A program made the position numbers and the translations under genes. The notes beneath the pieces are model-generated. The model saw only the letters and a list, made by a program, of their open reading frames with translations. It was not told where the DNA came from and made no database searches. Positions 1 to 64,000 of a stretch of DNA of 64,000 nucleotides are shown one piece after another. Location: the NCBI GenBank assembly GCA_051294905.1, contig CM119371.1:28460001-28524000 (forward strand), in the 5' to 3' direction. This DNA comes from Botryllus schlosseri (Eukaryota). Every line of letters starts with the position of its first letter. Position 1 is the first letter of the stretch.

Positions 1-1
1 A

Positions 2-844
2 GGAGCGGCGAAAGATCACGAGTGTCAAATATGCGGGAAAGGTTTCGAAATAAAATCGAACCTGGAAAAACATTATTTGATTCACACCGGAGAAAAAGAA
101 CACAAGTGCGACATCTGTGGGAAAGCTTTTCGTAGGAAGTCGCACATTAGGGAGCACATGAAGAGGATACACTCAAATACGAGAGAATATGAGTGCGATA
201 TATGCGGGGAAGCTTTTGTGCACGAGTCTCACCTGAAATATCACTATTCCGTCCACATGGGACCAGGATACCTTTGTGAAGTATGTGGGAAACCGTTTGT
301 TATCGAATCCAAGATGAGAAGACACATGAATAGTATGCACTTCAGATTGAAAGAGTTTGAGTGCGACATATGTGCGAGACCATTCGCCGCGAAATCCGTC
401 ATGAGAAGACACATGAAACTTCACGCCGGATTGAAGGAGTGTGAATGTGAGATTTGTGGTAAAGCATTCCATTCGAAGTGGCACGCACAGAGACACACAG
501 CGTCGGCTCACTTAGAAGCGAAAGGATATGAGTGCGACACATGCGGCAGTGTCTTTCGACATAAGTCTAACCTCGGAGCTCACTATTTCATCCACATGGA
601 AAAGAAGTACCCGTGTGCAATCTGTGGGAAACTATTCAATGTCAAATCCTCATTGAAAAAACACACCAAGATTCACTTGGGAGTAAAAGACTATGAGTGC
701 GAGATTTGCGGAAAGACATTTGGTTCAAGGAGTTGTATTGTCCGTCACTTCCGAGTTCACGGAATCGACAGGAAGAAAGGATGCGATGAGTCCGTAAAAC
801 ATTTCAGAGGCGGGTCTCTTAAAAAAAATCACTTATCTAGATGA
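2..844 (+). CDS. Tandem C2H2 zinc-finger protein, copy 1 (5'-truncated by the window edge; 9 fingers visible)
   Basis: The frame is open from base 2 (GAAKDHECQICGKGF...) with repeated CxxC-x12-HxxxH motifs and HTGEK-like linkers, ending at TGA 842-844. It is highly similar to 7618-8460. Confidence 0.93.
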   Translation, partial: GAAKDHECQICGKGFEIKSNLEKHYLIHTGEKEHKCDICGKAFRRKSHIREHMKRIHSNTREYECDICGEAFVHESHLKYHYSVHMGPGYLCEVCGKPFVIESKMRRHMNSMHFRLKEFECDICARPFAAKSVMRRHMKLHAGLKECECEICGKAFHSKWHAQRHTASAHLEAKGYECDTCGSVFRHKSNLGAHYFIHMEKKYPCAICGKLFNVKSSLKKHTKIHLGVKDYECEICGKTFGSRSCIVRHFRVHGIDRKKGCDESVKHFRGGSLKKNHLSR

Positions 845-1177
845 CATGGTCCTAGACAATTGAATTAGTCACATTCAGTCGACTGAAATTGGAATCTGAC
901 AGAACTACAATGACCGTGTTCTTTTCAAACGTACATTGGGGATTAGCCTACATGATATTAACAATAGCAATGGAATTCCACGCTCACGCTCGCTGATAGT
1001 CAGTAAGCGTTGCTTATGAGGATTTATCGACGATTCGTGCTTCTAGTTGTTTTTCCTATTTGTGATTCAGAACCATTCCGCATCGTCAGACTTTACAAAC
1101 TACTTGATTTTCAAATAGCGCAACCAAAACTAGAACTACTCGCTTTTCAAAACCCGCAACTAGAATTAGAACTAACG

Positions 1178-2093
1178 AGGGGTGGTGTGAACCTCAGAAA
1201 GGTTCTGGTTCGTGTGAACGCGAACCTTTTTGAAAGGTTCTGTGTGAACGAAAACGTGAACCTCATGACGTCACGTGACGTCATATTGCTAATTCCAACC
1301 CTACATTTCAGTGAGAGTCTACCTAGCGACGACTCGGGCCACATAGTGCCACAATGGTGAAGTAAGTATTGACGTTTCAATCGTCGCCAAATGTATCAAC
1401 TGGAACAATCAAATGATATAATAATCCCATAAAATCGATCTCTTCCGTCGATTTGCCAACAATCTCGACGAGGACTTGCCAGGGAATATAAGCTTACGCC
1501 TTGACGGTATAGAGGTCAGACCGGACTATGAATTCGGCGTATGAGTATTGCTACGTTGATATTGAGCGGAGTGTCAAATGATTTTGCTATCGATATTGCC
1601 CCATTAACAAGTTATACAGCAGTAGCCAACTCCACATTCGTTCGTAGCCAACATATGAAATCAAGATTGACTCCATACGCCTACCAGATTTTTTACATCC
1701 AACAACGATGTCAATTTCATTGATTGATTGAATAAGAGTCATTCACTGACTACCTACAAGCAGTGTATTTCGCTCTTGATGTTGTGTGATTGCGAGTCAA
1801 GCTCACATCAGAGAGTCACTTAATATTCGAGCAAACTTTTGAAACAAAATAAGAAAATTTTTTGAGATTGTTTACTGTAAAATTTTTTATGCTGCCCGCG
1901 CCAGGCAGATAGTGGTCCGCAATTGAAATGCAATAAATTGCAACCAAAGATGGTATAATGAAGTGAAAATTGTAATATATGAAAAAGGTTCACAGTGCAG
2001 AACCTACCAAGGTTCGTTTGTGAACGTGAACCTCTGAATTTCTGAGGTTCACACACAGAACACGAACGTGAACCTCACGTTCACACCATCCCG
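1178..2093. mobile_element. Non-autonomous TIR element (GTGAAC-rich subterminal repeats), inverted paralog of 22159-23120
   Basis: Ends GGGGTGGTGTGAAC...GTTCACACCATCCC; internal sequence aligns inverted to 22159-23120. Confidence 0.8.
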
Positions 2094-2815
2094 AGTAACG
2101 ACCATTAAAATCTCCAACTATACTAAAACACAACTATTAAATAGATCAGTGTTTCTTGGCCGGTGTTTCCGGGCGCACGATGTAAGTAATGTATCAAGTG
2201 TGTAGTTATTCAGTAATGTGGTAGACTTTTGTTTTTGTGACTCACTGAAAGCTAGGCGTCCCCCGAAGGCTTGTAGATTAGCGTGGGGCAGACCTGGGCA
2301 TTTTACTGCCCGCGGGCCAAATACGGACCCCGAAAAGTTGCTTCGAATTTTGAATTATATATTTGAATGTGTACTAAAACAAGTGCTGTACACAAATTGA
2401 ACCGCAATTGCGTTTACTTTAAAGGCTGTTTAATGCTTATTTGTTCACCGTGGTTAAGTAGCAGTAACCTAAGTTCGTCGTATGCGTAATCTATATTTAA
2501 AAAGTATTTCGATACGACATGCGTAAATTTAAGTCTGGATTATGACATATAAGTGTGCAGTTACTCGGCTGAGGCTCCGAGAAGTCGAATTAGGAAAACC
2601 TGCCAGTGAAACCACCAAAACAACAGAACCATATTACCACGCTACACACCGCTCGGGATATTGACCAAACTGTAACATTCTATACATTTTGGTGTCTTAA
2701 TTTAATAGAATGAAGTGTCTGGGGGTTGGTGTGATTAAAAACAGTTAACAATGTTTCTTGTTTACCATTGTTTCGAATAATTACGTGGCGTAAACAATAA
2801 CACATCTACCTAGAT

Positions 2816-3312
2816 CAGTGGTTGCCAACCTTTTTGTCTTCATTCCCCACTTCAGATTTATTCCGAGTCTTCATTCCCAACTACCCTAAACTATCGTCGT
2901 ATTTCCTTTCAACTATTGTCATTACGGGGCAGATATTTGTTTGTTTGAGTACACAAGACCCACAAACACACCAGTACGCAAGACAATTGCCTATAACTGC
3001 AACATAAAACCTATTGTGAACAGATACCGGTAACCCTCAAATTTCAGCGAATTCTTTATTACACGTCATACTGGTCGTGCTCGATGCGTTTGTGACGCCA
3101 TCATTGGTTATCCAGAGTCAATATGAGTTTTTGTGAACAACACGCAATACAACTTTCGATATACATACATTCCAGAGCAGTTAACTGGTAACGGTAATCG
3201 TTCATGTGTCTCCATAAATATGTAGAGTGTAGACCATCCTGCATATAATGTAAACAAATGCGTCTATTCCCCACCAGAAACCATTCAGTTCCCCACCGTT
3301 TGGGAACCACTG
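2816..3312. mobile_element. Charlie/Buster-like MITE
   Basis: Ends CAGTGGTTGCCAAC...TTTGGGAACCACTG; absent from the paralogous site near 11308; no clean TSD. Confidence 0.65.
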
Positions 3313-3878
3313 GGTTGTAACCGAGTCACAAAACTTCGAGTAATAAGTCAATCTCACTTATATAGTTTTGACTCGAGTCAAGTCGAGTCAATTCCAAGTC
3401 ACCACCGAGTCAAGTCCGAGTCCAAGTCACGGAGTAGCATGTTGAGTCCGAATCATAGTGTTTTGACTCGAGTCCGAGTCCAAGTCATTGTGTTGACCGT
3501 TCAGTTCCGAGTTAATGTTACATGAAACCAACTTTTTACAACTCTGCTCGGTGATATCGAATGCTTCGCGTTCATAATATACCAATTTTCTTCACTTTTA
3601 ACGGTTTCTGGTGACATTTTCAAGTACCGGTACTGATAGACCAACAAATATTAGTGTAATAACTTCACTATTCTTCAAAAGTACAATTAAATGCCTGTCT
3701 CGGTAGGCCCAGTCTCGAGTCATATGACTTGGTCCAAGTCATGCGCAATGACTCGAGTACAAGTCCAGTCAATACACAAATTGACTCGAGTCGAGTCATT
3801 TTTTATTTTCAAGAAAATGACTCGAGTCAAGTCGAGTCGAGTCACCAAAAAATCGCGACTCGAGTCATTACAACCCTG
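3310..3878. mobile_element. GACTCGAGTC-rich MITE family (also 23400-23759, 45087-45598, partial 49557-49700)
   Basis: TIR GGGTTGTAA...TTACAACCCTG with arrays of GAGTC/GACTC; internal sequence is shared with the other copies. Confidence 0.8.
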
Positions 3879-6800
3879 CTGTACCACCATTCTATCGCCT
3901 ACATGCTATCCGTGCACGCTCAGCGCCTGGCGGAATAGCCGCAGATCCCAGTTTCCGAGTTTTCTGACCGGGCCAAGAAGCCGGACGCATCACCATTATG
4001 TTATCTCGCTCGGAAGAGACATTACAAAACGGCAAACAAATTGGCCGAACAAAGATTAGTCACAATTGTCAACTCGAAAATGAGGGTGTAACAGCGCTCA
4101 TCGTGAAAAGAATCAAATTGGGAACATCCACGTTGCATTACACGGATTACACCAGTGGTTCTTAACCGACCTACCACGGAGCACTAGGGGGTGCCATGAG
4201 TCAGTCTCGGAGGTTCCGCAGAGGGCTAGATACACGCTCAAATTTCGAATATGATTTGTGATGATACGCATATCTTGACCATTATTGGTTGCATGCCCGA
4301 TCTGTAGCCGAATTGTGACTGTTGTTGTGGTAGTAAGTACGTCGTATGCTGTGACGTGCGCAGAGGAGGTTGAGGTTTGTATTCGAAACCCAGAACTTCT
4401 GAAATACCAATGTTATCTCAAATTTTTATAAGCTTATTTGAAATGAAACAGTTGGTATCTCCATCTCAGTGTTGCGTTTCGGCCAAACAATACGATGTCA
4501 CTTTGCAAGGCGGATTACCACCGCATATTAAAATTGGTATCTGAAGGGGAACCGCAGAAATCGCACTGATTTAAATATTGGGAAATATTGATCAATGGCT
4601 GCGAACGCGCACCGACAGTGTTACGTAGGAACAGGAAATGGTTGGCATAAATATACAATCGATTGGTGCAGCGCTGGCGTCGCGGTATATGAGAAGATCT
4701 CATGTGAGGTTTGTCGCATAGAGTGGATATAATTCAAAGCTGCAGTTTGATTTGCGCATTAAAATCAATAAATCATGTAAGACGTGACTTACGAAAAGAT
4801 ACAGGAGTAAGGAAATGGATACCGCAGCACGTCGCATGGTTTTCTTACGCAGTGGCACTTCAAAGGATATTATTCATTCCTGGCGGGTGGGATAACTTTG
4901 TCATACTAATCAGTCGCTTAAGCAGTTGGCTAGCGTTGTCGAGTCGCAAGAGCAGTAGTGTCGTGAGTGCTTGGATATTATTTATCTCGTGCTCAATTCT
5001 CAGGGCATTACAGTCGTTATGCTCTACTGATTATAATCCTGCATCATTCATGTCTAGTTCAAATTTCAAATTTGTGATTGAGGAGTTGAATTCCAAATGC
5101 TATATTACTAGGAGTTACAATTACTGCCGTTGCAATACTAGCAGCATAAATCGATGTACAATGTCATAATTTTCCATAGTCTACATACAGATCCGCAGAT
5201 GTAGAGCAATAAACAGCTATTTATAATGTTTATGCAGTATGCTGATTTCATGACATGGGCTCTTGTAAATGACATTCAACGGTAATTTATCTCGGCCATC
5301 GGAACAAAAGCCTCTATAGATGTAATAAGTCCCACCCTGGCCAATGATTTATCTGTGATAATAATATGGTAATGATCAATGTCCAATTGTCCATGATCGA
5401 ATGAGTTACTCTGTTGGCTGATCCATGTGAATGGTGTAGGGATTTAAGTCACCCATTTAGTCAATCAGAGCTTGTTATTTAAAACTGCTGGTATATCTTG
5501 ACAATTGCGAGTTCGTATGAAAACCGTGTATACAAATTGAGCCAACCTAGACCATGTTCAGATGTGGTTAATAATGAAATCCGTTAAGATTAGTGAATTA
5601 GCATATTCACTTGTTGTTCACTTTCACTATAGTAGCCCACTCGCGTGCTCAAGTTTATATGGAATATTCCCCCTCCACTTCCAACAGTTTTCAAACAAAT
5701 TCACCTATGTTTCGTCTTGTTGATGAAGCTTTCGTGTAGAAAATAGTATTTCGGTAGATTAGCACCACCGTCACGAGAGTAATTGCATAACAACCATGCG
5801 ATGTAGAGTCTGTGTGATCACATCGAATTGTTTGAAAACGGAAGCAATTTCCATGGTCATTAGTCCAGATGTGGTGAAAGTAGTCACCGCCGCTACCTCA
5901 AGTAGAGGTATAAGCAACGCCGTGAATTTTTACTGAAGTTTAAGACAAGTATTCTATAAAATAACCTCGATTTACCGCGGAATGTTTTGAAGCACGGTAG
6001 CAAGACATTTTGTGGTAATGTAACATTACCGTTAAGTAAATGTAAATTTAACTTACACTCGTCCGGTATCTCACTTTACACGCCAGACTGTAATGTTACA
6101 GTCACCTCCGGTATATCCAATCTACAAGCTCTCCTGTATATTTGCGACCGATACTGTAATTTTACCGCTTATCTACAACATGATGTCCGTGTAAATCAGG
6201 ATTACATACGAGCTTGCAAATTCACGTACATCCATACCAATCGCAAAGCAACGTGATGCTAAAATATCGCAAAAATTTCTTCACACTCCCAAAACGACAT
6301 TGGAAAAAACTGTAAATTCATTCATGATTCACGAAGAAATGGTTATCGATGGAAAAGTATTGCTGCTGGAGGTCTAATTCTTCTTTAGGAGACATGCAGT
6401 AGGCTGACACGAGTGGTCTCGAGAAAAGTTGAATTAATATAATATAAATAATTCCACCACCGGACAAACTGCCAATTGTTTCTTTTTCTCGTCTTTATTC
6501 CTTCTGTGTAAATAGTTTTGCCTAGAAAACTGAAAACTGTCTACCTCTCGCAGATGCAGAAATAGCCTAAAATGATAACCACATTAGGAAGCAGTGCAGG
6601 TAGGCAGATTCTACTTGAAGCACATCAAATGTAAAAACACTTCGTTACTGCCTACCTATGCATTAGTCATTCTGCGCTGATCGTGAAGATGCATCTATAC
6701 CTTCAGACTACGTACTTGAGTATACTTGACCGCATGTGGCTCTGTTCTATCGAATAGTGATCTTGTCATTTGTTGTTAATATTGTTTGTATATGCTCATT

Positions 6801-7173
6801 TACACCATGCCAATTTCCCTCATTTTAATTCAGTAACTGCCTACTTGTAGCACGGCATACTTCTAGACTTTTATAGCACACCGCTTACACTGATGGAATG
6901 GCGACGAGGAGTCAAAATAAAGCTCCAACACTCGGTTAGAAATTCTGGAGTCGACCTCGGTCGGATTCGAACCCGCAATGCATTGGTGTTTGAAATGTGG
7001 GTTATAGCACTACGATATCTTGCTACCTATTGTGATCTTATGTGACTTTGAAAAGAGACCTTTCATGCAATCTTATGTTCATTTTAGAACGCAGCATTAG
7101 ACAAGATTATACACTATATATTAAATTATAGAAGCAGAACAGCTAGTAACAAGATTTTCTGGCCAAGTCGGAA

Positions 7174-8394
7174 ATGACGCATTCTCAAAGTCATAATGAC
7201 CGAAACGAAAATAAATGCAAGGTTTGCGGAGAAGGATTCATCAACCGGTCTAGCTTGGGACTACACATGAAATTTCACGCTGCACTCAGCGACTTTGAGT
7301 GCTACATATGCGGAAAATCATTCGTCACCAAATATCGCGTGAGAATGCACATGAAAATTCACTCCGTTTCGAAAGAGTTTGAGTGCGACGTATGTGGAAA
7401 AAGCTATTTGCAAAAGTCTGGCCTGAAAACTCATTTTACGTGCCACACGGGAAAGAAAGACTATAAGTGCGACATATGCGGAAAGCCATTCAGCAGCAAC
7501 TCCAAAATGAGAGGACACGAAAAAATTCATTCCGCAGCAAAACAGTTTGAGTGCGAAATCTGCGGGTATGGCTTCGTAAGTAAGTCTAAATTTAGGGCGC
7601 ATTATTTGCGTCATACAGGAGCGGCGAAAGATCACGAGTGTCAAATATGCGGGAAAGGTTTCGAAATAAAATCGAAACTGGAAATTCATTATTTGATTCA
7701 CACCGGAGAAAAAGAACACAAGTGCGACATCTGTGGGAAAGCTTTTCGTAAGAAGTCGCACATTAGGGAACACATGAAAAGGATACACTTAAATACGAGA
7801 GAATATGAGTGCGATATATGCGGGGAAGCTTTTGTGCACGGGTGTCACCTGAAATATCATTATTCCGTCCACATGGGACCAGGATACCTTTGTGAAGTAT
7901 GTGGGAAACCATTTGTTATCAAATCCATGATGAGAAGACACATGAATAATATGCACTTCGGATTGAAAGAGTTTGAGTGCGACATATGTGCGAGACCATT
8001 CGCCGAGAAATCCAACATAGGAAGACACATGAAACTTCACACCGGATTGAAGGAGTGTGAGTGTGAGATTTGTGGTAAAGCATTCCATTCGAAGTGGTCC
8101 GCAAAGAGACACACTGAGTCGGCTCACTTAGAAGCGAAAGGATATGAGTGCGACACATGCGGCAGTGTCTTTCGACATAAGTCTAACCTCGGAGCTCACT
8201 ATTTCACCCACATGGAAAAGAAGTATCCGTGTGCAATATGTGGGAAACTATTCAATGTCAAATCCATCTTGAAAAAACACAGCAAGATTCACTTGGGAGT
8301 AAAAGACTATGAGTGCGAGATTTGCGGAAGGACATTTCGTTCCAAGAGTGATGTTGTACGTCACTTCCGAGTTCACGGAATCGACAGGAAATAA
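7174..8394 (+). CDS. Tandem C2H2 zinc-finger protein, copy 2 (406 aa, 14 fingers, no recognisable effector domain)
   Basis: Single ORF with 14 CxxC...HxxxH fingers. Candidate acceptor ttcattttag ends at 7087, and a possible 5'UTR exon lies at 6554-6599 (ctcgcag|...cag|gtagg). Confidence 0.93.
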   Translation: MTHSQSHNDRNENKCKVCGEGFINRSSLGLHMKFHAALSDFECYICGKSFVTKYRVRMHMKIHSVSKEFECDVCGKSYLQKSGLKTHFTCHTGKKDYKCDICGKPFSSNSKMRGHEKIHSAAKQFECEICGYGFVSKSKFRAHYLRHTGAAKDHECQICGKGFEIKSKLEIHYLIHTGEKEHKCDICGKAFRKKSHIREHMKRIHLNTREYECDICGEAFVHGCHLKYHYSVHMGPGYLCEVCGKPFVIKSMMRRHMNNMHFGLKEFECDICARPFAEKSNIGRHMKLHTGLKECECEICGKAFHSKWSAKRHTESAHLEAKGYECDTCGSVFRHKSNLGAHYFTHMEKKYPCAICGKLFNVKSILKKHSKIHLGVKDYECEICGRTFRSKSDVVRHFRVHGIDRK

Positions 8395-9721
8395 GGATGC
8401 GATCAGTCCGTAAAACAACTCAGAGGCGGGTCTCTTAAAAAGAAATCACTTATCTAGATGACCTGATCCTAGACAATTGAAACAGTCACATTCAGACGAC
8501 TGAAATTGGAATCTAACGGGACTAAAATGACCGTGTTCTTTTCAAATGTACATTGAGAATTAGCCTACATGATATTAACAAGAGCGTTGCTCATGTGGGT
8601 GGATTTATCGACGATTGTTGGATTGGATTGGATTTATCGTAATTGTTTTTCCCCTTTGTGATTCTGAGCCATTCCGTATCGTCAGACTTGTACAAACTAC
8701 TTGATTTTCAAATAGCGCAACTAAAACTAGAACTATATAGCGCGGTCTGTCGTGGGCGCGCGTTCGTCTAGGTCTGCGTCTCGGTAGGACATAGACACGT
8801 CAGCATTACTCTTTCATTAGAACAACTTAAAACACTTCGATGTTCGTCGGACGGTGACTAAGAGCGACTGCTCCTCGGACGTTGACTGAAAAGCGACAGA
8901 CATCGGAATGCAACACAACAGATATGCGATCATGCGAATCAGCGCGGGTAATAGTAATCAATCGGGGCAATCAGGGTTGAGTGATACGCCACAATGCCCC
9001 CCCCCCCTGGTTGATAAAAGCTTCAGGATATTATGGACACTGCAGTCAACAATTAAACTACCAAGTTAAGGACTCCATCAGCATGACGCGGTAGTGATTA
9101 CACACTAAGATTCGAACACGACGAACTACCAAAGTGATGTGGGTGTGGTGGTAAAGCTATAAATGACAAAATGGTGCGTTTAGTGACAAAGATGCACTTA
9201 AAATGTGAAAAGCTCACCAATTGACACTGAAATACATTACATATACACATACGAGAATAGGCATAGAGTGTCTGAGAATGAATAGATATTTCACAGTAAC
9301 ATCTGAAACTATACTAATATTATCGACAAAATTCATTCACGAGGTTGAAAAACCCATCTGAATTAATAACTCCCATCGGTCGTATAAAATCAGAATCTAC
9401 TCGCGTACCACCTGGAAGATCTTCGCGTACCACGGGTTGGGAACCACTGCTTTAAAGGCTTTTTAGTGCTTATTTGTTCACCGTGGTTAAGTAGCAGTAG
9501 CAGTTCGTCGTATGCGTAATCTATGTTCAAAATAAATTCGATATGACATGGGTAACTTTAAGTCTGGATTTGTGACATATAAGCACGCAGTTACTCGGCT
9601 GAAGCTCTGAGAAGTCGAATTAGGAAAACCTGCCAGTGAAACTACCAAAACAACAGGACCATATTACCACGCTACACGCCGCTCGGGATAGTGAGAGTGA
9701 CCAAGCTGTAACATTCTATGC

Positions 9722-11228
9722 CAGTGCTCTTCAATTTGCAAACGGTGTACCACTCGGATGGGGTGTACAGGGGTGTACCAGATCCGAATTACAATGAGCC
9801 GATGGCTAGCTATCAATCACAATTCACAAAGGCAGGTTTATAGGTCAGTACAGGTTGACGCACAGGTTAATGAGCAATATGCCAATATGGTACGATGTTA
9901 TCTCAAGTGTAATACTGTACACCGCTTGATTGTGATGTCATATAAGCAAATATTTCCCCTATTCATTTAGCCGTCGGCAATAGACCAATCGTTCCGTTTG
10001 GTGTTGGAAAGTATGCAGTTAACAAACATGTGTTCAGCTAGTCATTTGTATTTTAGTGATTTTGGAGGAAACCGCCGCGATAGCTCAGACGGTCCTTGGA
10101 CATATGAGCATGCGACATTACAGCATGCGAGACTTCGGCATGCGACAATTTGGCATGCGACACGTGAGCATGTGGGTTAAATTACGGGTTAGGGGTAGGT
10201 TAGGGTTGGATTTATGGTTGGGTTAGGGTTAGGCCTTAGGTTAGGTTAGGTTAGGCTATGTTTCGGGTTAGGGTAAGTTTTTGGGTTATACAGTCACATG
10301 CTGAAGTGACGCATGCTGATGTGTTCCATGCTGAACTGTCGTTTTCCATTGTGTCGCATGCTCATATGTCGGGCAACCAGCTCAGACTTCTTGAATCGGT
10401 ACTTCCTACCCGACGTTAATAAATACCGCAATGCACATAAATGAAGTGACGTAGCCAGCCAGGGTCGAAACAGCTTCCATGTTGAAATCGAAACCCTTTT
10501 GTTTTAAAATGCCGATTTTATGTCCAATATTTCGCCATACATTTGCAATTTAGTATTTTGTTATTAGTGATGCAAATTAGCGACAATAGACTGTGTATAC
10601 TGTATAGCGACATACGATCTGAGGTTACTGACATCTCCTGCGGCCCATGTGCTACTATCGACTGTGTGTGGTGTGGGGCAGGCCTGATATGCAGTAGGCT
10701 GGTGCGCCTGCTATCATCGCTGATCTGAATTACCGCTTCTGCAGCAGTAGCTTTACCTAGTCTCTCCCCAATACTGTTACATTTAGGTTGATTATCGTTC
10801 GTAATGTCATGCTGTTTTTGGGCTGACACGAAATAAATTCCAATTTACGTGGCGGGCGGCCTAACTGGCTGCGAATCGACTCTGTGACCAAATACTATTT
10901 TATTCAAATCCAAATTTTTTGACGGCAATAACTCCGTTTCTACTGGTTGGAATTGAACCAAATTTGAAGAACATCGTTTTTATAGACAACCTAATACTTT
11001 TATGGGGTGAACAGAAAAATTTCTTCTCCCGTAGCAATGCGGCTACTGGTTGGAATTGAACCAAATTTGGTGTGTAGGCTTGAGTTAGGTAACCTAACAA
11101 TTTTATCAAGTAGCCAGTACGATTTGAGAAAAAAAGTCATTTTTGAAGACCCCTAATGAACAGGGGTGTACGAGTTTTGAGCAAACGTTAAAAGGGTGTA
11201 CCACGTCGAAAAAGGTTGAAGAGCACTG
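9722..11228. mobile_element. hAT (Buster-type) non-autonomous element with nested insertions
   Basis: TIR CAGTGCTCTTCAA/TTGAAGAGCACTG and exact 8-bp TSD TTCTATGC; absent in ZNF duplicate 1. Confidence 0.9.
10091..10378. mobile_element. MULE-like MITE with a TTAGGG-like core
   Basis: Exact 9-bp TSD AGCTCAGAC; long TIRs (GACATATGAGCATGCGACA); central GGGTTA/GGTTA array at 10185-10290. Confidence 0.85.
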
Positions 11229-12074
11229 TTCTATGCAACAATGTGTCTTGTTTACCATTGTTTTTAGAATAATTACGTGGCATAAAAAGTAACACATCTA
11301 CCCAGATGCTTGTGTTAACAACGTAATTAAGTGTTCAATTTAGATATCACTAGAAATTATACACCGCCGTATAAAGTGCAAACTTATGACTTAGCTCGCT
11401 AACGTGTTTCCTGACTGTCATTCTCAAGTCACCGAAGGTTACCATCCGTACAAAACTAGATTTCAGTCTCCTAGGCAACACATTACTTTTTATTTTATCG
11501 GAAATATCAGACATTGAATCGACATTTCAAAATAACGAGGCTTTGAGTTTGAGATAGGAGGGACTCCGACCACAAAGAAACACCCGCTGGCTACGCATAC
11601 GCACTGACCTGCACAAACATCATTCAACAAAACACCGGTATCGCAATTCACGCAAAACGACGACACGCGTTTTCTATAGTCGTTCGGCAACTAATATTTT
11701 TTTCAAATGTGCTACTAGAACTACTGAATTTTCAAAATCCGCAACTAGAACTAGAACTATTTAAAAAACCGTTAGTTAGTTGACCATAACTAACTAAATG
11801 GGTAGTTCGTAGAAGACTGCCCCGCATATCGTATACATCGACCATCGGGTGCAATCCAGTATCCCGACGGCCAACCGACGACAGTCGACGACGAGCATGT
11901 CCGTCCACATTCAAGTCGAAATACAAGCATTGAAGCAATTACTACTAAATAAATACCAGTCAGTCCTCAAGATTACCGGACCACGACCTGACCTGGCTAT
12001 CGATCTCGCCTTCCATGACATGCCAGCCCATTTTAGTCGCTTGCTTTTTTCCATACCATCGTCTTTTTCATTCA

Positions 12075-12318
12075 GCGAGATAGTGTAATGGTTATGCGTC
12101 CAGCTTCTCGAGCGGTAGGTCGTGGGTTCGATCCCCGGCCGGGTCATACCAAAGACTCGAAAATTGGTATCCGCTCAGCAATCACGGATAGCATGGAGGA
12201 GAAAAAAACGGGGGGGGGGGCAGACTAAGATGACCTCATGGGGCCGTATCGCAACTCCGTCGTCAAAGCATCTCGATGGTGCAGGCGAAAAAGAATATCA
12301 TCTCTCTCTCTCTCTCTC
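12075..12318 (+). mobile_element. tRNA-derived SINE with (CT)n tail
   Basis: A box TAGTGTAATGG and B box GGTTCGATCCC, then GGTCATACCAAAGACT..AAAATTGGTA. The host repeat lacks it at 48120-48135. Confidence 0.8.
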
Positions 12319-12604
12319 AGTGTGCATGTGTAATTGTGCATGCCTCCATCTTTACATTGCCTAGGCTAGGCCAAGGTGAGTGTCTGATTCCTGAGACTAT
12401 ACTTCAAGTCGTTTCGACACCTTCCTATCTTTTCGTTGTATCGCTGTTGTGTGCTGTACTGATAACAGATAAAAAATTGCTAACAAATCGCAGGCTCACA
12501 CTACGTTTATTTCGAATGTATTGACACAATTCTGGCATAACTATAAAACATTGGTGATTGGCAGGTATCGAGAAAGAAATACTTACAGGTCGCATGGTGC
12601 AGAG

Positions 12605-15020
12605 CAGGGGTTCTGAACCCGCGGCCCGCAGACGTTTATTTTGCGGCCCGCGACATCTTTCATTACGCAAGCAATTACTATACTGGCACAGAATTGTTAC
12701 ACATTAATTTAGCTACTTAGCTTTCTTATCGCACTGTCTGTTTCGTTTGACTACTCATTCTTTGATGTGTTCTGGTTTCTTGATATAGGCCTATGCTGAA
12801 GTTTAGATTGTTATTGTTTTGAATCGGTATTCGGCTGCACTCTGCTTCACTCTGCTAGAGAGGGTGTGATTTCAATAAGACTTCAACATACTGCGCGAAT
12901 ATTCGCTGTTTCCAGAACTTAGCAGCGAGGCCAACATGACCTGACAAATTTCGAAGCTACAGTTGTTTGATTCAACCGTGACCAGAAGAGTAACAGCAAT
13001 GCCAGTCGATCTTTTATCGCATTTTCTGAACCACGTTGCCGCGTACACTACTTTAGCCTAGCATTGGAGGAATCCACCGGCACCAAAGACATGGCACAGC
13101 TAATTATCTGGGTGCATTTTATCAGAGTAGACATATTTGCAGAGAAAATGCAAAAACAATAAATTTACAAAGCTGACTCCTTTAACTATTGGTGCAGGCA
13201 GCACCGTAACTGCCGCACCCCAAACCCCCCAATTGGGGGGGCCCGAGCTCGATGGGGGCCCAAAATTATTTCGTGAATTAGCATAAATCATAGAGTATTT
13301 TTTGAAAATTTATGCAATTTTTTCAAAATTTTTGCGCGCTGTGCGCGAATTCACGTAGCCATTTATCTTTCTTATTGGGTATTGGGCCATTACCGCGCCA
13401 CGACCCACCAAGACATACAATCAAGTTTTGGGCCATATAACATGCGACTCCAAGAAGTGTGCCAGAACGATTGGCAGCGAGAAAAGCTTGGCCGAAAAGG
13501 TCTATGCCCTTATGCAGATCAAAGACTTCGCTATATATACAAAATACATATAGGCTTAATTGTCCATAGGCGCCTAAATGACTGGCGCCGAATGTTCCTG
13601 TCTTTGCAATCTGAACCTCACAAGACAAATACCATCCCGCTGGGAAAAATTTTATGCCAGTGAAGAAATACCAATTTGAAATCGTGTGCTTCTTTTAGTT
13701 TAGAAGCCTACGTTTGGGCGGTTCTATATTTTCTGATATAGCAGACTGGAAGTCACGAAATAACATCATGTAACGACGTCATATCAACGGTTCCGCCCGT
13801 CCGAAGATGTTTAATCATTATTTACGGGCCCTCCCGTTTTCAAGACACTTCACTCAGCTCTACCGGTAAATCTAATTACGTGAGTAGAGAAGACAATAAA
13901 TTGATAGCATATTATATATGCAGTCGCCGATCTGATTTACCGATTTTATCATAAATTATCGAAAATTTTCGCGCTTGGCGCTGGCTCTCAATACAGTACG
14001 GGTAATTTCGTGACAAACGTGAACAACGTGATGGGGGGTCGTTTTATCACCCTATGGGAGCCCAAGACCCACGTTCTTGGGGGCCTGACGAGGTGCTGTT
14101 TCGTTCCTGCCAACGGGTATACGCCGGAAGATGTTTAATTATTATTGAGTGGTCCTACCATTTCAAACACACCTCACTCAGCTCTACCGGCAAATCTGAT
14201 TACGTGAGTAGAGAGGACAATATATTGATAGCATATTATATATGCAGTCGCCGATCTGATTTACCGATTTTATCATAAATTATCGAAAATTTTCGCGCTT
14301 GGCGCTGGCTCACAATACAGTACAGGTAATTTCATGACAAACGCGAACAACGTGATCGGCGGGGCCGTTTTATTACCCTATGGGAGCCCAAGACCCACGT
14401 TTTTGGGGGCCTCACCTCACCACACCTCACTCAGCTCTACCGGCAAATCTGATTACGTGAGCAGAGAAAAGATAAAAATTGATAACATGTATGCATAATT
14501 CCCGATCATACTGACCGATGAAATCATGAATACTAGAAATTTTGCGCGCTTCGAGCGATTAGGCGACTAAAGCTGATTCACTAAAGAAACTCCCAATGAA
14601 AATGATGAATAGTGGTACACAGTGTATCGCCGGAGGGGGGTCTGGGGGGCGAAGCCCCCCAGACGTTCGGTCTATAACACTATGGGGGGCCCAAGACCAA
14701 AGTTTTGGGGGGGGCCTGACGAAGTGCTGTTACGGCGCTGGGTGCAGGGCTCCATTAGCCATGGAAGGAAAGGAGAAGGGTTGATTGGTTTGCTCAGCAA
14801 TGATCCCGAACACCAGACTTCTTCTCATATCACTGAGAGCTGAAAGTCATGATAGCCTAATGAGCTCTGTAATGAACGAGTGGCCGTTATTTCATACTTG
14901 CTCACTCACTCATTGAAACAGGGAGTTCAGTTCTCTGTTGGAAGGGTTTGCGGTGCATATACCCACTTGGAAACGAATGCAATACAGGCTCCATATGGGA
15001 ATTTACTGGCGCCGAATACC
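12605..15020 (+). mobile_element. Buster/SPIN-like hAT deletion derivative (inverted paralog of 38515-39876), split by insertion 13199-14740
   Basis: Left end CAGGGGTTCTGAAC; blocks align inverted to 38760-39876; transposase remnant ISKLQLFDSTVTRRV. Confidence 0.75.
13199..14740. mobile_element. hAT-type non-autonomous element with internal ~310-bp tandem repeats (relatives at 29840-30400 and 57740-58615)
   Basis: TIR CAGCACCGTAAC/GTTACGGCGCTG and exact 8-bp TSD GGTGCAGG. Confidence 0.88.
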
Positions 15021-15574
15021 GGTTGGTTGTACGGAATCCTCCTATATGTTAATTACATCGCATTGTATATCGTGTGTGCTTGTGCACGTGAAGATATAAT
15101 CTGACGATTATTGAGTCTGCATGAGAAGCAAGTAATTTCGTATCCCGAAACAGCTTATACCTCGTTAGCTATGGCGAGATGTTGAAAGAAGCACACTACA
15201 AATTTAGTGAACTACGGCCACCTCGCAATTGCCAATCAGAAAAGCTTGGGCCTACTTATTACGCCAACTGCACTGTTAACTTTCCCCGGCAAATTACACA
15301 AACGATGCCACGCCAACCATCATTGAATTTTTATTCGTAAGCACTGAGAGCATTGTAATGTAGTAAAAATCGTACAGACATAGAAAATAATCTCAACAGC
15401 CCCATATCTGAACTGAAATTGCATAGCGCGAAGCCCCCATCTCCACTTTCACATCGACCCACGGTTGAACTAACTATGACGAGGGGGTCAAAACATGAGA
15501 CCCCTGAGATTTCGATACCGCTAACTTATCTCGCCTACGAGACAGATCCTTAGGCATGACGTGTCGTAACCGGA

Positions 15575-15985
15575 TTAACCTGAAGAGTCGTCAGAGGACA
15601 TATCGAGGGATTCCGAAGATGTATCGTCCCCGCTCGACAAATCAGTACACGTATCATCATCGCTTTTAGTGCCGCGCATACCGAACGTTCTGATTGTACC
15701 CGGTATTTTCCGCGCGTACTGTATCGTCAATGGCGCGTGCTTTATTGCGTTGCTTGCTTTCTCGTTGCGTAGATGGTTATAATAAGACGAGTCTCGGGCT
15801 GAATTGGAAACGTACAACGAATTGGGTTTAGGCAAAGGTGTAGATCGTAACGTGTGGTAGTAGCGTTTGATATCGTTACTGGCAGGAGGGGGTAGATTTT
15901 GAGAAGGCCTGTCTTTCGTGGAAGGCGTGGTCGCCGTGGATATGCCGCTGTCTGTTGAAGTAGAGTCCAGCGATTGCTGATTGCT
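15575..15985 (-). CDS. SIRT3: Sirtuin exon 8 (Ser/Thr/Pro-rich, acidic C-terminal tail)
   Basis: A perfect TACTAAC branch point precedes acceptor ttgacag. The exon is 137 open codons in phase 0 to TAA, with AATAAA downstream at 15330-15335 (minus). Confidence 0.72.
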   Translation of the reverse strand, partial: SNQQSLDSTSTDSGISTATTPSTKDRPSQNLPPPASNDIKRYYHTLRSTPLPKPNSLYVSNSARDSSYYNHLRNEKASNAIKHAPLTIQYARKIPGTIRTFGMRGTKSDDDTCTDLSSGDDTSSESLDMSSDDSSG

Positions 15986-18900
15986 CTGTCAATCAAGATG
16001 GGGTGGTTAGTAAACAGCAGCAAATCAATCTAAACAGGCCTGAACAGGGTTGCTATTGAATTAGACAGTTTCCATGGCCGTAATGTTGAGATATGATGGT
16101 TGGCTTTGGGAAAAAAGTTTATCGTGGCCAAACTCTAAATGAGTCTAAACCAGGGGTATTCAACCTTAGGTTGGCAGTTTTAAGAGGTTCTAAGTGCTAA
16201 TACGGAAACTACAACTATAAAACTACATTTCATCCAATTTCTAATCAGGCCTTGATGAAAGCTAGGGGACGAAACTGATGACTAGGGCGATTATTCTTTT
16301 GACCTAAAAAATCTAAATTTTGACTTTTTTCGACCCAAACAAACTGATTGTTGGCCAAATTTTGACCCAACGTATGCAGATTATGTGTCTTCCCACATTA
16401 TGTTAAACTTGAACCACTTATCTTTATTTCTGGTTGGAGCTGTATGTCCTAACGAAGTAGTTTGGCCTGAAAAAACGTTTTTGGCTTAGAAACGAGCAAA
16501 TTTTTACATGGAAAAAACTAATATTTTAACGACGTCTGGCCCTATGAAGAATTTGTTGTAGTACGAGGGATACTTTCCTACATTCTTGGGTAGAAAGTGC
16601 GTGTCCTTACTTAGAAGCTTGCCAAGAATGGAGAAAGAACGTTCAACAATAGCAGTTGTTGGCTGACAACACTCAAGTTGTGAGTACCCTGCTGGTGACA
16701 CACCGTGTTGCTTCATTCTGACAAAGCTGTCTGCATCACAATTTTTCATCATGTGATACTTAATATAAGAATGATGCAATGCCCAAGAAGTCTTTCTTCT
16801 GTTAGGATATTGCGGTACGTTGACCATAACACCATGTCAACCTAGTTGTTTTATTTGACCGTTTATGTTTCACGATGAGCAGGCAATGGACCGTTTCCAA
16901 TGGTAGGCCTATAAAGTAGGCTGCAAGCTGTAAAATATCAAATGATAAGTTCACCGACAGTGCAAAATCTACGACACAAACGAAATGCACACGTCAAAAA
17001 AATTCTGACAAATTCTGATTTGACAAATTTTGACCTAACGCTACAATTTTGACAAAATTTTCACAAATTTTGACATGTCAAATAAAAATCGCTCTACTGA
17101 TGACCTTTCTAATATCTGGTCACTTTGAAAATTGTAGCACCATTTCACGTCATACCAGAAAGTGCAGTGCACAATTTAGAAAGCAGCCACCCACACCAAA
17201 TCTTACTTTTTAGAACTAGGTACTTGAGAACTTTGCAAACCATCTTTTCCTACTTCCACAAAAGTAGTTTGACATGTATCTTAAATTGCTACTTCTGCTT
17301 ATAATTGAGTAGAAATTCATCCGGGCGTTACCCCTACCCAAGTACCAACGCAGACTGCTTTTACCGTCTCAGCTATGACTTCACTTCTAAAATGACGCCA
17401 TTCAATTCGGGAATTAGTGAACAGCTGGACAAATTCCGACCTCAAAACTAATATTCAGATGTTTTGACTTCGCCAATCGCCTCTACATATCACCTCGTCA
17501 ATTTTCGTAGTCTCCACGATTACTTTTAAATCTTCAGCCCATCCCAGACTGTCTGCCAACCTGGAAAGAAAACAGGGCTTTATCGTAGGGTCATCATTAG
17601 GGCAAGTTTTTGCAACTTTTGCAACTTTTTTTACAGCTTCTGGAAGCTTCGTGAATACTCATAATGTATGTAGTACGGTATGGTGTTTTAATCTGTTTGG
17701 AGGAGTTTTATGTTGCAACTTCTTGCAACTTTTGTCTATATTTTTAATGCAACTTTTTTCTACAACTTTTATCAAGTATTGCGCAGAATATGTTATAAAA
17801 CTATAATAAAGACTAAATTAAGGGATTTCAAGTGACGATGCGGCCCATCATAGGCGCCGGACGCAGGTATACTGGGTATGCCGTGTTTACCGAGCAATTT
17901 TTCGGGTATGCGGCATACCCACTATTCCGTTAGTCATGAAACTCCCTGAACTAACTGTTAAATTGTGCGAACCGTATGTAAATAAAAATGGAACCATGAT
18001 CGATAGAATAGCGAAGGAAAAAACGGAACAAGCAGACACCGTGCGAATTTTAAACTGCTGGAACCTTTCGAGTATCTCATACCCTCATGATTTCAAAAAA
18101 TTGTATGAAGGAAACTTCTGCAACTTCTGTTAAAATTAAAAAAATAAATGCAGCTTTCTCAGGTTTTCAGTGCAACAGAAACTTGCCCTAGTTATCATAC
18201 GTCCTCCTATAGGATTTGTCCTCCTTTCTGAGGTTTTTGAAATATCCTCCGAGAACGCCCAAAGGTCCTCCTTTTTAGCGATTCGTCCTCCTCTACAGTA
18301 TTTAGAGGTAAGATAAGGGATAGGGCCGAGTGAAAATGGGGGGATATATGACGCTAAACAGGAAATTCGTGGTCAGGACGTAAGTGACGACCTTTTTCTT
18401 CAGTCAACCTATCACAATTTCGTGGTGAATTTACCAATTTTTTCCCCGGATTCCAGTATTGTAAGTCCGAAAATTTTGATAAAGTGTCCCCCTTTCCCGA
18501 TTCCAAAATATGGAAACCCTACTCCATCGTATCCCGATACATGAAAAATCGAGCAATGCTATTGATCAGTGGACGTTATCGTCTAAACCTGTAGGCCACC
18601 AGTTGTGTCAAACTCAACTTGGGTCGCAGGCCGGATCAGCCAAATGATTCTAATATATTACATATCCATACCTTTGTTTTTCACCGGAATGCTTTATTTT
18701 CTAACGCCATGCAAAATAGTTTATATCTATATGCCTCACGGATCCTGTGGGCTCTATTCGAGCAACACCGTTATTTAAAATACGATAATTGACCTTTTGA
18801 ATATAGTTTAATCTACTAAAATAGTGGCTCTAACGACGATACACGTTGGAGTATTTAAATGCTCCTGTTTGTTTTGTTCGTGATGCGTCGTTCGTCCCGC

Positions 18901-21900
18901 GTATTCGTGGTGAGGAATTCAAGAGATTGTAAACTGGGGCGTTTAAGTTTCTGTGAAGGCCGGGGCTGAGGCTGGGACCAGAGATATTTGAATTACATTA
19001 TTCGCGTAGCTATTGTATTCTCCACGCATTTTACATGCAACGGTTTCAGATTGTCGCTTTCGTCATTGTGAATAACTACTATTTGGTAGGTTTTCCAGAA
19101 AACTATGAACTAAGTGTGCACTTTTTTGCCTTTCCGAATCTTTAGTGTCAGTGTCATCGACTTTCTCATGGCGGGTTGCTTGAGCGAAATCTCAACAATG
19201 CCTGCAAATGTTTATAATGTGGACTATGAACGATGAACCTGTTCGACATTCGCTGTCTTGAGGGATTATTTGCGTAAAAAAACTTATGTTAGAAATGTGT
19301 CGGATAATACAATAATTTTTCAAATTAGTCGGAATGGCATCAAGAGCCGGATGAAATGGGCCGTGTGATTGACACCCCTGCTGTAGGCGATATCACTGCT
19401 GGGAATGAGGGATTTCAATTACTTCCTGGAGGCCATAAATATATGTTCTTACCTGTTCACAGTCTGAGCCAAATCTCCCGTGACACCCACATCGTGAGGC
19501 CTCCTCTGTCCTTTTTTCTTAAACGGCCCGACCAATTCCCTGTTCAGCAACACCCTGGGACAGTTGAGCCTCACGGACGAAGTCAGACTCGCGAACGGTT
19601 CGACTTCCAGCGACGTTCCCATGACGATCAGCAGGTCGCATTGCGGAAAATCGCGCAGGTAGTAGTAGAAACGGCGGGGCAGGTCCTCTCCAAAGAATAC
19701 GATGTCCGGCTTTACGACGCCCCAGCAGAGTCCCCCTGAGCGACACCTTGGCACGACACCTTCGAGTACTTTTTTCTGTAAAAAAGCAGCTGCCTATATC
19801 AGAGTGTCATTGATATCACAATTTCAAACCGATAATGATATCTTGAATATGGGCCATTGTTGCCAATATTATCACAGACTACGGAGGGCTTCTTTCTTAT
19901 AAAAGAGGTCAAACTAGTCAGCGAACTACCAGGGATGAAGAGACTCGAGTAAATCTTCACTAAAATGCCACAAAACATAATTAGCCACAGAGCGTTTATT
20001 CCGGGAAACAGATTTCCATAAAGCCCAGGGTCTAACCATAGTGTCCTACAGTGGCGTGGACAGAACTGAATCGCATGGCCCACTGCGATTGGGTTTCCAT
20101 TCTTTCGATTTTACCAAAGACAATTTACGACACTATTTAGATGGGCTCGTGGAGCAAGTGAGCAACAGCAGCGAGAGTGAGAGTGTGAATGCTCAATCGG
20201 TGATATGTTCGTCGTTTGCGCTGTTGCTCACTTGCTACTGAGCTGCGACATCGTTACTCCAGACGGCACTGTGGCGTCATAATGCAAAATTCGAGGGTGA
20301 GTTTGGGGAGGTTCCAGAACTATGAGAAGAATAAAATTTATCTTTTCGTAAACAGTACCGCGGTAGCTTTCAATCGATACCAATTTTATCAAATTCCGTA
20401 AGTAAGTCTAAATAGCGCCAGAAATTGCCTTTGGTCAAATAGAAAGCATGATGTTACCCAACATCAGTGAGCCGTGCGATTTGGTTGTGTCCGCACCACT
20501 GTAGGACACTATGCTCCAACACTCACCTTGATTTCCGCCGAGTCATGTTTCTTCATACACTTTGTACACGTAGCCGTTGAGAATGTACCGTGCGCTTCGA
20601 CCAGTTTCTCAGGAGGCACGCCAGCGACTGTTAGCACATAGTGAGTTGAGTACGTAATATATTAATGGAGATGCGTCCGATCCAAAGTAAAACATTCGAC
20701 ATAAATATGTCAAAGAAAGAATTCCAATCAACATTGCTACGATAGTGTCTTGATGCCAGGAGTGTTTCCATGCCAACATTTGTCATTTGTCTAGCAGTAT
20801 ATTATTTCCATGGAATAGGGTTGGTAACATGGTATGATAAACCAGATTACCGTCTTTTGCCAATGACACCATGAGTGAGTCTTTGACTACATTGTCTAGT
20901 CACTAGTTAGCTTGTTTTAGCCATGGAATAGCCTACATAGAGTTGAGCTTGATGTCATGACTGATGACCTTTTTAATTTTATTTTAGTCATTGGCTTGTG
21001 AAATTTTGCGGATATGCGTAGCCGCCTACAACACTTGAAGGGGTCCATAAACAAAGAAGTTTAAGAACCCCTGCCCAAGGCTGTAGCACAGTGGTTCCCA
21101 ACATGGGCGGTACCTCTCCTAGTCGGCGATTTTGAGACAGGCGATAGGGGGCGAAAATGTTACAACGTCCAGTGAGATGTACTTGCTTAACACGGTCAAA
21201 TAATGCACGTGAAGACGGCTTAATCTGCATATGACGTGACAAACAAGGTCAACTAGACGTAAAATAGACACGGAAACCGGTTTTCCGAGTACCTACCACC
21301 TCTAAAAAATGGCCTTTTTCCAGTAAATTTACCAGCGATCAGAGCTAGGTGAATATATTTCGATTACATAAATATGGGCCGTGGCGAAAATTTGTGTCAA
21401 GATTGATAAGGGGGCGATGAGTCGACAAAGGTTGGGAACCACTACTATAGCCTACCACCGTGACGTGATAGCTTATAATTTTGAATATGTAGATTATTTG
21501 TGGCGCCATCAATCATCAGGCATTGGTCGGAAAGATGCATCTTGGAATTTCGTGATTTTATCTGACAAACTTAACACAGTCTACTCCCTCACGGTAGGCC
21601 TACTCACTGGTGAACTTTTCACAACTTTTGTTAATCAATTTTCTAAATCGCTACTTCAACTTGTCAGCCTCGACCTAATCTACGTTTCATACTTCCGTGA
21701 GGACATTTCAGACTTTTTAAACTTCTACATCGAGTGGATTCGGCATTCTCGAAAATCTCTACCTTTGCACATAACCGAGTATAAGTGTACATTACTTCTA
21801 CAGCCATGTTGAGCAGCCTCAAAGACTAATTTAACCAGCTGTGATATTAAACAGGAGTAATGGTCACAAAATCTTAAGCACTCACTTCGTTCCAATCCGT

Positions 21901-24900
21901 CAATGTTCTGCGTATACATTCTGAGCAGTAGGCCTTTGTCGTGGAGCAGTTTGGCGAAGTAATGCGGCATGCACGGCTTGTATTTTCCGCTGGGATAAAG
22001 CTCTCTGGCCAACGCGAAGAACGGTTTCGGATCGTAGTGGAAATAGTCCAGGTCAAAAATAGCAGTCGGGTTCGGTATTTTGTACTTTTGAAGATTGTCG
22101 TAAAGTCCGGTGCCGGGCGTTCTGAAAATGGAGTAGTCCCCTATTACTGACAATTCACTAGGGATGGTGTGAATGTGACGTTCGCGTTCTGTGTGTGAAC
22201 CTCAGACATTTAGAGGTTCACGTTCACAAACGAACCTTGGTAGTTGGTAGGTTCTGCACTGTGAACCTTTTGGATATAATACAATTTTTCACGTCATAAG
22301 ATCTTTGGTTGAAATTCTTTGCAATTCAACTTTAGACCACTCTATGCATGGCGCTGGCAGCATAAAAAAATGAACACTAAACGAGCATGTACCTTGACAA
22401 TCTCAAAAATTTTACTTGCTTTGTTACAAAAGTTTGCTCGAAATATCCAGCTTTCCGTTTTCCGAATATTTAGTGACTCTCTGCTGTGAGCTTGACCCGC
22501 AATCACACAACATCAGGAACGAAATACACTGCGTGTAGGTAGTCAGCGAATGATGCTTACTCAACCAATCAATGAGATTGATATGAAGAATACATCCGGG
22601 GCATATCGTAGGCCCGATACATCGTTGTCTGATGCAAAAAAAATGTAGCAGGCGTACGGGATCCATCTTGACTTGATATGTTTATTGCACCATAAAACCA
22701 AATCCGTGCGATTGGGGTGTTGGCTACTTTGTTTATCGGTTAATATCGGTATTAAGTATAGCAACAGGTTTTACACTCTACTCAATATCAATGTAGCAAT
22801 AATCAGAAGCCGAATACGTTGTCCAGACAGGCCTAGACCGTTAAAGCGTAAGCCTCGTCGAAATTGCTGGCAAAGCGATGAAAGACATCGATTTTATGGA
22901 ATTATTGTAGTGTTTGCTTGCTCCAGTTGATGCCGTTTAGAATGTCAGCAGGCACTTTAGCATTGTGTCCTGAGTTGTTGCTAGGTATTGTGTGCACTAA
23001 AATGTAGGGTTGGAATTAGTAATATGACGTCACAGGTTAACGTTCGCGTTCACACAGAACCTTTCAAAGAGGTTCGCGTTCACACCAACCTGAACCTTTC
23101 AGGGGTTTGCACAATCCCTACAATTCACTCGTCTGTTAGTATTCGTAATGTCTGCAGAGGTGGTAAAATTAGTCAACGATGGTACTCAAAAAGAGGCAGA
23201 AGTAACGCAGTAAATTTCTACTCAATGACAGGTAGAAGTTAGGGCCGGGTACAATGTTTTAAGTACTCGAATCTGAATTAAGTATTAATTCTATTGATTC
23301 GAGACAGTAATGAAAATATACGCTTCTTGCCACTGCTAGTTACTTTATCAACGAAAATTATACTTTCGATACTGTTTTCCGTTGTGGCAGCCTTGAAACC
23401 AGGGTTGTAACCAGGTCACAAGGTTCCGAGTCACGAGTCAATCTCACTTTTACAGTCGAGTCGAGTCATTCTCAATACACCACCGAGTCCAAGTCAGTGA
23501 GCAGACGTTGGAGTTCGAGTCATAGTGTTGTGACTCGAGTCCAAGTCAACCCACTTTTTCAACTCGGCTCAAGTGATATAGAATGGCTCGCATTCATAAT
23601 ATCATAATTTTCCTCAGTCCTAACAGTTTTTCGCCCTATTTTCCAAGTATAAGGACTGATAGATGAAATACCAACTATGTCGTGACTTTACTATTCTTCG
23701 GAATTACAATGAAATGTATATCTTGACAAAAATTCGCGACTCGAGTCACTGCAGCTCTGCTTGAAACCTCGATTGGTAGTATCGCAGCATACGAAACATA
23801 TCACACAAAGCTACGAACGTTACTGAAAACAACATATTTCTGAAGTCATGCGCAACCCTCAACATTGCCACAAAGTCTAATATATCGTATTGAATGTACG
23901 TACACTTCTAGTTTAAAGCATCGAGACCAAAATCACTATTTAATGAATTTATTAACCTAATGTAGGCCTACTTCGATAGCTGTTGAGGTCGGTCAGACAT
24001 CTGCGGTCGGCCAAAGATGTCAATAAGTAAATTGAATTCGGACTGCATGTCAGATGTAGAGGACCTTAGTAAAGACAACACGTGAACATCAGTCATCTTG
24101 GAACGCAGCCTTGTTCATGGTCGCAAAAGTTTGCTCGCAAATGTATATAGACCCGAACAGAACAAGTGGTTTCATGACCATCTTCCTCAAGTTAGCAAAC
24201 TTGGATTCATTCTGTGACGCATTAAATTTGTTAATACTTTCAGCTTAGAATTTCACTTTAAGATAAAAACTTTCCGCGGCCCGCTCAAAATACTGTCGCG
24301 GGCCGTGTGTGGCTCGCTTCAAAGTGCCCAACTCTTATTCTGATATGGACTGCGTTGAGACCTTCTGCTGATACAAATCATACAATACTTGTACAATTAC
24401 GGTTGGGAAATAGTAGTCATAACAAAATATAACGCATTACCTGAAATCCGGTATGCCACTGCCCGTGCTGATACCGGCGCCAGCCATTATGATTATATTT
24501 TTCGCTTTCCCGGAGGATATCATCTTGGCGATGTCCTTGACTTTGTCGTATTTCTTTACTTCACCGCTGTGATTGGTGTCCGTGGATAAGCGTCGTTTTG
24601 TTACTCTGAAAGGGTAAAACAAATCATCAAAAATACACAAGGTCAAGCGAAATTATTCAAAGGATGTAAACATACTGAAATGAACTCGAGTATTTTCAGG
24701 CGACCATCCTCAGGGGTAATCGTCAGCAACCAGTAGAGAATTGGAAAGAACACTGTGCATCAACAATAGTTCCGTATCACCAAATATGACGTGACAGGGG
24801 GCAAAGAGAAGCGCTAAAGCTCAACACACTATATTTAGATGGTACATGAACTCCTATTGGCACAGACTCGGCTGGCGTATTTTGATAAAAATTGACTACA

Positions 24901-25968
24901 AGGCACACAATCCAAAGTGTGAACGAACTCTGCCGACGACACGACATCTGTCGTATCGATAAATTCTCTCACAAACAGGACAATCTCACCAATGTTTGCC
25001 AATGGCGGCATTCATGGTGATGCAGAAAATGGGCACTGGAATGAAATTGAAAAGTTCAAGAAGTAGTCTTGAAGTTTACACCCGAGGCCTGCAAACCAAA
25101 TTATAAAATTACTAAATAATATACATCTGAACCATTGCAGAGTGACTAACTAGACTAGAGCTATCCTAACCCAAATCCTAACATAACATAACCCTAACCC
25201 AACTTGACCCAAACCATTAGTCTGAAAATAATGTCTGGTTGGTGGTAACAACTGAAAAATGCCAAAAATGAGAGCTGTTACTTACATTTTATCTTTTTTC
25301 TTTTCGTCGCTCAACGACAGCTTGGAAAACCCTTCCGTGATAGAGGTACTTTTCGGTGCAGACTTTTTGACAGTAGCGCCATTTTCTCCGATGGGGCGTA
25401 AAGGCTTTTTATACGTCAGCAGTGTCCTGTGCTGGAGAAAACATCCAAAAGAATTCAGATGGATACGATAGGTATACTGTCTATAGTGTGTCCGCAGATG
25501 TCACTAGAAGGAGTGAATATTGATATCAGAAGTTGTTGATCTGGGTTGTGTTGCATTTCAAACTCTGAAATACGCCTACAATGCCAATATCATCATCTCT
25601 TTTAGATACTAACTGAGCGTGGAATGTCTTTTATTTTATTATACCAAAGAGTCTGCAAAATTAGTTCACTGGAAACTTTCCACGGAGCTTTAAGAAATAG
25701 GCATTAGGCTACCAAGTGATCTATTATATATATATGGAATCATTTTCACCTGTTTCTGCTTATTTGGTGGAGGTATCGACTTAGCACGAGTAACCGTGGC
25801 ATCATTTCTTGCATTCTTTCCGTCTTTAACTGCTGGAAGTGTCGTTTTTGCGCGTTTTTTCTTTCCTGATTTCACATTGTAAAACTCGTTACAGGCAACT
25901 GATGGAACTGACGCTATATTCGATCGTATCGTGATAACCATACCTTTTTTTCTGCGTTGCTTAGCCAT
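15575..25968 (-). CDS. SIRT3: NAD-dependent deacylase sirtuin, class I, SIRT3-like; join(25750-25968,25286-25431,24441-24605,21886-22121,20527-20627,19453-19775,17494-17560,15575-15985), about 555 aa
   Basis: Spliced exons give [39 protein letters not shown], the Zn site CTKC...[16 protein letters not shown] and GTSLEVEPF. All 7 introns are GT-AG with consistent phases (0,2,2,1,0,2,0). The SIRT3 versus SIRT2 call rests on motif resemblance only. Confidence 0.88.
16283..17096 (-). mobile_element. hAT deletion derivative retaining a dimerisation-domain remnant (relatives at ~49800-50719 and 60817-61140)
   Basis: TIR TAGGGCGATT/AATCGCTCTA and exact TSD CTGATGAC; minus-strand peptide [18 protein letters not shown]. 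Confidence 0.88.
17494..17560 (-). CDS. SIRT3: Sirtuin exon 7 ([11 protein letters not shown]...)
   Basis: Contains the class I LxxxLGW motif; acceptor ttctttccag, donor GAG|gtgata. Confidence 0.85.
17586..18521. mobile_element. TAGGGTTACCATA-family MITE with a second MITE (17598-18190) inserted in its left TIR
   Basis: Inner TIR TAGGGCAAGTTT/AAACTTGCCCTA with TSD GTCATCAT/GTTATCAT; outer right end TATGGAAACCCTA. Confidence 0.8.
19453..19775 (-). CDS. SIRT3: Sirtuin exon 6 (CRSGGLC...[12 protein letters not shown]...GTSLEVEPF...LLNRE)
   Basis: Contains conserved sirtuin motifs; acceptor ttttacag, donor AG|gtaaga. Confidence 0.95.
20037..20513. mobile_element. MITE with CATAG...CTATG termini (P-element-like)
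   Basis: About 60-bp imperfect TIR CATAGTGTCCTACAGTGG/CCACTGTAGGACACTATG; imperfect 7-bp flank GTCTAAC/CTCCAAC. Confidence 0.75.
20527..20627 (-). CDS. SIRT3: Sirtuin exon 5 ([23 protein letters not shown]; catalytic His)
   Basis: Absent from the ORF track and read manually. Acceptor gctaacag, donor AAG|gtgagt, phases 1/0. Confidence 0.93.
21089..21444. mobile_element. Charlie/Buster-like MITE
   Basis: Ends CAGTGGTTCCCAAC...GTTGGGAACCACTA; imperfect TSD CTGTAGCA/CTATAGCC. Confidence 0.7.
21886..22121 (-). CDS. SIRT3: Sirtuin exon 4 ([10 protein letters not shown]...[10 protein letters not shown])
   Basis: Contains the conserved TQNID motif; acceptor cattttcag, donor A|gtgagt. Confidence 0.95.
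22159..23120. mobile_element. hAT-type non-autonomous element
   Basis: TIR TAGGGATGGTGTGAA/TTTGCACAATCCCTA and exact TSD CAATTCAC. Confidence 0.9.
23400..23759. mobile_element. GACTCGAGTC-family MITE nested in a TAGGGCTGGGCA-family element (~23240-23940)
   Basis: Exact 8-bp TSD CTTGAAAC; the host family is uninterrupted at 45859-46291 and 59923-60438. Confidence 0.88.
24441..24605 (-). CDS. SIRT3: Sirtuin exon 3 ([20 protein letters not shown])
   Basis: Contains the NAD-binding GAGIS motif; acceptor ccctttcag, donor AG|gtaatg. Confidence 0.93.
24685..25010 (-). mobile_element. Penelope-like retroelement 3' remnant (decayed GIY-YIG endonuclease C-terminus + hammerhead-like motif)
   Basis: Minus translation [54 protein letters not shown], followed by CTGAGGA-TGGTCGCCT-GAAA. 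Confidence 0.7.
25286..25431 (-). CDS. SIRT3: Sirtuin exon 2 ([10 protein letters not shown]...EKKKDK)
   Basis: Acceptor ttttctccag and donor AT|gtaagt; 146 nt, keeps frame with its neighbours. Confidence 0.75.
25750..25968 (-). CDS. SIRT3: Sirtuin exon 1 (basic N-terminal extension, MAKQRRKK...)
   Basis: ATG at 25968 with an in-frame stop just upstream. Donor CAG|GTGAAA, phase 0, joins the next exon in frame. Confidence 0.65.
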
Positions 25969-26659
25969 TAGGTCCAACAGGGCGTGCTATCTTTTGGGCA
26001 TACAGTGTAGGCTACATGTCTACTCTGTTTATCCATTAAATGCCGGACTTTTTCCTAAATACTTAGCCCGACAAACGAGCGTCAGTGGCAACGCCAAGGT
26101 TTCTTTCTTGATATGGCTTCACGTCCGTCAACAAATCTTCAATGCTAACGAGGTCATGACCCCAACTGTCTGAAACTTCTCTATCCAAATCTACGCTAGG
26201 CTAGAATCGTTAAAATACGTTTTCTGTGTAAGCATATGTCTTTTCGTTGATATTATTTCATCATCTGGTTATATAGCGTTTGAATTAACTGGTTTCTCGG
26301 CTCCAAACATCGCATTGATGTGATTTATTTACGGAAACATATCGGTTCCTTCCATTGATATCGCCTTTTGTTTGACGTAATTGTAATCAAATACCGAATC
26401 TACGTGAAACCAGCTATTACCTTTGTTCGTGGAAATCCACTGGCGTGGACTGTGGATACCACGCTTTGCAAACTCGAAAGAAAATACCTTGAATATAAGC
26501 ATGTCTAAACACTAATTCAGTTCAGATTTTTTATAATTTGATCATTTCCAAACACTACCAGATTGCAATAGGATTGCTTGCTGTAGTCTTTCAAAAACAC
26601 ACACTTCGGCCTAGAACAGGCCAACAGGGGTATCTTTAATTATTATTATAGATGTACTC

Positions 26660-26975
26660 ACCGTAAATACTATTTTATTCAAATCAAAATTTTTTGACGG
26701 CAATAACTTTATTCGCTTCTACTGGTTGGAATTGAACCAAATTTGGTGAGAATCGTTCCTATAGACAACGTAACACATTCATGGGGTGAACGGAAAATTT
26801 ACAATTTGTTCAATATTTATATTTATATACTAAATCGAAACTTTCTTCTCCTGTACCAATGGATGACGGCTATGGAATTGAACCAAATTTGGTGTGTATA
26901 GGCTTAAATTAGGTAACCTAACCTATCAAGTAGCCAGTATGATTTGCGAAAAAAGTCATTTTTGAATGCCCCTAA
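26660..26975. repeat. Dispersed repeat with a TACTGGTTGGAATTGAACCAAATTTGG core (also 10890-11155 and 33740-34200)
   Basis: Visible alignment among three copies; termini not resolved. Confidence 0.7.
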
Positions 26976-26989
26976 TGCACAGTGTACAC

Positions 26990-27962
26990 CAGTCGTTCCC
27001 AAACTTTTTCGGTGTGAGGGCCAAATTTAGAATTTCAGAGTCCTACGGTCGGGGCCGCACGAATACTTACTACGGCTATGAAACGGACCCAAACAGTCAT
27101 CATGGGTATTTCGGAGTAGTTTTATTGCCCTGGCGAGATTTCAAAACTGTACACTGTTTACCGCTACTTATCTGCTGCATTGGGTGTCCGTTGAGTGAAT
27201 CAGCTTTTCTCGTCTAAACGCGCGAAGCGCGAGAAATTTCTTTAGTTTCATGACTGAATCGGTCAATATGATCGGGAATTGCATGTATTGCTATCAATTT
27301 TCATCTTGTCTCAGTTCACGTAATCTGATTTACCGGTAGAGCTGAGTGAGGTGTGTTTGTAAAGGTATAGGCCCGCTCAATAGGAATTAAGATGATTTGT
27401 CCTCTTTTTTGACTGTTTTTAAAGTGTCCTCGGAGGACGCCCAAATATCTTATTTTTTGAGATTTTGTCTACATTTATGAGGATTTTGGTTATATATAGG
27501 GCCAAATTCGACTGATATACATTCAGTCAGCACTGTAGGAACGCTACGGCGGCTATTTCGTAGCTAGACCGGGAAGGTTTTTTTTTTCAATGTTAAAGAA
27601 AAACTGTATTTTCCGGGAGTTGAGCCTCTTTTTCTTTTTTACTCAAGCGACCACGAGGGAGAGATTTTCCTCCGGTTTTGTAAGTTATCAATACCTATTT
27701 ATATCTATAGCTACTGCTCGTTCAACTGGAAAGTTAGGGCACATTGCATTGAAACAGCAGTGACATAACGTTAGCAGTCTATATACTCACAACTTTCCTG
27801 CAATTCTATAATTAAAAACCATAGAGGTCAAGTCAAGCAAGAGTATTTTATAAATATATATTTTATTTTTTTCAATAATCGATTTCCTAATATATTTTGG
27901 GGCCGCAAGAAGGCTCTCTGCGGGCCGCATGCGGCCCTCAGGGCCGCACTTGGGAATCACTG
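26990..27962. mobile_element. Buster-type MITE containing fragments of other MITE families
   Basis: TIR CAGTCGTTCCCAA/TTGGGAATCACTG and exact TSD GTGTACAC. Confidence 0.85.
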
Positions 27963-29187
27963 GTGTACACTGAATGAAAAGTGAAAGAAGATATAATATA
28001 TTAGGCTTTAAGCGACAAAAATGAGGTGGTATGTCAAGGAATAAGGCGATATCGATAGGTCAGGTCGGATTTTTTGTGCGAAGAGACTGTGTCAGCATTG
28101 CGCACCTTAGATGGAACTTTAATTGCCTGTAAAGCACCGTACGAAACGAACGAAATTCTCTGGAGCATCCAATTAAGCTTCCGAGACAAATCAAGCATTT
28201 TTGCCAAACATTATTTTAATTTCGGCTCTAAGAATGTTTGCTGTAGCATGCTTGTTGACTCAAAAAGTATTTTGTACTATATCCACCATCTTAAATCATG
28301 TTTAAAAAATACTAACGCTATACTCGGTATAAGAATTTCTTGGCTCCCGACCTCGAACGTTGGTAAGAGAAGTACTGAGAAGCTTATAGTCAGAGAATAT
28401 ACGGTATGCACTGAAATTCCTAATTAATTTTTACTATACAGGCCTTGCAAAGCAGAGTAGATATACTTTTCAGAGTCCATCAAGCAAAGATAAATATAGT
28501 CAACACTTGTTCTGCATTCTGCTGTAGCACCTAGCTTAAATACCGCTTTTGCAATGCTTTTTGACGTGTCGACTGGCTTCCATACAGAATCTTCACCTGT
28601 GAAAGCAAAAAACGATCACGCACTCGACCAAGTTCATAGTGAAATGAATTTAGGGTGGACAAACCGCGGTCTAAATCGATCTATATAGCAACTGTTCGAA
28701 TCTCTCTGTCAATGCCAAAATCGTGTGCGTGACGTTCCGATGGTTACGCAGAATTTCGCATCGCAATATGGACGCATAAAACGGCTGCGCGTGAGTGTTG
28801 ATATCCTTCTATAAATCGATTGCAGTGAATATGAAAAAGCCCATGCAGTGAAGGTGAGCCGAGCCAAAAGTCGGCAGCAAAGACTCAAAATACAGACGCA
28901 CGAATAACGAGAGTGACTGATGGCGGAAGAGCGCGAGTATGAAAGTCGTCCGTAATATGCCAAAAATACCGCAAAGACACTGATGTTTATGATATTACCG
29001 TGCTGGGCGCGAATGACCTTATAGGCGATAAGCGCCAATGTGGTGAATAAAACAAACAAGCAAACTGCTAGAATCTCGTTGTGAATGTCAAAATCGTGTG
29101 TGTGACTTTGCGACGGTTAGGCTACGCAGAATTCCGCATCGCAAAGGACCAAAAACGACTGCGCGTGAGTGTTGATATAGCCTATAT

Positions 29188-29498
29188 TAGGTTTACCATA
29201 CGTCCTCTTTTAAGAGGATTTGTCCTCTTTTTTGATTTTTTTGAAAGTGTCCTCGGAGGACGCCCTTTTGTCCTCTTTTTTGAGATATTTGGTCATTATA
29301 GCAAAATCCGACTGAGATGCCGTAAATCAGCACCGAAATGACGCCCCGACGGGTATTTCGGGAGCCGAGCGGAAAGATGACCTGTTTTAGTCGACCGACC
29401 ACCAAATAAGTGGGTAAAATTTACCGCTCCTCCGGTTTTGCAAGTCTGAAAATTCTGAAAAAGTGTTCTCTTTTTAGATTTACAATATGGTAACCCTA
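29188..29498. mobile_element. TAGGGTTACCATA-family MITE (also 54191-54478 and 61148-61511)
   Basis: TIR TAGGTTTACCATA/TATGGTAACCCTA with TSD GCCTATAT/GCCGATAT; the copy at 54191 has CTATTAGC/TTATTAGC. Confidence 0.85.
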
Positions 29499-32400
29499 GC
29501 CGATATCCTTGTACAAATCGGTAATCTTTTTCATTCAAATGACGAATCGCATGCATGGTGCATTGTTGAAACCAGAACATTTTGCGTTTAGGAACAAAAT
29601 ATAACAAGATATTGTTAACCATCGAACCCTTACGTGGTTTCTGCAATTTGTGACGCGCGATTATCAAGCGCCAAATCGCCCAAATCTCATATCCTCATAG
29701 TTTTGTACATTTTATGTTGATTTTCTTTGAAGTATAAAAATAATTTTAGGGACAGGTTTATTGAGCTTGAATACTTTTCCTCGCGCTGTGAGGGATAATT
29801 TTAGGTAGTATATATCACCAAAAAACGAATCGCATTATTAGCGATCGCTTGCAACCGCCGATAAATACATATGCCAAACATGTGGCACGCATGCGTGAAT
29901 GCCATTCATGTGCGTGCAAATAATTTTTCCCTGCGGGATGGCATTGGCCTTGTGTGGTACGAATTGCCAGGACAGGAACTTTCTGTGCCAGCCATTTAGT
30001 GGCCTAGGGACAATTAAAGATGTAATTCTATATTTATCGTAGTTTTCGGTCATGATGGCAGTCCTTTTCGGCCAAGTTTTCTCGCTGCCGATCTTTCTGG
30101 CACACTTCTCGGAGTCGCATGTTACATGGCCTAAAACTTCATATATATATTACTTGGTGCGCGTCGCGGTGATGGACGACGCCGAAATGTCCATTTCTGG
30201 GAGCCATGCGTATTTTTTCCTGGGGGACCGCGTGTACCCAATAATCAAGATATTTTCCATTAAATCACGCATAGCGCGAGAATGTTTTGAAAAAGTTGCT
30301 TAAATTTTCGAAAAGTGCTTTATCATTTATGTTACTTCACGAAATAATTTTGGGCCACCTTCGAGCTCGTCCCCCAATTGGGGGTTCGGGGTGCGGTCAT
30401 TTGATATCATGACAGCTAGCTTATAAATGGAGGAGACTAATCCGCTCTGGAGAGCCTTTTAAATTTAGAGTGTAGATGTCGATCGACATAGATGAAGTCG
30501 AACGTATCAATGCAGCACGCCGGACCCCTGAGACTGACATCGGTAATCACAGGGATTCGCGCAACCCCCGGTCAAGAACCACTGCTCTAAACTCTTCCCA
30601 ACGTAAATAACCGGATATTCGAAAATGAATCGATTCATCCACTTAGACGCCCTTCTCGATCTCGCCCAGCCCTAACCCTGATATATAATTCTGCATAATT
30701 TATCGCTTGTGCTTGCAAACATCGATTCGGCGCCTTCTTCAATGCCTTTTACCACATACCCCAACCCAAAGCCCTTGATAATGTTCGCATTTAGAGTAAT
30801 ACCGATTTACTTCAATCCACAAGCCGAAGAAAACGAACCTGAGCAGTTCACCGATATTCGAAAGGAAAGGACAAAACAAAACGAGGAAAATAGATATAAA
30901 TTGCTCGCATGACGGCTAAACGAAGGCACGAAAACGATATAATAAAACCACCGTCCGCCCTCCGGAGAGTCAGCGGATCAAACCCGACACCGGAAATTGC
31001 TTTCAAACGTACCGCCCTTCGAAACAGTGCGCCAACACAAAAAATTGCTTCACAATTGCGATATTCGACCTATCGCAAGACAGTACAGAGCATATCTTGT
31101 ACCCGCGCCGATGACGTCCCCGTAACGGACAACGATTGCCCGAAGTAGATAATCAGACCGACATAACGGACTATGGAAATTGCCATCGCATAACTGAAGG
31201 CTATGCCGCGCCGTCGCCAGCATAACTTACGTTCCAGTCGGCGCAGTGTGACGGAATACAGGATAGTTTATCCAGCAGCGTGATGTCATAACGCGACCAG
31301 AACGGACATAATAACACATTGCGACACGGCCTTGGAAATATCAAAAAAAGTTATCGCGCTAAGTGGGACACTTGCGAAACAGCGCCATTTAAATACGAGT
31401 TTACCATCTGATAAATAGAAAGGAAATAATGTGCTTGGTATCAGTCCGTGCAAATAGCCAGCTCATGCGTGTTTAGAAGACTTATAGGTTACGCGGCAAA
31501 TTGGTGTGATGCTGTGTCCATCAAAAACAATAAATTACCTACACTCGCGAGAATCATATCCAAACAGTAGAACGATATGGCGTTCAAAGACGAAACAGAA
31601 TCGAGGACAAGTGAACTTCTTGCCAGAGATTACAAAGCGCACATGATTATAATGAGTGTAACAGAGAATTTTTAGCGGGGTAATTTGGAAATAAAATCAG
31701 AGCCCACTTATCTACAGTGAGGCAAATAAGTGGAATCCAGAAAAATCGTGGGGTAAACCAAATCGATGAACCTGACCAGTTTACTGAGTGTCTTCATACC
31801 ATCATGTTCACGTCCAAAATGAACGCTAAATGATATTATTAAATCCGTTGAATATGTAGTCCCACACCATTTTCATACTCAACTGTACTGATGGGCAGGC
31901 CAGTATTATCAAATCTGTCCTAATCGGTGGATGATACATGTACGGCGGTTCGTATTTTGACACTTGAAAGCAAATTAATTTGACACAAAAACAACGTATT
32001 GCAATATAAACTATATACACACAGAGTAAGTGATATGAAAAGACATGAATAATGGCGCGGTTTTCGGTGGCATGGGTGAGTTTTAGTGACGAATCACTGT
32101 AGTGAAGAGTGTGATAAATGCAAGTTCAAAAGTACACGCCGTGAAACACCCATGTGCATGAGCAGAACAGCTAATGGCTGTATCACATTTCAATCCACCT
32201 AAAGAGGTTTGCGGATTGAGTAAAAGTCAAAATCCATGAAGAAAAATATTTTGAACTTACCAAGATATTGGATTCATTGATTCATTCAAAATCGACAATC
32301 TCAAAAATAGCTGCATAACAGGTGAAAATTGCATTGCAATTGTGCTTACGGCGTTTTTACCACAAAAGTATACGACATGACACTAAGAATTTACCTAGAT

Positions 32401-34582
32401 ACTTCTAGTTGTCTTAATTAGACTAATCAGAGAAAAATGGTGGTAATCGTATTTTAATCTAATTTCTGCATTTCATGAAAATGCTACGGGAGAACTGCGA
32501 AACTAATGTGAAACAAGCCAAGCTTGTTGTACACACATTTGCCAATCTCTTGCTTATGAAAATGAGCTGATTTGATACAAATGGAATTTGATTTAATTTA
32601 CAGTTGTAACGAAGTCACTAATTAAAATTCTCGTCTAATTTGGAAAAAAAACTGTTTACTTATAATTATAATCGAATTTGAAAAACATAAAATTTTCTAG
32701 TTTTCCGACCCCGATGACACCCATTCACAGAAACGATCTTGTCATATGACCCCTTTGTAATAAATTCCCGAACTAAGATGACGTCAAGACAATATCCTAT
32801 GGCGACATCTGACATGACAATACTATTATTTCCAGGCTTAAACTGATATTCGCGGAAGAATAACACGTCATCATCAACAGCAGGTTATCGCTGGTAGGTA
32901 ACATTGATTTGAACATATTCAAAAATTATGTAGAAAACGCAAAAGACTTGTGTACCCATGATTAGCGCGCAACTTTTTTGCACTCACAACATGCATCCCA
33001 CCGTTAAATTCAGTCGTATATGCGCGTTTGCATTTGCCCCACCAAAAATTATGTACTGACTCGCGTTACTGCCTTGGCAAATGCATGAGACGGAGTCAAG
33101 TTTCATGAACAAGACATGGTAGGATGCGTGCACACTGCACAGCAGTCTCGAATAGAAATCATTGTGTATGATCGAAATTGCCTACATTGCACGGAACACG
33201 CGGAAACGGAGACACAAGACGGATATCGATTCTCGAATTACGAGAGGGGTAAACGGCGGCGATGAAATAAGAATATATAATGCTGTGAAGTCGTATTTTA
33301 TCTATTGAGCACGAGATACAAGAAAAACTACAAACTGCTTTTACCCTTTGATTGCGATTTTCGACAGCACTACACCGTGCGATTTTTGGGTATGGCTGGG
33401 TAACATGATTCGAATATTCGAACCTTAATCAAGTAGCAATTCGACTAGTGAGTGATCATCATACGCCCCTTTTCACTAGAGCATATTACCAACTAGAATT
33501 ATAGTTTAGATATGCTTTTTATCCAACGCAGAATCCTTCAAAGCTCGATTTAACGTGACACAGCATCCAAAACATAGCTACGCACATGATCGGAATTGAC
33601 ATCTCTGTGAAGTAGTGATCAACCCACAGGCCACAGTATTGTCACAAAATGCAATGAAAAAGGTGTGGCCGAAAAATATTGTAGTTTAGGGCTGGGAACT
33701 GACATAATAGGGATCCACTGATTATATTGTTAGGTTGCCAAAAAAAAACGCCGCACAACAAATTTGCGTCAATTCAAACCAGTATACGCCGAGGCGGAGC
33801 GAATTCTAATTTTTGAATTTATTATAAAAATTTCAAATTTTACTGTCAACCCCATGAAATTGTTAACCTGTCAACAAGAACGATGCAAAACAAATTTGAC
33901 GCAATTCCAAGCCCCAGAAGCGAAGTTATTTGAGTTTTTCATTCATAATTCTGGGATTTTTCAACGTGAATGCTATTTTTGCAAATTATCCAAAACTTTC
34001 AACTGCGATAATTGCGCTTCTACCGGCCGAAATTCGGTCAAATTTGTTTTGCATCGTTTTTGTAGACAGCTTAATAACGTCACGGGGTTGACAGTCAAAT
34101 TAGAGAAACTTTATTTTTTATTCTAAATCCAAAAAATTTCAATTCGCCCTGTGTCGGCGTGTACTGGTTGGAATTGAGCCAGATTTGGTGTGCCCTAATG
34201 TGCGTATTTGAATATTACATATCACCCATACTCTTATGACATCATGATTAGCGATACTCGAACACTCGAAGCGCAGTACTTGATTCAGATTCGAATCGCT
34301 CAGGAACTCGTTCTTGCCCCGATCTACTTTCGGGGCATAATTGATAACTATCAACGAAAAAATAAACAGCAAAAAGGGTGTGCCACCAAGTTGGCAATTT
34401 TTTAGGGGGGAAGTGGAACCGAAAACAGGATCCGAATTTCGAAAATGTTAAATTACTGCCCAAAAAATGACGATACGAAAAAATTCCAGCCATCACCGGA
34501 TTCGTACTTGATTTCAGACACGGCACCAAAATCGTATCGACTTGAAATCGAATTAGAATCTAAAACCCTCAAACAACCCCGG

Positions 34583-37246
34583 TTACACCCTCAGCTCTTT
34601 TTTAATCTTATGAATAGTCCGCTCGTCCAAAGTGCACAAGTCAAAATCGAGATAGTCGTTGTTACGCAGCAGTTTCTGCTGTTTGTCCACGATACGCGCT
34701 ATCTTACAAAGCCTGTCCACGTCTGTAACGTAGGACAAGCGTCTCTGCAGGTCCTGCAGATCGCGGTACAGCTCCTGGGTCATGTGCGGATACTTTTGCG
34801 CCGCCCCAGTATCGACTAATATGTCCGGTCGAGCCGGGGTTTCGTCTTCGAACGCGGCATCGTGGGCGTCTTCGAAAGGCTTATCGACAGGCGACCCGAA
34901 TTCTTCCTCGTCGGAGGACATGTACAAATCATCAGCCTCTGGGTCAGGGGCTGGTGAACTATACTGCGGGCTCTTTTTGGTGTCACTAATACCTTGACCA
35001 GCGTGGGCTGGTAGGTCCTCGGTATTACCATGCTCAGAATCTGATGTGTCATCTCGACTCTGTAGATTCGCGTCTTGATACCCTGGCACTGTCCCAGGGT
35101 CGTCTGGGTAATGGTCAATCGGCGATAAGGCCCGACCAGGCGCGACGTTACTCTCGCTGATTTTTTGCAATTCATCCTCGTCAGACGTGCTTGAAGACGA
35201 TGGAGCATGACTCGGCGTGTTTTCGGAAGGTTCCGAAGAGCTGGCTGATGATCGTGACGATGTAGAACCAGACCTGTGGCGTCCCACAGGGATAGGGTCT
35301 GGTTCTATCCGGGGCACGCTAGTCTCGAATCTACCCACTGGGTCATCGCAGTCGCTACTAGAGTCCGTGTCGATAAATGATCGCGATTTCTGCGCTTTTT
35401 CCGTTTTCATCTTCTCAGGCTTTTGATGGCTCTTTTTCAAAGATTTCTCTCTCACTGGAGACGTTTTCCGCGACCGTTTCTCTTTACCGTACCCGGAAGA
35501 CGAAGACTTACTCGGTTTGGAGCCCGCATCTCGATTTTCCGATTTCAAAGTGCCGCCGATGACAGGCTGACTCTCCGATTTCACCACGTCATTGTCTATC
35601 TTCGTTTTCGACTTCACTTTATCGGATTTATCGCGAGACGAGCGCTTCTCTTTCTTCGCTTTACGTTGAGCGTGTTCGTCCTTACTCGATTTCGAGACTA
35701 CGACCGGACTCTGGCGTGGTTTCGGAGACTCTGACCGGCCAGCCTTGTCCTTGACTCTCGAAACAGTGGGAGATTCCTTCCTGAAATTACTCTTATCAAA
35801 CTTCAACTTTTCCGGTTTAGTCACAATCTGCCCGCTCGATTTTCGGTCGGATTTACCGGACCGGGTAGGGCTGTCACCGGCAAGTTTAGACGATTTCACC
35901 TTCTTTTCCACCTTCACAATTGGTTTTTGTCTTTCGGGCGATGATTCCGGGGAGATATCCATGTCGCTCTCAGACGACGAAACTATGGCGACGCGCTTGA
36001 CCGGTTCCTCCTTTTTGACCTTCGCCACGTCCGGATTCTCTTTGGGCCGCTTTTTGTGACTTTTAGAGATTTCCTCTTTTGGCGTTCGGATTTTGTCGCG
36101 TTTTTCCGAAGACCGTTCTTTCCTGACACTGTCTCTGTCTTTTGACGCTGATATCCTGTCCTTTTTAATCTTCAAAGTCAAGTTCCCGGCAGGGGATGAC
36201 TTCGACGGAGGTGCCTGGACACGTTCTTCTGTACGTGGCGAATCCACGTGCCTCACCGGGGTCAAGTTTGCGGACAGCTTGTCTTTTTTCACCTTAACGT
36301 CGACCAATTCCGCTTTGATTTTGTCTTTTGACTGCTTGATTTGAGTCATATTGATGCTGTTTTCAGGGGCGAACAGCCCCGCCATTAAATCGGGTTTGTC
36401 TTTGATTTTGCGGGACTTCTCTTTTTTCGCGGGATTCAGGACAGGCACGTTTAGAGTTTTCGGACGGGCGTCTTGCGGGCTGGGGGACGCATGTTTTTTC
36501 TTTTTCTTTTTACCGCTGACATGGTCGGAAGCGGATCGTTTTTTATCGGAACGGCCGCGTTCCAGTCGAGACGCATCCCCCGGACTGTCCCTGCCGGTTT
36601 TTGAAGATTCGGGCGCTTTAGGGTGCTTGAATTCTTCCTCGTGACGCTTGATGTCTTTCGCCGCGATACGCGCGGTGGACCTCTTTTTATCTCCATGTTT
36701 GCTCGAGCTGCTCTCACGTTTTTTGGAGTGCTCTCTGGATTTCTGGCGGTCCTTTTTCGGGGACATGCCGCCGGTTCTGGGCCGGTCTTTTGACGAATGC
36801 CTCTCGGGGGATTCTATCAGCACGGCGCCCGCGGCCAGCAGCTTTTTACGAAAATCTTCCGTGGGATTAGTGAAAGTCAGCTTTTCAAGCCGGTTATGAT
36901 TGACGGGCGGCATCGAATCCATCAGCAAAAACAAATCGTAATCGAACAGGACCTTTTTGGGGTCCTCCTGATTCCGAAAGTACAACTCGATTGGCATGTT
37001 GAAACCTGCGAATCCAGAATTCTCGACTTTATAAGGCGGTTGCTTTATGACCCGTCTTGGCTGGTCGTAAGAATTGTGCAGATTAAACACGACCTTTTCC
37101 ACGAAATGCCGTAGCGAAACGCCGTCGGCCCCTTTCACGTACACCATCCAATCGTGGGTATGACCCTCTTCGTTGGGCTCGTCTCGTATCTTCGCACGGT
37201 GCCCCAGTTCGATTTTCACGGCCACAGTGGTTTCTTTCGCCGCCAT
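34583..37246 (-). CDS. MLLT3: ENL/AF9 family protein (N-terminal YEATS domain, Lys/Ser-rich linker, C-terminal AHD domain), 887 aa, intronless CDS
   Basis: YEATS signature THDWMVYV...[13 protein letters not shown]...[13 protein letters not shown] and C-terminal [15 protein letters not shown]. An acceptor (ttttttttcgcag) lies at 37305-37317 in the 5'UTR. Likely co-ortholog of MLLT1/MLLT3. Confidence 0.95.
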
Positions 37247-37554
37247 GCTCGGTTCGGTCGGCTAGTTCAATTCATTCGCAAGAATTCGTCGTAATAAATA
37301 CGTTCTGCGAAAAAAAATGAAGGCACAATTAAGTATTTCAGACGGAGACGATTCTCACTCACTCAGATATTACGCCAGACAAGACCACTAGATAGCTGTC
37401 TAATCAAAGTGAAATGCCAGTTACCCAAGTGTAAGGAATTTGTGGAATGTTGCTATGCTATAGGCCCCATTCTAATCTAATTTGTGTTTTTTCACGAAAT
37501 GCGACATGATAACTATTGGACTATAACGCGAAACATGCCAAGCTTGGTATACAG

Positions 37555-38001
37555 CAGTGGTTCTCAAACTGTGGTACGCGAGCGTATTTTTAATTGTTTT
37601 CAGTCTACAATTTGCTGTCCTTGCTGTAAACCACTATAAACACACACGGCACTACAGTTGTGCAGCAATTTCACGATGGTATCATCGAGGATTCACATCA
37701 AAGAGAACGAAGCATCTGGTATTGACTAGCTTGGTTTCTAGGGCTAACATATCAATGCATTATCAGTGTATTTTAACCATGTCGAAACTAGAGTGAGTAT
37801 TATTCAACATACATAAAGTATGGATTCATCGAAATCGAAAATGTTTGCTACTGTGCGCGCTTTGTATGAAAACCGTATTTAACGCGACCATGAAGCCCAG
37901 CCTGCTAAAACGGCACCTTGATTAAAAAGAATTGTGGATCCCTTGCCTTGGCCATTGAACAAATTAGTGGTCCGCAACCGGAAAAAGTTTGAGAAACACT
38001 G
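37555..38001. mobile_element. Charlie/Buster-like MITE
   Basis: Ends CAGTGGTTCTCAAAC...GTTTGAGAAACACTG; TSD GTATACAG, with the right copy carrying a GCCTA insertion. Confidence 0.8.
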
Positions 38002-38039
38002 GTAGCCTATACAGGCATTTGCTATTGAATTCCGATTTG

Positions 38040-38400
38040 ATATGAACTGAACTATCGCCTGTCACAATTTTAAGCATAATCTGGATATGCAACAACCATT
38101 TTTATGCTCTCTGCATAGAAAAATGGTGTTAAAAATGAATACCGTAAATGTTTATAAATTTTCAATTCGACATGGAAGCTATAATCTGAATTAGATAAAA
38201 ATGGTTATTAAATCCGAACGAATACAGAACTGTTCAATTCAAAGGAGATATGTCTACTTTGTCTAGCAAGCGAAATTTTAGTCTATTGGACCCGAATTCC
38301 CTGGCCCTTCAAGTTCCTCTAATATGGAACTCCTTTCCAACCCATATTAGGAGCAATTCTTTATTCGTATTTAAAACCCCACACCGTGCCTCTCTTGTTG
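38040..38400 (+). mobile_element. Decayed LINE (CR1/L2-group) ORF2 3' fragment
   Basis: Peptide IWNSFPTHIRSNSLFVFK resembles the WNxLP...S...FK C-terminal motif of CR1/L2-group ORF2. Confidence 0.55.
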
Positions 38401-38514
38401 AATCATAGGAAAGCTAAGAGTACCGTTTTTCTAGTGTGAACAAGTACCAGTCAAGTCAACATGGATTGCTTCCCTTTTTTCCATTTGTTGCTACATATCA
38501 TCTTACATCTACAC

Positions 38515-39876
38515 CAGGGGTTCTCAACTTCTCAGTTCCCACGTATAACGGGTATATTTTAACATCAGAAGACGCCGCGGGCCGCAGAACATTATTACCA
38601 TGTATTTGTGGGCTACTGTTAAATTTAGGCTACTGTAGGGTAGCCCATATTTACCAGCCGTATACGGGCGTTTAGTTAATTTTTATGCATTCTAAAGCAT
38701 TAATGGACAGCATTCGTAAGTTTACAATTGCTGTTTTCGTGAGAATATGTATCTACCTGCGGCGCAAGTATAAATTCCTTCATGGAGCGTGCATTGCATC
38801 CATTGCCAAGTCGGTATATGTACCTTCAAACCCTTCCACCAAACAACGGAACTCTCTGTTTCAATGTGTGAGCGAACAAGTATAAATTGTGCTAACTTTT
38901 TCGTTACAGAAGCCATTATCACTTTGAGCTCTCAGTGATATGAGAAGGAGTCTGACGTTTATGGGTCATTTCTGAGCATTTCCCCTCCCCACGTTTGCCT
39001 TTCCAGTATTTCTTCTGCAAATATGTCCACTCAGATAAAATGCACCCAGAAAATTAGCTATGCAATGTCTGTGAAGTCGGTGGATTCGTTCAACGCTATG
39101 CTAAATTAGTCTACGCCGCAACGTGTTTCAGAACATGCGATAAAAGATCAACTGACATTGCTGCTACTCTTCTGGTCACGGCGGTTGAATCAGACAACTG
39201 TAGCTTCGAAATTTGTCGGGTAATGTTTTCCTCGCTGCTAAGTTCCGGAAACAGCGAATATTCGCACAATATGTTAAAGTTTTATTGTAATCACACCTTC
39301 TCTAGCAGATTTCTTGGGTTCAGCGATATTCCAATGCGTCTGTAACGTCGTCGGCAATTTTAAAAATGCCTCGAAATATGGATCGCTGGGCTTGACACCA
39401 ACTAGCAGCGTTTTTTCTAAGAGCAGGCGATATGCAACTCCGGAAAAAAGTTTTGTGGATCATTTTAATCTTCTACGCTACAGTTCTTCAACAAATATGA
39501 CTGATCGGTTTTCCATTTATATCTGAGAAAGCAATTTCATTGTTCCACGCGGAGTTACAAACCCAGTTTTCACTGTTTAATTTCCCCTTTCCTGTTCTTG
39601 TTTCTGTTCAAACCATTCGCGGTGAGTGAAGTGGGATTCTCTTAAACCTGAGTCCTGACGAATACTGATTCAAAACGATAACAATCTAAACTTGAGCATA
39701 TATCAAGAGACCAGAACACATCAAAGAATGAGTATTTAAACGAAACAGATACGGTGCGATAAGAGAACTAAAAGTAACTAAATTATTATGAGAAAATACC
39801 GTGCCAGCAGTGATTGCGTTCATAGTGAAAGATGTCGCGGGCCGCAAAACAAACGTCTGCGGGTTAAGAACCCCTG
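38515..39876 (-). mobile_element. Buster/SPIN-like hAT deletion derivative with transposase remnant
   Basis: TIR CAGGGGTTCT/AGAACCCCTG and exact TSD ATCTACAC; minus peptide LFPELSSEENITRQISKLQLSDSTAVTRRVAAMS resembles GTF2IRD2/ZBED5-type transposases. Confidence 0.88.
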
Positions 39877-42800
39877 ATCTACACTGCCAGTCTCAGTTTT
39901 CACTGTTATACTGTGTTATATGTAATTTATAACCAATTTACTCCTATCAGCCGCAGTAGACTCAATAATCAACAAACCACTTCGCTGCAGCTTCATCTCG
40001 TGATTTAAAATCATATACATTCTACGTGACTGTGTATAGCCTACAAATACACTTGTACATGTATGTATAGTTTGTTTTTGAAAATAATACTGCACAATGC
40101 GTATATGTCTGTACCTATCTAAGCTTTTGCTATTTTTATTGTTTGTTTTTGCGATATAGTGAAAAATTTCTCCCTCTCTCTCACTCTCTATACAACCCCC
40201 TACATTCATTTTCAAATATAAATTACATTACAAATCCCTGAGATCATGATGAAGACAAGAAGTACCAAAACTGTGTGGTACATCGAAGATCACTGTATCA
40301 TACCTGAATCTTAATTCTGAATACAAAAACATATCGATATTTCACAGCAATAAAGCCAATAAAGGCTGTGGCGAGTTACCGATCAATAGTGATACCAAAA
40401 GAAGCGCCAAAGCACAGAGGGTTTAGGTTTCAAATGAATAGATGAACACCATGCATCCATTGCTAAGAGGATTACCTAAATGTGACTAACATGGGAACAA
40501 ATTCTGCAATCAAAAAGCGATATTGGTTGGTTCCATTGTACCACCACATTCACACCTCACTTCAAACCCAGAGTGCACAGGAGAATAGCGCTATTGCGGG
40601 AGGTTTTTTTTGGCTCTGTTCAAAGCTAGCATGGTGCGATAGTATTAAAAATATGCATTCGGCATGGCATGGGTGAATTTGCTTATAGTAAAGTGAATTA
40701 ATTGGGAGACATAAAATATAGTATGGTTGATTTGATATTCATATTACACATCTCGTGTGTTAATGAACGCAAAGGCGAGCTTGTCACACATGATATCCGA
40801 TCACTCTGATAGATTATTGCAGCTGTGTCTCGAGTAATATGATCTGCACTGCTTTGAAGAGCTGCAAAGCCAGTTGAATGTAGTTGCAAAATGAATGCAT
40901 ATTCTTATACAAGACAGAGCCATGACATGAATCTAATTTCTAAAATTTATACTGACGATGCTGAAACCAATTCCTCAGTCTTGCTTGGTGCACAAAAGAT
41001 GCTCAAAATAGCCAACCGAGCTGCAGATATGGCTAAACTCATCGCAACTCCTACCTTCAGAGAATTACCAAACAACTGGTAGTGCCCCTGAGGCTATTTG
41101 CTGTTCTAGCCAAACATATAAGCAAATAAGCTTATGCACTGAATTCCTGTTAGACAAGGGAAGTGAACGTAGCGCATACCATACAACTGTCTGATGGCTG
41201 AAATGATACAATGGATTCTAATTTTTCGAAGTGTGATATTATTGAATTCCTAAAACTCTATGAATAAACAACTTTCAAGGGGCACCGCCTCTTCCTCGCC
41301 AGTTGAATTAATAGTGTTCAATGGTGGCACGACTCCGAGTCCCCGCTGCTTAATCCGTTACTGGCACGAGACCACATCAAATTTAGAGCGCATGCCTCTT
41401 TCACTAAATGAAGATACGAAGACAAATGTTCGACTGTAACATCCGACAGCTGAATTCTTTCATCATCAACCAACATATTTCGTAATCTCACAGGACAACT
41501 CAAATATCCCCTGGTTTATTACCTGTTACTTCCTGAGGTGGCAAGTAACTGAGTGCCTCTACTTTATTAGATTACTCATGTATATGTACAATTGTACATT
41601 TTGCTTAATTGCACTTCTACTTGACAATTTTATACGCAAACTAAAAACTTTTGGCCCCTTGGATTTTGTAAAGTAGAAAACATTTTTGTGATATGTTTGC
41701 GTCAATTTGCATAGTGAAATTGTCATAATTGGCAAACAGTCCTTGCATCATGGTAAACGAATATATATTCGAAATTTGCACTCGTATGTATTGTCATTAG
41801 TCATTTTTCGTTTGTAGCGAAGATACATCTTGCAATTCCAAAAGACAAACGTAGCTCTGATTAACTGCTTAAAACAGCGGTCACCAATATTTGATTTGAG
41901 ATTTCGGAAGAACGCTTAGTAAAGCATTTTGAAATGCTGAAGTTGATTTCAGTTTGAATATACACGGTATATTGTTGTTGTTCAAAATAAGCTATTCTCA
42001 TGTGCCCAAACATAACTATTCCTCACTAGCTGATATGGCTTCGGCGATGGTAATAGCATCCCATGGAGAAAGAATTAGCTGATGTGAATGGGCATATTGC
42101 TTTGACGTGAAATGGCCCAGACACTGCCAAGGCCGAGACGCTTAGAAAACGACTTAGGGCTTCCCCACGAGTTCAAGCTTTACGAGAGATAGTTTTCCAG
42201 TGTGTGCCGTGCCTAGCTATTAGCTAACCCCAATATCGATACTTTGGTCGCTGAAAAATGTTGTCAGCTACCATGCGCAGTTCATGGTTCACCTAGAATG
42301 AAAGTGATGATAGTGATGTTTCTGTTGTATTTCAGTATTTGTATTTCTCTAGTAAAATTTTCATTTCTTTTGTGATAACTATGTTAGAGAGCGCTGACGT
42401 AAAGTTTTAAAACGTGGTTGTTAAACTGTGTGGCCTGTTTCATCTCGATAATGACTTAATGCCGTCTGTGGCCTCTACGAAATTTGAAAATGGCCAGTTA
42501 TGACCCCCGGCTTGAAAGTGTGTGATGCCTCGACTTCACATACTTTTCCTGAAAAGTACTTACTTGAGTATGTTCACAGTCTGCAAGTAGTTTACTACGT
42601 TACTCCCACTTCTGCTTGAGTAGCATAGCTGACGACTTTGACCACATCCGGAAATTGCCTAGCGTGTAAGTATAGTAGACAGTCCAGTATGTATAGATAT
42701 TTTGACGCCTCATTTTGCATAATGATATAAATTAGGACACATGTAGCATACAGATCACGGACAAGCATCAAAGGTCACATTCGATAACTAGAGCTTGGCA

Positions 42801-43178
42801 CAGTGATTGAGTACTAGAATCTGAATCCAGCATTAATTCTAATGAACCGAGTTGAGTAATGAGTAATACAAGATGATATTTTCAAGGACCGTACTGAAAT
42901 CATACGCTCCATGACTCTTATTAGTAAATTTATCAACGAAAATTATAGTCTCGATAGTATTCTCTACTTGAAACCTTGATAGGCCATAACACAGCGTACA
43001 AAACGTGCAGTACAAAGCTAAGGATTACCTTTCTGTGTTATGCGACTGCCACTATATTCTTGTGGTAGCATAAGAGGTACATATAAATTCCATCGTAATT
43101 CAACAAGGGCTGTAATGCATACCCTCAGAATTGTCCAATATTTACAAATGTTGGCAAACGTTAACAATTCCGATCGCA

Positions 43179-43595
43179 TTACCGTGAAACTTGACAGCAC
43201 TATTATTCATTTATAGCTTTTTGGGCTACCCCTATTTCATATAGCCTTGCCTACTCATATTAGTGATATCACAAAAATAAATTAACTGTCCCTCTAAATT
43301 CCAAGTCTACCTATGGCCGGCCAAATGATCACATTACCGTGAAACTTGAGGGCACTATCATTTATTTATAATTTTCACATAGTTTACTCGTTAGTGATAT
43401 CACAAAAATGAATTATCTGTCCCTCTACATTCCAAGTCTACCTATGGCAGGGCAAATGATCACATTACTGTGAAACTTCAGGGTACTATTATTCGTTTAT
43501 AATTTTCATATAGCCTAATCATTAGTGATATCACAAAAATAAATAATCTGTCCCTCCCTCTACATTCCAAGTCTACCTATGGCAGGCCAAATAGT
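43179..43595. repeat. Tandem repeat, 3 units of ~130-155 bp
   Basis: Unit ATTACCGTGAAACTT...TAGTGATATCACAAAAAT...CCAAGTCTACCTATGGC starts near 43179, 43334 and 43465. Confidence 0.85.
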
Positions 43596-45086
43596 TACAC
43601 AGCGCTCTAGCGCGAGTGCTACCAGCAAACAGAGGTATTGTAACGTAACAATTATGGCGAGTGGCATTCATATTCCTGTTTTCAATCGACACCTAGTTAT
43701 AGTGAAGGGAATCCAGGCATAAATTACAGCTTCACAATTGATGAACGGCCTGTTGACTTCCCAATTCATTTCATTGAAATCGGCGAAGACAATGCAGAAA
43801 AGTGCACGCAAAGGATATCAATTGTATCGACTAGGAGCTTGTGATTAGTATACTAAACAGCATATGCATTAAAATAATTACAGTAAACTTATCCTTACTC
43901 TGCATCCATGTGTAATTTACATTTTTGTGCTGCTACGAACATTGAGCATGATATACAGCTTATCTTATCATGGATGTCAATGATATTTGTTGACTGCAAC
44001 AGACGGAAAGAAAGCACCTCAAAACAGCTGTGTTGATCTCAAAGAACCCTGCAAAGACTAAGCCTGAACATGATGCTACAGCAAACCATGCAGTTTAATC
44101 CCTGGAGGCTAGCTAAATTATAGACTTTACATTGCGAGCTGACTGTGTGTACAATGCCAACGAGAAGTTCATAGTACGCAAAATGCATTCATTGCTGTTC
44201 AGTGTTCATATTTCAACTATCATGTTATACAAATATTGGATGAAATTTCTCTTGTTAATCCACTGAGCAGATGAAGGAATGATAAATAATAGATTTATGG
44301 CCACACCACAATTTAACACAAACCCCTCAATTATGGAAAAATCGCTTCACAAAATTGACTACTATACGAGAAAAAATAAAAGAACATAATAGATTGGTTT
44401 TAATCCAATTTGCCCAAGAAAACAATTAAAGCAGATTAAACTCCCACATATTATATAATGTGTGTCAATTGAACCAAAAATTAAGCTTCGCAAAAGAATA
44501 GCCTAGTCATTATATCATGTCATACCACAAATTACACTAAAAGAGGTACCGGTACCGCGATCATGGCTACAACACAATTACCATTATAAATTTACAAATT
44601 CAGAGTTGAGCTACCTCTCTTTAATGACACATGATATGAGCCCACTTTGATTCAAGTTAATAAAGGGCACAATGCCACTATATTGGATTAATGGCTGATC
44701 TTGTAGCCAGGGACTGGAGTGGAAAATTAAACAAAACTGGTCGTGTTTGAGCTACTGTAGCACTGATTGCGAAAATATATATTATAAGCAAATCAGCAGA
44801 CTGGAAATTGTCTCGAAATCGCGTGAAAAATAAGCATGGTTCTGAAGAATCGGAGTGCTGTAATACAATGACCTATTCGCGTCGTGTGTTGATTGCCACA
44901 CCATTGAGAGTTTTTTCAAAGTTGAACCGTAACAATTCCTGGTATTTGACTGCGCCCCACTCCCAAAATAGTAGTCTATGCATATCATTGTCCAATTTAC
45001 AAGAAATGCTCAACTCTGTGCATAATTACAGATACATTCAAGAAACTTTTTGGTAGAATCAGCAAGCACTGTTTTATACGTCGTAT

Positions 45087-45598
45087 CAGGGTTGTAACCA
45101 AGTCACTAGGCTCCTAGTCACAAGTCAATTTTACTTATATAGTTTTGACTCGAGCCATTTTCAACTCACCACCGAGTCACCTCCGAGTCCAAGTCAACGA
45201 GCAGAGTGTCGAGTTCGAGTCATGGTATTATGACCCGAGTCCAAGTCATTATGTTGACTGCTCAGTTTCCAGTTAAAGTCTTGTAAACCTACTTTTATAA
45301 CTGTTTGGTGATATCGAATGGTTCCCATTTATATTATACTAATTTTCCTCACTTTTAGCAGTTTCTGGTCGCATTTTCAAGTTTCAGTACCAATAGACGA
45401 AATCCCAATATTGTCGTTACTTTACTCTTTTTTGAAATTGCAATGAAATGTTGGTGTTGGCTGTCTGAGTCTCGAGTCATTTGACTTGGTTCGGTTTCAC
45501 ATGACTCGAGTCCAAGTCGAGTCAATACACAGATTGACTCGAGTCAAGTCGAGTCATTTCCGCATGCTGAGAAAATGACTCGAGTCATTACTACCCCG
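45087..45598. mobile_element. GACTCGAGTC-family MITE
   Basis: Ends CAGGGTTGTAA...TTACTACCCCG; aligns with 3310-3878. Confidence 0.8.
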
Positions 45599-45858
45599 TA
45601 TTGTATCACAGCAAAAATTGCAACCAGATCAGGTCCTAATACGAGTATTGTGTTTCAAGAATGTGCGTTATTTAAATTCAAACATGCATGTTACGAATGA
45701 CCAAGACAGCCATCCATTCAACTGTCATTGCATATGACCTTGAATCTTGATGACTAGAAAGCTAACCAAGCTTCCCGTTTCTTCTGAATAGCCTGTAACA
45801 CCTTGTATTTATCTACTTATGTAGGGCGATCTGCTCTCGAGTACAGTATGTATAACTA

Positions 45859-46291
45859 TAGGGCTGGGCACTATGATTCGAGTACTCGAGCTGAGCAGTA
45901 AAAGTTGATTTTTTCGAGTGCTTAAATTATACGTTTCTTGCCACTGAAAGTTAATTAATCAACGAGAATTACAATTTCGATACCAATTTCTAATGTGGAA
46001 GGTTTGAAACCTCGCTTGGCCGTATCGCAGCATACAAAACGTAGTACAAAGCTACTAATGTTCCTGAAAATAACACATTTCCAAAGTCATGATCATCCCA
46101 CAACATAGCCACGAAGTGCTTTAATGTGATGGATAACAGGCATCATATTCTTTGAGGTGGCATAAAAGGTTACTCATTTGATCTTTGACATATTACATTA
46201 TGTTATGACGCCATAATGAGTGATACTTGAATCGAAGCATATTCCGTGACTCAGAATCGAATCACTAAGGTACTTAATTTGCCCAGCCCTA
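45859..46291. mobile_element. TAGGGCTGGGCA-family MITE (also 59923-60438 and partial 42790-42980)
   Basis: TIR TAGGGCTGGGCA/TGCCCAGCCCTA; internal alignment to the other copies. Confidence 0.82.
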
Positions 46292-49283
46292 TGTCTGAGA
46301 TATTTATACTAGCCCAAACACGAGACACAAGATAGGTCTACCAGAGACGCCTCGCATTGGGACGTAATCATGCCACAGAGATTGCTACGAGACAAAATAG
46401 TTTGAGAGTCATAGGTAACTTGGGTCAACTTTGACTATACGCTCATTGACATCACAATCAACACGCAGCGCTCCGATTGTTCAGAACAGGGAGCAATGCC
46501 GATATCCAACTTCCAGGGTTATTTTGGGGGATCTGTATGGAATCGGTGTCGTGTGCTCACACTACGTTTTATTTTTTAATCATTTTTCATCAAATTACTT
46601 CAGCTCGGATAATCATAGCTGCTCACCTGATATATCAGGCAAAACGGCCAGCGATTCCAGTCGGGTTGGGGGATTACAGTGCCCTGACCAGATTATAATT
46701 TATGTTATTGGAATCAGTGCGACGGTGGCTTTTGATTAAGACCAGTTTATCAAGTTTCACACTCGGGTGACCAGCCAATATGGAATCGGTGTCTTGTGCA
46801 AACCAAAGATTCTACTGATTACACACAGGTATGACACTGAGATGCGTCTTGGCACACCAAATATATTACGCTAAACGTACCGGGATTCCGACCTGGGTGA
46901 CCAGCTATATATAAGATTACAGATTATTCAAATTGACCGATAGATGGTAGATTTGGAAGATTTTTTTCGAGTGAAATTGCATGTAAATCATTCATACACC
47001 ACGAGTTTAGATGTGGTGAAAATATAGGTACAATATTGGTCATGTTGAGAGAATAGAATGGTCAGTTTTGCTTCAGAACTTCTGTAGAAATCTTACAATC
47101 TTACTTCTTCCATGCTCATTTAAATAAGAATATTGAATATTATACGACTCTCAATTCATTTACGACTGAAACTGAATACGTCACGGTCACGGGAGTCTAA
47201 ATTTGACATCAATTATATAGTTAGTCTTTCTATCCCTTGTTATTTATCTAGTACTGCACCGAAGGTAACCTTACTAACGGTAAGTTTTAGCGAACTAACG
47301 CTTCGTCTTGGTGTTACTTGAAAGCTGTAATATTGGCAAAGCACTGGCATTGTAATAGCGGAGCTAAACCAACGCGTGCTACAACTGGTACGGCAACCAA
47401 ACAACCGTGATATTTTTTTAACGCGAGCAGCAGCTTTCGATAATTCGATATGACTCATATTGTATCGATCCAAGCTCTATGAGAATTCCACATGAATATT
47501 ATTATCCAATTATTTTAACAATGCAAAAGCACCCGAGGTTGACCTGGGTTAATTTTGTGAAATACATATGCAATTTCAGCCGGTAACGCAAATCCAAAAC
47601 AGAAGCTCGAAACCCAATCAAGCGTGAAACCATGCGGAATAAAAATCAGTCGTTTTGCAGCGTGCGAGTTTTCCGAAAGCTGCTGCTTAGGAATTTTTCT
47701 ATAGGACATCCTGTCGGCGTATGCGGGCCACTCGCGTCGGTCATATTTAGTACATTTGAATTCCTTGACTTATCTATTAGACCCGTGCGAAATATTCCAA
47801 ATCAGACGTCGCGTAGGTCATGATTTCAATGCTTCTATCGCAAGTAGACCTATAAAAATTGCTGCAGACGAGCTGCTGTCCAGTGTCCGCGGAACAAGAA
47901 GGTACAGCACGCCTGTAACCCGCTGTCATTTTAGGATAAATTGCGCACATATTCACTAATATTTTTCCTGCAGAAGTGATTGAATCACCATGGTATTGTT
48001 TACGTAAGAATGCTACTATAGTGAGCCCTCACGTTACGGTACCACGACCTGACAAATCGATCTCGCCTTCCGTCGCATGCGACCTCAGTTTGTCGTTTTG
48101 TATCATTTTCTTTTACTTTTCATTCATTGTGCATGCCTGCATACGTCGCCTAGGCCCTGTTGTTTGTCTGATTTCAAAGACCGCTCCAAGTCGTTTCGAA
48201 ACCTTCCTATCCTGTGGTGGTTTGAATTGGTGAAAATTCTTGATCAACTGTACTGAACGGTTAATGTGGCCTCACAGGCTCACACCTGGCTGGCAGAATG
48301 GTCCGGTGCTCGCAGTCAAAGCTCAATTTAGTCCAATAATTGATTATTTTATCAGTTGCAAACACCACAAGATTGCTATACAATGAAAGAATAGGAAGTA
48401 GTTGAAGCATCTCAATTCATACAGCCATGCAAACTCAAGTCTCTTCGCAACTACTTCATTTGCATCGATTGTATTGCAATTCTTGTGTTATCCTAATCTA
48501 TTGTAATGAAATGATACTAAGAACCATCTTGGCCTATAGATAATAATGAAGGCCCATGTAGATATGGGACATGTTGGCCTACAGCACCTAACGATTAAGA
48601 ATGAAAAGTACGGTAGTTGAAAATGGAAGCTTCTATTCATTCTGTAGAATCTGCTTGAAGGGGCTATTGCTCATCAACTGCCGCATTGCCAGTGAAACAG
48701 CCTATCGTTCCACAATTGTAATCTGTCATACCGGTACTTCAAAAGAGTTTACGTTCTTCTGTAATTTATGGTACCGTAATTCATTGAACAGTGTTAATGA
48801 AATGAATGAAACACAATCGTTCTTAATTGGAATTTTAGGGGCTCGATAACGCAACAACACTTTGTAAGGCTAACTTGGATTCTGTCTCCATAAATAACTG
48901 TGAAGTGTATACAAAAATGTGCACCATGGTCTAGTCTGGAAACATTGGTTGTTTTCTGCAATTAGTTTAGCGTGACAGAAGGGTTTCTTGCATATAATAA
49001 CGCAGTAATTGAATGTGAAGTGGAGTGTGTCATTACTACCAATTCTAATCTGGGTCAGAACATCCTGCCCCATCATTTTGTTGATGTGACATGCCAAGTT
49101 ACTGTATTTAACTGTTTGCTCCAAAATATAAGAAAACAACCGATATACCGATAGTGTTATCTCCAAGACTCCAACATACTTGACCTTCCTATGTTCCTTT
49201 CCAATCTAGGATTCTATGCACTGTTGCTGAATATCCATGTCATTGTCATCTTGATTTCCAGTTCTTATTATATTCATTGCAAG

Positions 49284-49515
49284 ATGCCCAATAAGAAGCC
49301 ACCGAAAAACGCTTTTAGCTTTTATCTGGACGACGCGATGTCAAAATTGCGTAGACAAGGCAAGGTGATCAATTCGAAGCAGGACGCCGTGCCTTTCGCG
49401 CATGGAGAATGGCAGTCGATGTCGGAAGAGGAGAAGGCGCCGTACAAGGAGAAAGCTGCAGATTGGAAGATGAGAGTCCGGGGCACTGTTCGGCGGGGTC
49501 GACTGGATTGCTCAG
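49284..49515 (+). CDS. MAEL: Maelstrom exon 1 (HMG box)
   Basis: HMG-box motif; upstream acceptor gatttccag ends at 49261; donor GT at 49516. Confidence 0.88.
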
Positions 49516-52451
49516 GTTGATAGTACTCTCTTATTTGAGTTTTATGTGCTTGGTCCCAGGGCTGTAATGACTCGAGTCGTTATTTTTTGTTGGCTCTAGC
49601 GGTTATCTTCAAAATGGAAAACGACTCGACTCGAGTCAATTTGTGTATTGACTCCACTTGAACTCGAGTCATGATCATGACTCGACCAATTCATATAGCT
49701 CAGCACTTACTATATGACTTATTGGCCGATAATTGAAAAATGGGCCCACAACCTGTCTTTTTTCTCTTATTATAAACCTGTTTGGGATGAGAAAAATTTT
49801 CAGCTTTTACAAATTAGATAAGAATTGAAATTATAGCTACACAGCATTTTCCAAACTAGCATTATAGCTATAGATAGATTCTTTTTTGACCTTGTGTATG
49901 TAAATTAGATGTTTTACCACATAATGTTGCAGATGTACTTCTATCTTCATTTCTGGTTGGAACTGTATGTCCTTACAAAGTAGTTTATCCTGAAAAAACT
50001 TATTCGACCTGAACACTGACAAATTTTTACATGAAAAAACTTGATTTTAACGAAATCTAGAACTCTGAAAAATTCTATAAGTTACATCGTGCAGTATGGT
50101 GGAAATGATCAAAAAATTTTGCAGTACAACTAAAGATACTTCCTACATTCTCTGTTGGAAAAGTGTCTATTCTTACTAAGTGAGTAAGTGCCAAGAATGT
50201 ACAAGTACACTTGTACAAGTAAGAGTGTTGCTTCATTCTGACAATGTTCTCTACATCACGGTTTTACGTCATGCGCTTCTTGATGTAAGAACCAATATGC
50301 CAACGCAGTCTTGCTTTGAACAGAACAGTAACGATATTGTGTTACGTTGAAGTTGAGCATAACACCATGTCGACCCATTTGTTTCATTTGACCGTTTATC
50401 ATTCGCGATGAGCTGGCAGCGGGTCGTCTACAACGGTAGGCCTATAAAGTAGGCTACAAACTGTAAAATGAGAAATGATACAAGCATACTTCGTCTTTTA
50501 TACATATCGTTTACTTTTATATTTTATTGCCTTTTATGTACAGCGCCCTAGTGTAGTAATGATATATTGTTATATTCGGCGCTCTATAAATTATTATATT
50601 ATTATTATTATTATTATATGTGGGTTGCAAAAAAATTTGTACTTTGCAAACTATCTTGACAATTTTTTGACCTAACGCTACAATTTTGACTTATTTTGAC
50701 ATGTCAAAAAATGGCCCTACTCATAACCATGAACATGGCAAATGTCTGTACAGAAAGCTTATGTCGTTTTGCACAATAGAGTTCTCTAGCGGTATTTTCA
50801 GGAAAACCAGAAATCAGGTTGGAATTGAAATTAGAGCATAGAGTCATTTCACAAATTAGGTTTGAATTGGATTTCCAGCATCTTCCTCTGATTAGTCTAA
50901 TCAGATGACTAGAATTATCTAGTTGTTTTAGTCCAGTTCTGATGTCGATCCCCATTTCCAGGGCGCCGTATCGATGATCGGATTGACATGGACGCTCGAA
51001 TAGCGGAAGAAAGAAAAAAGCAAAAGCGTACTCTGCTCGAGCGCTGGCGTGCGATGCGTACCGACGAGGTCTTGCGCGAAAACTTTTACGTCTTCTCTTT
51101 CCAATCCTACTTTGAATTCCCCGACGAGGAAGGCTTTCAGCCTTGCGAGCTAGCCGTGGTCGAGTATTCTCTACGTGACGGCATCCAGCGTCAGTTTCAC
51201 GCTATGATCAATCCAGGACGCGTTGTGTTAGGGCTGGGTGCGGAAGCTAAGCTGTGGAGCGAACGCACTCATAAGATACCCACTGTCGGATTCGAATTAG
51301 GCAGAACTGATCACGACGTGTTGTGGCGTGAAGTGTTAGAATTTGTGAACCCGCGCGGGGATGCTTGTTTTCCGCCTTTATACACTAGGATTTCAGAAGA
51401 AGTGAAAAACACCAGATGTCTCGAATACTTAGCGCGTCTTGCCGGGCAAGCGAACCGTCTGTCTAAAGTTTACCAGTTTGAGAATCTGGCGCACGCCTTG
51501 TACGATTACGCAAGATTACAGATACCATCTCTTAACCTGATAAAAGAAGGGTGTGGGTCTTCGTTGTACGATTACGAACGTGACACAAAGTGCGACTACC
51601 ACGACGAGATCGAGTGTCTGTTTTGCGCCGTGCTGACGGTGAAGAAGTGTTGTTTCTGGATGAGCGATGCTTTCATGAAGGTTTTCGGGATTGAGATTAC
51701 GGAAAGACACTTGCCTGTCAGGCAGCTGCCGCAGTATGACATTGTCGACCCAGAAGACATGGTGGTTCAGAGACAGACCAGCCGTAGTAAATTCTTGGGT
51801 GCTAGCTCGTTGCCCGCGTACGACCCGAATTTACCGAGGAATCTGCAACCTAGAGAGTCTTTTAGGGATGCGTTCAAGAGCAATACTCCGAGAGCAGATG
51901 ATGAGGAGGATAATATATTTGCGTCTCGCGATATTAGATACAGGCGTAACAAGAAAGCGTCCGCAGGCCGCGGCATGGCGATATCCTTTCATCCTACCGC
52001 GGATTTTTCGCAGTCCGAGACCGTGTCCGTGGCGGATACGGTGGACGATGTGGCGTCTGCCATTTTGGAAGATGACATGCAGACTTTGATCCTTGCTGAT
52101 GAAGAGATATCGGAAGCCACCAGCTGCGCCACCAACAGTCGTTTGCCTCGTAAAGCCGGGCGATACTTGCAAGCTTTCGCAGCTGGACAAGTCCGCGGGG
52201 CTGGAGAATCGAAACCCTTCAACGGAGTAGGGTCGGAAAAACTAAGCCTGATCGGCGATAAAGAATTGTCTACGTTGCCTGATGACTCTGTTACGAAATG
52301 CGAGTCAAACGGTACTGTGAAGGCTGCGTTTGATTTGACGCAGAAAGTCGAGAGAGCCTGGGACGTATCTGGCAGCGGTATATGTGTGGGTAGGGGTAGA
52401 GGTTTGGTATCGGACCATAGCAGCGTTGTTTACCGCAGCGATTCTGATTGA
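49284..52451 (+). CDS. MAEL: Protein maelstrom homolog (HMG box + MAEL domain); join(49284-49515,50962-52451), 573 aa
   Basis: Exon 1 encodes an HMG box (MPNKKPPKNAFSFY...WQSMSEEEKAPYKEKA). A phase-1 intron G|gttgat...tttccag|GG joins it in frame to the MAEL domain, which has PCELAVVEYSL, THKIP and CDYHDEIECLFCA (E-H-C-H-C). Confidence 0.92.
50480..50617 (+). mobile_element. L2/SINE-type 3' tail inserted in the hAT relic within the MAEL intron
   Basis: GTACAGCGCC...GGCGCTCTATAAAT followed by (ATT)n; absent from paralogous hAT copies at 16940 and 60920-60970. Confidence 0.55.
50962..52451 (+). CDS. MAEL: Maelstrom exon 2 (MAEL domain + C-terminal tail)
   Basis: Acceptor cccatttccag; the frame is open to TGA at 52449-52451. 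Confidence 0.92.
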
Positions 52452-52714
52452 AGGCACTGTGAGCGATTGTATTGTACGCAAATCTGCTTTTCACGAGTTT
52501 CATCGTTCTTTTAATGAATTTGTGCCTTTATTTCTTTGCTCGATTGTATAGACTGGTGAAACAATAACTGTGGCTCGATAAATGTGTTCGCTGTGTGGTA
52601 CATTCTGATGTCTTCGTAAATCATATGCTAGGGCCGATCCTTGTTTGTGCATGCTGATCTGCTTTTGTAAAGTTTCGTTGTTGCCTATTCAATGTGTTCG
52701 TACTCGATTTCATC

Positions 52715-53075
52715 GACCGTTGGAACTGGCGAGACAAAGAGTTCAATTCAATAACGCATTCCTTTTGCAGAAGATTCTGACTTTGCCTGCCTGTGCTTTA
52801 GTGAGGTTTCAATAATGTCCATTTAATGTATTTGTATTTAATCGCATCCACTGTTGGAACTGGTGAGGCGCACACTTCAGTTCAATAATGCGTTCATTAT
52901 GTAGTAGATTCTGACTACACGGGTTAGTTCATATACTGTGTATGTGCGTGGCGTGCAAATGTGTGTGTTGTGTATTTAATGTATCTGTACTTGATTACAT
53001 CCACTGTTGGAACTGGTGAGATGATAGCTACGGTTCCATAATGCGTCCGTTTTGTGGTGGATTCTGACTTGTGTG
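52715..53075 (+). repeat. Three diverged tandem units downstream of the MAEL stop codon
   Basis: Unit CC(A/G)CTGTTGGAACTGG(T/C)GAG...AATGCGT...GATTCTGACT near 52715, 52848 and 53001. Confidence 0.75.
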
Positions 53076-53462
53076 TCTACCTGTGTTAATTTATGTTCTC
53101 CTATCTGTACTCTTGATATTTTTGTCCAATACTGACTTGCTGCTAATGTTCTTGTTGGGTAACCGAGTTTTCTTTGACGAGGTGAATTTGTATGGCGCAT
53201 TCTTTGGTTTCTTTGTGACGTTGTACGCTGTTCTGTTTCTGTGAAGTATAACTGCTTTGTGTGTACGACAAGCTGCTTGTGTGGTCTCCATTGTAGTATA
53301 TGTGATGTTGGGGAGCGAGACAGAAAGTCGTTCGGTTTCAACCAGAGGTGTCCAATTTTTCAACATTGAAAGGGAACACTGCTGGTAGCCGTGCAGGAGG
53401 GTTTTGCAGGTACCTACAAAGCTTTGGCGGGTGAGAAACAGGGTTTTCTGGTTGTGTAGGAT

Positions 53463-53866
53463 CAGTGGTGGCCTTACGAGCTGGGCGAGACTAACCGGGG
53501 GCCCCCTATAAGTATCTAACTGTAACTTCTGGGGGGCTCCGCCCCCAGACCCCCCTTTTCCGCGGTAAGGTTTGGCCAGGCCCTGGATTCGGCTATGTAC
53601 ATTATTGCTTGTGTCTAAGGATAGACTACATCAAGACTAAGTAATTCTACTGCATGCAGAGACGTGCTGATCATCGGGATACGGGACTTTTCTAACAAAT
53701 ACAGAGATTTGATGATGATTGACACATCCGTACGGAATCATATTCTTGCTTGGTACACGGATTTCCATGTTTATTCGTTATTATCCTTAAAAAAGCGCAT
53801 AATCCGAATAGGGGGGCCTTCGACCAGGGGGCCCCGGGCGACCGCCCACCCCAAGAGCCACCACTG
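53463..53866. mobile_element. hAT-type MITE
   Basis: TIR CAGTGGTGGC/GCCACCACTG and exact TSD TGTAGGAT. Confidence 0.88.
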
Positions 53867-55372
53867 TGTAGGATGGTGCAGCACACTTGCACAGCATGAC
53901 TGTGGAGTACATTGAAGGCCCTGGCAGGTAGAGTACTCACTGAGGATTGTAAGGCCTACGGTAGAGTATTGCGTATCCAATTCTGTATCCGGTTCGACTC
54001 CAGAAATACAGTTTTTCTTTCACACTTTACGTTGGTTGACTGAAAAGAAGGTGTAGAGGACGAATTCCCAAAAAGGAGGACGTATGGTAATTGGTAACCT
54101 TAAACAATATCCTACACAACATTGAGCATCCATTTGCCCATGTCGTCGAAATCTTTCCACTTCGCCAATGCACTGAAGTTTGCTATTAGCTAGGCTTACC
54201 ATGCGTCCTCTTACTTGAAAGTGTCCTCGGAGGACGCCCTTTTGTCCCCTTTAATGAGAATTTTGGTCATATTTGTTGCAAAATGCGGCTGCGATGCCGT
54301 AAATCAGCACCGAAGGGACGCTCCGGCGGGTATTTCGGGAGCTGAGTGGAGAGTTTTTTTTAGTCAACCGACCACAAACTCGGAAAAATTTACCATTTTT
54401 TGAGAATTCTCCGGTTTTGCAAATATAAAAATTCTGAAAAAGTGTCCTTTTTCAGATTTCCAAAATATGGTAACCCTATTATTAGCCTAAGGATTTTTCG
54501 AAATAGTGGTGCAATACTGAAGCCAGCCGAGTCCAAGTTCATACAAAATATTACAGTGAACAACAGGAAGGCATTTTCATGCACTAGAAATTTAGAATCC
54601 TGCCCGGATCCAACTGTCGGGCAAAAATCCGAATCCTGTCCGGTTAGAATCCAAAATTCTGATCCTGTACATCTGTAGCATACGGTGAACTCGATTACAG
54701 GCAGATTTGCTAATTCTCAAGACCTCATGGAATGGCTGCACGGTCAAAGTTTGGTTTGTAAGTCAGCAGCGTTTGGCTGAAGGCAATTTGACAGTGATTT
54801 TCGACCGGCTTGCCGAGCATCAAATTTGATAACACGGGTATCAATGGAAAGCTACCGCTGTAGCCTACTGATTACGAAAATATCAATTTTATTTCGCTCG
54901 TAGCCCTGGAACCCCCACATTCAGCCTCGAACTCGTCATTGTTATGGAGAGTGGCATAGTGACGAAACAACTCTCTGGCAAAACGAGAGCGTAGCTCAGG
55001 AGCAAATGAGTGGCTGCGCGACGAGAGTGAGTACTCACTTGGCGTCGCGGCAATGAAATCGCAGTATTACTTCTGGTGCAAAAGGTCTCCGTCTCCAGCA
55101 TTCAGAGAAATCCGAATGATGATTGAAAAATAATAAACCAAATTCCAACGTCACCGTTTAGTTAAATTACCTATATTCCATATAAGGGCTAGGCCTAGGC
55201 CTGGTAACAGAGCATTCCTGCGAAAAAAAAAACAAAGGTAAAGATTTGGTGGTAATTAACATTTTGGAATCATTTGACTGGTCTGGCCCGCAAGCTGGAG
55301 TCCTACACAACAAGTGGGCTAAACCAATCGATATCATAATAATCTGGCATATCGAGAAGCTAAAGTCTATAC

Positions 55373-56410
55373 CAGGGGTCACCAACACGCGGGCCGCATG
55401 TGTCCCATGAGGTCATATTTTGCGGCCCCCGACTTGATTTCAGATTTCCAAAGAAGGCTAAGATAACATTTGGAAATGCTAAAATTGACTACAGTTTCAA
55501 CAGATTGTTGTTTGTTGTTGTTGTTTCAAAATATGCTGTTCTCCTGTGCCCAAAATCACTATTCGTTACTAGCTAAAACAGCTTTGGCGATGGCAACAGC
55601 ATTCCATCGAGGGAGTGTCAGCTTATATGAATGAGCAATTGCCGTGACGTGCAATGGACCCAAACACTACCAAGACCGAGACGCAAAGAAAACGGCTTAA
55701 GGCAGTGGTTCTCAAACTGGAGCCCCCCCCCCCCTTATGAGGGTGTGAAAGCATCTGGAGGGGGCGCGGAGCTGCGGTCAACTTAAAATTTGTTTGCGCG
55801 CCGCGTGGTTTACCTTGAATTCATAGTTATTGCCCTGTGTAGGCCTACAGTCCGGAATTGATATTATAGAATTCTCTCATCAACAGTGATAACGTTCCAT
55901 GCCATAAAACTATCCGTTGGGACTGCTAGCATTCTGGTTCCATTTTTCGATATGACGATAAAGGGGCGCGAAAATGTTCAGTATCATAAAGGGGGGGGGG
56001 GGGTTTAAAAAATTTGAGAATCACTAGCTTGAGGCTTTAACCCAGAAGATCAAGCTTTACCTGGAGATGGTATTTTATCTAGTGACGTATCTCGCTAGCC
56101 CTAATATCGATTCCTCAATCCTTAGTCGCTGAAAAGCGTTTCCAGGTATCGTGCACACTCCACAGCTCAGAGTTCCAAATAAAATGAAGAAATTGATGAT
56201 AATGATTTTTGTTGTATTTGTATTCCTTTAATATAAATATTACTTTGTTTGTGATCAGTATGCCCATCACCTATACATGAGGTGGCACAGCGTTGTACTG
56301 ACGTAGAGTTTTAAAACGTGGTTGCCTATTTTATATCGATATTGAATACATGCGGCCCGTGGCCACCATTGAAAAGTGGCCCGCGACCTATTTTGAGTTG
56401 GCGACCCCTG
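55373..56410. mobile_element. SPIN/Buster-like derivative with nested MITE 55703-56026; empty-site relative at ~41876-42520
   Basis: Outer TIR CAGGGGTCACCAAC/GTTGGCGACCCCTG with TSD GTCTATAC/GCGTATAC; inner TSD GCTTAAGG/GCTTGAGG. Confidence 0.82.
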
Positions 56411-57355
56411 GCGTATACCGTTGTGGGACACGAAATCGCGCAAGCGCGACGAAAATTTTCAATTGAATAAATCTCACAGAAACGACCAGCGAAATAGTTT
56501 TGGGCCTCTTCGACCCCTCCCAATTGGGGATTTAGGGTGCGAAGATTACGACCTTGGTAGATCGCATAACGCTCGTGCTCATTATGGCCGACCGTCATTG
56601 TTCCACTCACGTCCCGAAATCCAATGATCTAATCCCCTCATCCACTGTGTGATTGTGGTTTTAGTTCCACGATGGTATGGTTAGAATACATCCACTCCGG
56701 CCCAGCTTCAAACAATTTAGTGAATGGGTTACTACAGAGAAATGGAGGGAATATTTTTAATATGCAAGCTGTATATACATTGTACAAAGTACAGTGTACG
56801 CACATAGTTATGTCTTGTACCAACTGAACTAGCTATGTAAAAAGATTCAATCCAATGATACAATCAATTCATATGACTCTTACATTATGTACAATGATTT
56901 CGAGGATGGACGTTTCAAACCGACTACCAAGATTGATGTGCTGCGCTAAATCTTCTAACCACATTACGATTCGTTGCGGTGTTGCCCTATACTTTCATTG
57001 GAAGTTGATAAAATTGATAATGATTTGCAATTAAGGGTATTTTTATGTTACAATAATACGACCTGCCAATGTACAGTAAATTCACATTAAATACACTTCA
57101 TTCCGAGCTTAGTACACACCCTTTTCCATGGCATATATAGGCCTTGGATCTTGTGTTTCGAAGTGCAATCGCGTCGCAGAGAAACGTTGCGCTGTTAATA
57201 ATTTCTATAGGCGCTTCGGTAGAAGCGAGCACACACATTACCAGCCTTTTCTTGACTTGTAGCGGTAGAACTGGGTCTACAGAATATATTAGGTAGGTCC
57301 CTACGAATTTTCGCGCATTGTCATTCAACTTATATAAAGATCTTTCCGTCCAGCT

Positions 57356-57677
57356 CAGTGGTTCCCAACCTTTTTCGACTCATCGCCGCCTTTTCAAGCG
57401 CAACGCCGATCATCGCCCCCCCCCCCAAATTTTGCGAACCGAAAAATCGGTATACAATCTGTAATCATCGGCGGGTTGACTAAAAAAAGGTCATTCCGAC
57501 GACTTGAATCCATCGCAATATAGCCGTTTTAACGCGTCATCGCCCCCCTATCGCCCCCTTCGCTATTTTCGCCCCCTTTGTCCATTTTCGCCCCCTATCG
57601 CTCCCTTCTTCATTTCCACCCCCTAGGCCGCCAAATCGCCCCCTGGAGGACGATATCGCCCACGTTGGAAACCACTG
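57356..57677. mobile_element. Charlie/Buster-like MITE with CGCCCCC subterminal repeats
   Basis: TIR CAGTGGTTCCCAAC/GTTGGAAACCACTG with TSD GTCCAGCT/GTCCAGTT. Confidence 0.85.
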
Positions 57678-59139
57678 GTCCAGTTGTTACTCAACCTTCG
57701 GACATCCCAAAACTATAGTAGACGTATAGGCAGGACCGAAACAGTACGTCGCCAGCCCTCCAAAAATACTTTGGTCTTGGGACCCCGTAGGGTGATGTAC
57801 CACCTTCTGGGGGGGGGGGCTTCGACCCAATACATATGATTCGTGATTGAATCGGTCAATATAATCGTGAATTCCATATATTGACAACGATTTTTATCCT
57901 CTCTCAGCTCACGTAATCAGATTCATCGGTGAAGGTAGCTGCGTGGGGTGTCTTTGAAAATGCAGGGCCCGTAAATATAATAGCCTAATTATTAATATTC
58001 GGGCGGACCCGTTGGTATATAATGACTTCGTTGTATGATGGTTTCCTGTCTGCTATGTCAGAAGATTGAAATCACCCAAACGTACTAAACTAAAAGACGC
58101 ACAAGAATGGAAATGGGTATTTCTGCACTGTCAAATATAATTGTTCTATGCAGAGCGGCACTTGTCTTGTGAGGTTCATATTGGCAGGACAGTAACTTTC
58201 TGCGCCAGCCATTCAGGCGCCTGCCGCCTATGGACAACAAAACATATATGTATGTATATATGTCGAAGTTTTCGGTAAGCATAAGGGCAGTCCTTTTCGG
58301 CCAAAGTTTTCTCGCTGTCGATCGTTTTGGCAGACTTCTCGAAGTCGCATGTTACATGGCCTAAAACTTCAGATATCTTGGTGCGTCGTAGCGCGGTGAT
58401 GGCCGACGACGAAATGCCAATTTCTATAAATCGTGCGTGCTTTTTCTTGGGGAAGAGTGCGCAATAATTAAGATACTTGACACCATTAAATCGCGCACGG
58501 CGCGAATTTTTTTTTTAAGTTGAATAAATTTTCTGAAGAATACTCTATAATCAATGTTATTTCACGAAATAATTTTGGGCCCCCTTCGAGCTCGCCCCCC
58601 AAATTGGGGGTGTGGTAGTTACGTTACTGCGTTTAGGAATGTTGAGTCTGAAAATTACTGCATTACGTTTGAACGAGAGGTCGACCGATTATCGACCTGA
58701 CCGGTATAAGTGGCGAGCTGCAACACCGATGGGTTGCTGGTTCGAGTCGACATCGTTGGGATTTTACCAAGTCGACTCCCGAAAATCCCACTCCAACATA
58801 ATCTTGTTGTGTTGACTAAAAACAAGGTCATTTTCTGGATCGACTCCGACAATATCCACTCCAAGGTCAGCATTTTTAGTGACCCTTGCCGTCTAAATCC
58901 TGTGTCCAAATTAATATGGGTTTTTAACATGCAACTTTTACTTTAGTTGCGTTCTGGAGAATCCTCGCCGGATAAAGCGGCTATCTAGGTTATTCGGTGT
59001 CTGAATTAGGCGTATTCGACGGTACCTGCAAGAATTCCTAATTAAAAACAATCAAGGGACGAATCTAAGATATCCGGATCGAGTCATTACTCAGCTTGGA
59101 TTGTTCCCACCCATTCGATAACTCGGAATGTTGGGTAGC

Positions 59140-59220
59140 GAGATAGCCATAGCGTAGTGGTAAAATCCACAGCCACGACATCAATGGGTCGTTCGTTCGA
59201 GTCCAGCATTCCCACCTAAG
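59140..59220 (+). mobile_element. Decayed tRNA-like SINE head (related copies at ~58690-58790 plus and ~6940-7020 minus)
   Basis: A box TAGCGTAGTGG and B box GTTCGAGTCC, with a shared ...ACA(T/C)C(A/G)ATG(G/C)... spacer among copies; no valid cloverleaf seen. Confidence 0.55.
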
Positions 59221-61821
59221 TGTTAGAGGTTTATCTAGGCTCCTCGTCACCATCTCATCCGCGTTAGCGCGGTGCCTTACAAAAAGCCTAGAAGTAGGCC
59301 AAGCTACAACTCGGCAGATACGGAATCAAAAATAAGGAGTATCAGTCTCGCGTAAAAATGACCATAGTAGTCGACAAACACCAGGAATACCACAAAACAA
59401 CAACTCGAAATGTTGTGCGCTAGATCGGATCAACAAGTTATCTGGTTCGTCTCACATGCAGGACTCTGGAAATGGCCGAGTTCCGATCTGAAAACCTACA
59501 AAAAAATGTCTTATAAGCAATACGAAAACTGTAGATCATACAGTACGTGGTCATGTTCAGGTTATATATATATATATATATATATATGGAATATTGCAAT
59601 AAAACAAATATGATAATTTTTCTATGTATTATTATGACTAATCCAACTGTAGGACTTGATAATTTTTACTTTTAAAATGAGCGCTGAAAGTCGTGCTTAT
59701 CAGGGCTTTGGAGTCGGAGTTGGAGTTTGGCTAAGTTTTGCTTAATGGAGTCGGAGTCGTGGAAAAAATACTGACTGGTGTGGAAATTTGTGAAAATCAC
59801 TCTCTGACTCCGACTCCGGCTCCAACATTTGTATCATGAAAACAATTGCTTTCAAAGGTATCTTGAAATCACTAATAATAACTTGAATGAAATTTTTATG
59901 CACCATAAATCACTATTATTATTAGGGCTGGGCACAATGATTCGAGTACTCGAATCTGAATCGAGTAATAATTGTAATGATTCGAGTCGAGTAGCAAAAT
60001 ACGATTTTTCGAGTACTGGAATTTTACGCTCCTAGCAACTGGAAGCTAATATATAAACGAAAATTATAGTTTCGACAGTAATTTTCAGTGTTGAAACCTT
60101 AAAACCGTGATTGCGGGTCGTATCGTAGCACACGAAGCAAGTACAAAGCTACAAACATTACTGGAACTATCAGATTTCCGAAGTCATGATCGTCCCACAA
60201 CATTGCCACCAAGTGCAATAACATCGGTATGGTCGAAAAAATACCAATGTATCTTTAATGTCACCGATAACAGGCATTATATTCTTTGTGGTGACATAAA
60301 AGGTAGATATTTGAACTTTCACATATTACGTTCTGTTATGACGTCATAATGAGTGATACTCGATTACTCGACTCGACTCGAAGCATATTATGTGATTCAG
60401 AATCGAATCACTCAGGTACTCGACTATGCCCAGCCCTGTTATTAGTAATGCTATTGGTATGAATAAATTGGACATTATTTGCAAATTACAATTCAGTTGC
60501 ATGAAGAAAATCGCAATATGCATATTTGGGATGCAGTCACAAATTGATGGAGTTTTGTGTCTGGTTTTGTGAAATGGTAAAATTGATGTAAATATAACCA
60601 AACGCTGCTACCCACTTCACAAAATTAAAAATATTTGTAGTGCAGCTTAGCTGCTTGTGTCTAACAAATGATTAAGAAATACTGCATTGTCTTATAATAG
60701 TGCTTGAATACTTGAGTAAATGCATGTAGACTAGACATATGCTATTTCACAACTTCCTAAATTTCTTTTCTGACCAATGTTTATTAGTAGTGACAGTGTG
60801 AGTACTTGTAATCAGTAGGGCGATTTTTTGATACGTAAAAAATGTCAAAATTAGGTCAAAATTGTAGCGTTCTGTCAAAAATGTCAAAATTGTTTACAAA
60901 GTCAAAATTTTTATGCAACCTGCATTTCTTTTGTATCGTAGATTTTGCACTGTGAACTTATCGTTGGACATTTTACAGCTTGTAGCCTACTTTATAGGCC
61001 TACCATTGCAGACGGTCGATTGTCTGCTCATTGTGACTCATAAATATTAAAATGAAACAGATATAGGTTGACATGGTGTTATGCTCAACGTACCGCAATA
61101 TCCTAACTGAAGCAAGGCGGCGTGGGCATTGCATGGTTCTTATATAATAGGGTTACCGTAAGTCCTCCTTTAGGAGGATTCGTCCTCCTTTTTCAGATTT
61201 TGTAAATGTCCTCTGAGGACGCCTAATTAATGTCCTCTTTTTTGGCAACTCGTCCTCCATTACAGCTTTCACAGCCAAGATAATGGAGAGATTCGGGTGA
61301 AAATGGGCATAAATGACGCTAAATAGCAAATACGGACGTTCTTGCCGGAAATTCGTGGTTTGATCGAAAGGGATCACCTTTTTTAGTCAACTCACCAAAT
61401 TTCACTGCGAAAATGGCGAAATCGGCTGTTTTCAGTCTTGATCAATAACTCTAACTTTTCTGATTTGGTAAAAGTGTCGTCCTTTCCCGATTCCAAAATA
61501 TGGTAACCCTACCCTATACCTATGTGACTAACTAGGTCATTTGATTTGGATGTAGCACAGTTCACCGTTCCACTCTCTAATCCTTCACTTCAGTTAAATA
61601 ACAAACAGCTTTTGGGTCGAACTGAATCCTTTCCACTGGCGGCATCGTCGCAACCATTATGCCAAAACTAATCTCAGTACGACTTTACTAATGAATTTAA
61701 GTTGCCAGTTAGTTTCATAGACCCGATGAAATACTTATACAATCGAACGAAAACGAGCAAGGAAGAACATCCAAAGAAAGACAGCACAAAGCCGAACACT
61801 GTTGCAAGAGGCATAGGAGGA

Positions 61822-61941
61822 TGCCTGATTGAAAGACCGTATTTGGTTGTTTAGGCATCCCCCTATCTGTTCATCATATCGTGCCTGATTGAAAGACCGT
61901 ATTTGGTTGTTTAGGCATCCCCCTATCTGTTCATTATATCG
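61822..61941. repeat. Near-perfect 60-bp tandem duplication overlapping a hairpin
   Basis: TGCCTGATTGAAAGACCGTATTTGGTTGTTTAGGCATCCCCCTATCTGTTCAT(C/T)ATATCG occurs twice. Confidence 0.95.
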
Positions 61942-64000
61942 CAGTGTGTCTTGCGTATCATATCGTACGGTTTGTGTCTTGAGCAGATATAAATATAAAC
62001 GTCTATGACCATTTTAATGAAGTTTGACTCTCGTAATAATGCTTTCGATGTCACAATTAACGCAAGGTAAATTGTGTATTCGATAAAAACTGGCGTCCTT
62101 ACTTAAATACTTATGATTGTATGCATAACGAGGAGGGATAGGTATCAAGACATAACGATTGCCTGAGTTATTTTTCTCGCTGACTTTAGTGACAAATTGT
62201 GTAGTTACCGCCGCCATCAAAATTACGGGAGGGAGATCTCCCGAATATTCTGCTTCAGTCGAATATTCTACTGTGTTCCCATCGACCGATCTCGCATAGA
62301 AATGGCTACGTTGCATAAGTGTATCTGTTTACACTTCCTATAATATGCCAGGTAGTAAAAATGACGCACAAAACGCTAAAATGAAATTCCACCACGACGC
62401 GGTCACTATAACGCATGAATTTTATTGAGAATTTTCCTAATTTACTGCGTTTAGTACAAATTTGATTGTCATTTTCAATCCAGTCATATTCATTCATTGA
62501 TTGTTTATTGCGACCATTGGTGTTCATAAATATATGGTTTTGCAGGTTTTCATCAAACGTCATATCGTCATCATTCAATCATAATATGAATATTTATTTG
62601 TAGACTCTTATGTAGGTATAGAACTTCAATATACAATTGAATAATACACTCAATTGAATATTTATTTGTCTTGTATACGGGCAACATGGGTGTATTTATT
62701 AACTTAACAATTGTTAGCAGCTGCTTTGGTATATTCCAAATATTTTCATTGACATCACTACATAGAAAACCTCGTCAATTTGATATTCGTTATTTCGTAT
62801 TGAATTTGTTATTCCTGGTGTCGACGCGATAAGCAATATGGGTGGAGAGAATTCAGCGCGTTCGAATATCCATCACAACATTACACTCCTATGACGTGTT
62901 GTACGTATAACATTCCAATGATTTAAATCCTCAAATCTCATGAAATAATATTTGCTCCTAACATTCAATAAATACCTTCGGTATGCACCCTGTCTATAAA
63001 CCGTGTTTGCTTATGCGTGCAAAGCAAAACTATAGCATGGTATCATACATACATGCATAACTTGTCACCTATTTACTTGAAAACTGTAAATCATGGCGGG
63101 TTCCACCTCTTGTAGTTGTAGCGGCATCCCCTGGCATGAAACAACGCTTGTACATAAATTAGATTGATAAAAATCTCGCAATAAATCGGTTTTCTCAGAC
63201 ATTCCCCGTGAAACATAATTACATATTTTATTTAGGCATGTTAGTATTATTACCTTTCAATGGTTTTAGAATGACTTCTACAAGACGTGCATCAAATTAT
63301 TCACCGTTGACCTATGCAATTTGATACTAGAGTATTGACAAGTAAGCACAACAAAAGCAACACATGCTTTCATCCGGGAAACTTTTAGGTTCAAATGTAT
63401 AGATTTATTTGTGTTGATCTGACAGTGTCATGTTCGACCTCGAGCTTATTTGGGAAGCTCATTGTCACGATAGCAATTTTCTTGTTTCTTGTCTCTCTTT
63501 CTTGTCTATTCTCTCAAAGTCCGTGAAAGTAACGCAAACATGACTTCGAATCCGTGATTCGTGTTCTGTGTTGAGAAGAGAAAATCCCACACCGCAATAG
63601 TTCAACGTACTCTATATGTATCGACAAAGAAGTATGCGGGATATCCAACCACGAGAACAACACGACTACAGCCTTTACGTGAAATTGGCTGAATAGATGC
63701 GTCAATTTATAAATAGACCGTTTGCATTGTTGGGGTTGCGATACGCTCCATAGCCTCGTTTGTAGCTCCTTCTCGATATATCTGCCAGAGTAATAATGTA
63801 ACTACATTGTCACGACTCTCGCAACACATTTTCGGTCAGTCATTGATGTCGACGGCTGAAAATAACGCTATACGTTCACCTTGGCTGCTCAGGATCATAC
63901 GTGTGGTACGTTTGCTCAAGTTATTTACAGCGTCAGGCGCCCCACAATTAGTAACCTCTGCTTATAGTACGATACGACTTCTAAATTTGGGTATTTATAG

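Follow-up and report, generated by a model that had tools for sequence, protein, structure and literature searches.

TA-duplicating micro-insertions with a G-TA-C preference in the Botryllus schlosseri genome: candidate excision footprints of a cut-and-paste element

Excision footprints of described elements

Excision of Tc1/mariner elements is described, in a passage of PMC6943129, as producing 3′ overhangs and leaving a footprint in which the terminal 2-4 bases of the element lie between two TAs, with TACAGTA and TACTGTA as the forms known for Sleeping Beauty. An excerpt of PMC4561436 contrasts such footprints of Stowaway and Mariner elements with mPing (PIF/Harbinger), whose excision sites are repaired precisely. 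For the PHIS groups, excerpts of PMC4482050 and PMC4122938 name the target as the main difference, with palindromic single-base flanks, and present Spy as inserting without duplication. The ISL2EU build, which combines THAP, DDE_Tnp_4 and YqaJ, is also described in an excerpt of PMC4122938.

Here we examine small insertions in a 64,000-nucleotide stretch of the Botryllus schlosseri genome (contig CM119371.1, positions 28,460,001 to 28,524,000), hereafter called the window, and elsewhere in the same genome. An earlier note on this DNA had pointed to the words TAGGCTA, TAGCCTA and TAGGCCTA, which we call scar words. Text matches in the literature for TAGGCCTA, or for footprint together with TAGGCTA, include none on transposons among the matches listed. 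The Spy tool paper (PMC11304231) does not contain the words footprint, excision or overhang, and the KolobokP and Passer papers add nothing on the scar words.

Abundance, polarity and target sites of the scar words

The scar-word observation is confirmed as real and genome-wide. In the window, TAGGCCTA occurs 8 times versus 0.44-0.86 expected from Markov models of orders 1-3, TAGGCTA occurs 8 times versus 2.2-2.6, and TAGCCTA occurs 16 times versus 2.2-2.7. In 20 stretches of 10 kb drawn at random from the genome, the corresponding counts are 16 (1.3-2.0 expected), 26 (6.5-8.3) and 22 (6.8-9.0). The 8-mer is present in 10 of these 20 stretches and a 7-mer in 19, and the flanks of the words are mutually unrelated. 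Across the whole genome, TAGGCCTA is found 43,701 times versus 9,854 for the reversed word (4.4x), and TAG(G/C)CTA (TAGSCTA) is found 131,669 times versus 51,110 for its reversed control (2.6x), which amounts to an excess over the reversed words of approximately 114,000 sites. The enrichment that the earlier note had proposed to test is borne out over a Markov background in the window and in the random stretches, and over the reversed words in the whole-genome counts. The strings it quoted are all where it placed them, except that the last TAGGCCTA begins at 60995 rather than at 60996.

The set of enriched words is restricted, as is directly evident from the counts of all TA-X-TA words in 264 kb. 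Among words with a 3-base insert, TAG(G/C)CTA is the top outlier (72 vs 22.6, z 10.4) and the next word reaches only z 3.2, and among those with a 4-base insert TAGGCCTA ranks at the top (24 vs 2.9, z 12.4). Neighboring words are at expectation, including TAGCTA (55 vs 53), TAGGTA (108 vs 104) and TAGGGTA (22 vs 20). The blunt-joined form TAGGCGCCTA, whose rarity counts against a footprint origin, was seen at just two places, which are copies of a single repeat.

The scar insertions also exhibit a strong preference for the palindromic target G-TA-C. This preference is a direct observation: there are 30 scars versus 759 intact sites in this context (39.5 per 1000), compared with 9.4 per 1000 for A-TA-C/G-TA-T and 0.8-5 per 1000 for most other contexts. 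The base just before the 8-mer (-1) is a purine, G or A, in 96% of cases, and the base just after it (+1) a pyrimidine, C or T, in 91% (n = 24).

Comparisons among repeat copies reveal directly that the scar words are the derived state, produced by insertion of 5 or 6 bases with duplication of a TA. When rows for the same site are merged, scar-type events make up about 7 of 25 distinct sites with 5-base indels (8/26 raw) and about 4 of 15 with 6-base indels (5/16 raw), and none of the 70 sites with indels of other sizes (0/34 for 3 bases, 0/20 for 4, 0/13 for 7 and 0/3 for 8). In polarized cases the short allele reads x-TA-y and the long allele reads x-TA-(GGC/GCC/GGCC)-TA-y, with the single exception of L004:1403, where the other copies carry TT. 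The long allele is in the minority at 54861 (1 vs 8 short) and at 14853 (1 vs 4). The earlier note had recognized that an ancestral long allele would speak against insertion. The family consensus is short at the sites in L004 and L006, at 14853 and at 54861, and it is long only at 12786 and in a three-copy repeat at 16904, 50437 and 60995.

One G-TA-C site in a single repeat family was counted genome-wide. Of its copies, 17 are short at this site (16 with TA and 1 with TT) and 7 are long, and all 7 long copies carry scar words: 4 have TAGGCTA, 2 have TAGGCCTA, of which one lies on a duplicate contig, and 1 has TAGCCTA. No other insert of 1-10 bases is present at this site genome-wide. The 4 TAGGCTA copies may represent one event shared by descent. 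Contig C203 matches part of C10 at 100% identity, and as a mere duplicate it carries no allelic information as a second haplotype. Four public read runs compared with window positions 12001-32000 revealed no scar site among the best-supported indels listed, in an output that was dominated by repeat copies.

Individual sites in the window, given here without strand assignment, differ in what they contribute. The TAGCCTA at 54861..54867, absent from the earlier list, is a derived 5-base insertion at G-TA-C for which 8 of 8 paralogs have the short allele. The TAGCCTA at 14853..14859 is likewise a derived 5-base insertion, at A-TA-A. It was ambiguous relative to the comparator originally chosen, but it is clean against three closer copies, since the short form is found in L002, L003 and L005 as well as in the window paralog near 38915. 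At 29118..29124, TAGGCTA represents a clean 5-base insertion at T-TA-C relative to one paralog at 28742, as had been claimed. A non-autonomous hAT-like element at 37555..38001, whose terminal repeats begin CAGTGGTTCTCAAAC, has a left 8-base target-site duplication GTATACAG at 37547-37554, and its right copy at 38002..38014 reads GTA[GCCTA]TACAG. Both features are direct sequence readings and agree with the example given earlier for 38003. Because the GCCTA insert sits in the duplicated target, it postdates insertion of the hAT-like element.

Two of the five examples in the earlier note are weak because they are not clean independent events. The TAGGCCTA at 12786..12793 lies within a high-copy repeat and does mark a genuine 6-base indel, yet 7 of 7 closer family copies have the long allele too, either unaltered or differing by one point change. 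The young subfamily has this allele as its consensus, and so the event was inherited from a master copy rather than having occurred in the window. The TAGGCTA at 12362..12368 forms a 5-base tandem TAGGC-TAGGC within a repeat whose consensus already reads CCTAGGCC, and whether it arose by slippage or as a scar is ambiguous. Among the other occurrences of TAGGCCTA, that at 16904..16911 is inherited as one of the three copies of a single repeat, together with 50437 and 60995, exactly as the earlier note had held for three of its sites. Those at 21595..21602 and 23963..23970 have a G-...-C context and lack a paralog, that at 55190..55197 has a C-...-G context, and that at 55840..55847 again has a G-...-C context.

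Candidate origins and the search for a donor

We consider it moderately probable that TAGGCTA, TAGCCTA and TAGGCCTA are footprints left on excision of a cut-and-paste element that duplicates TA, has 5′-GGC...GCC-3′ tips and is cut 3 bases within the element. Such an element would duplicate TA on insertion, like Tc1/mariner/pogo elements, would favor palindromic G|TA|C, and would end in 5′-GGC...GCC-3′. Upon excision, the non-transferred strand would be cut 3 bases inside each end, which would leave both flanks with TA plus a GGC-3′ overhang. During end joining, the two overhangs could then anneal in either of two registers. Full overlap would place a G:G mismatch between a G:C and a C:G pair, to be resolved to TAGGCTA or TAGCCTA, and overlap by the self-complementary GC alone would yield TAGGCCTA. 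Enrichment of these three words only is what would be expected from two GGC-3′ overhangs annealing in two registers, whose ratio in the whole-genome excess is approximately 2.4 to 1. Furthermore, a low-copy element that jumps repeatedly would deposit a scar at each jump without rising in copy number, which would explain about 114,000 excess scars without a donor in the DNA examined.

The element's former presence at the scar sites, its tips and the 3-base stagger are inferred. The earlier note's proposal of a GGC...GCC element gains partial support from the derived, TA-duplicating nature of the inserts, their three forms, the G-TA-C preference and the logic of Sleeping Beauty excision, but no donor was found in approximately 357 kb, and the note's alternative of a repair process that leaves a set tag keeps some probability. 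Also in favor of an excision origin, TA-duplicating elements with R-TA-Y flanks (8 of 8 ends) and intact pogo-type transposase genes are present in the genome, where DDE_1 has 72 matches, many in open frames of 500-742 residues. Against it, neither Pfam DDE_3 (Tc1) nor Transposase_1 (mariner) had a match, in a coarse first-look step in which Transposase_1 was silent in control genomes too.

Three screens were used to search for the donor, based on terminal-repeat pairs, on recurrent words after TAGGC, and on filled-versus-empty paralogs. No TA|GGC...GCC|TA donor was found in approximately 357 kb of the genome, apart from an ISL2EU family excluded by its target, and the earlier report of no donor in the window therefore holds for this larger sample. 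The paralog screen recovered 32 insertions, 0 of them of the TA|GGC...GCC|TA type. A search for longer retained tips, in the form TAGGC(0-24 bases)GCCTA, returned only stacked scars and one repeat family. The inserted bases do not match the tips of the resident TA-duplicating elements, which are GGGG.

Several candidates were rejected. The most abundant MITE in the genome has TAGG(C/G)TTACCATA tips (13,403 ends genome-wide), and one copy, at 54191..54478 in the window, was considered as a possible donor and excluded. Because this MITE has 8-base target duplications, it is of the hAT type and the TA is part of its terminal repeat; among 10 copies, 7 have perfect 8-base duplications, one has a 7-base repeat and two are degraded. 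The 1,000 flanking bases of these 10 copies contain 1 scar word, which is no excess. As an anecdotal observation, three copies in the window have a scar-like word adjoining an end. The ISL2EU family L032-L037 (437 ends, about 220 copies), built of THAP, DDE_Tnp_4 and YqaJ, has AGGCC tips. An A precedes TAGGCC in 100 of 100 listed ends, and the family thus targets A|AT|T rather than G-TA-C; it was rejected for these strict flanks. Other TA|GG(G/C) terminal pairs turned out to belong to hAT elements with 8-base duplications or Mutator-like elements with 9-base ones, to be long inverted repeats, or to lie inside a repeat. A 5.2-kb TA|GGCC pair in L022 has a weak terminal repeat (16/20) and no long open frame, and the TAGGCCAGGCGC end upstream of a pogo-like gene in L042 is single-copy.

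Other origins for the scars deserve consideration. We regard as unlikely a PHIS-type donor, a relative of ISL2EU and Spy with DDE_Tnp_4 and AGGCC...GGCCT tips, that would insert without duplication between the T and the A of GT|AC, a mode of insertion that the sequence alone cannot tell from TA duplication with GGCC tips. Its excision would retain 3 bases per tip, giving T-AGG-CCT-A. Transposases of this kind are plentiful: among the DNA-transposase domains found here, DDE_Tnp_4 outnumbers all others by a wide margin (151 matches in the 150 scored of 891 first-look candidates, mostly open frames). The AGGCC tips of the resident ISL2EU family also fit such a donor, as does the range of the PHIS groups, which differ mainly in target with palindromic single-base flanks (A|AT|T, C|TNA|G) and include the duplication-free Spy. 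However, the ISL2EU family found here has the wrong target, the polarized scars measure 5-6 bases rather than the 8 expected from AT duplication, mPing sites are repaired precisely according to the excerpt of PMC4561436, and no such donor was found in the DNA examined. Quite unlikely as well is that the scars are the traces of a transposase that cuts at TA with G|TA|C specificity, belongs to a PHIS (ISL2EU/Spy-like) or undescribed group, and acts on (A)GGCC tips; it would have hit about 4% of all GTAC sites of this sea-squirt genome, and its element would be almost gone today. If true, this would be the first readout of the cut position of such a transposase, 3 bases inside the element, and would supply natural data on a very large scale on how germ-line end joining works in a relative of chordates.

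It is very unlikely that the scars come from resident pogo-like elements and MITEs of the form TA|GGGG...CCCC|TA. The cut would then fall 2 bases inside the element, as it does in Tc1 and Tc3, and joining of their GG overhangs would give TA-GG-CC-TA, from which loss of one base would give the 7-mers. Such elements do exist and have R-TA-Y flanks at 8 of 8 ends, and in one family two copies that are 98.3% alike have open frames of 638 and 640 residues with DDE_1 and HTH_psq domains. Nevertheless, the 7-mer excess (about 49 in 264 kb) is more than twice the 8-mer excess (about 21), trimming at random would be expected to raise TAGGTA/TACCTA and TAGCTA as well, yet these, like TAGGGTA, are at expectation, and GGGG tips do not explain why the third base is always C. 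We likewise see only a slim chance that no transposon was involved, and that the scars stem from a TA-specific staggered break (e.g., by a domesticated nuclease at GTAC) with a fixed GC-rich filler, from deletion between the TAs of old long alleles, or from an assembly artifact. The lack of a donor in screens of approximately 357 kb is in keeping with these possibilities, TAs spaced 3-4 bases apart could allow microhomology deletion, and 12362 can be read as a simple tandem duplication. Yet the long allele is in the minority in every polarized family, and one lies within a target-site duplication. Untemplated filler predicts a graded set of G/C words that is not seen, and deletion cannot account for long words that are several times too common. 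Moreover, repeat copies inherit scars that then mutate (TAGACCTA, TAGGCTTA, TAGGCCTG), which places the scars in the DNA itself rather than in the sequencing reads.

Comparison with known footprint systems

If the reading as footprints of a TA-duplicating element with GGC...GCC tips holds, one jumping-gene family would have written more than 100,000 small insertions into a 495-Mb animal genome, or about 1 per 4 kb, some of them inside other repeats and target-site duplications. These would constitute a major and easily missed source of 5-6-base indels that would bias indel spectra and k-mer statistics, and a very large free sample of germ-line end joining on one defined pair of 3′ overhangs. 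The scars would also give a sharp search handle for the missing element, namely TA|GGC...GCC|TA in G...C flanks.

The scars are most simply viewed as an instance of a known footprint principle rather than as a new kind of system. The principle is textbook, and it is the scale and the missing donor that stand out. As with Sleeping Beauty, in the forms given in the passage of PMC6943129, two TAs would surround the terminal 3 bases of the element, the product exceeds the empty TA site by 5 bases, and two complementary 7-base forms would be explained by a central mismatch. The tips here would be GGC, unlike the CAG of Sleeping Beauty, and a third form, TAGGCCTA, is common here; GGC permits a second perfectly paired register that CAG does not. 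Also unlike Sleeping Beauty, there is a strong G-TA-C preference, approximately 114,000 excess sites are visible in plain word counts, and no donor was found. Stowaway MITEs and plant Mariner-like elements (PMC4561436, PMC1925063) similarly leave at TA a small duplication together with a short element end, a footprint that can be detected by comparing copies or species. That work proceeded locus by locus with known donors, whereas the present case consists of a genome-wide word excess and indels among repeat copies, with no donor.

The scars differ from the footprint of an ISL2EU element, which would carry an AT duplication at A|AT|T, in that most of them lie in G-TA-C. Excision of hAT elements involves hairpins on the flanks and leaves palindromic additions between two 8-base duplications. 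The TAGGC...GCCTA tips of the most abundant MITE, a hAT-type element, share the same five letters with the inserts. In contrast to hAT footprints, the scars lack an 8-base duplication on their flanks and are only 5-6 bases longer than the short allele, and for these reasons they are neither hAT footprints nor collapsed hAT MITEs.

Scar words across the genome

The inserts GGCTA, GCCTA and GGCCTA, when added at a TA, create the words TAGGCTA, TAGCCTA and TAGGCCTA (hereafter scars), which the earlier note had attributed to excision of an element that targets TA and is bounded by GGC...GCC. All strings quoted for this proposal were found where they had been placed, apart from the last TAGGCCTA, whose first base is at 60995 rather than 60996. 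In the window, TAGGCCTA occurs 8 times versus 0.44-0.86 expected from Markov models of orders 1-3, TAGGCTA 8 times versus 2.2-2.6, and TAGCCTA 16 times versus 2.2-2.7. Twenty 10-kb stretches drawn at random from nine chromosome-sized contigs, which make up 264 kb together with the window, contain 16 copies of TAGGCCTA (1.3-2.0 expected), 26 of TAGGCTA (6.5-8.3) and 22 of TAGCCTA (6.8-9.0). The 8-mer is present in 10 of these stretches and a 7-mer in 19, with unrelated flanks. Exact counts for the whole assembly (495.5 Mb in 219 contigs) are 43,701 for TAGGCCTA versus 9,854 for its reversed word, and 131,669 for TAG(G/C)CTA versus 51,110 for the reversed control. The joint excess is about 114,000 sites, and that of the 7-mers is ~2.4 times that of the 8-mer. 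The predicted genome-wide enrichment holds in the window, in random DNA and in the assembly as a whole.

Among all TA-X-TA words in the 264 kb, the scars are the top outliers (z 10.4 for three-base X and 12.4 for four-base X), and the runner-up three-base word reaches a z of 3.2. Counts of TAGCTA, TAGGTA, TAGGGTA, TAGGGCTA and TACAGTA lie close to expectation, with no clear enrichment. TACCGGTA is likewise enriched in this sample (12 versus 2.4), unlike TACCGTA/TACGGTA, and possibly represents a second type of scar, left by an element whose tips read CC(G). Among the 7- and 8-mers of the window and the random stretches, over-representation is highest for TGACTCGAGTCA, GACTTGACT and similar words, and one stretch carries a 176-base tandem repeat (within L012:7261-8845).

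Scars are also biased toward particular flanks. For the 8-mer (n = 24), the preceding base is mostly G (58%) or A (38%) and the following base mostly C (62%) or T (29%); the 7-mers follow the same trend. Per 1000 intact sites, we counted 39.5 scars for G-TA-C (30 per 759), 9.4 for A-TA-C/G-TA-T, 9.1 for C-TA-G, where a single repeat family inflates the value, and 0.8-5.1 for the remaining contexts. Such a palindromic preference is as would come from a dimeric transposase at integration and is hard to obtain from repair alone.

The window itself is repeat-rich animal DNA with a G+C content of 41%. By domain matches, it includes an 892-residue intronless frame with YEATS and AHD domains, an ENL/AF9-like build (34583-37261, minus strand), and a 502-residue intronless frame with a Maelstrom domain of the piRNA pathway (50943-52451, plus strand). 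A C2H2 zinc-finger frame is also present. Being long and intronless in repeat-rich DNA, the first two could be retrocopies or true single-exon genes.

Length and polarity of the insertions

Repeat copies from the window, from the random stretches and from eight additional loci were all aligned with one another, and we kept alignments with at least 75% identity and indels whose flanks were clean. Indels of 3-8 bases number 34, 24, 36, 20, 13 and 3, respectively, with a bump at 5 and 6. Distinct sites whose junction reads TAG(G|C|GC)CTA comprise 8 of 26 for 5-base indels and 5 of 16 for 6-base indels, or about 7 of 25 and 4 of 15 after merging, because each class contains two flagged rows for one site. 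Scar words are absent at sites of 3, 4, 7 and 8 bases (0/34, 0/20, 0/13 and 0/3). The indel tally suggested by the earlier note confines the scar type to the two expected lengths within this range.

In polarised comparisons, the long allele is the minority form. One long copy stands against eight short paralogs at 54861, and one against four at 14853, where the original comparator was ambiguous and three closer copies decide in favor of the claimed insertion. Two sites in a family of six copies are long in locus L004 only, or in L004 and L006 only. At 38003, a hAT-like element has an 8-base target duplication, and one of the two duplicate copies does contain the extra GCCTA, so this scar must be later than that element's insertion. 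Other cases fared less well. The TAGGCCTA words at 16904, 50437 and 60995 belong to three copies of one repeat and reflect a single inherited event. The long allele at 12786 is present, but 7 of 7 other copies share it, three with later point changes; it is the consensus form in a young subfamily of high copy number, and this event struck a master copy. The window copy at 12362 has the tandem TAGGC, but its family consensus is already CCTAGGCC, and slippage could be responsible.

A genome-wide count of alleles at the G-TA-C site CGTTTCTAG-TA-CWTGTTTCTG yielded 17 short forms (16 TA, 1 TT) and seven long forms (4 TAGGCTA, 2 TAGGCCTA, 1 TAGCCTA). Inserts of 1-10 bases other than these are absent there, and the four TAGGCTA alleles at this hot site may derive from a single event. 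One of the two TAGGCCTA alleles is on contig C203, in an exact duplicate of C10: C203:1506-4752 (L006) is a 100% identical reverse copy of C10:13398444-13401690 (3,247 bases), probably through assembly redundancy. At L004:1403 (contig C14), the scar copy reads TAGGCCTA and the other five copies have G-TT-C rather than G-TA-C, which needs an extra T-to-A change or insertion outside a TA.

Candidate donor elements

Three groups of resident elements were considered as donors, and the first two were excluded. An abundant hAT MITE whose terminal repeat begins with TA has a start, TAGG(C/G)TTACCATA, that seemed to fit; there are 13,403 matching ends in the genome, and GGC tips are present in about half of the first 100 ends listed, often on both sides of a copy. 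Copies lie at 54191-54478, about 29187-29498 and about 61148-61511 in the window and at L010:6834-7202 in a random stretch. However, the flanks of 10 copies include seven perfect 8-base duplications, one 7-base repeat and two degraded cases. Because scars lack a surrounding 8-base duplication, they are not remnants of this MITE. In a given copy, both ends usually carry the same tip variant, GGC or GGG. Only a few bases from some ends (29178-29200, 54476-54489 and 61509-61520, and loci L057/L058), there are short repeats of the MITE's last five letters (for example CCCTA-CCCTA) or scar words. Ten further copies show no such excess, and these examples are possibly due to chance.

An ISL2EU family has boundaries of AAT|AGGCC...GGCCT|ATT, with A preceding TAGGCC in 100 of 100 ends listed. 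Its A|AT|T target does not explain 5-6-base inserts in G-TA-C. The family is very young, with six copies (L032-L037) more than 98.7% alike (98.8-99.97%). Its length is about 4.3 kb, its terminal repeats measure about 215 bases, and the genome holds 437 of its ends. The family encodes THAP, HTH_Tnp_4 and DDE_Tnp_4 domains plus a YqaJ (exonuclease) gene, and passages of PMC4122938 and PMC4482050 describe the same gene build and target for ISL2EU. Locus L034 is part of the stretch C11:24705772-24717251 (L045+L034+L046), and a 2.75-kb deletion form seems to account for most copies.

The pogo-type DDE_1 domain has 72 matches in the genome. TA|GGGG...CCCC|TA boundaries are shared by a pogo-like family of 2.87 kb and a MITE of 0.97 kb, and 8 of 8 ends have R-TA-Y flanks. 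This flank preference is as expected of the donor, but the tips do not match GGC. Two 2.87-kb copies with TA|GGGGAGAGT...ACTCTCCCC|TA boundaries and DDE_1 and HTH_psq domains (L043:338-3187 and L044:310-3179) are 98.3% alike, with frames of 638 and 640 residues. The MITE, with GGGGAGATGTGG tips, is found at L020:2793 and L022:3183. A coarse search of the genome gave no match to DDE_3 (Tc1) or Transposase_1 (mariner).

Word enrichment, TA duplication and polarity favor the proposed TA|GGC...GCC|TA element, but no donor emerged from about 357 kb of the 495 Mb through terminal-repeat pairs, words recurring after TAGGC or longer retained tips. One candidate end was rejected as single-copy. A screen of filled versus empty paralogs gave 0 of 32 larger insertions of the predicted type, and the same comparisons gave about 11 scar events.

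Origin of the scars

According to passages of PMC6943129, the cut that Tc1/mariner transposases make in the non-transferred strand falls a few bases within the element and produces 3′ overhangs, and end joining leaves the terminal 2-4 bases between two TAs, as in the TACAGTA or TACTGTA footprints of Sleeping Beauty. This logic can be extended to GGC tips. Two GGC-3′ overhangs that pair fully, with a central G:G mismatch, would give TAGGCTA or TAGCCTA, and pairing by the self-complementary GC only would give TAGGCCTA. These two registers would generate exactly the three enriched words, and not TAGCTA, TAGGTA or TAGGGTA, matching the counts. Furthermore, a cut-and-paste element would leave one scar per jump while its own copy number need not rise. 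Scars might then outnumber elements without limit, and a missing donor would not be fatal to the proposal.

A donor of the PHIS group (ISL2EU and Spy relatives) with (A)GGCC tips that inserts at GT|AC would produce the same strings, and only the element itself would distinguish the two. Such a donor is supported by the AGGCC tips seen in the resident ISL2EU family and by how common DDE_Tnp_4 genes are, whereas the precise repair reported for mPing excision (PMC4561436) argues against it. A 2-base cut on GGGG-tipped elements could account for TAGGCCTA, but it predicts neither the larger 7-mer excess nor the lack of a TAGGTA excess. Repair that writes a fixed tag, deletion of ancestral long alleles, and artefact all fit poorly with three observations: the polarity of the alleles, the small set of enriched words, and the fact that repeat copies inherit scars.

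Footprints left by excision are already known as a kind; what is unusual here is their scale, with no donor in sight. Scars occupy about 4% of G-TA-C sites in our sample and are seen in raw word counts, and a motif-based literature search found no account of these words among the matches listed. The defining feature of established TA-element footprints, a resident element whose tips match the scars, did not emerge from the roughly 357 kb read. In form, they are canonical excision footprints of TA elements, which they resemble in the duplicated TA, the derived state of the long allele and the presence of a superfamily transposase encoded in the same genome.
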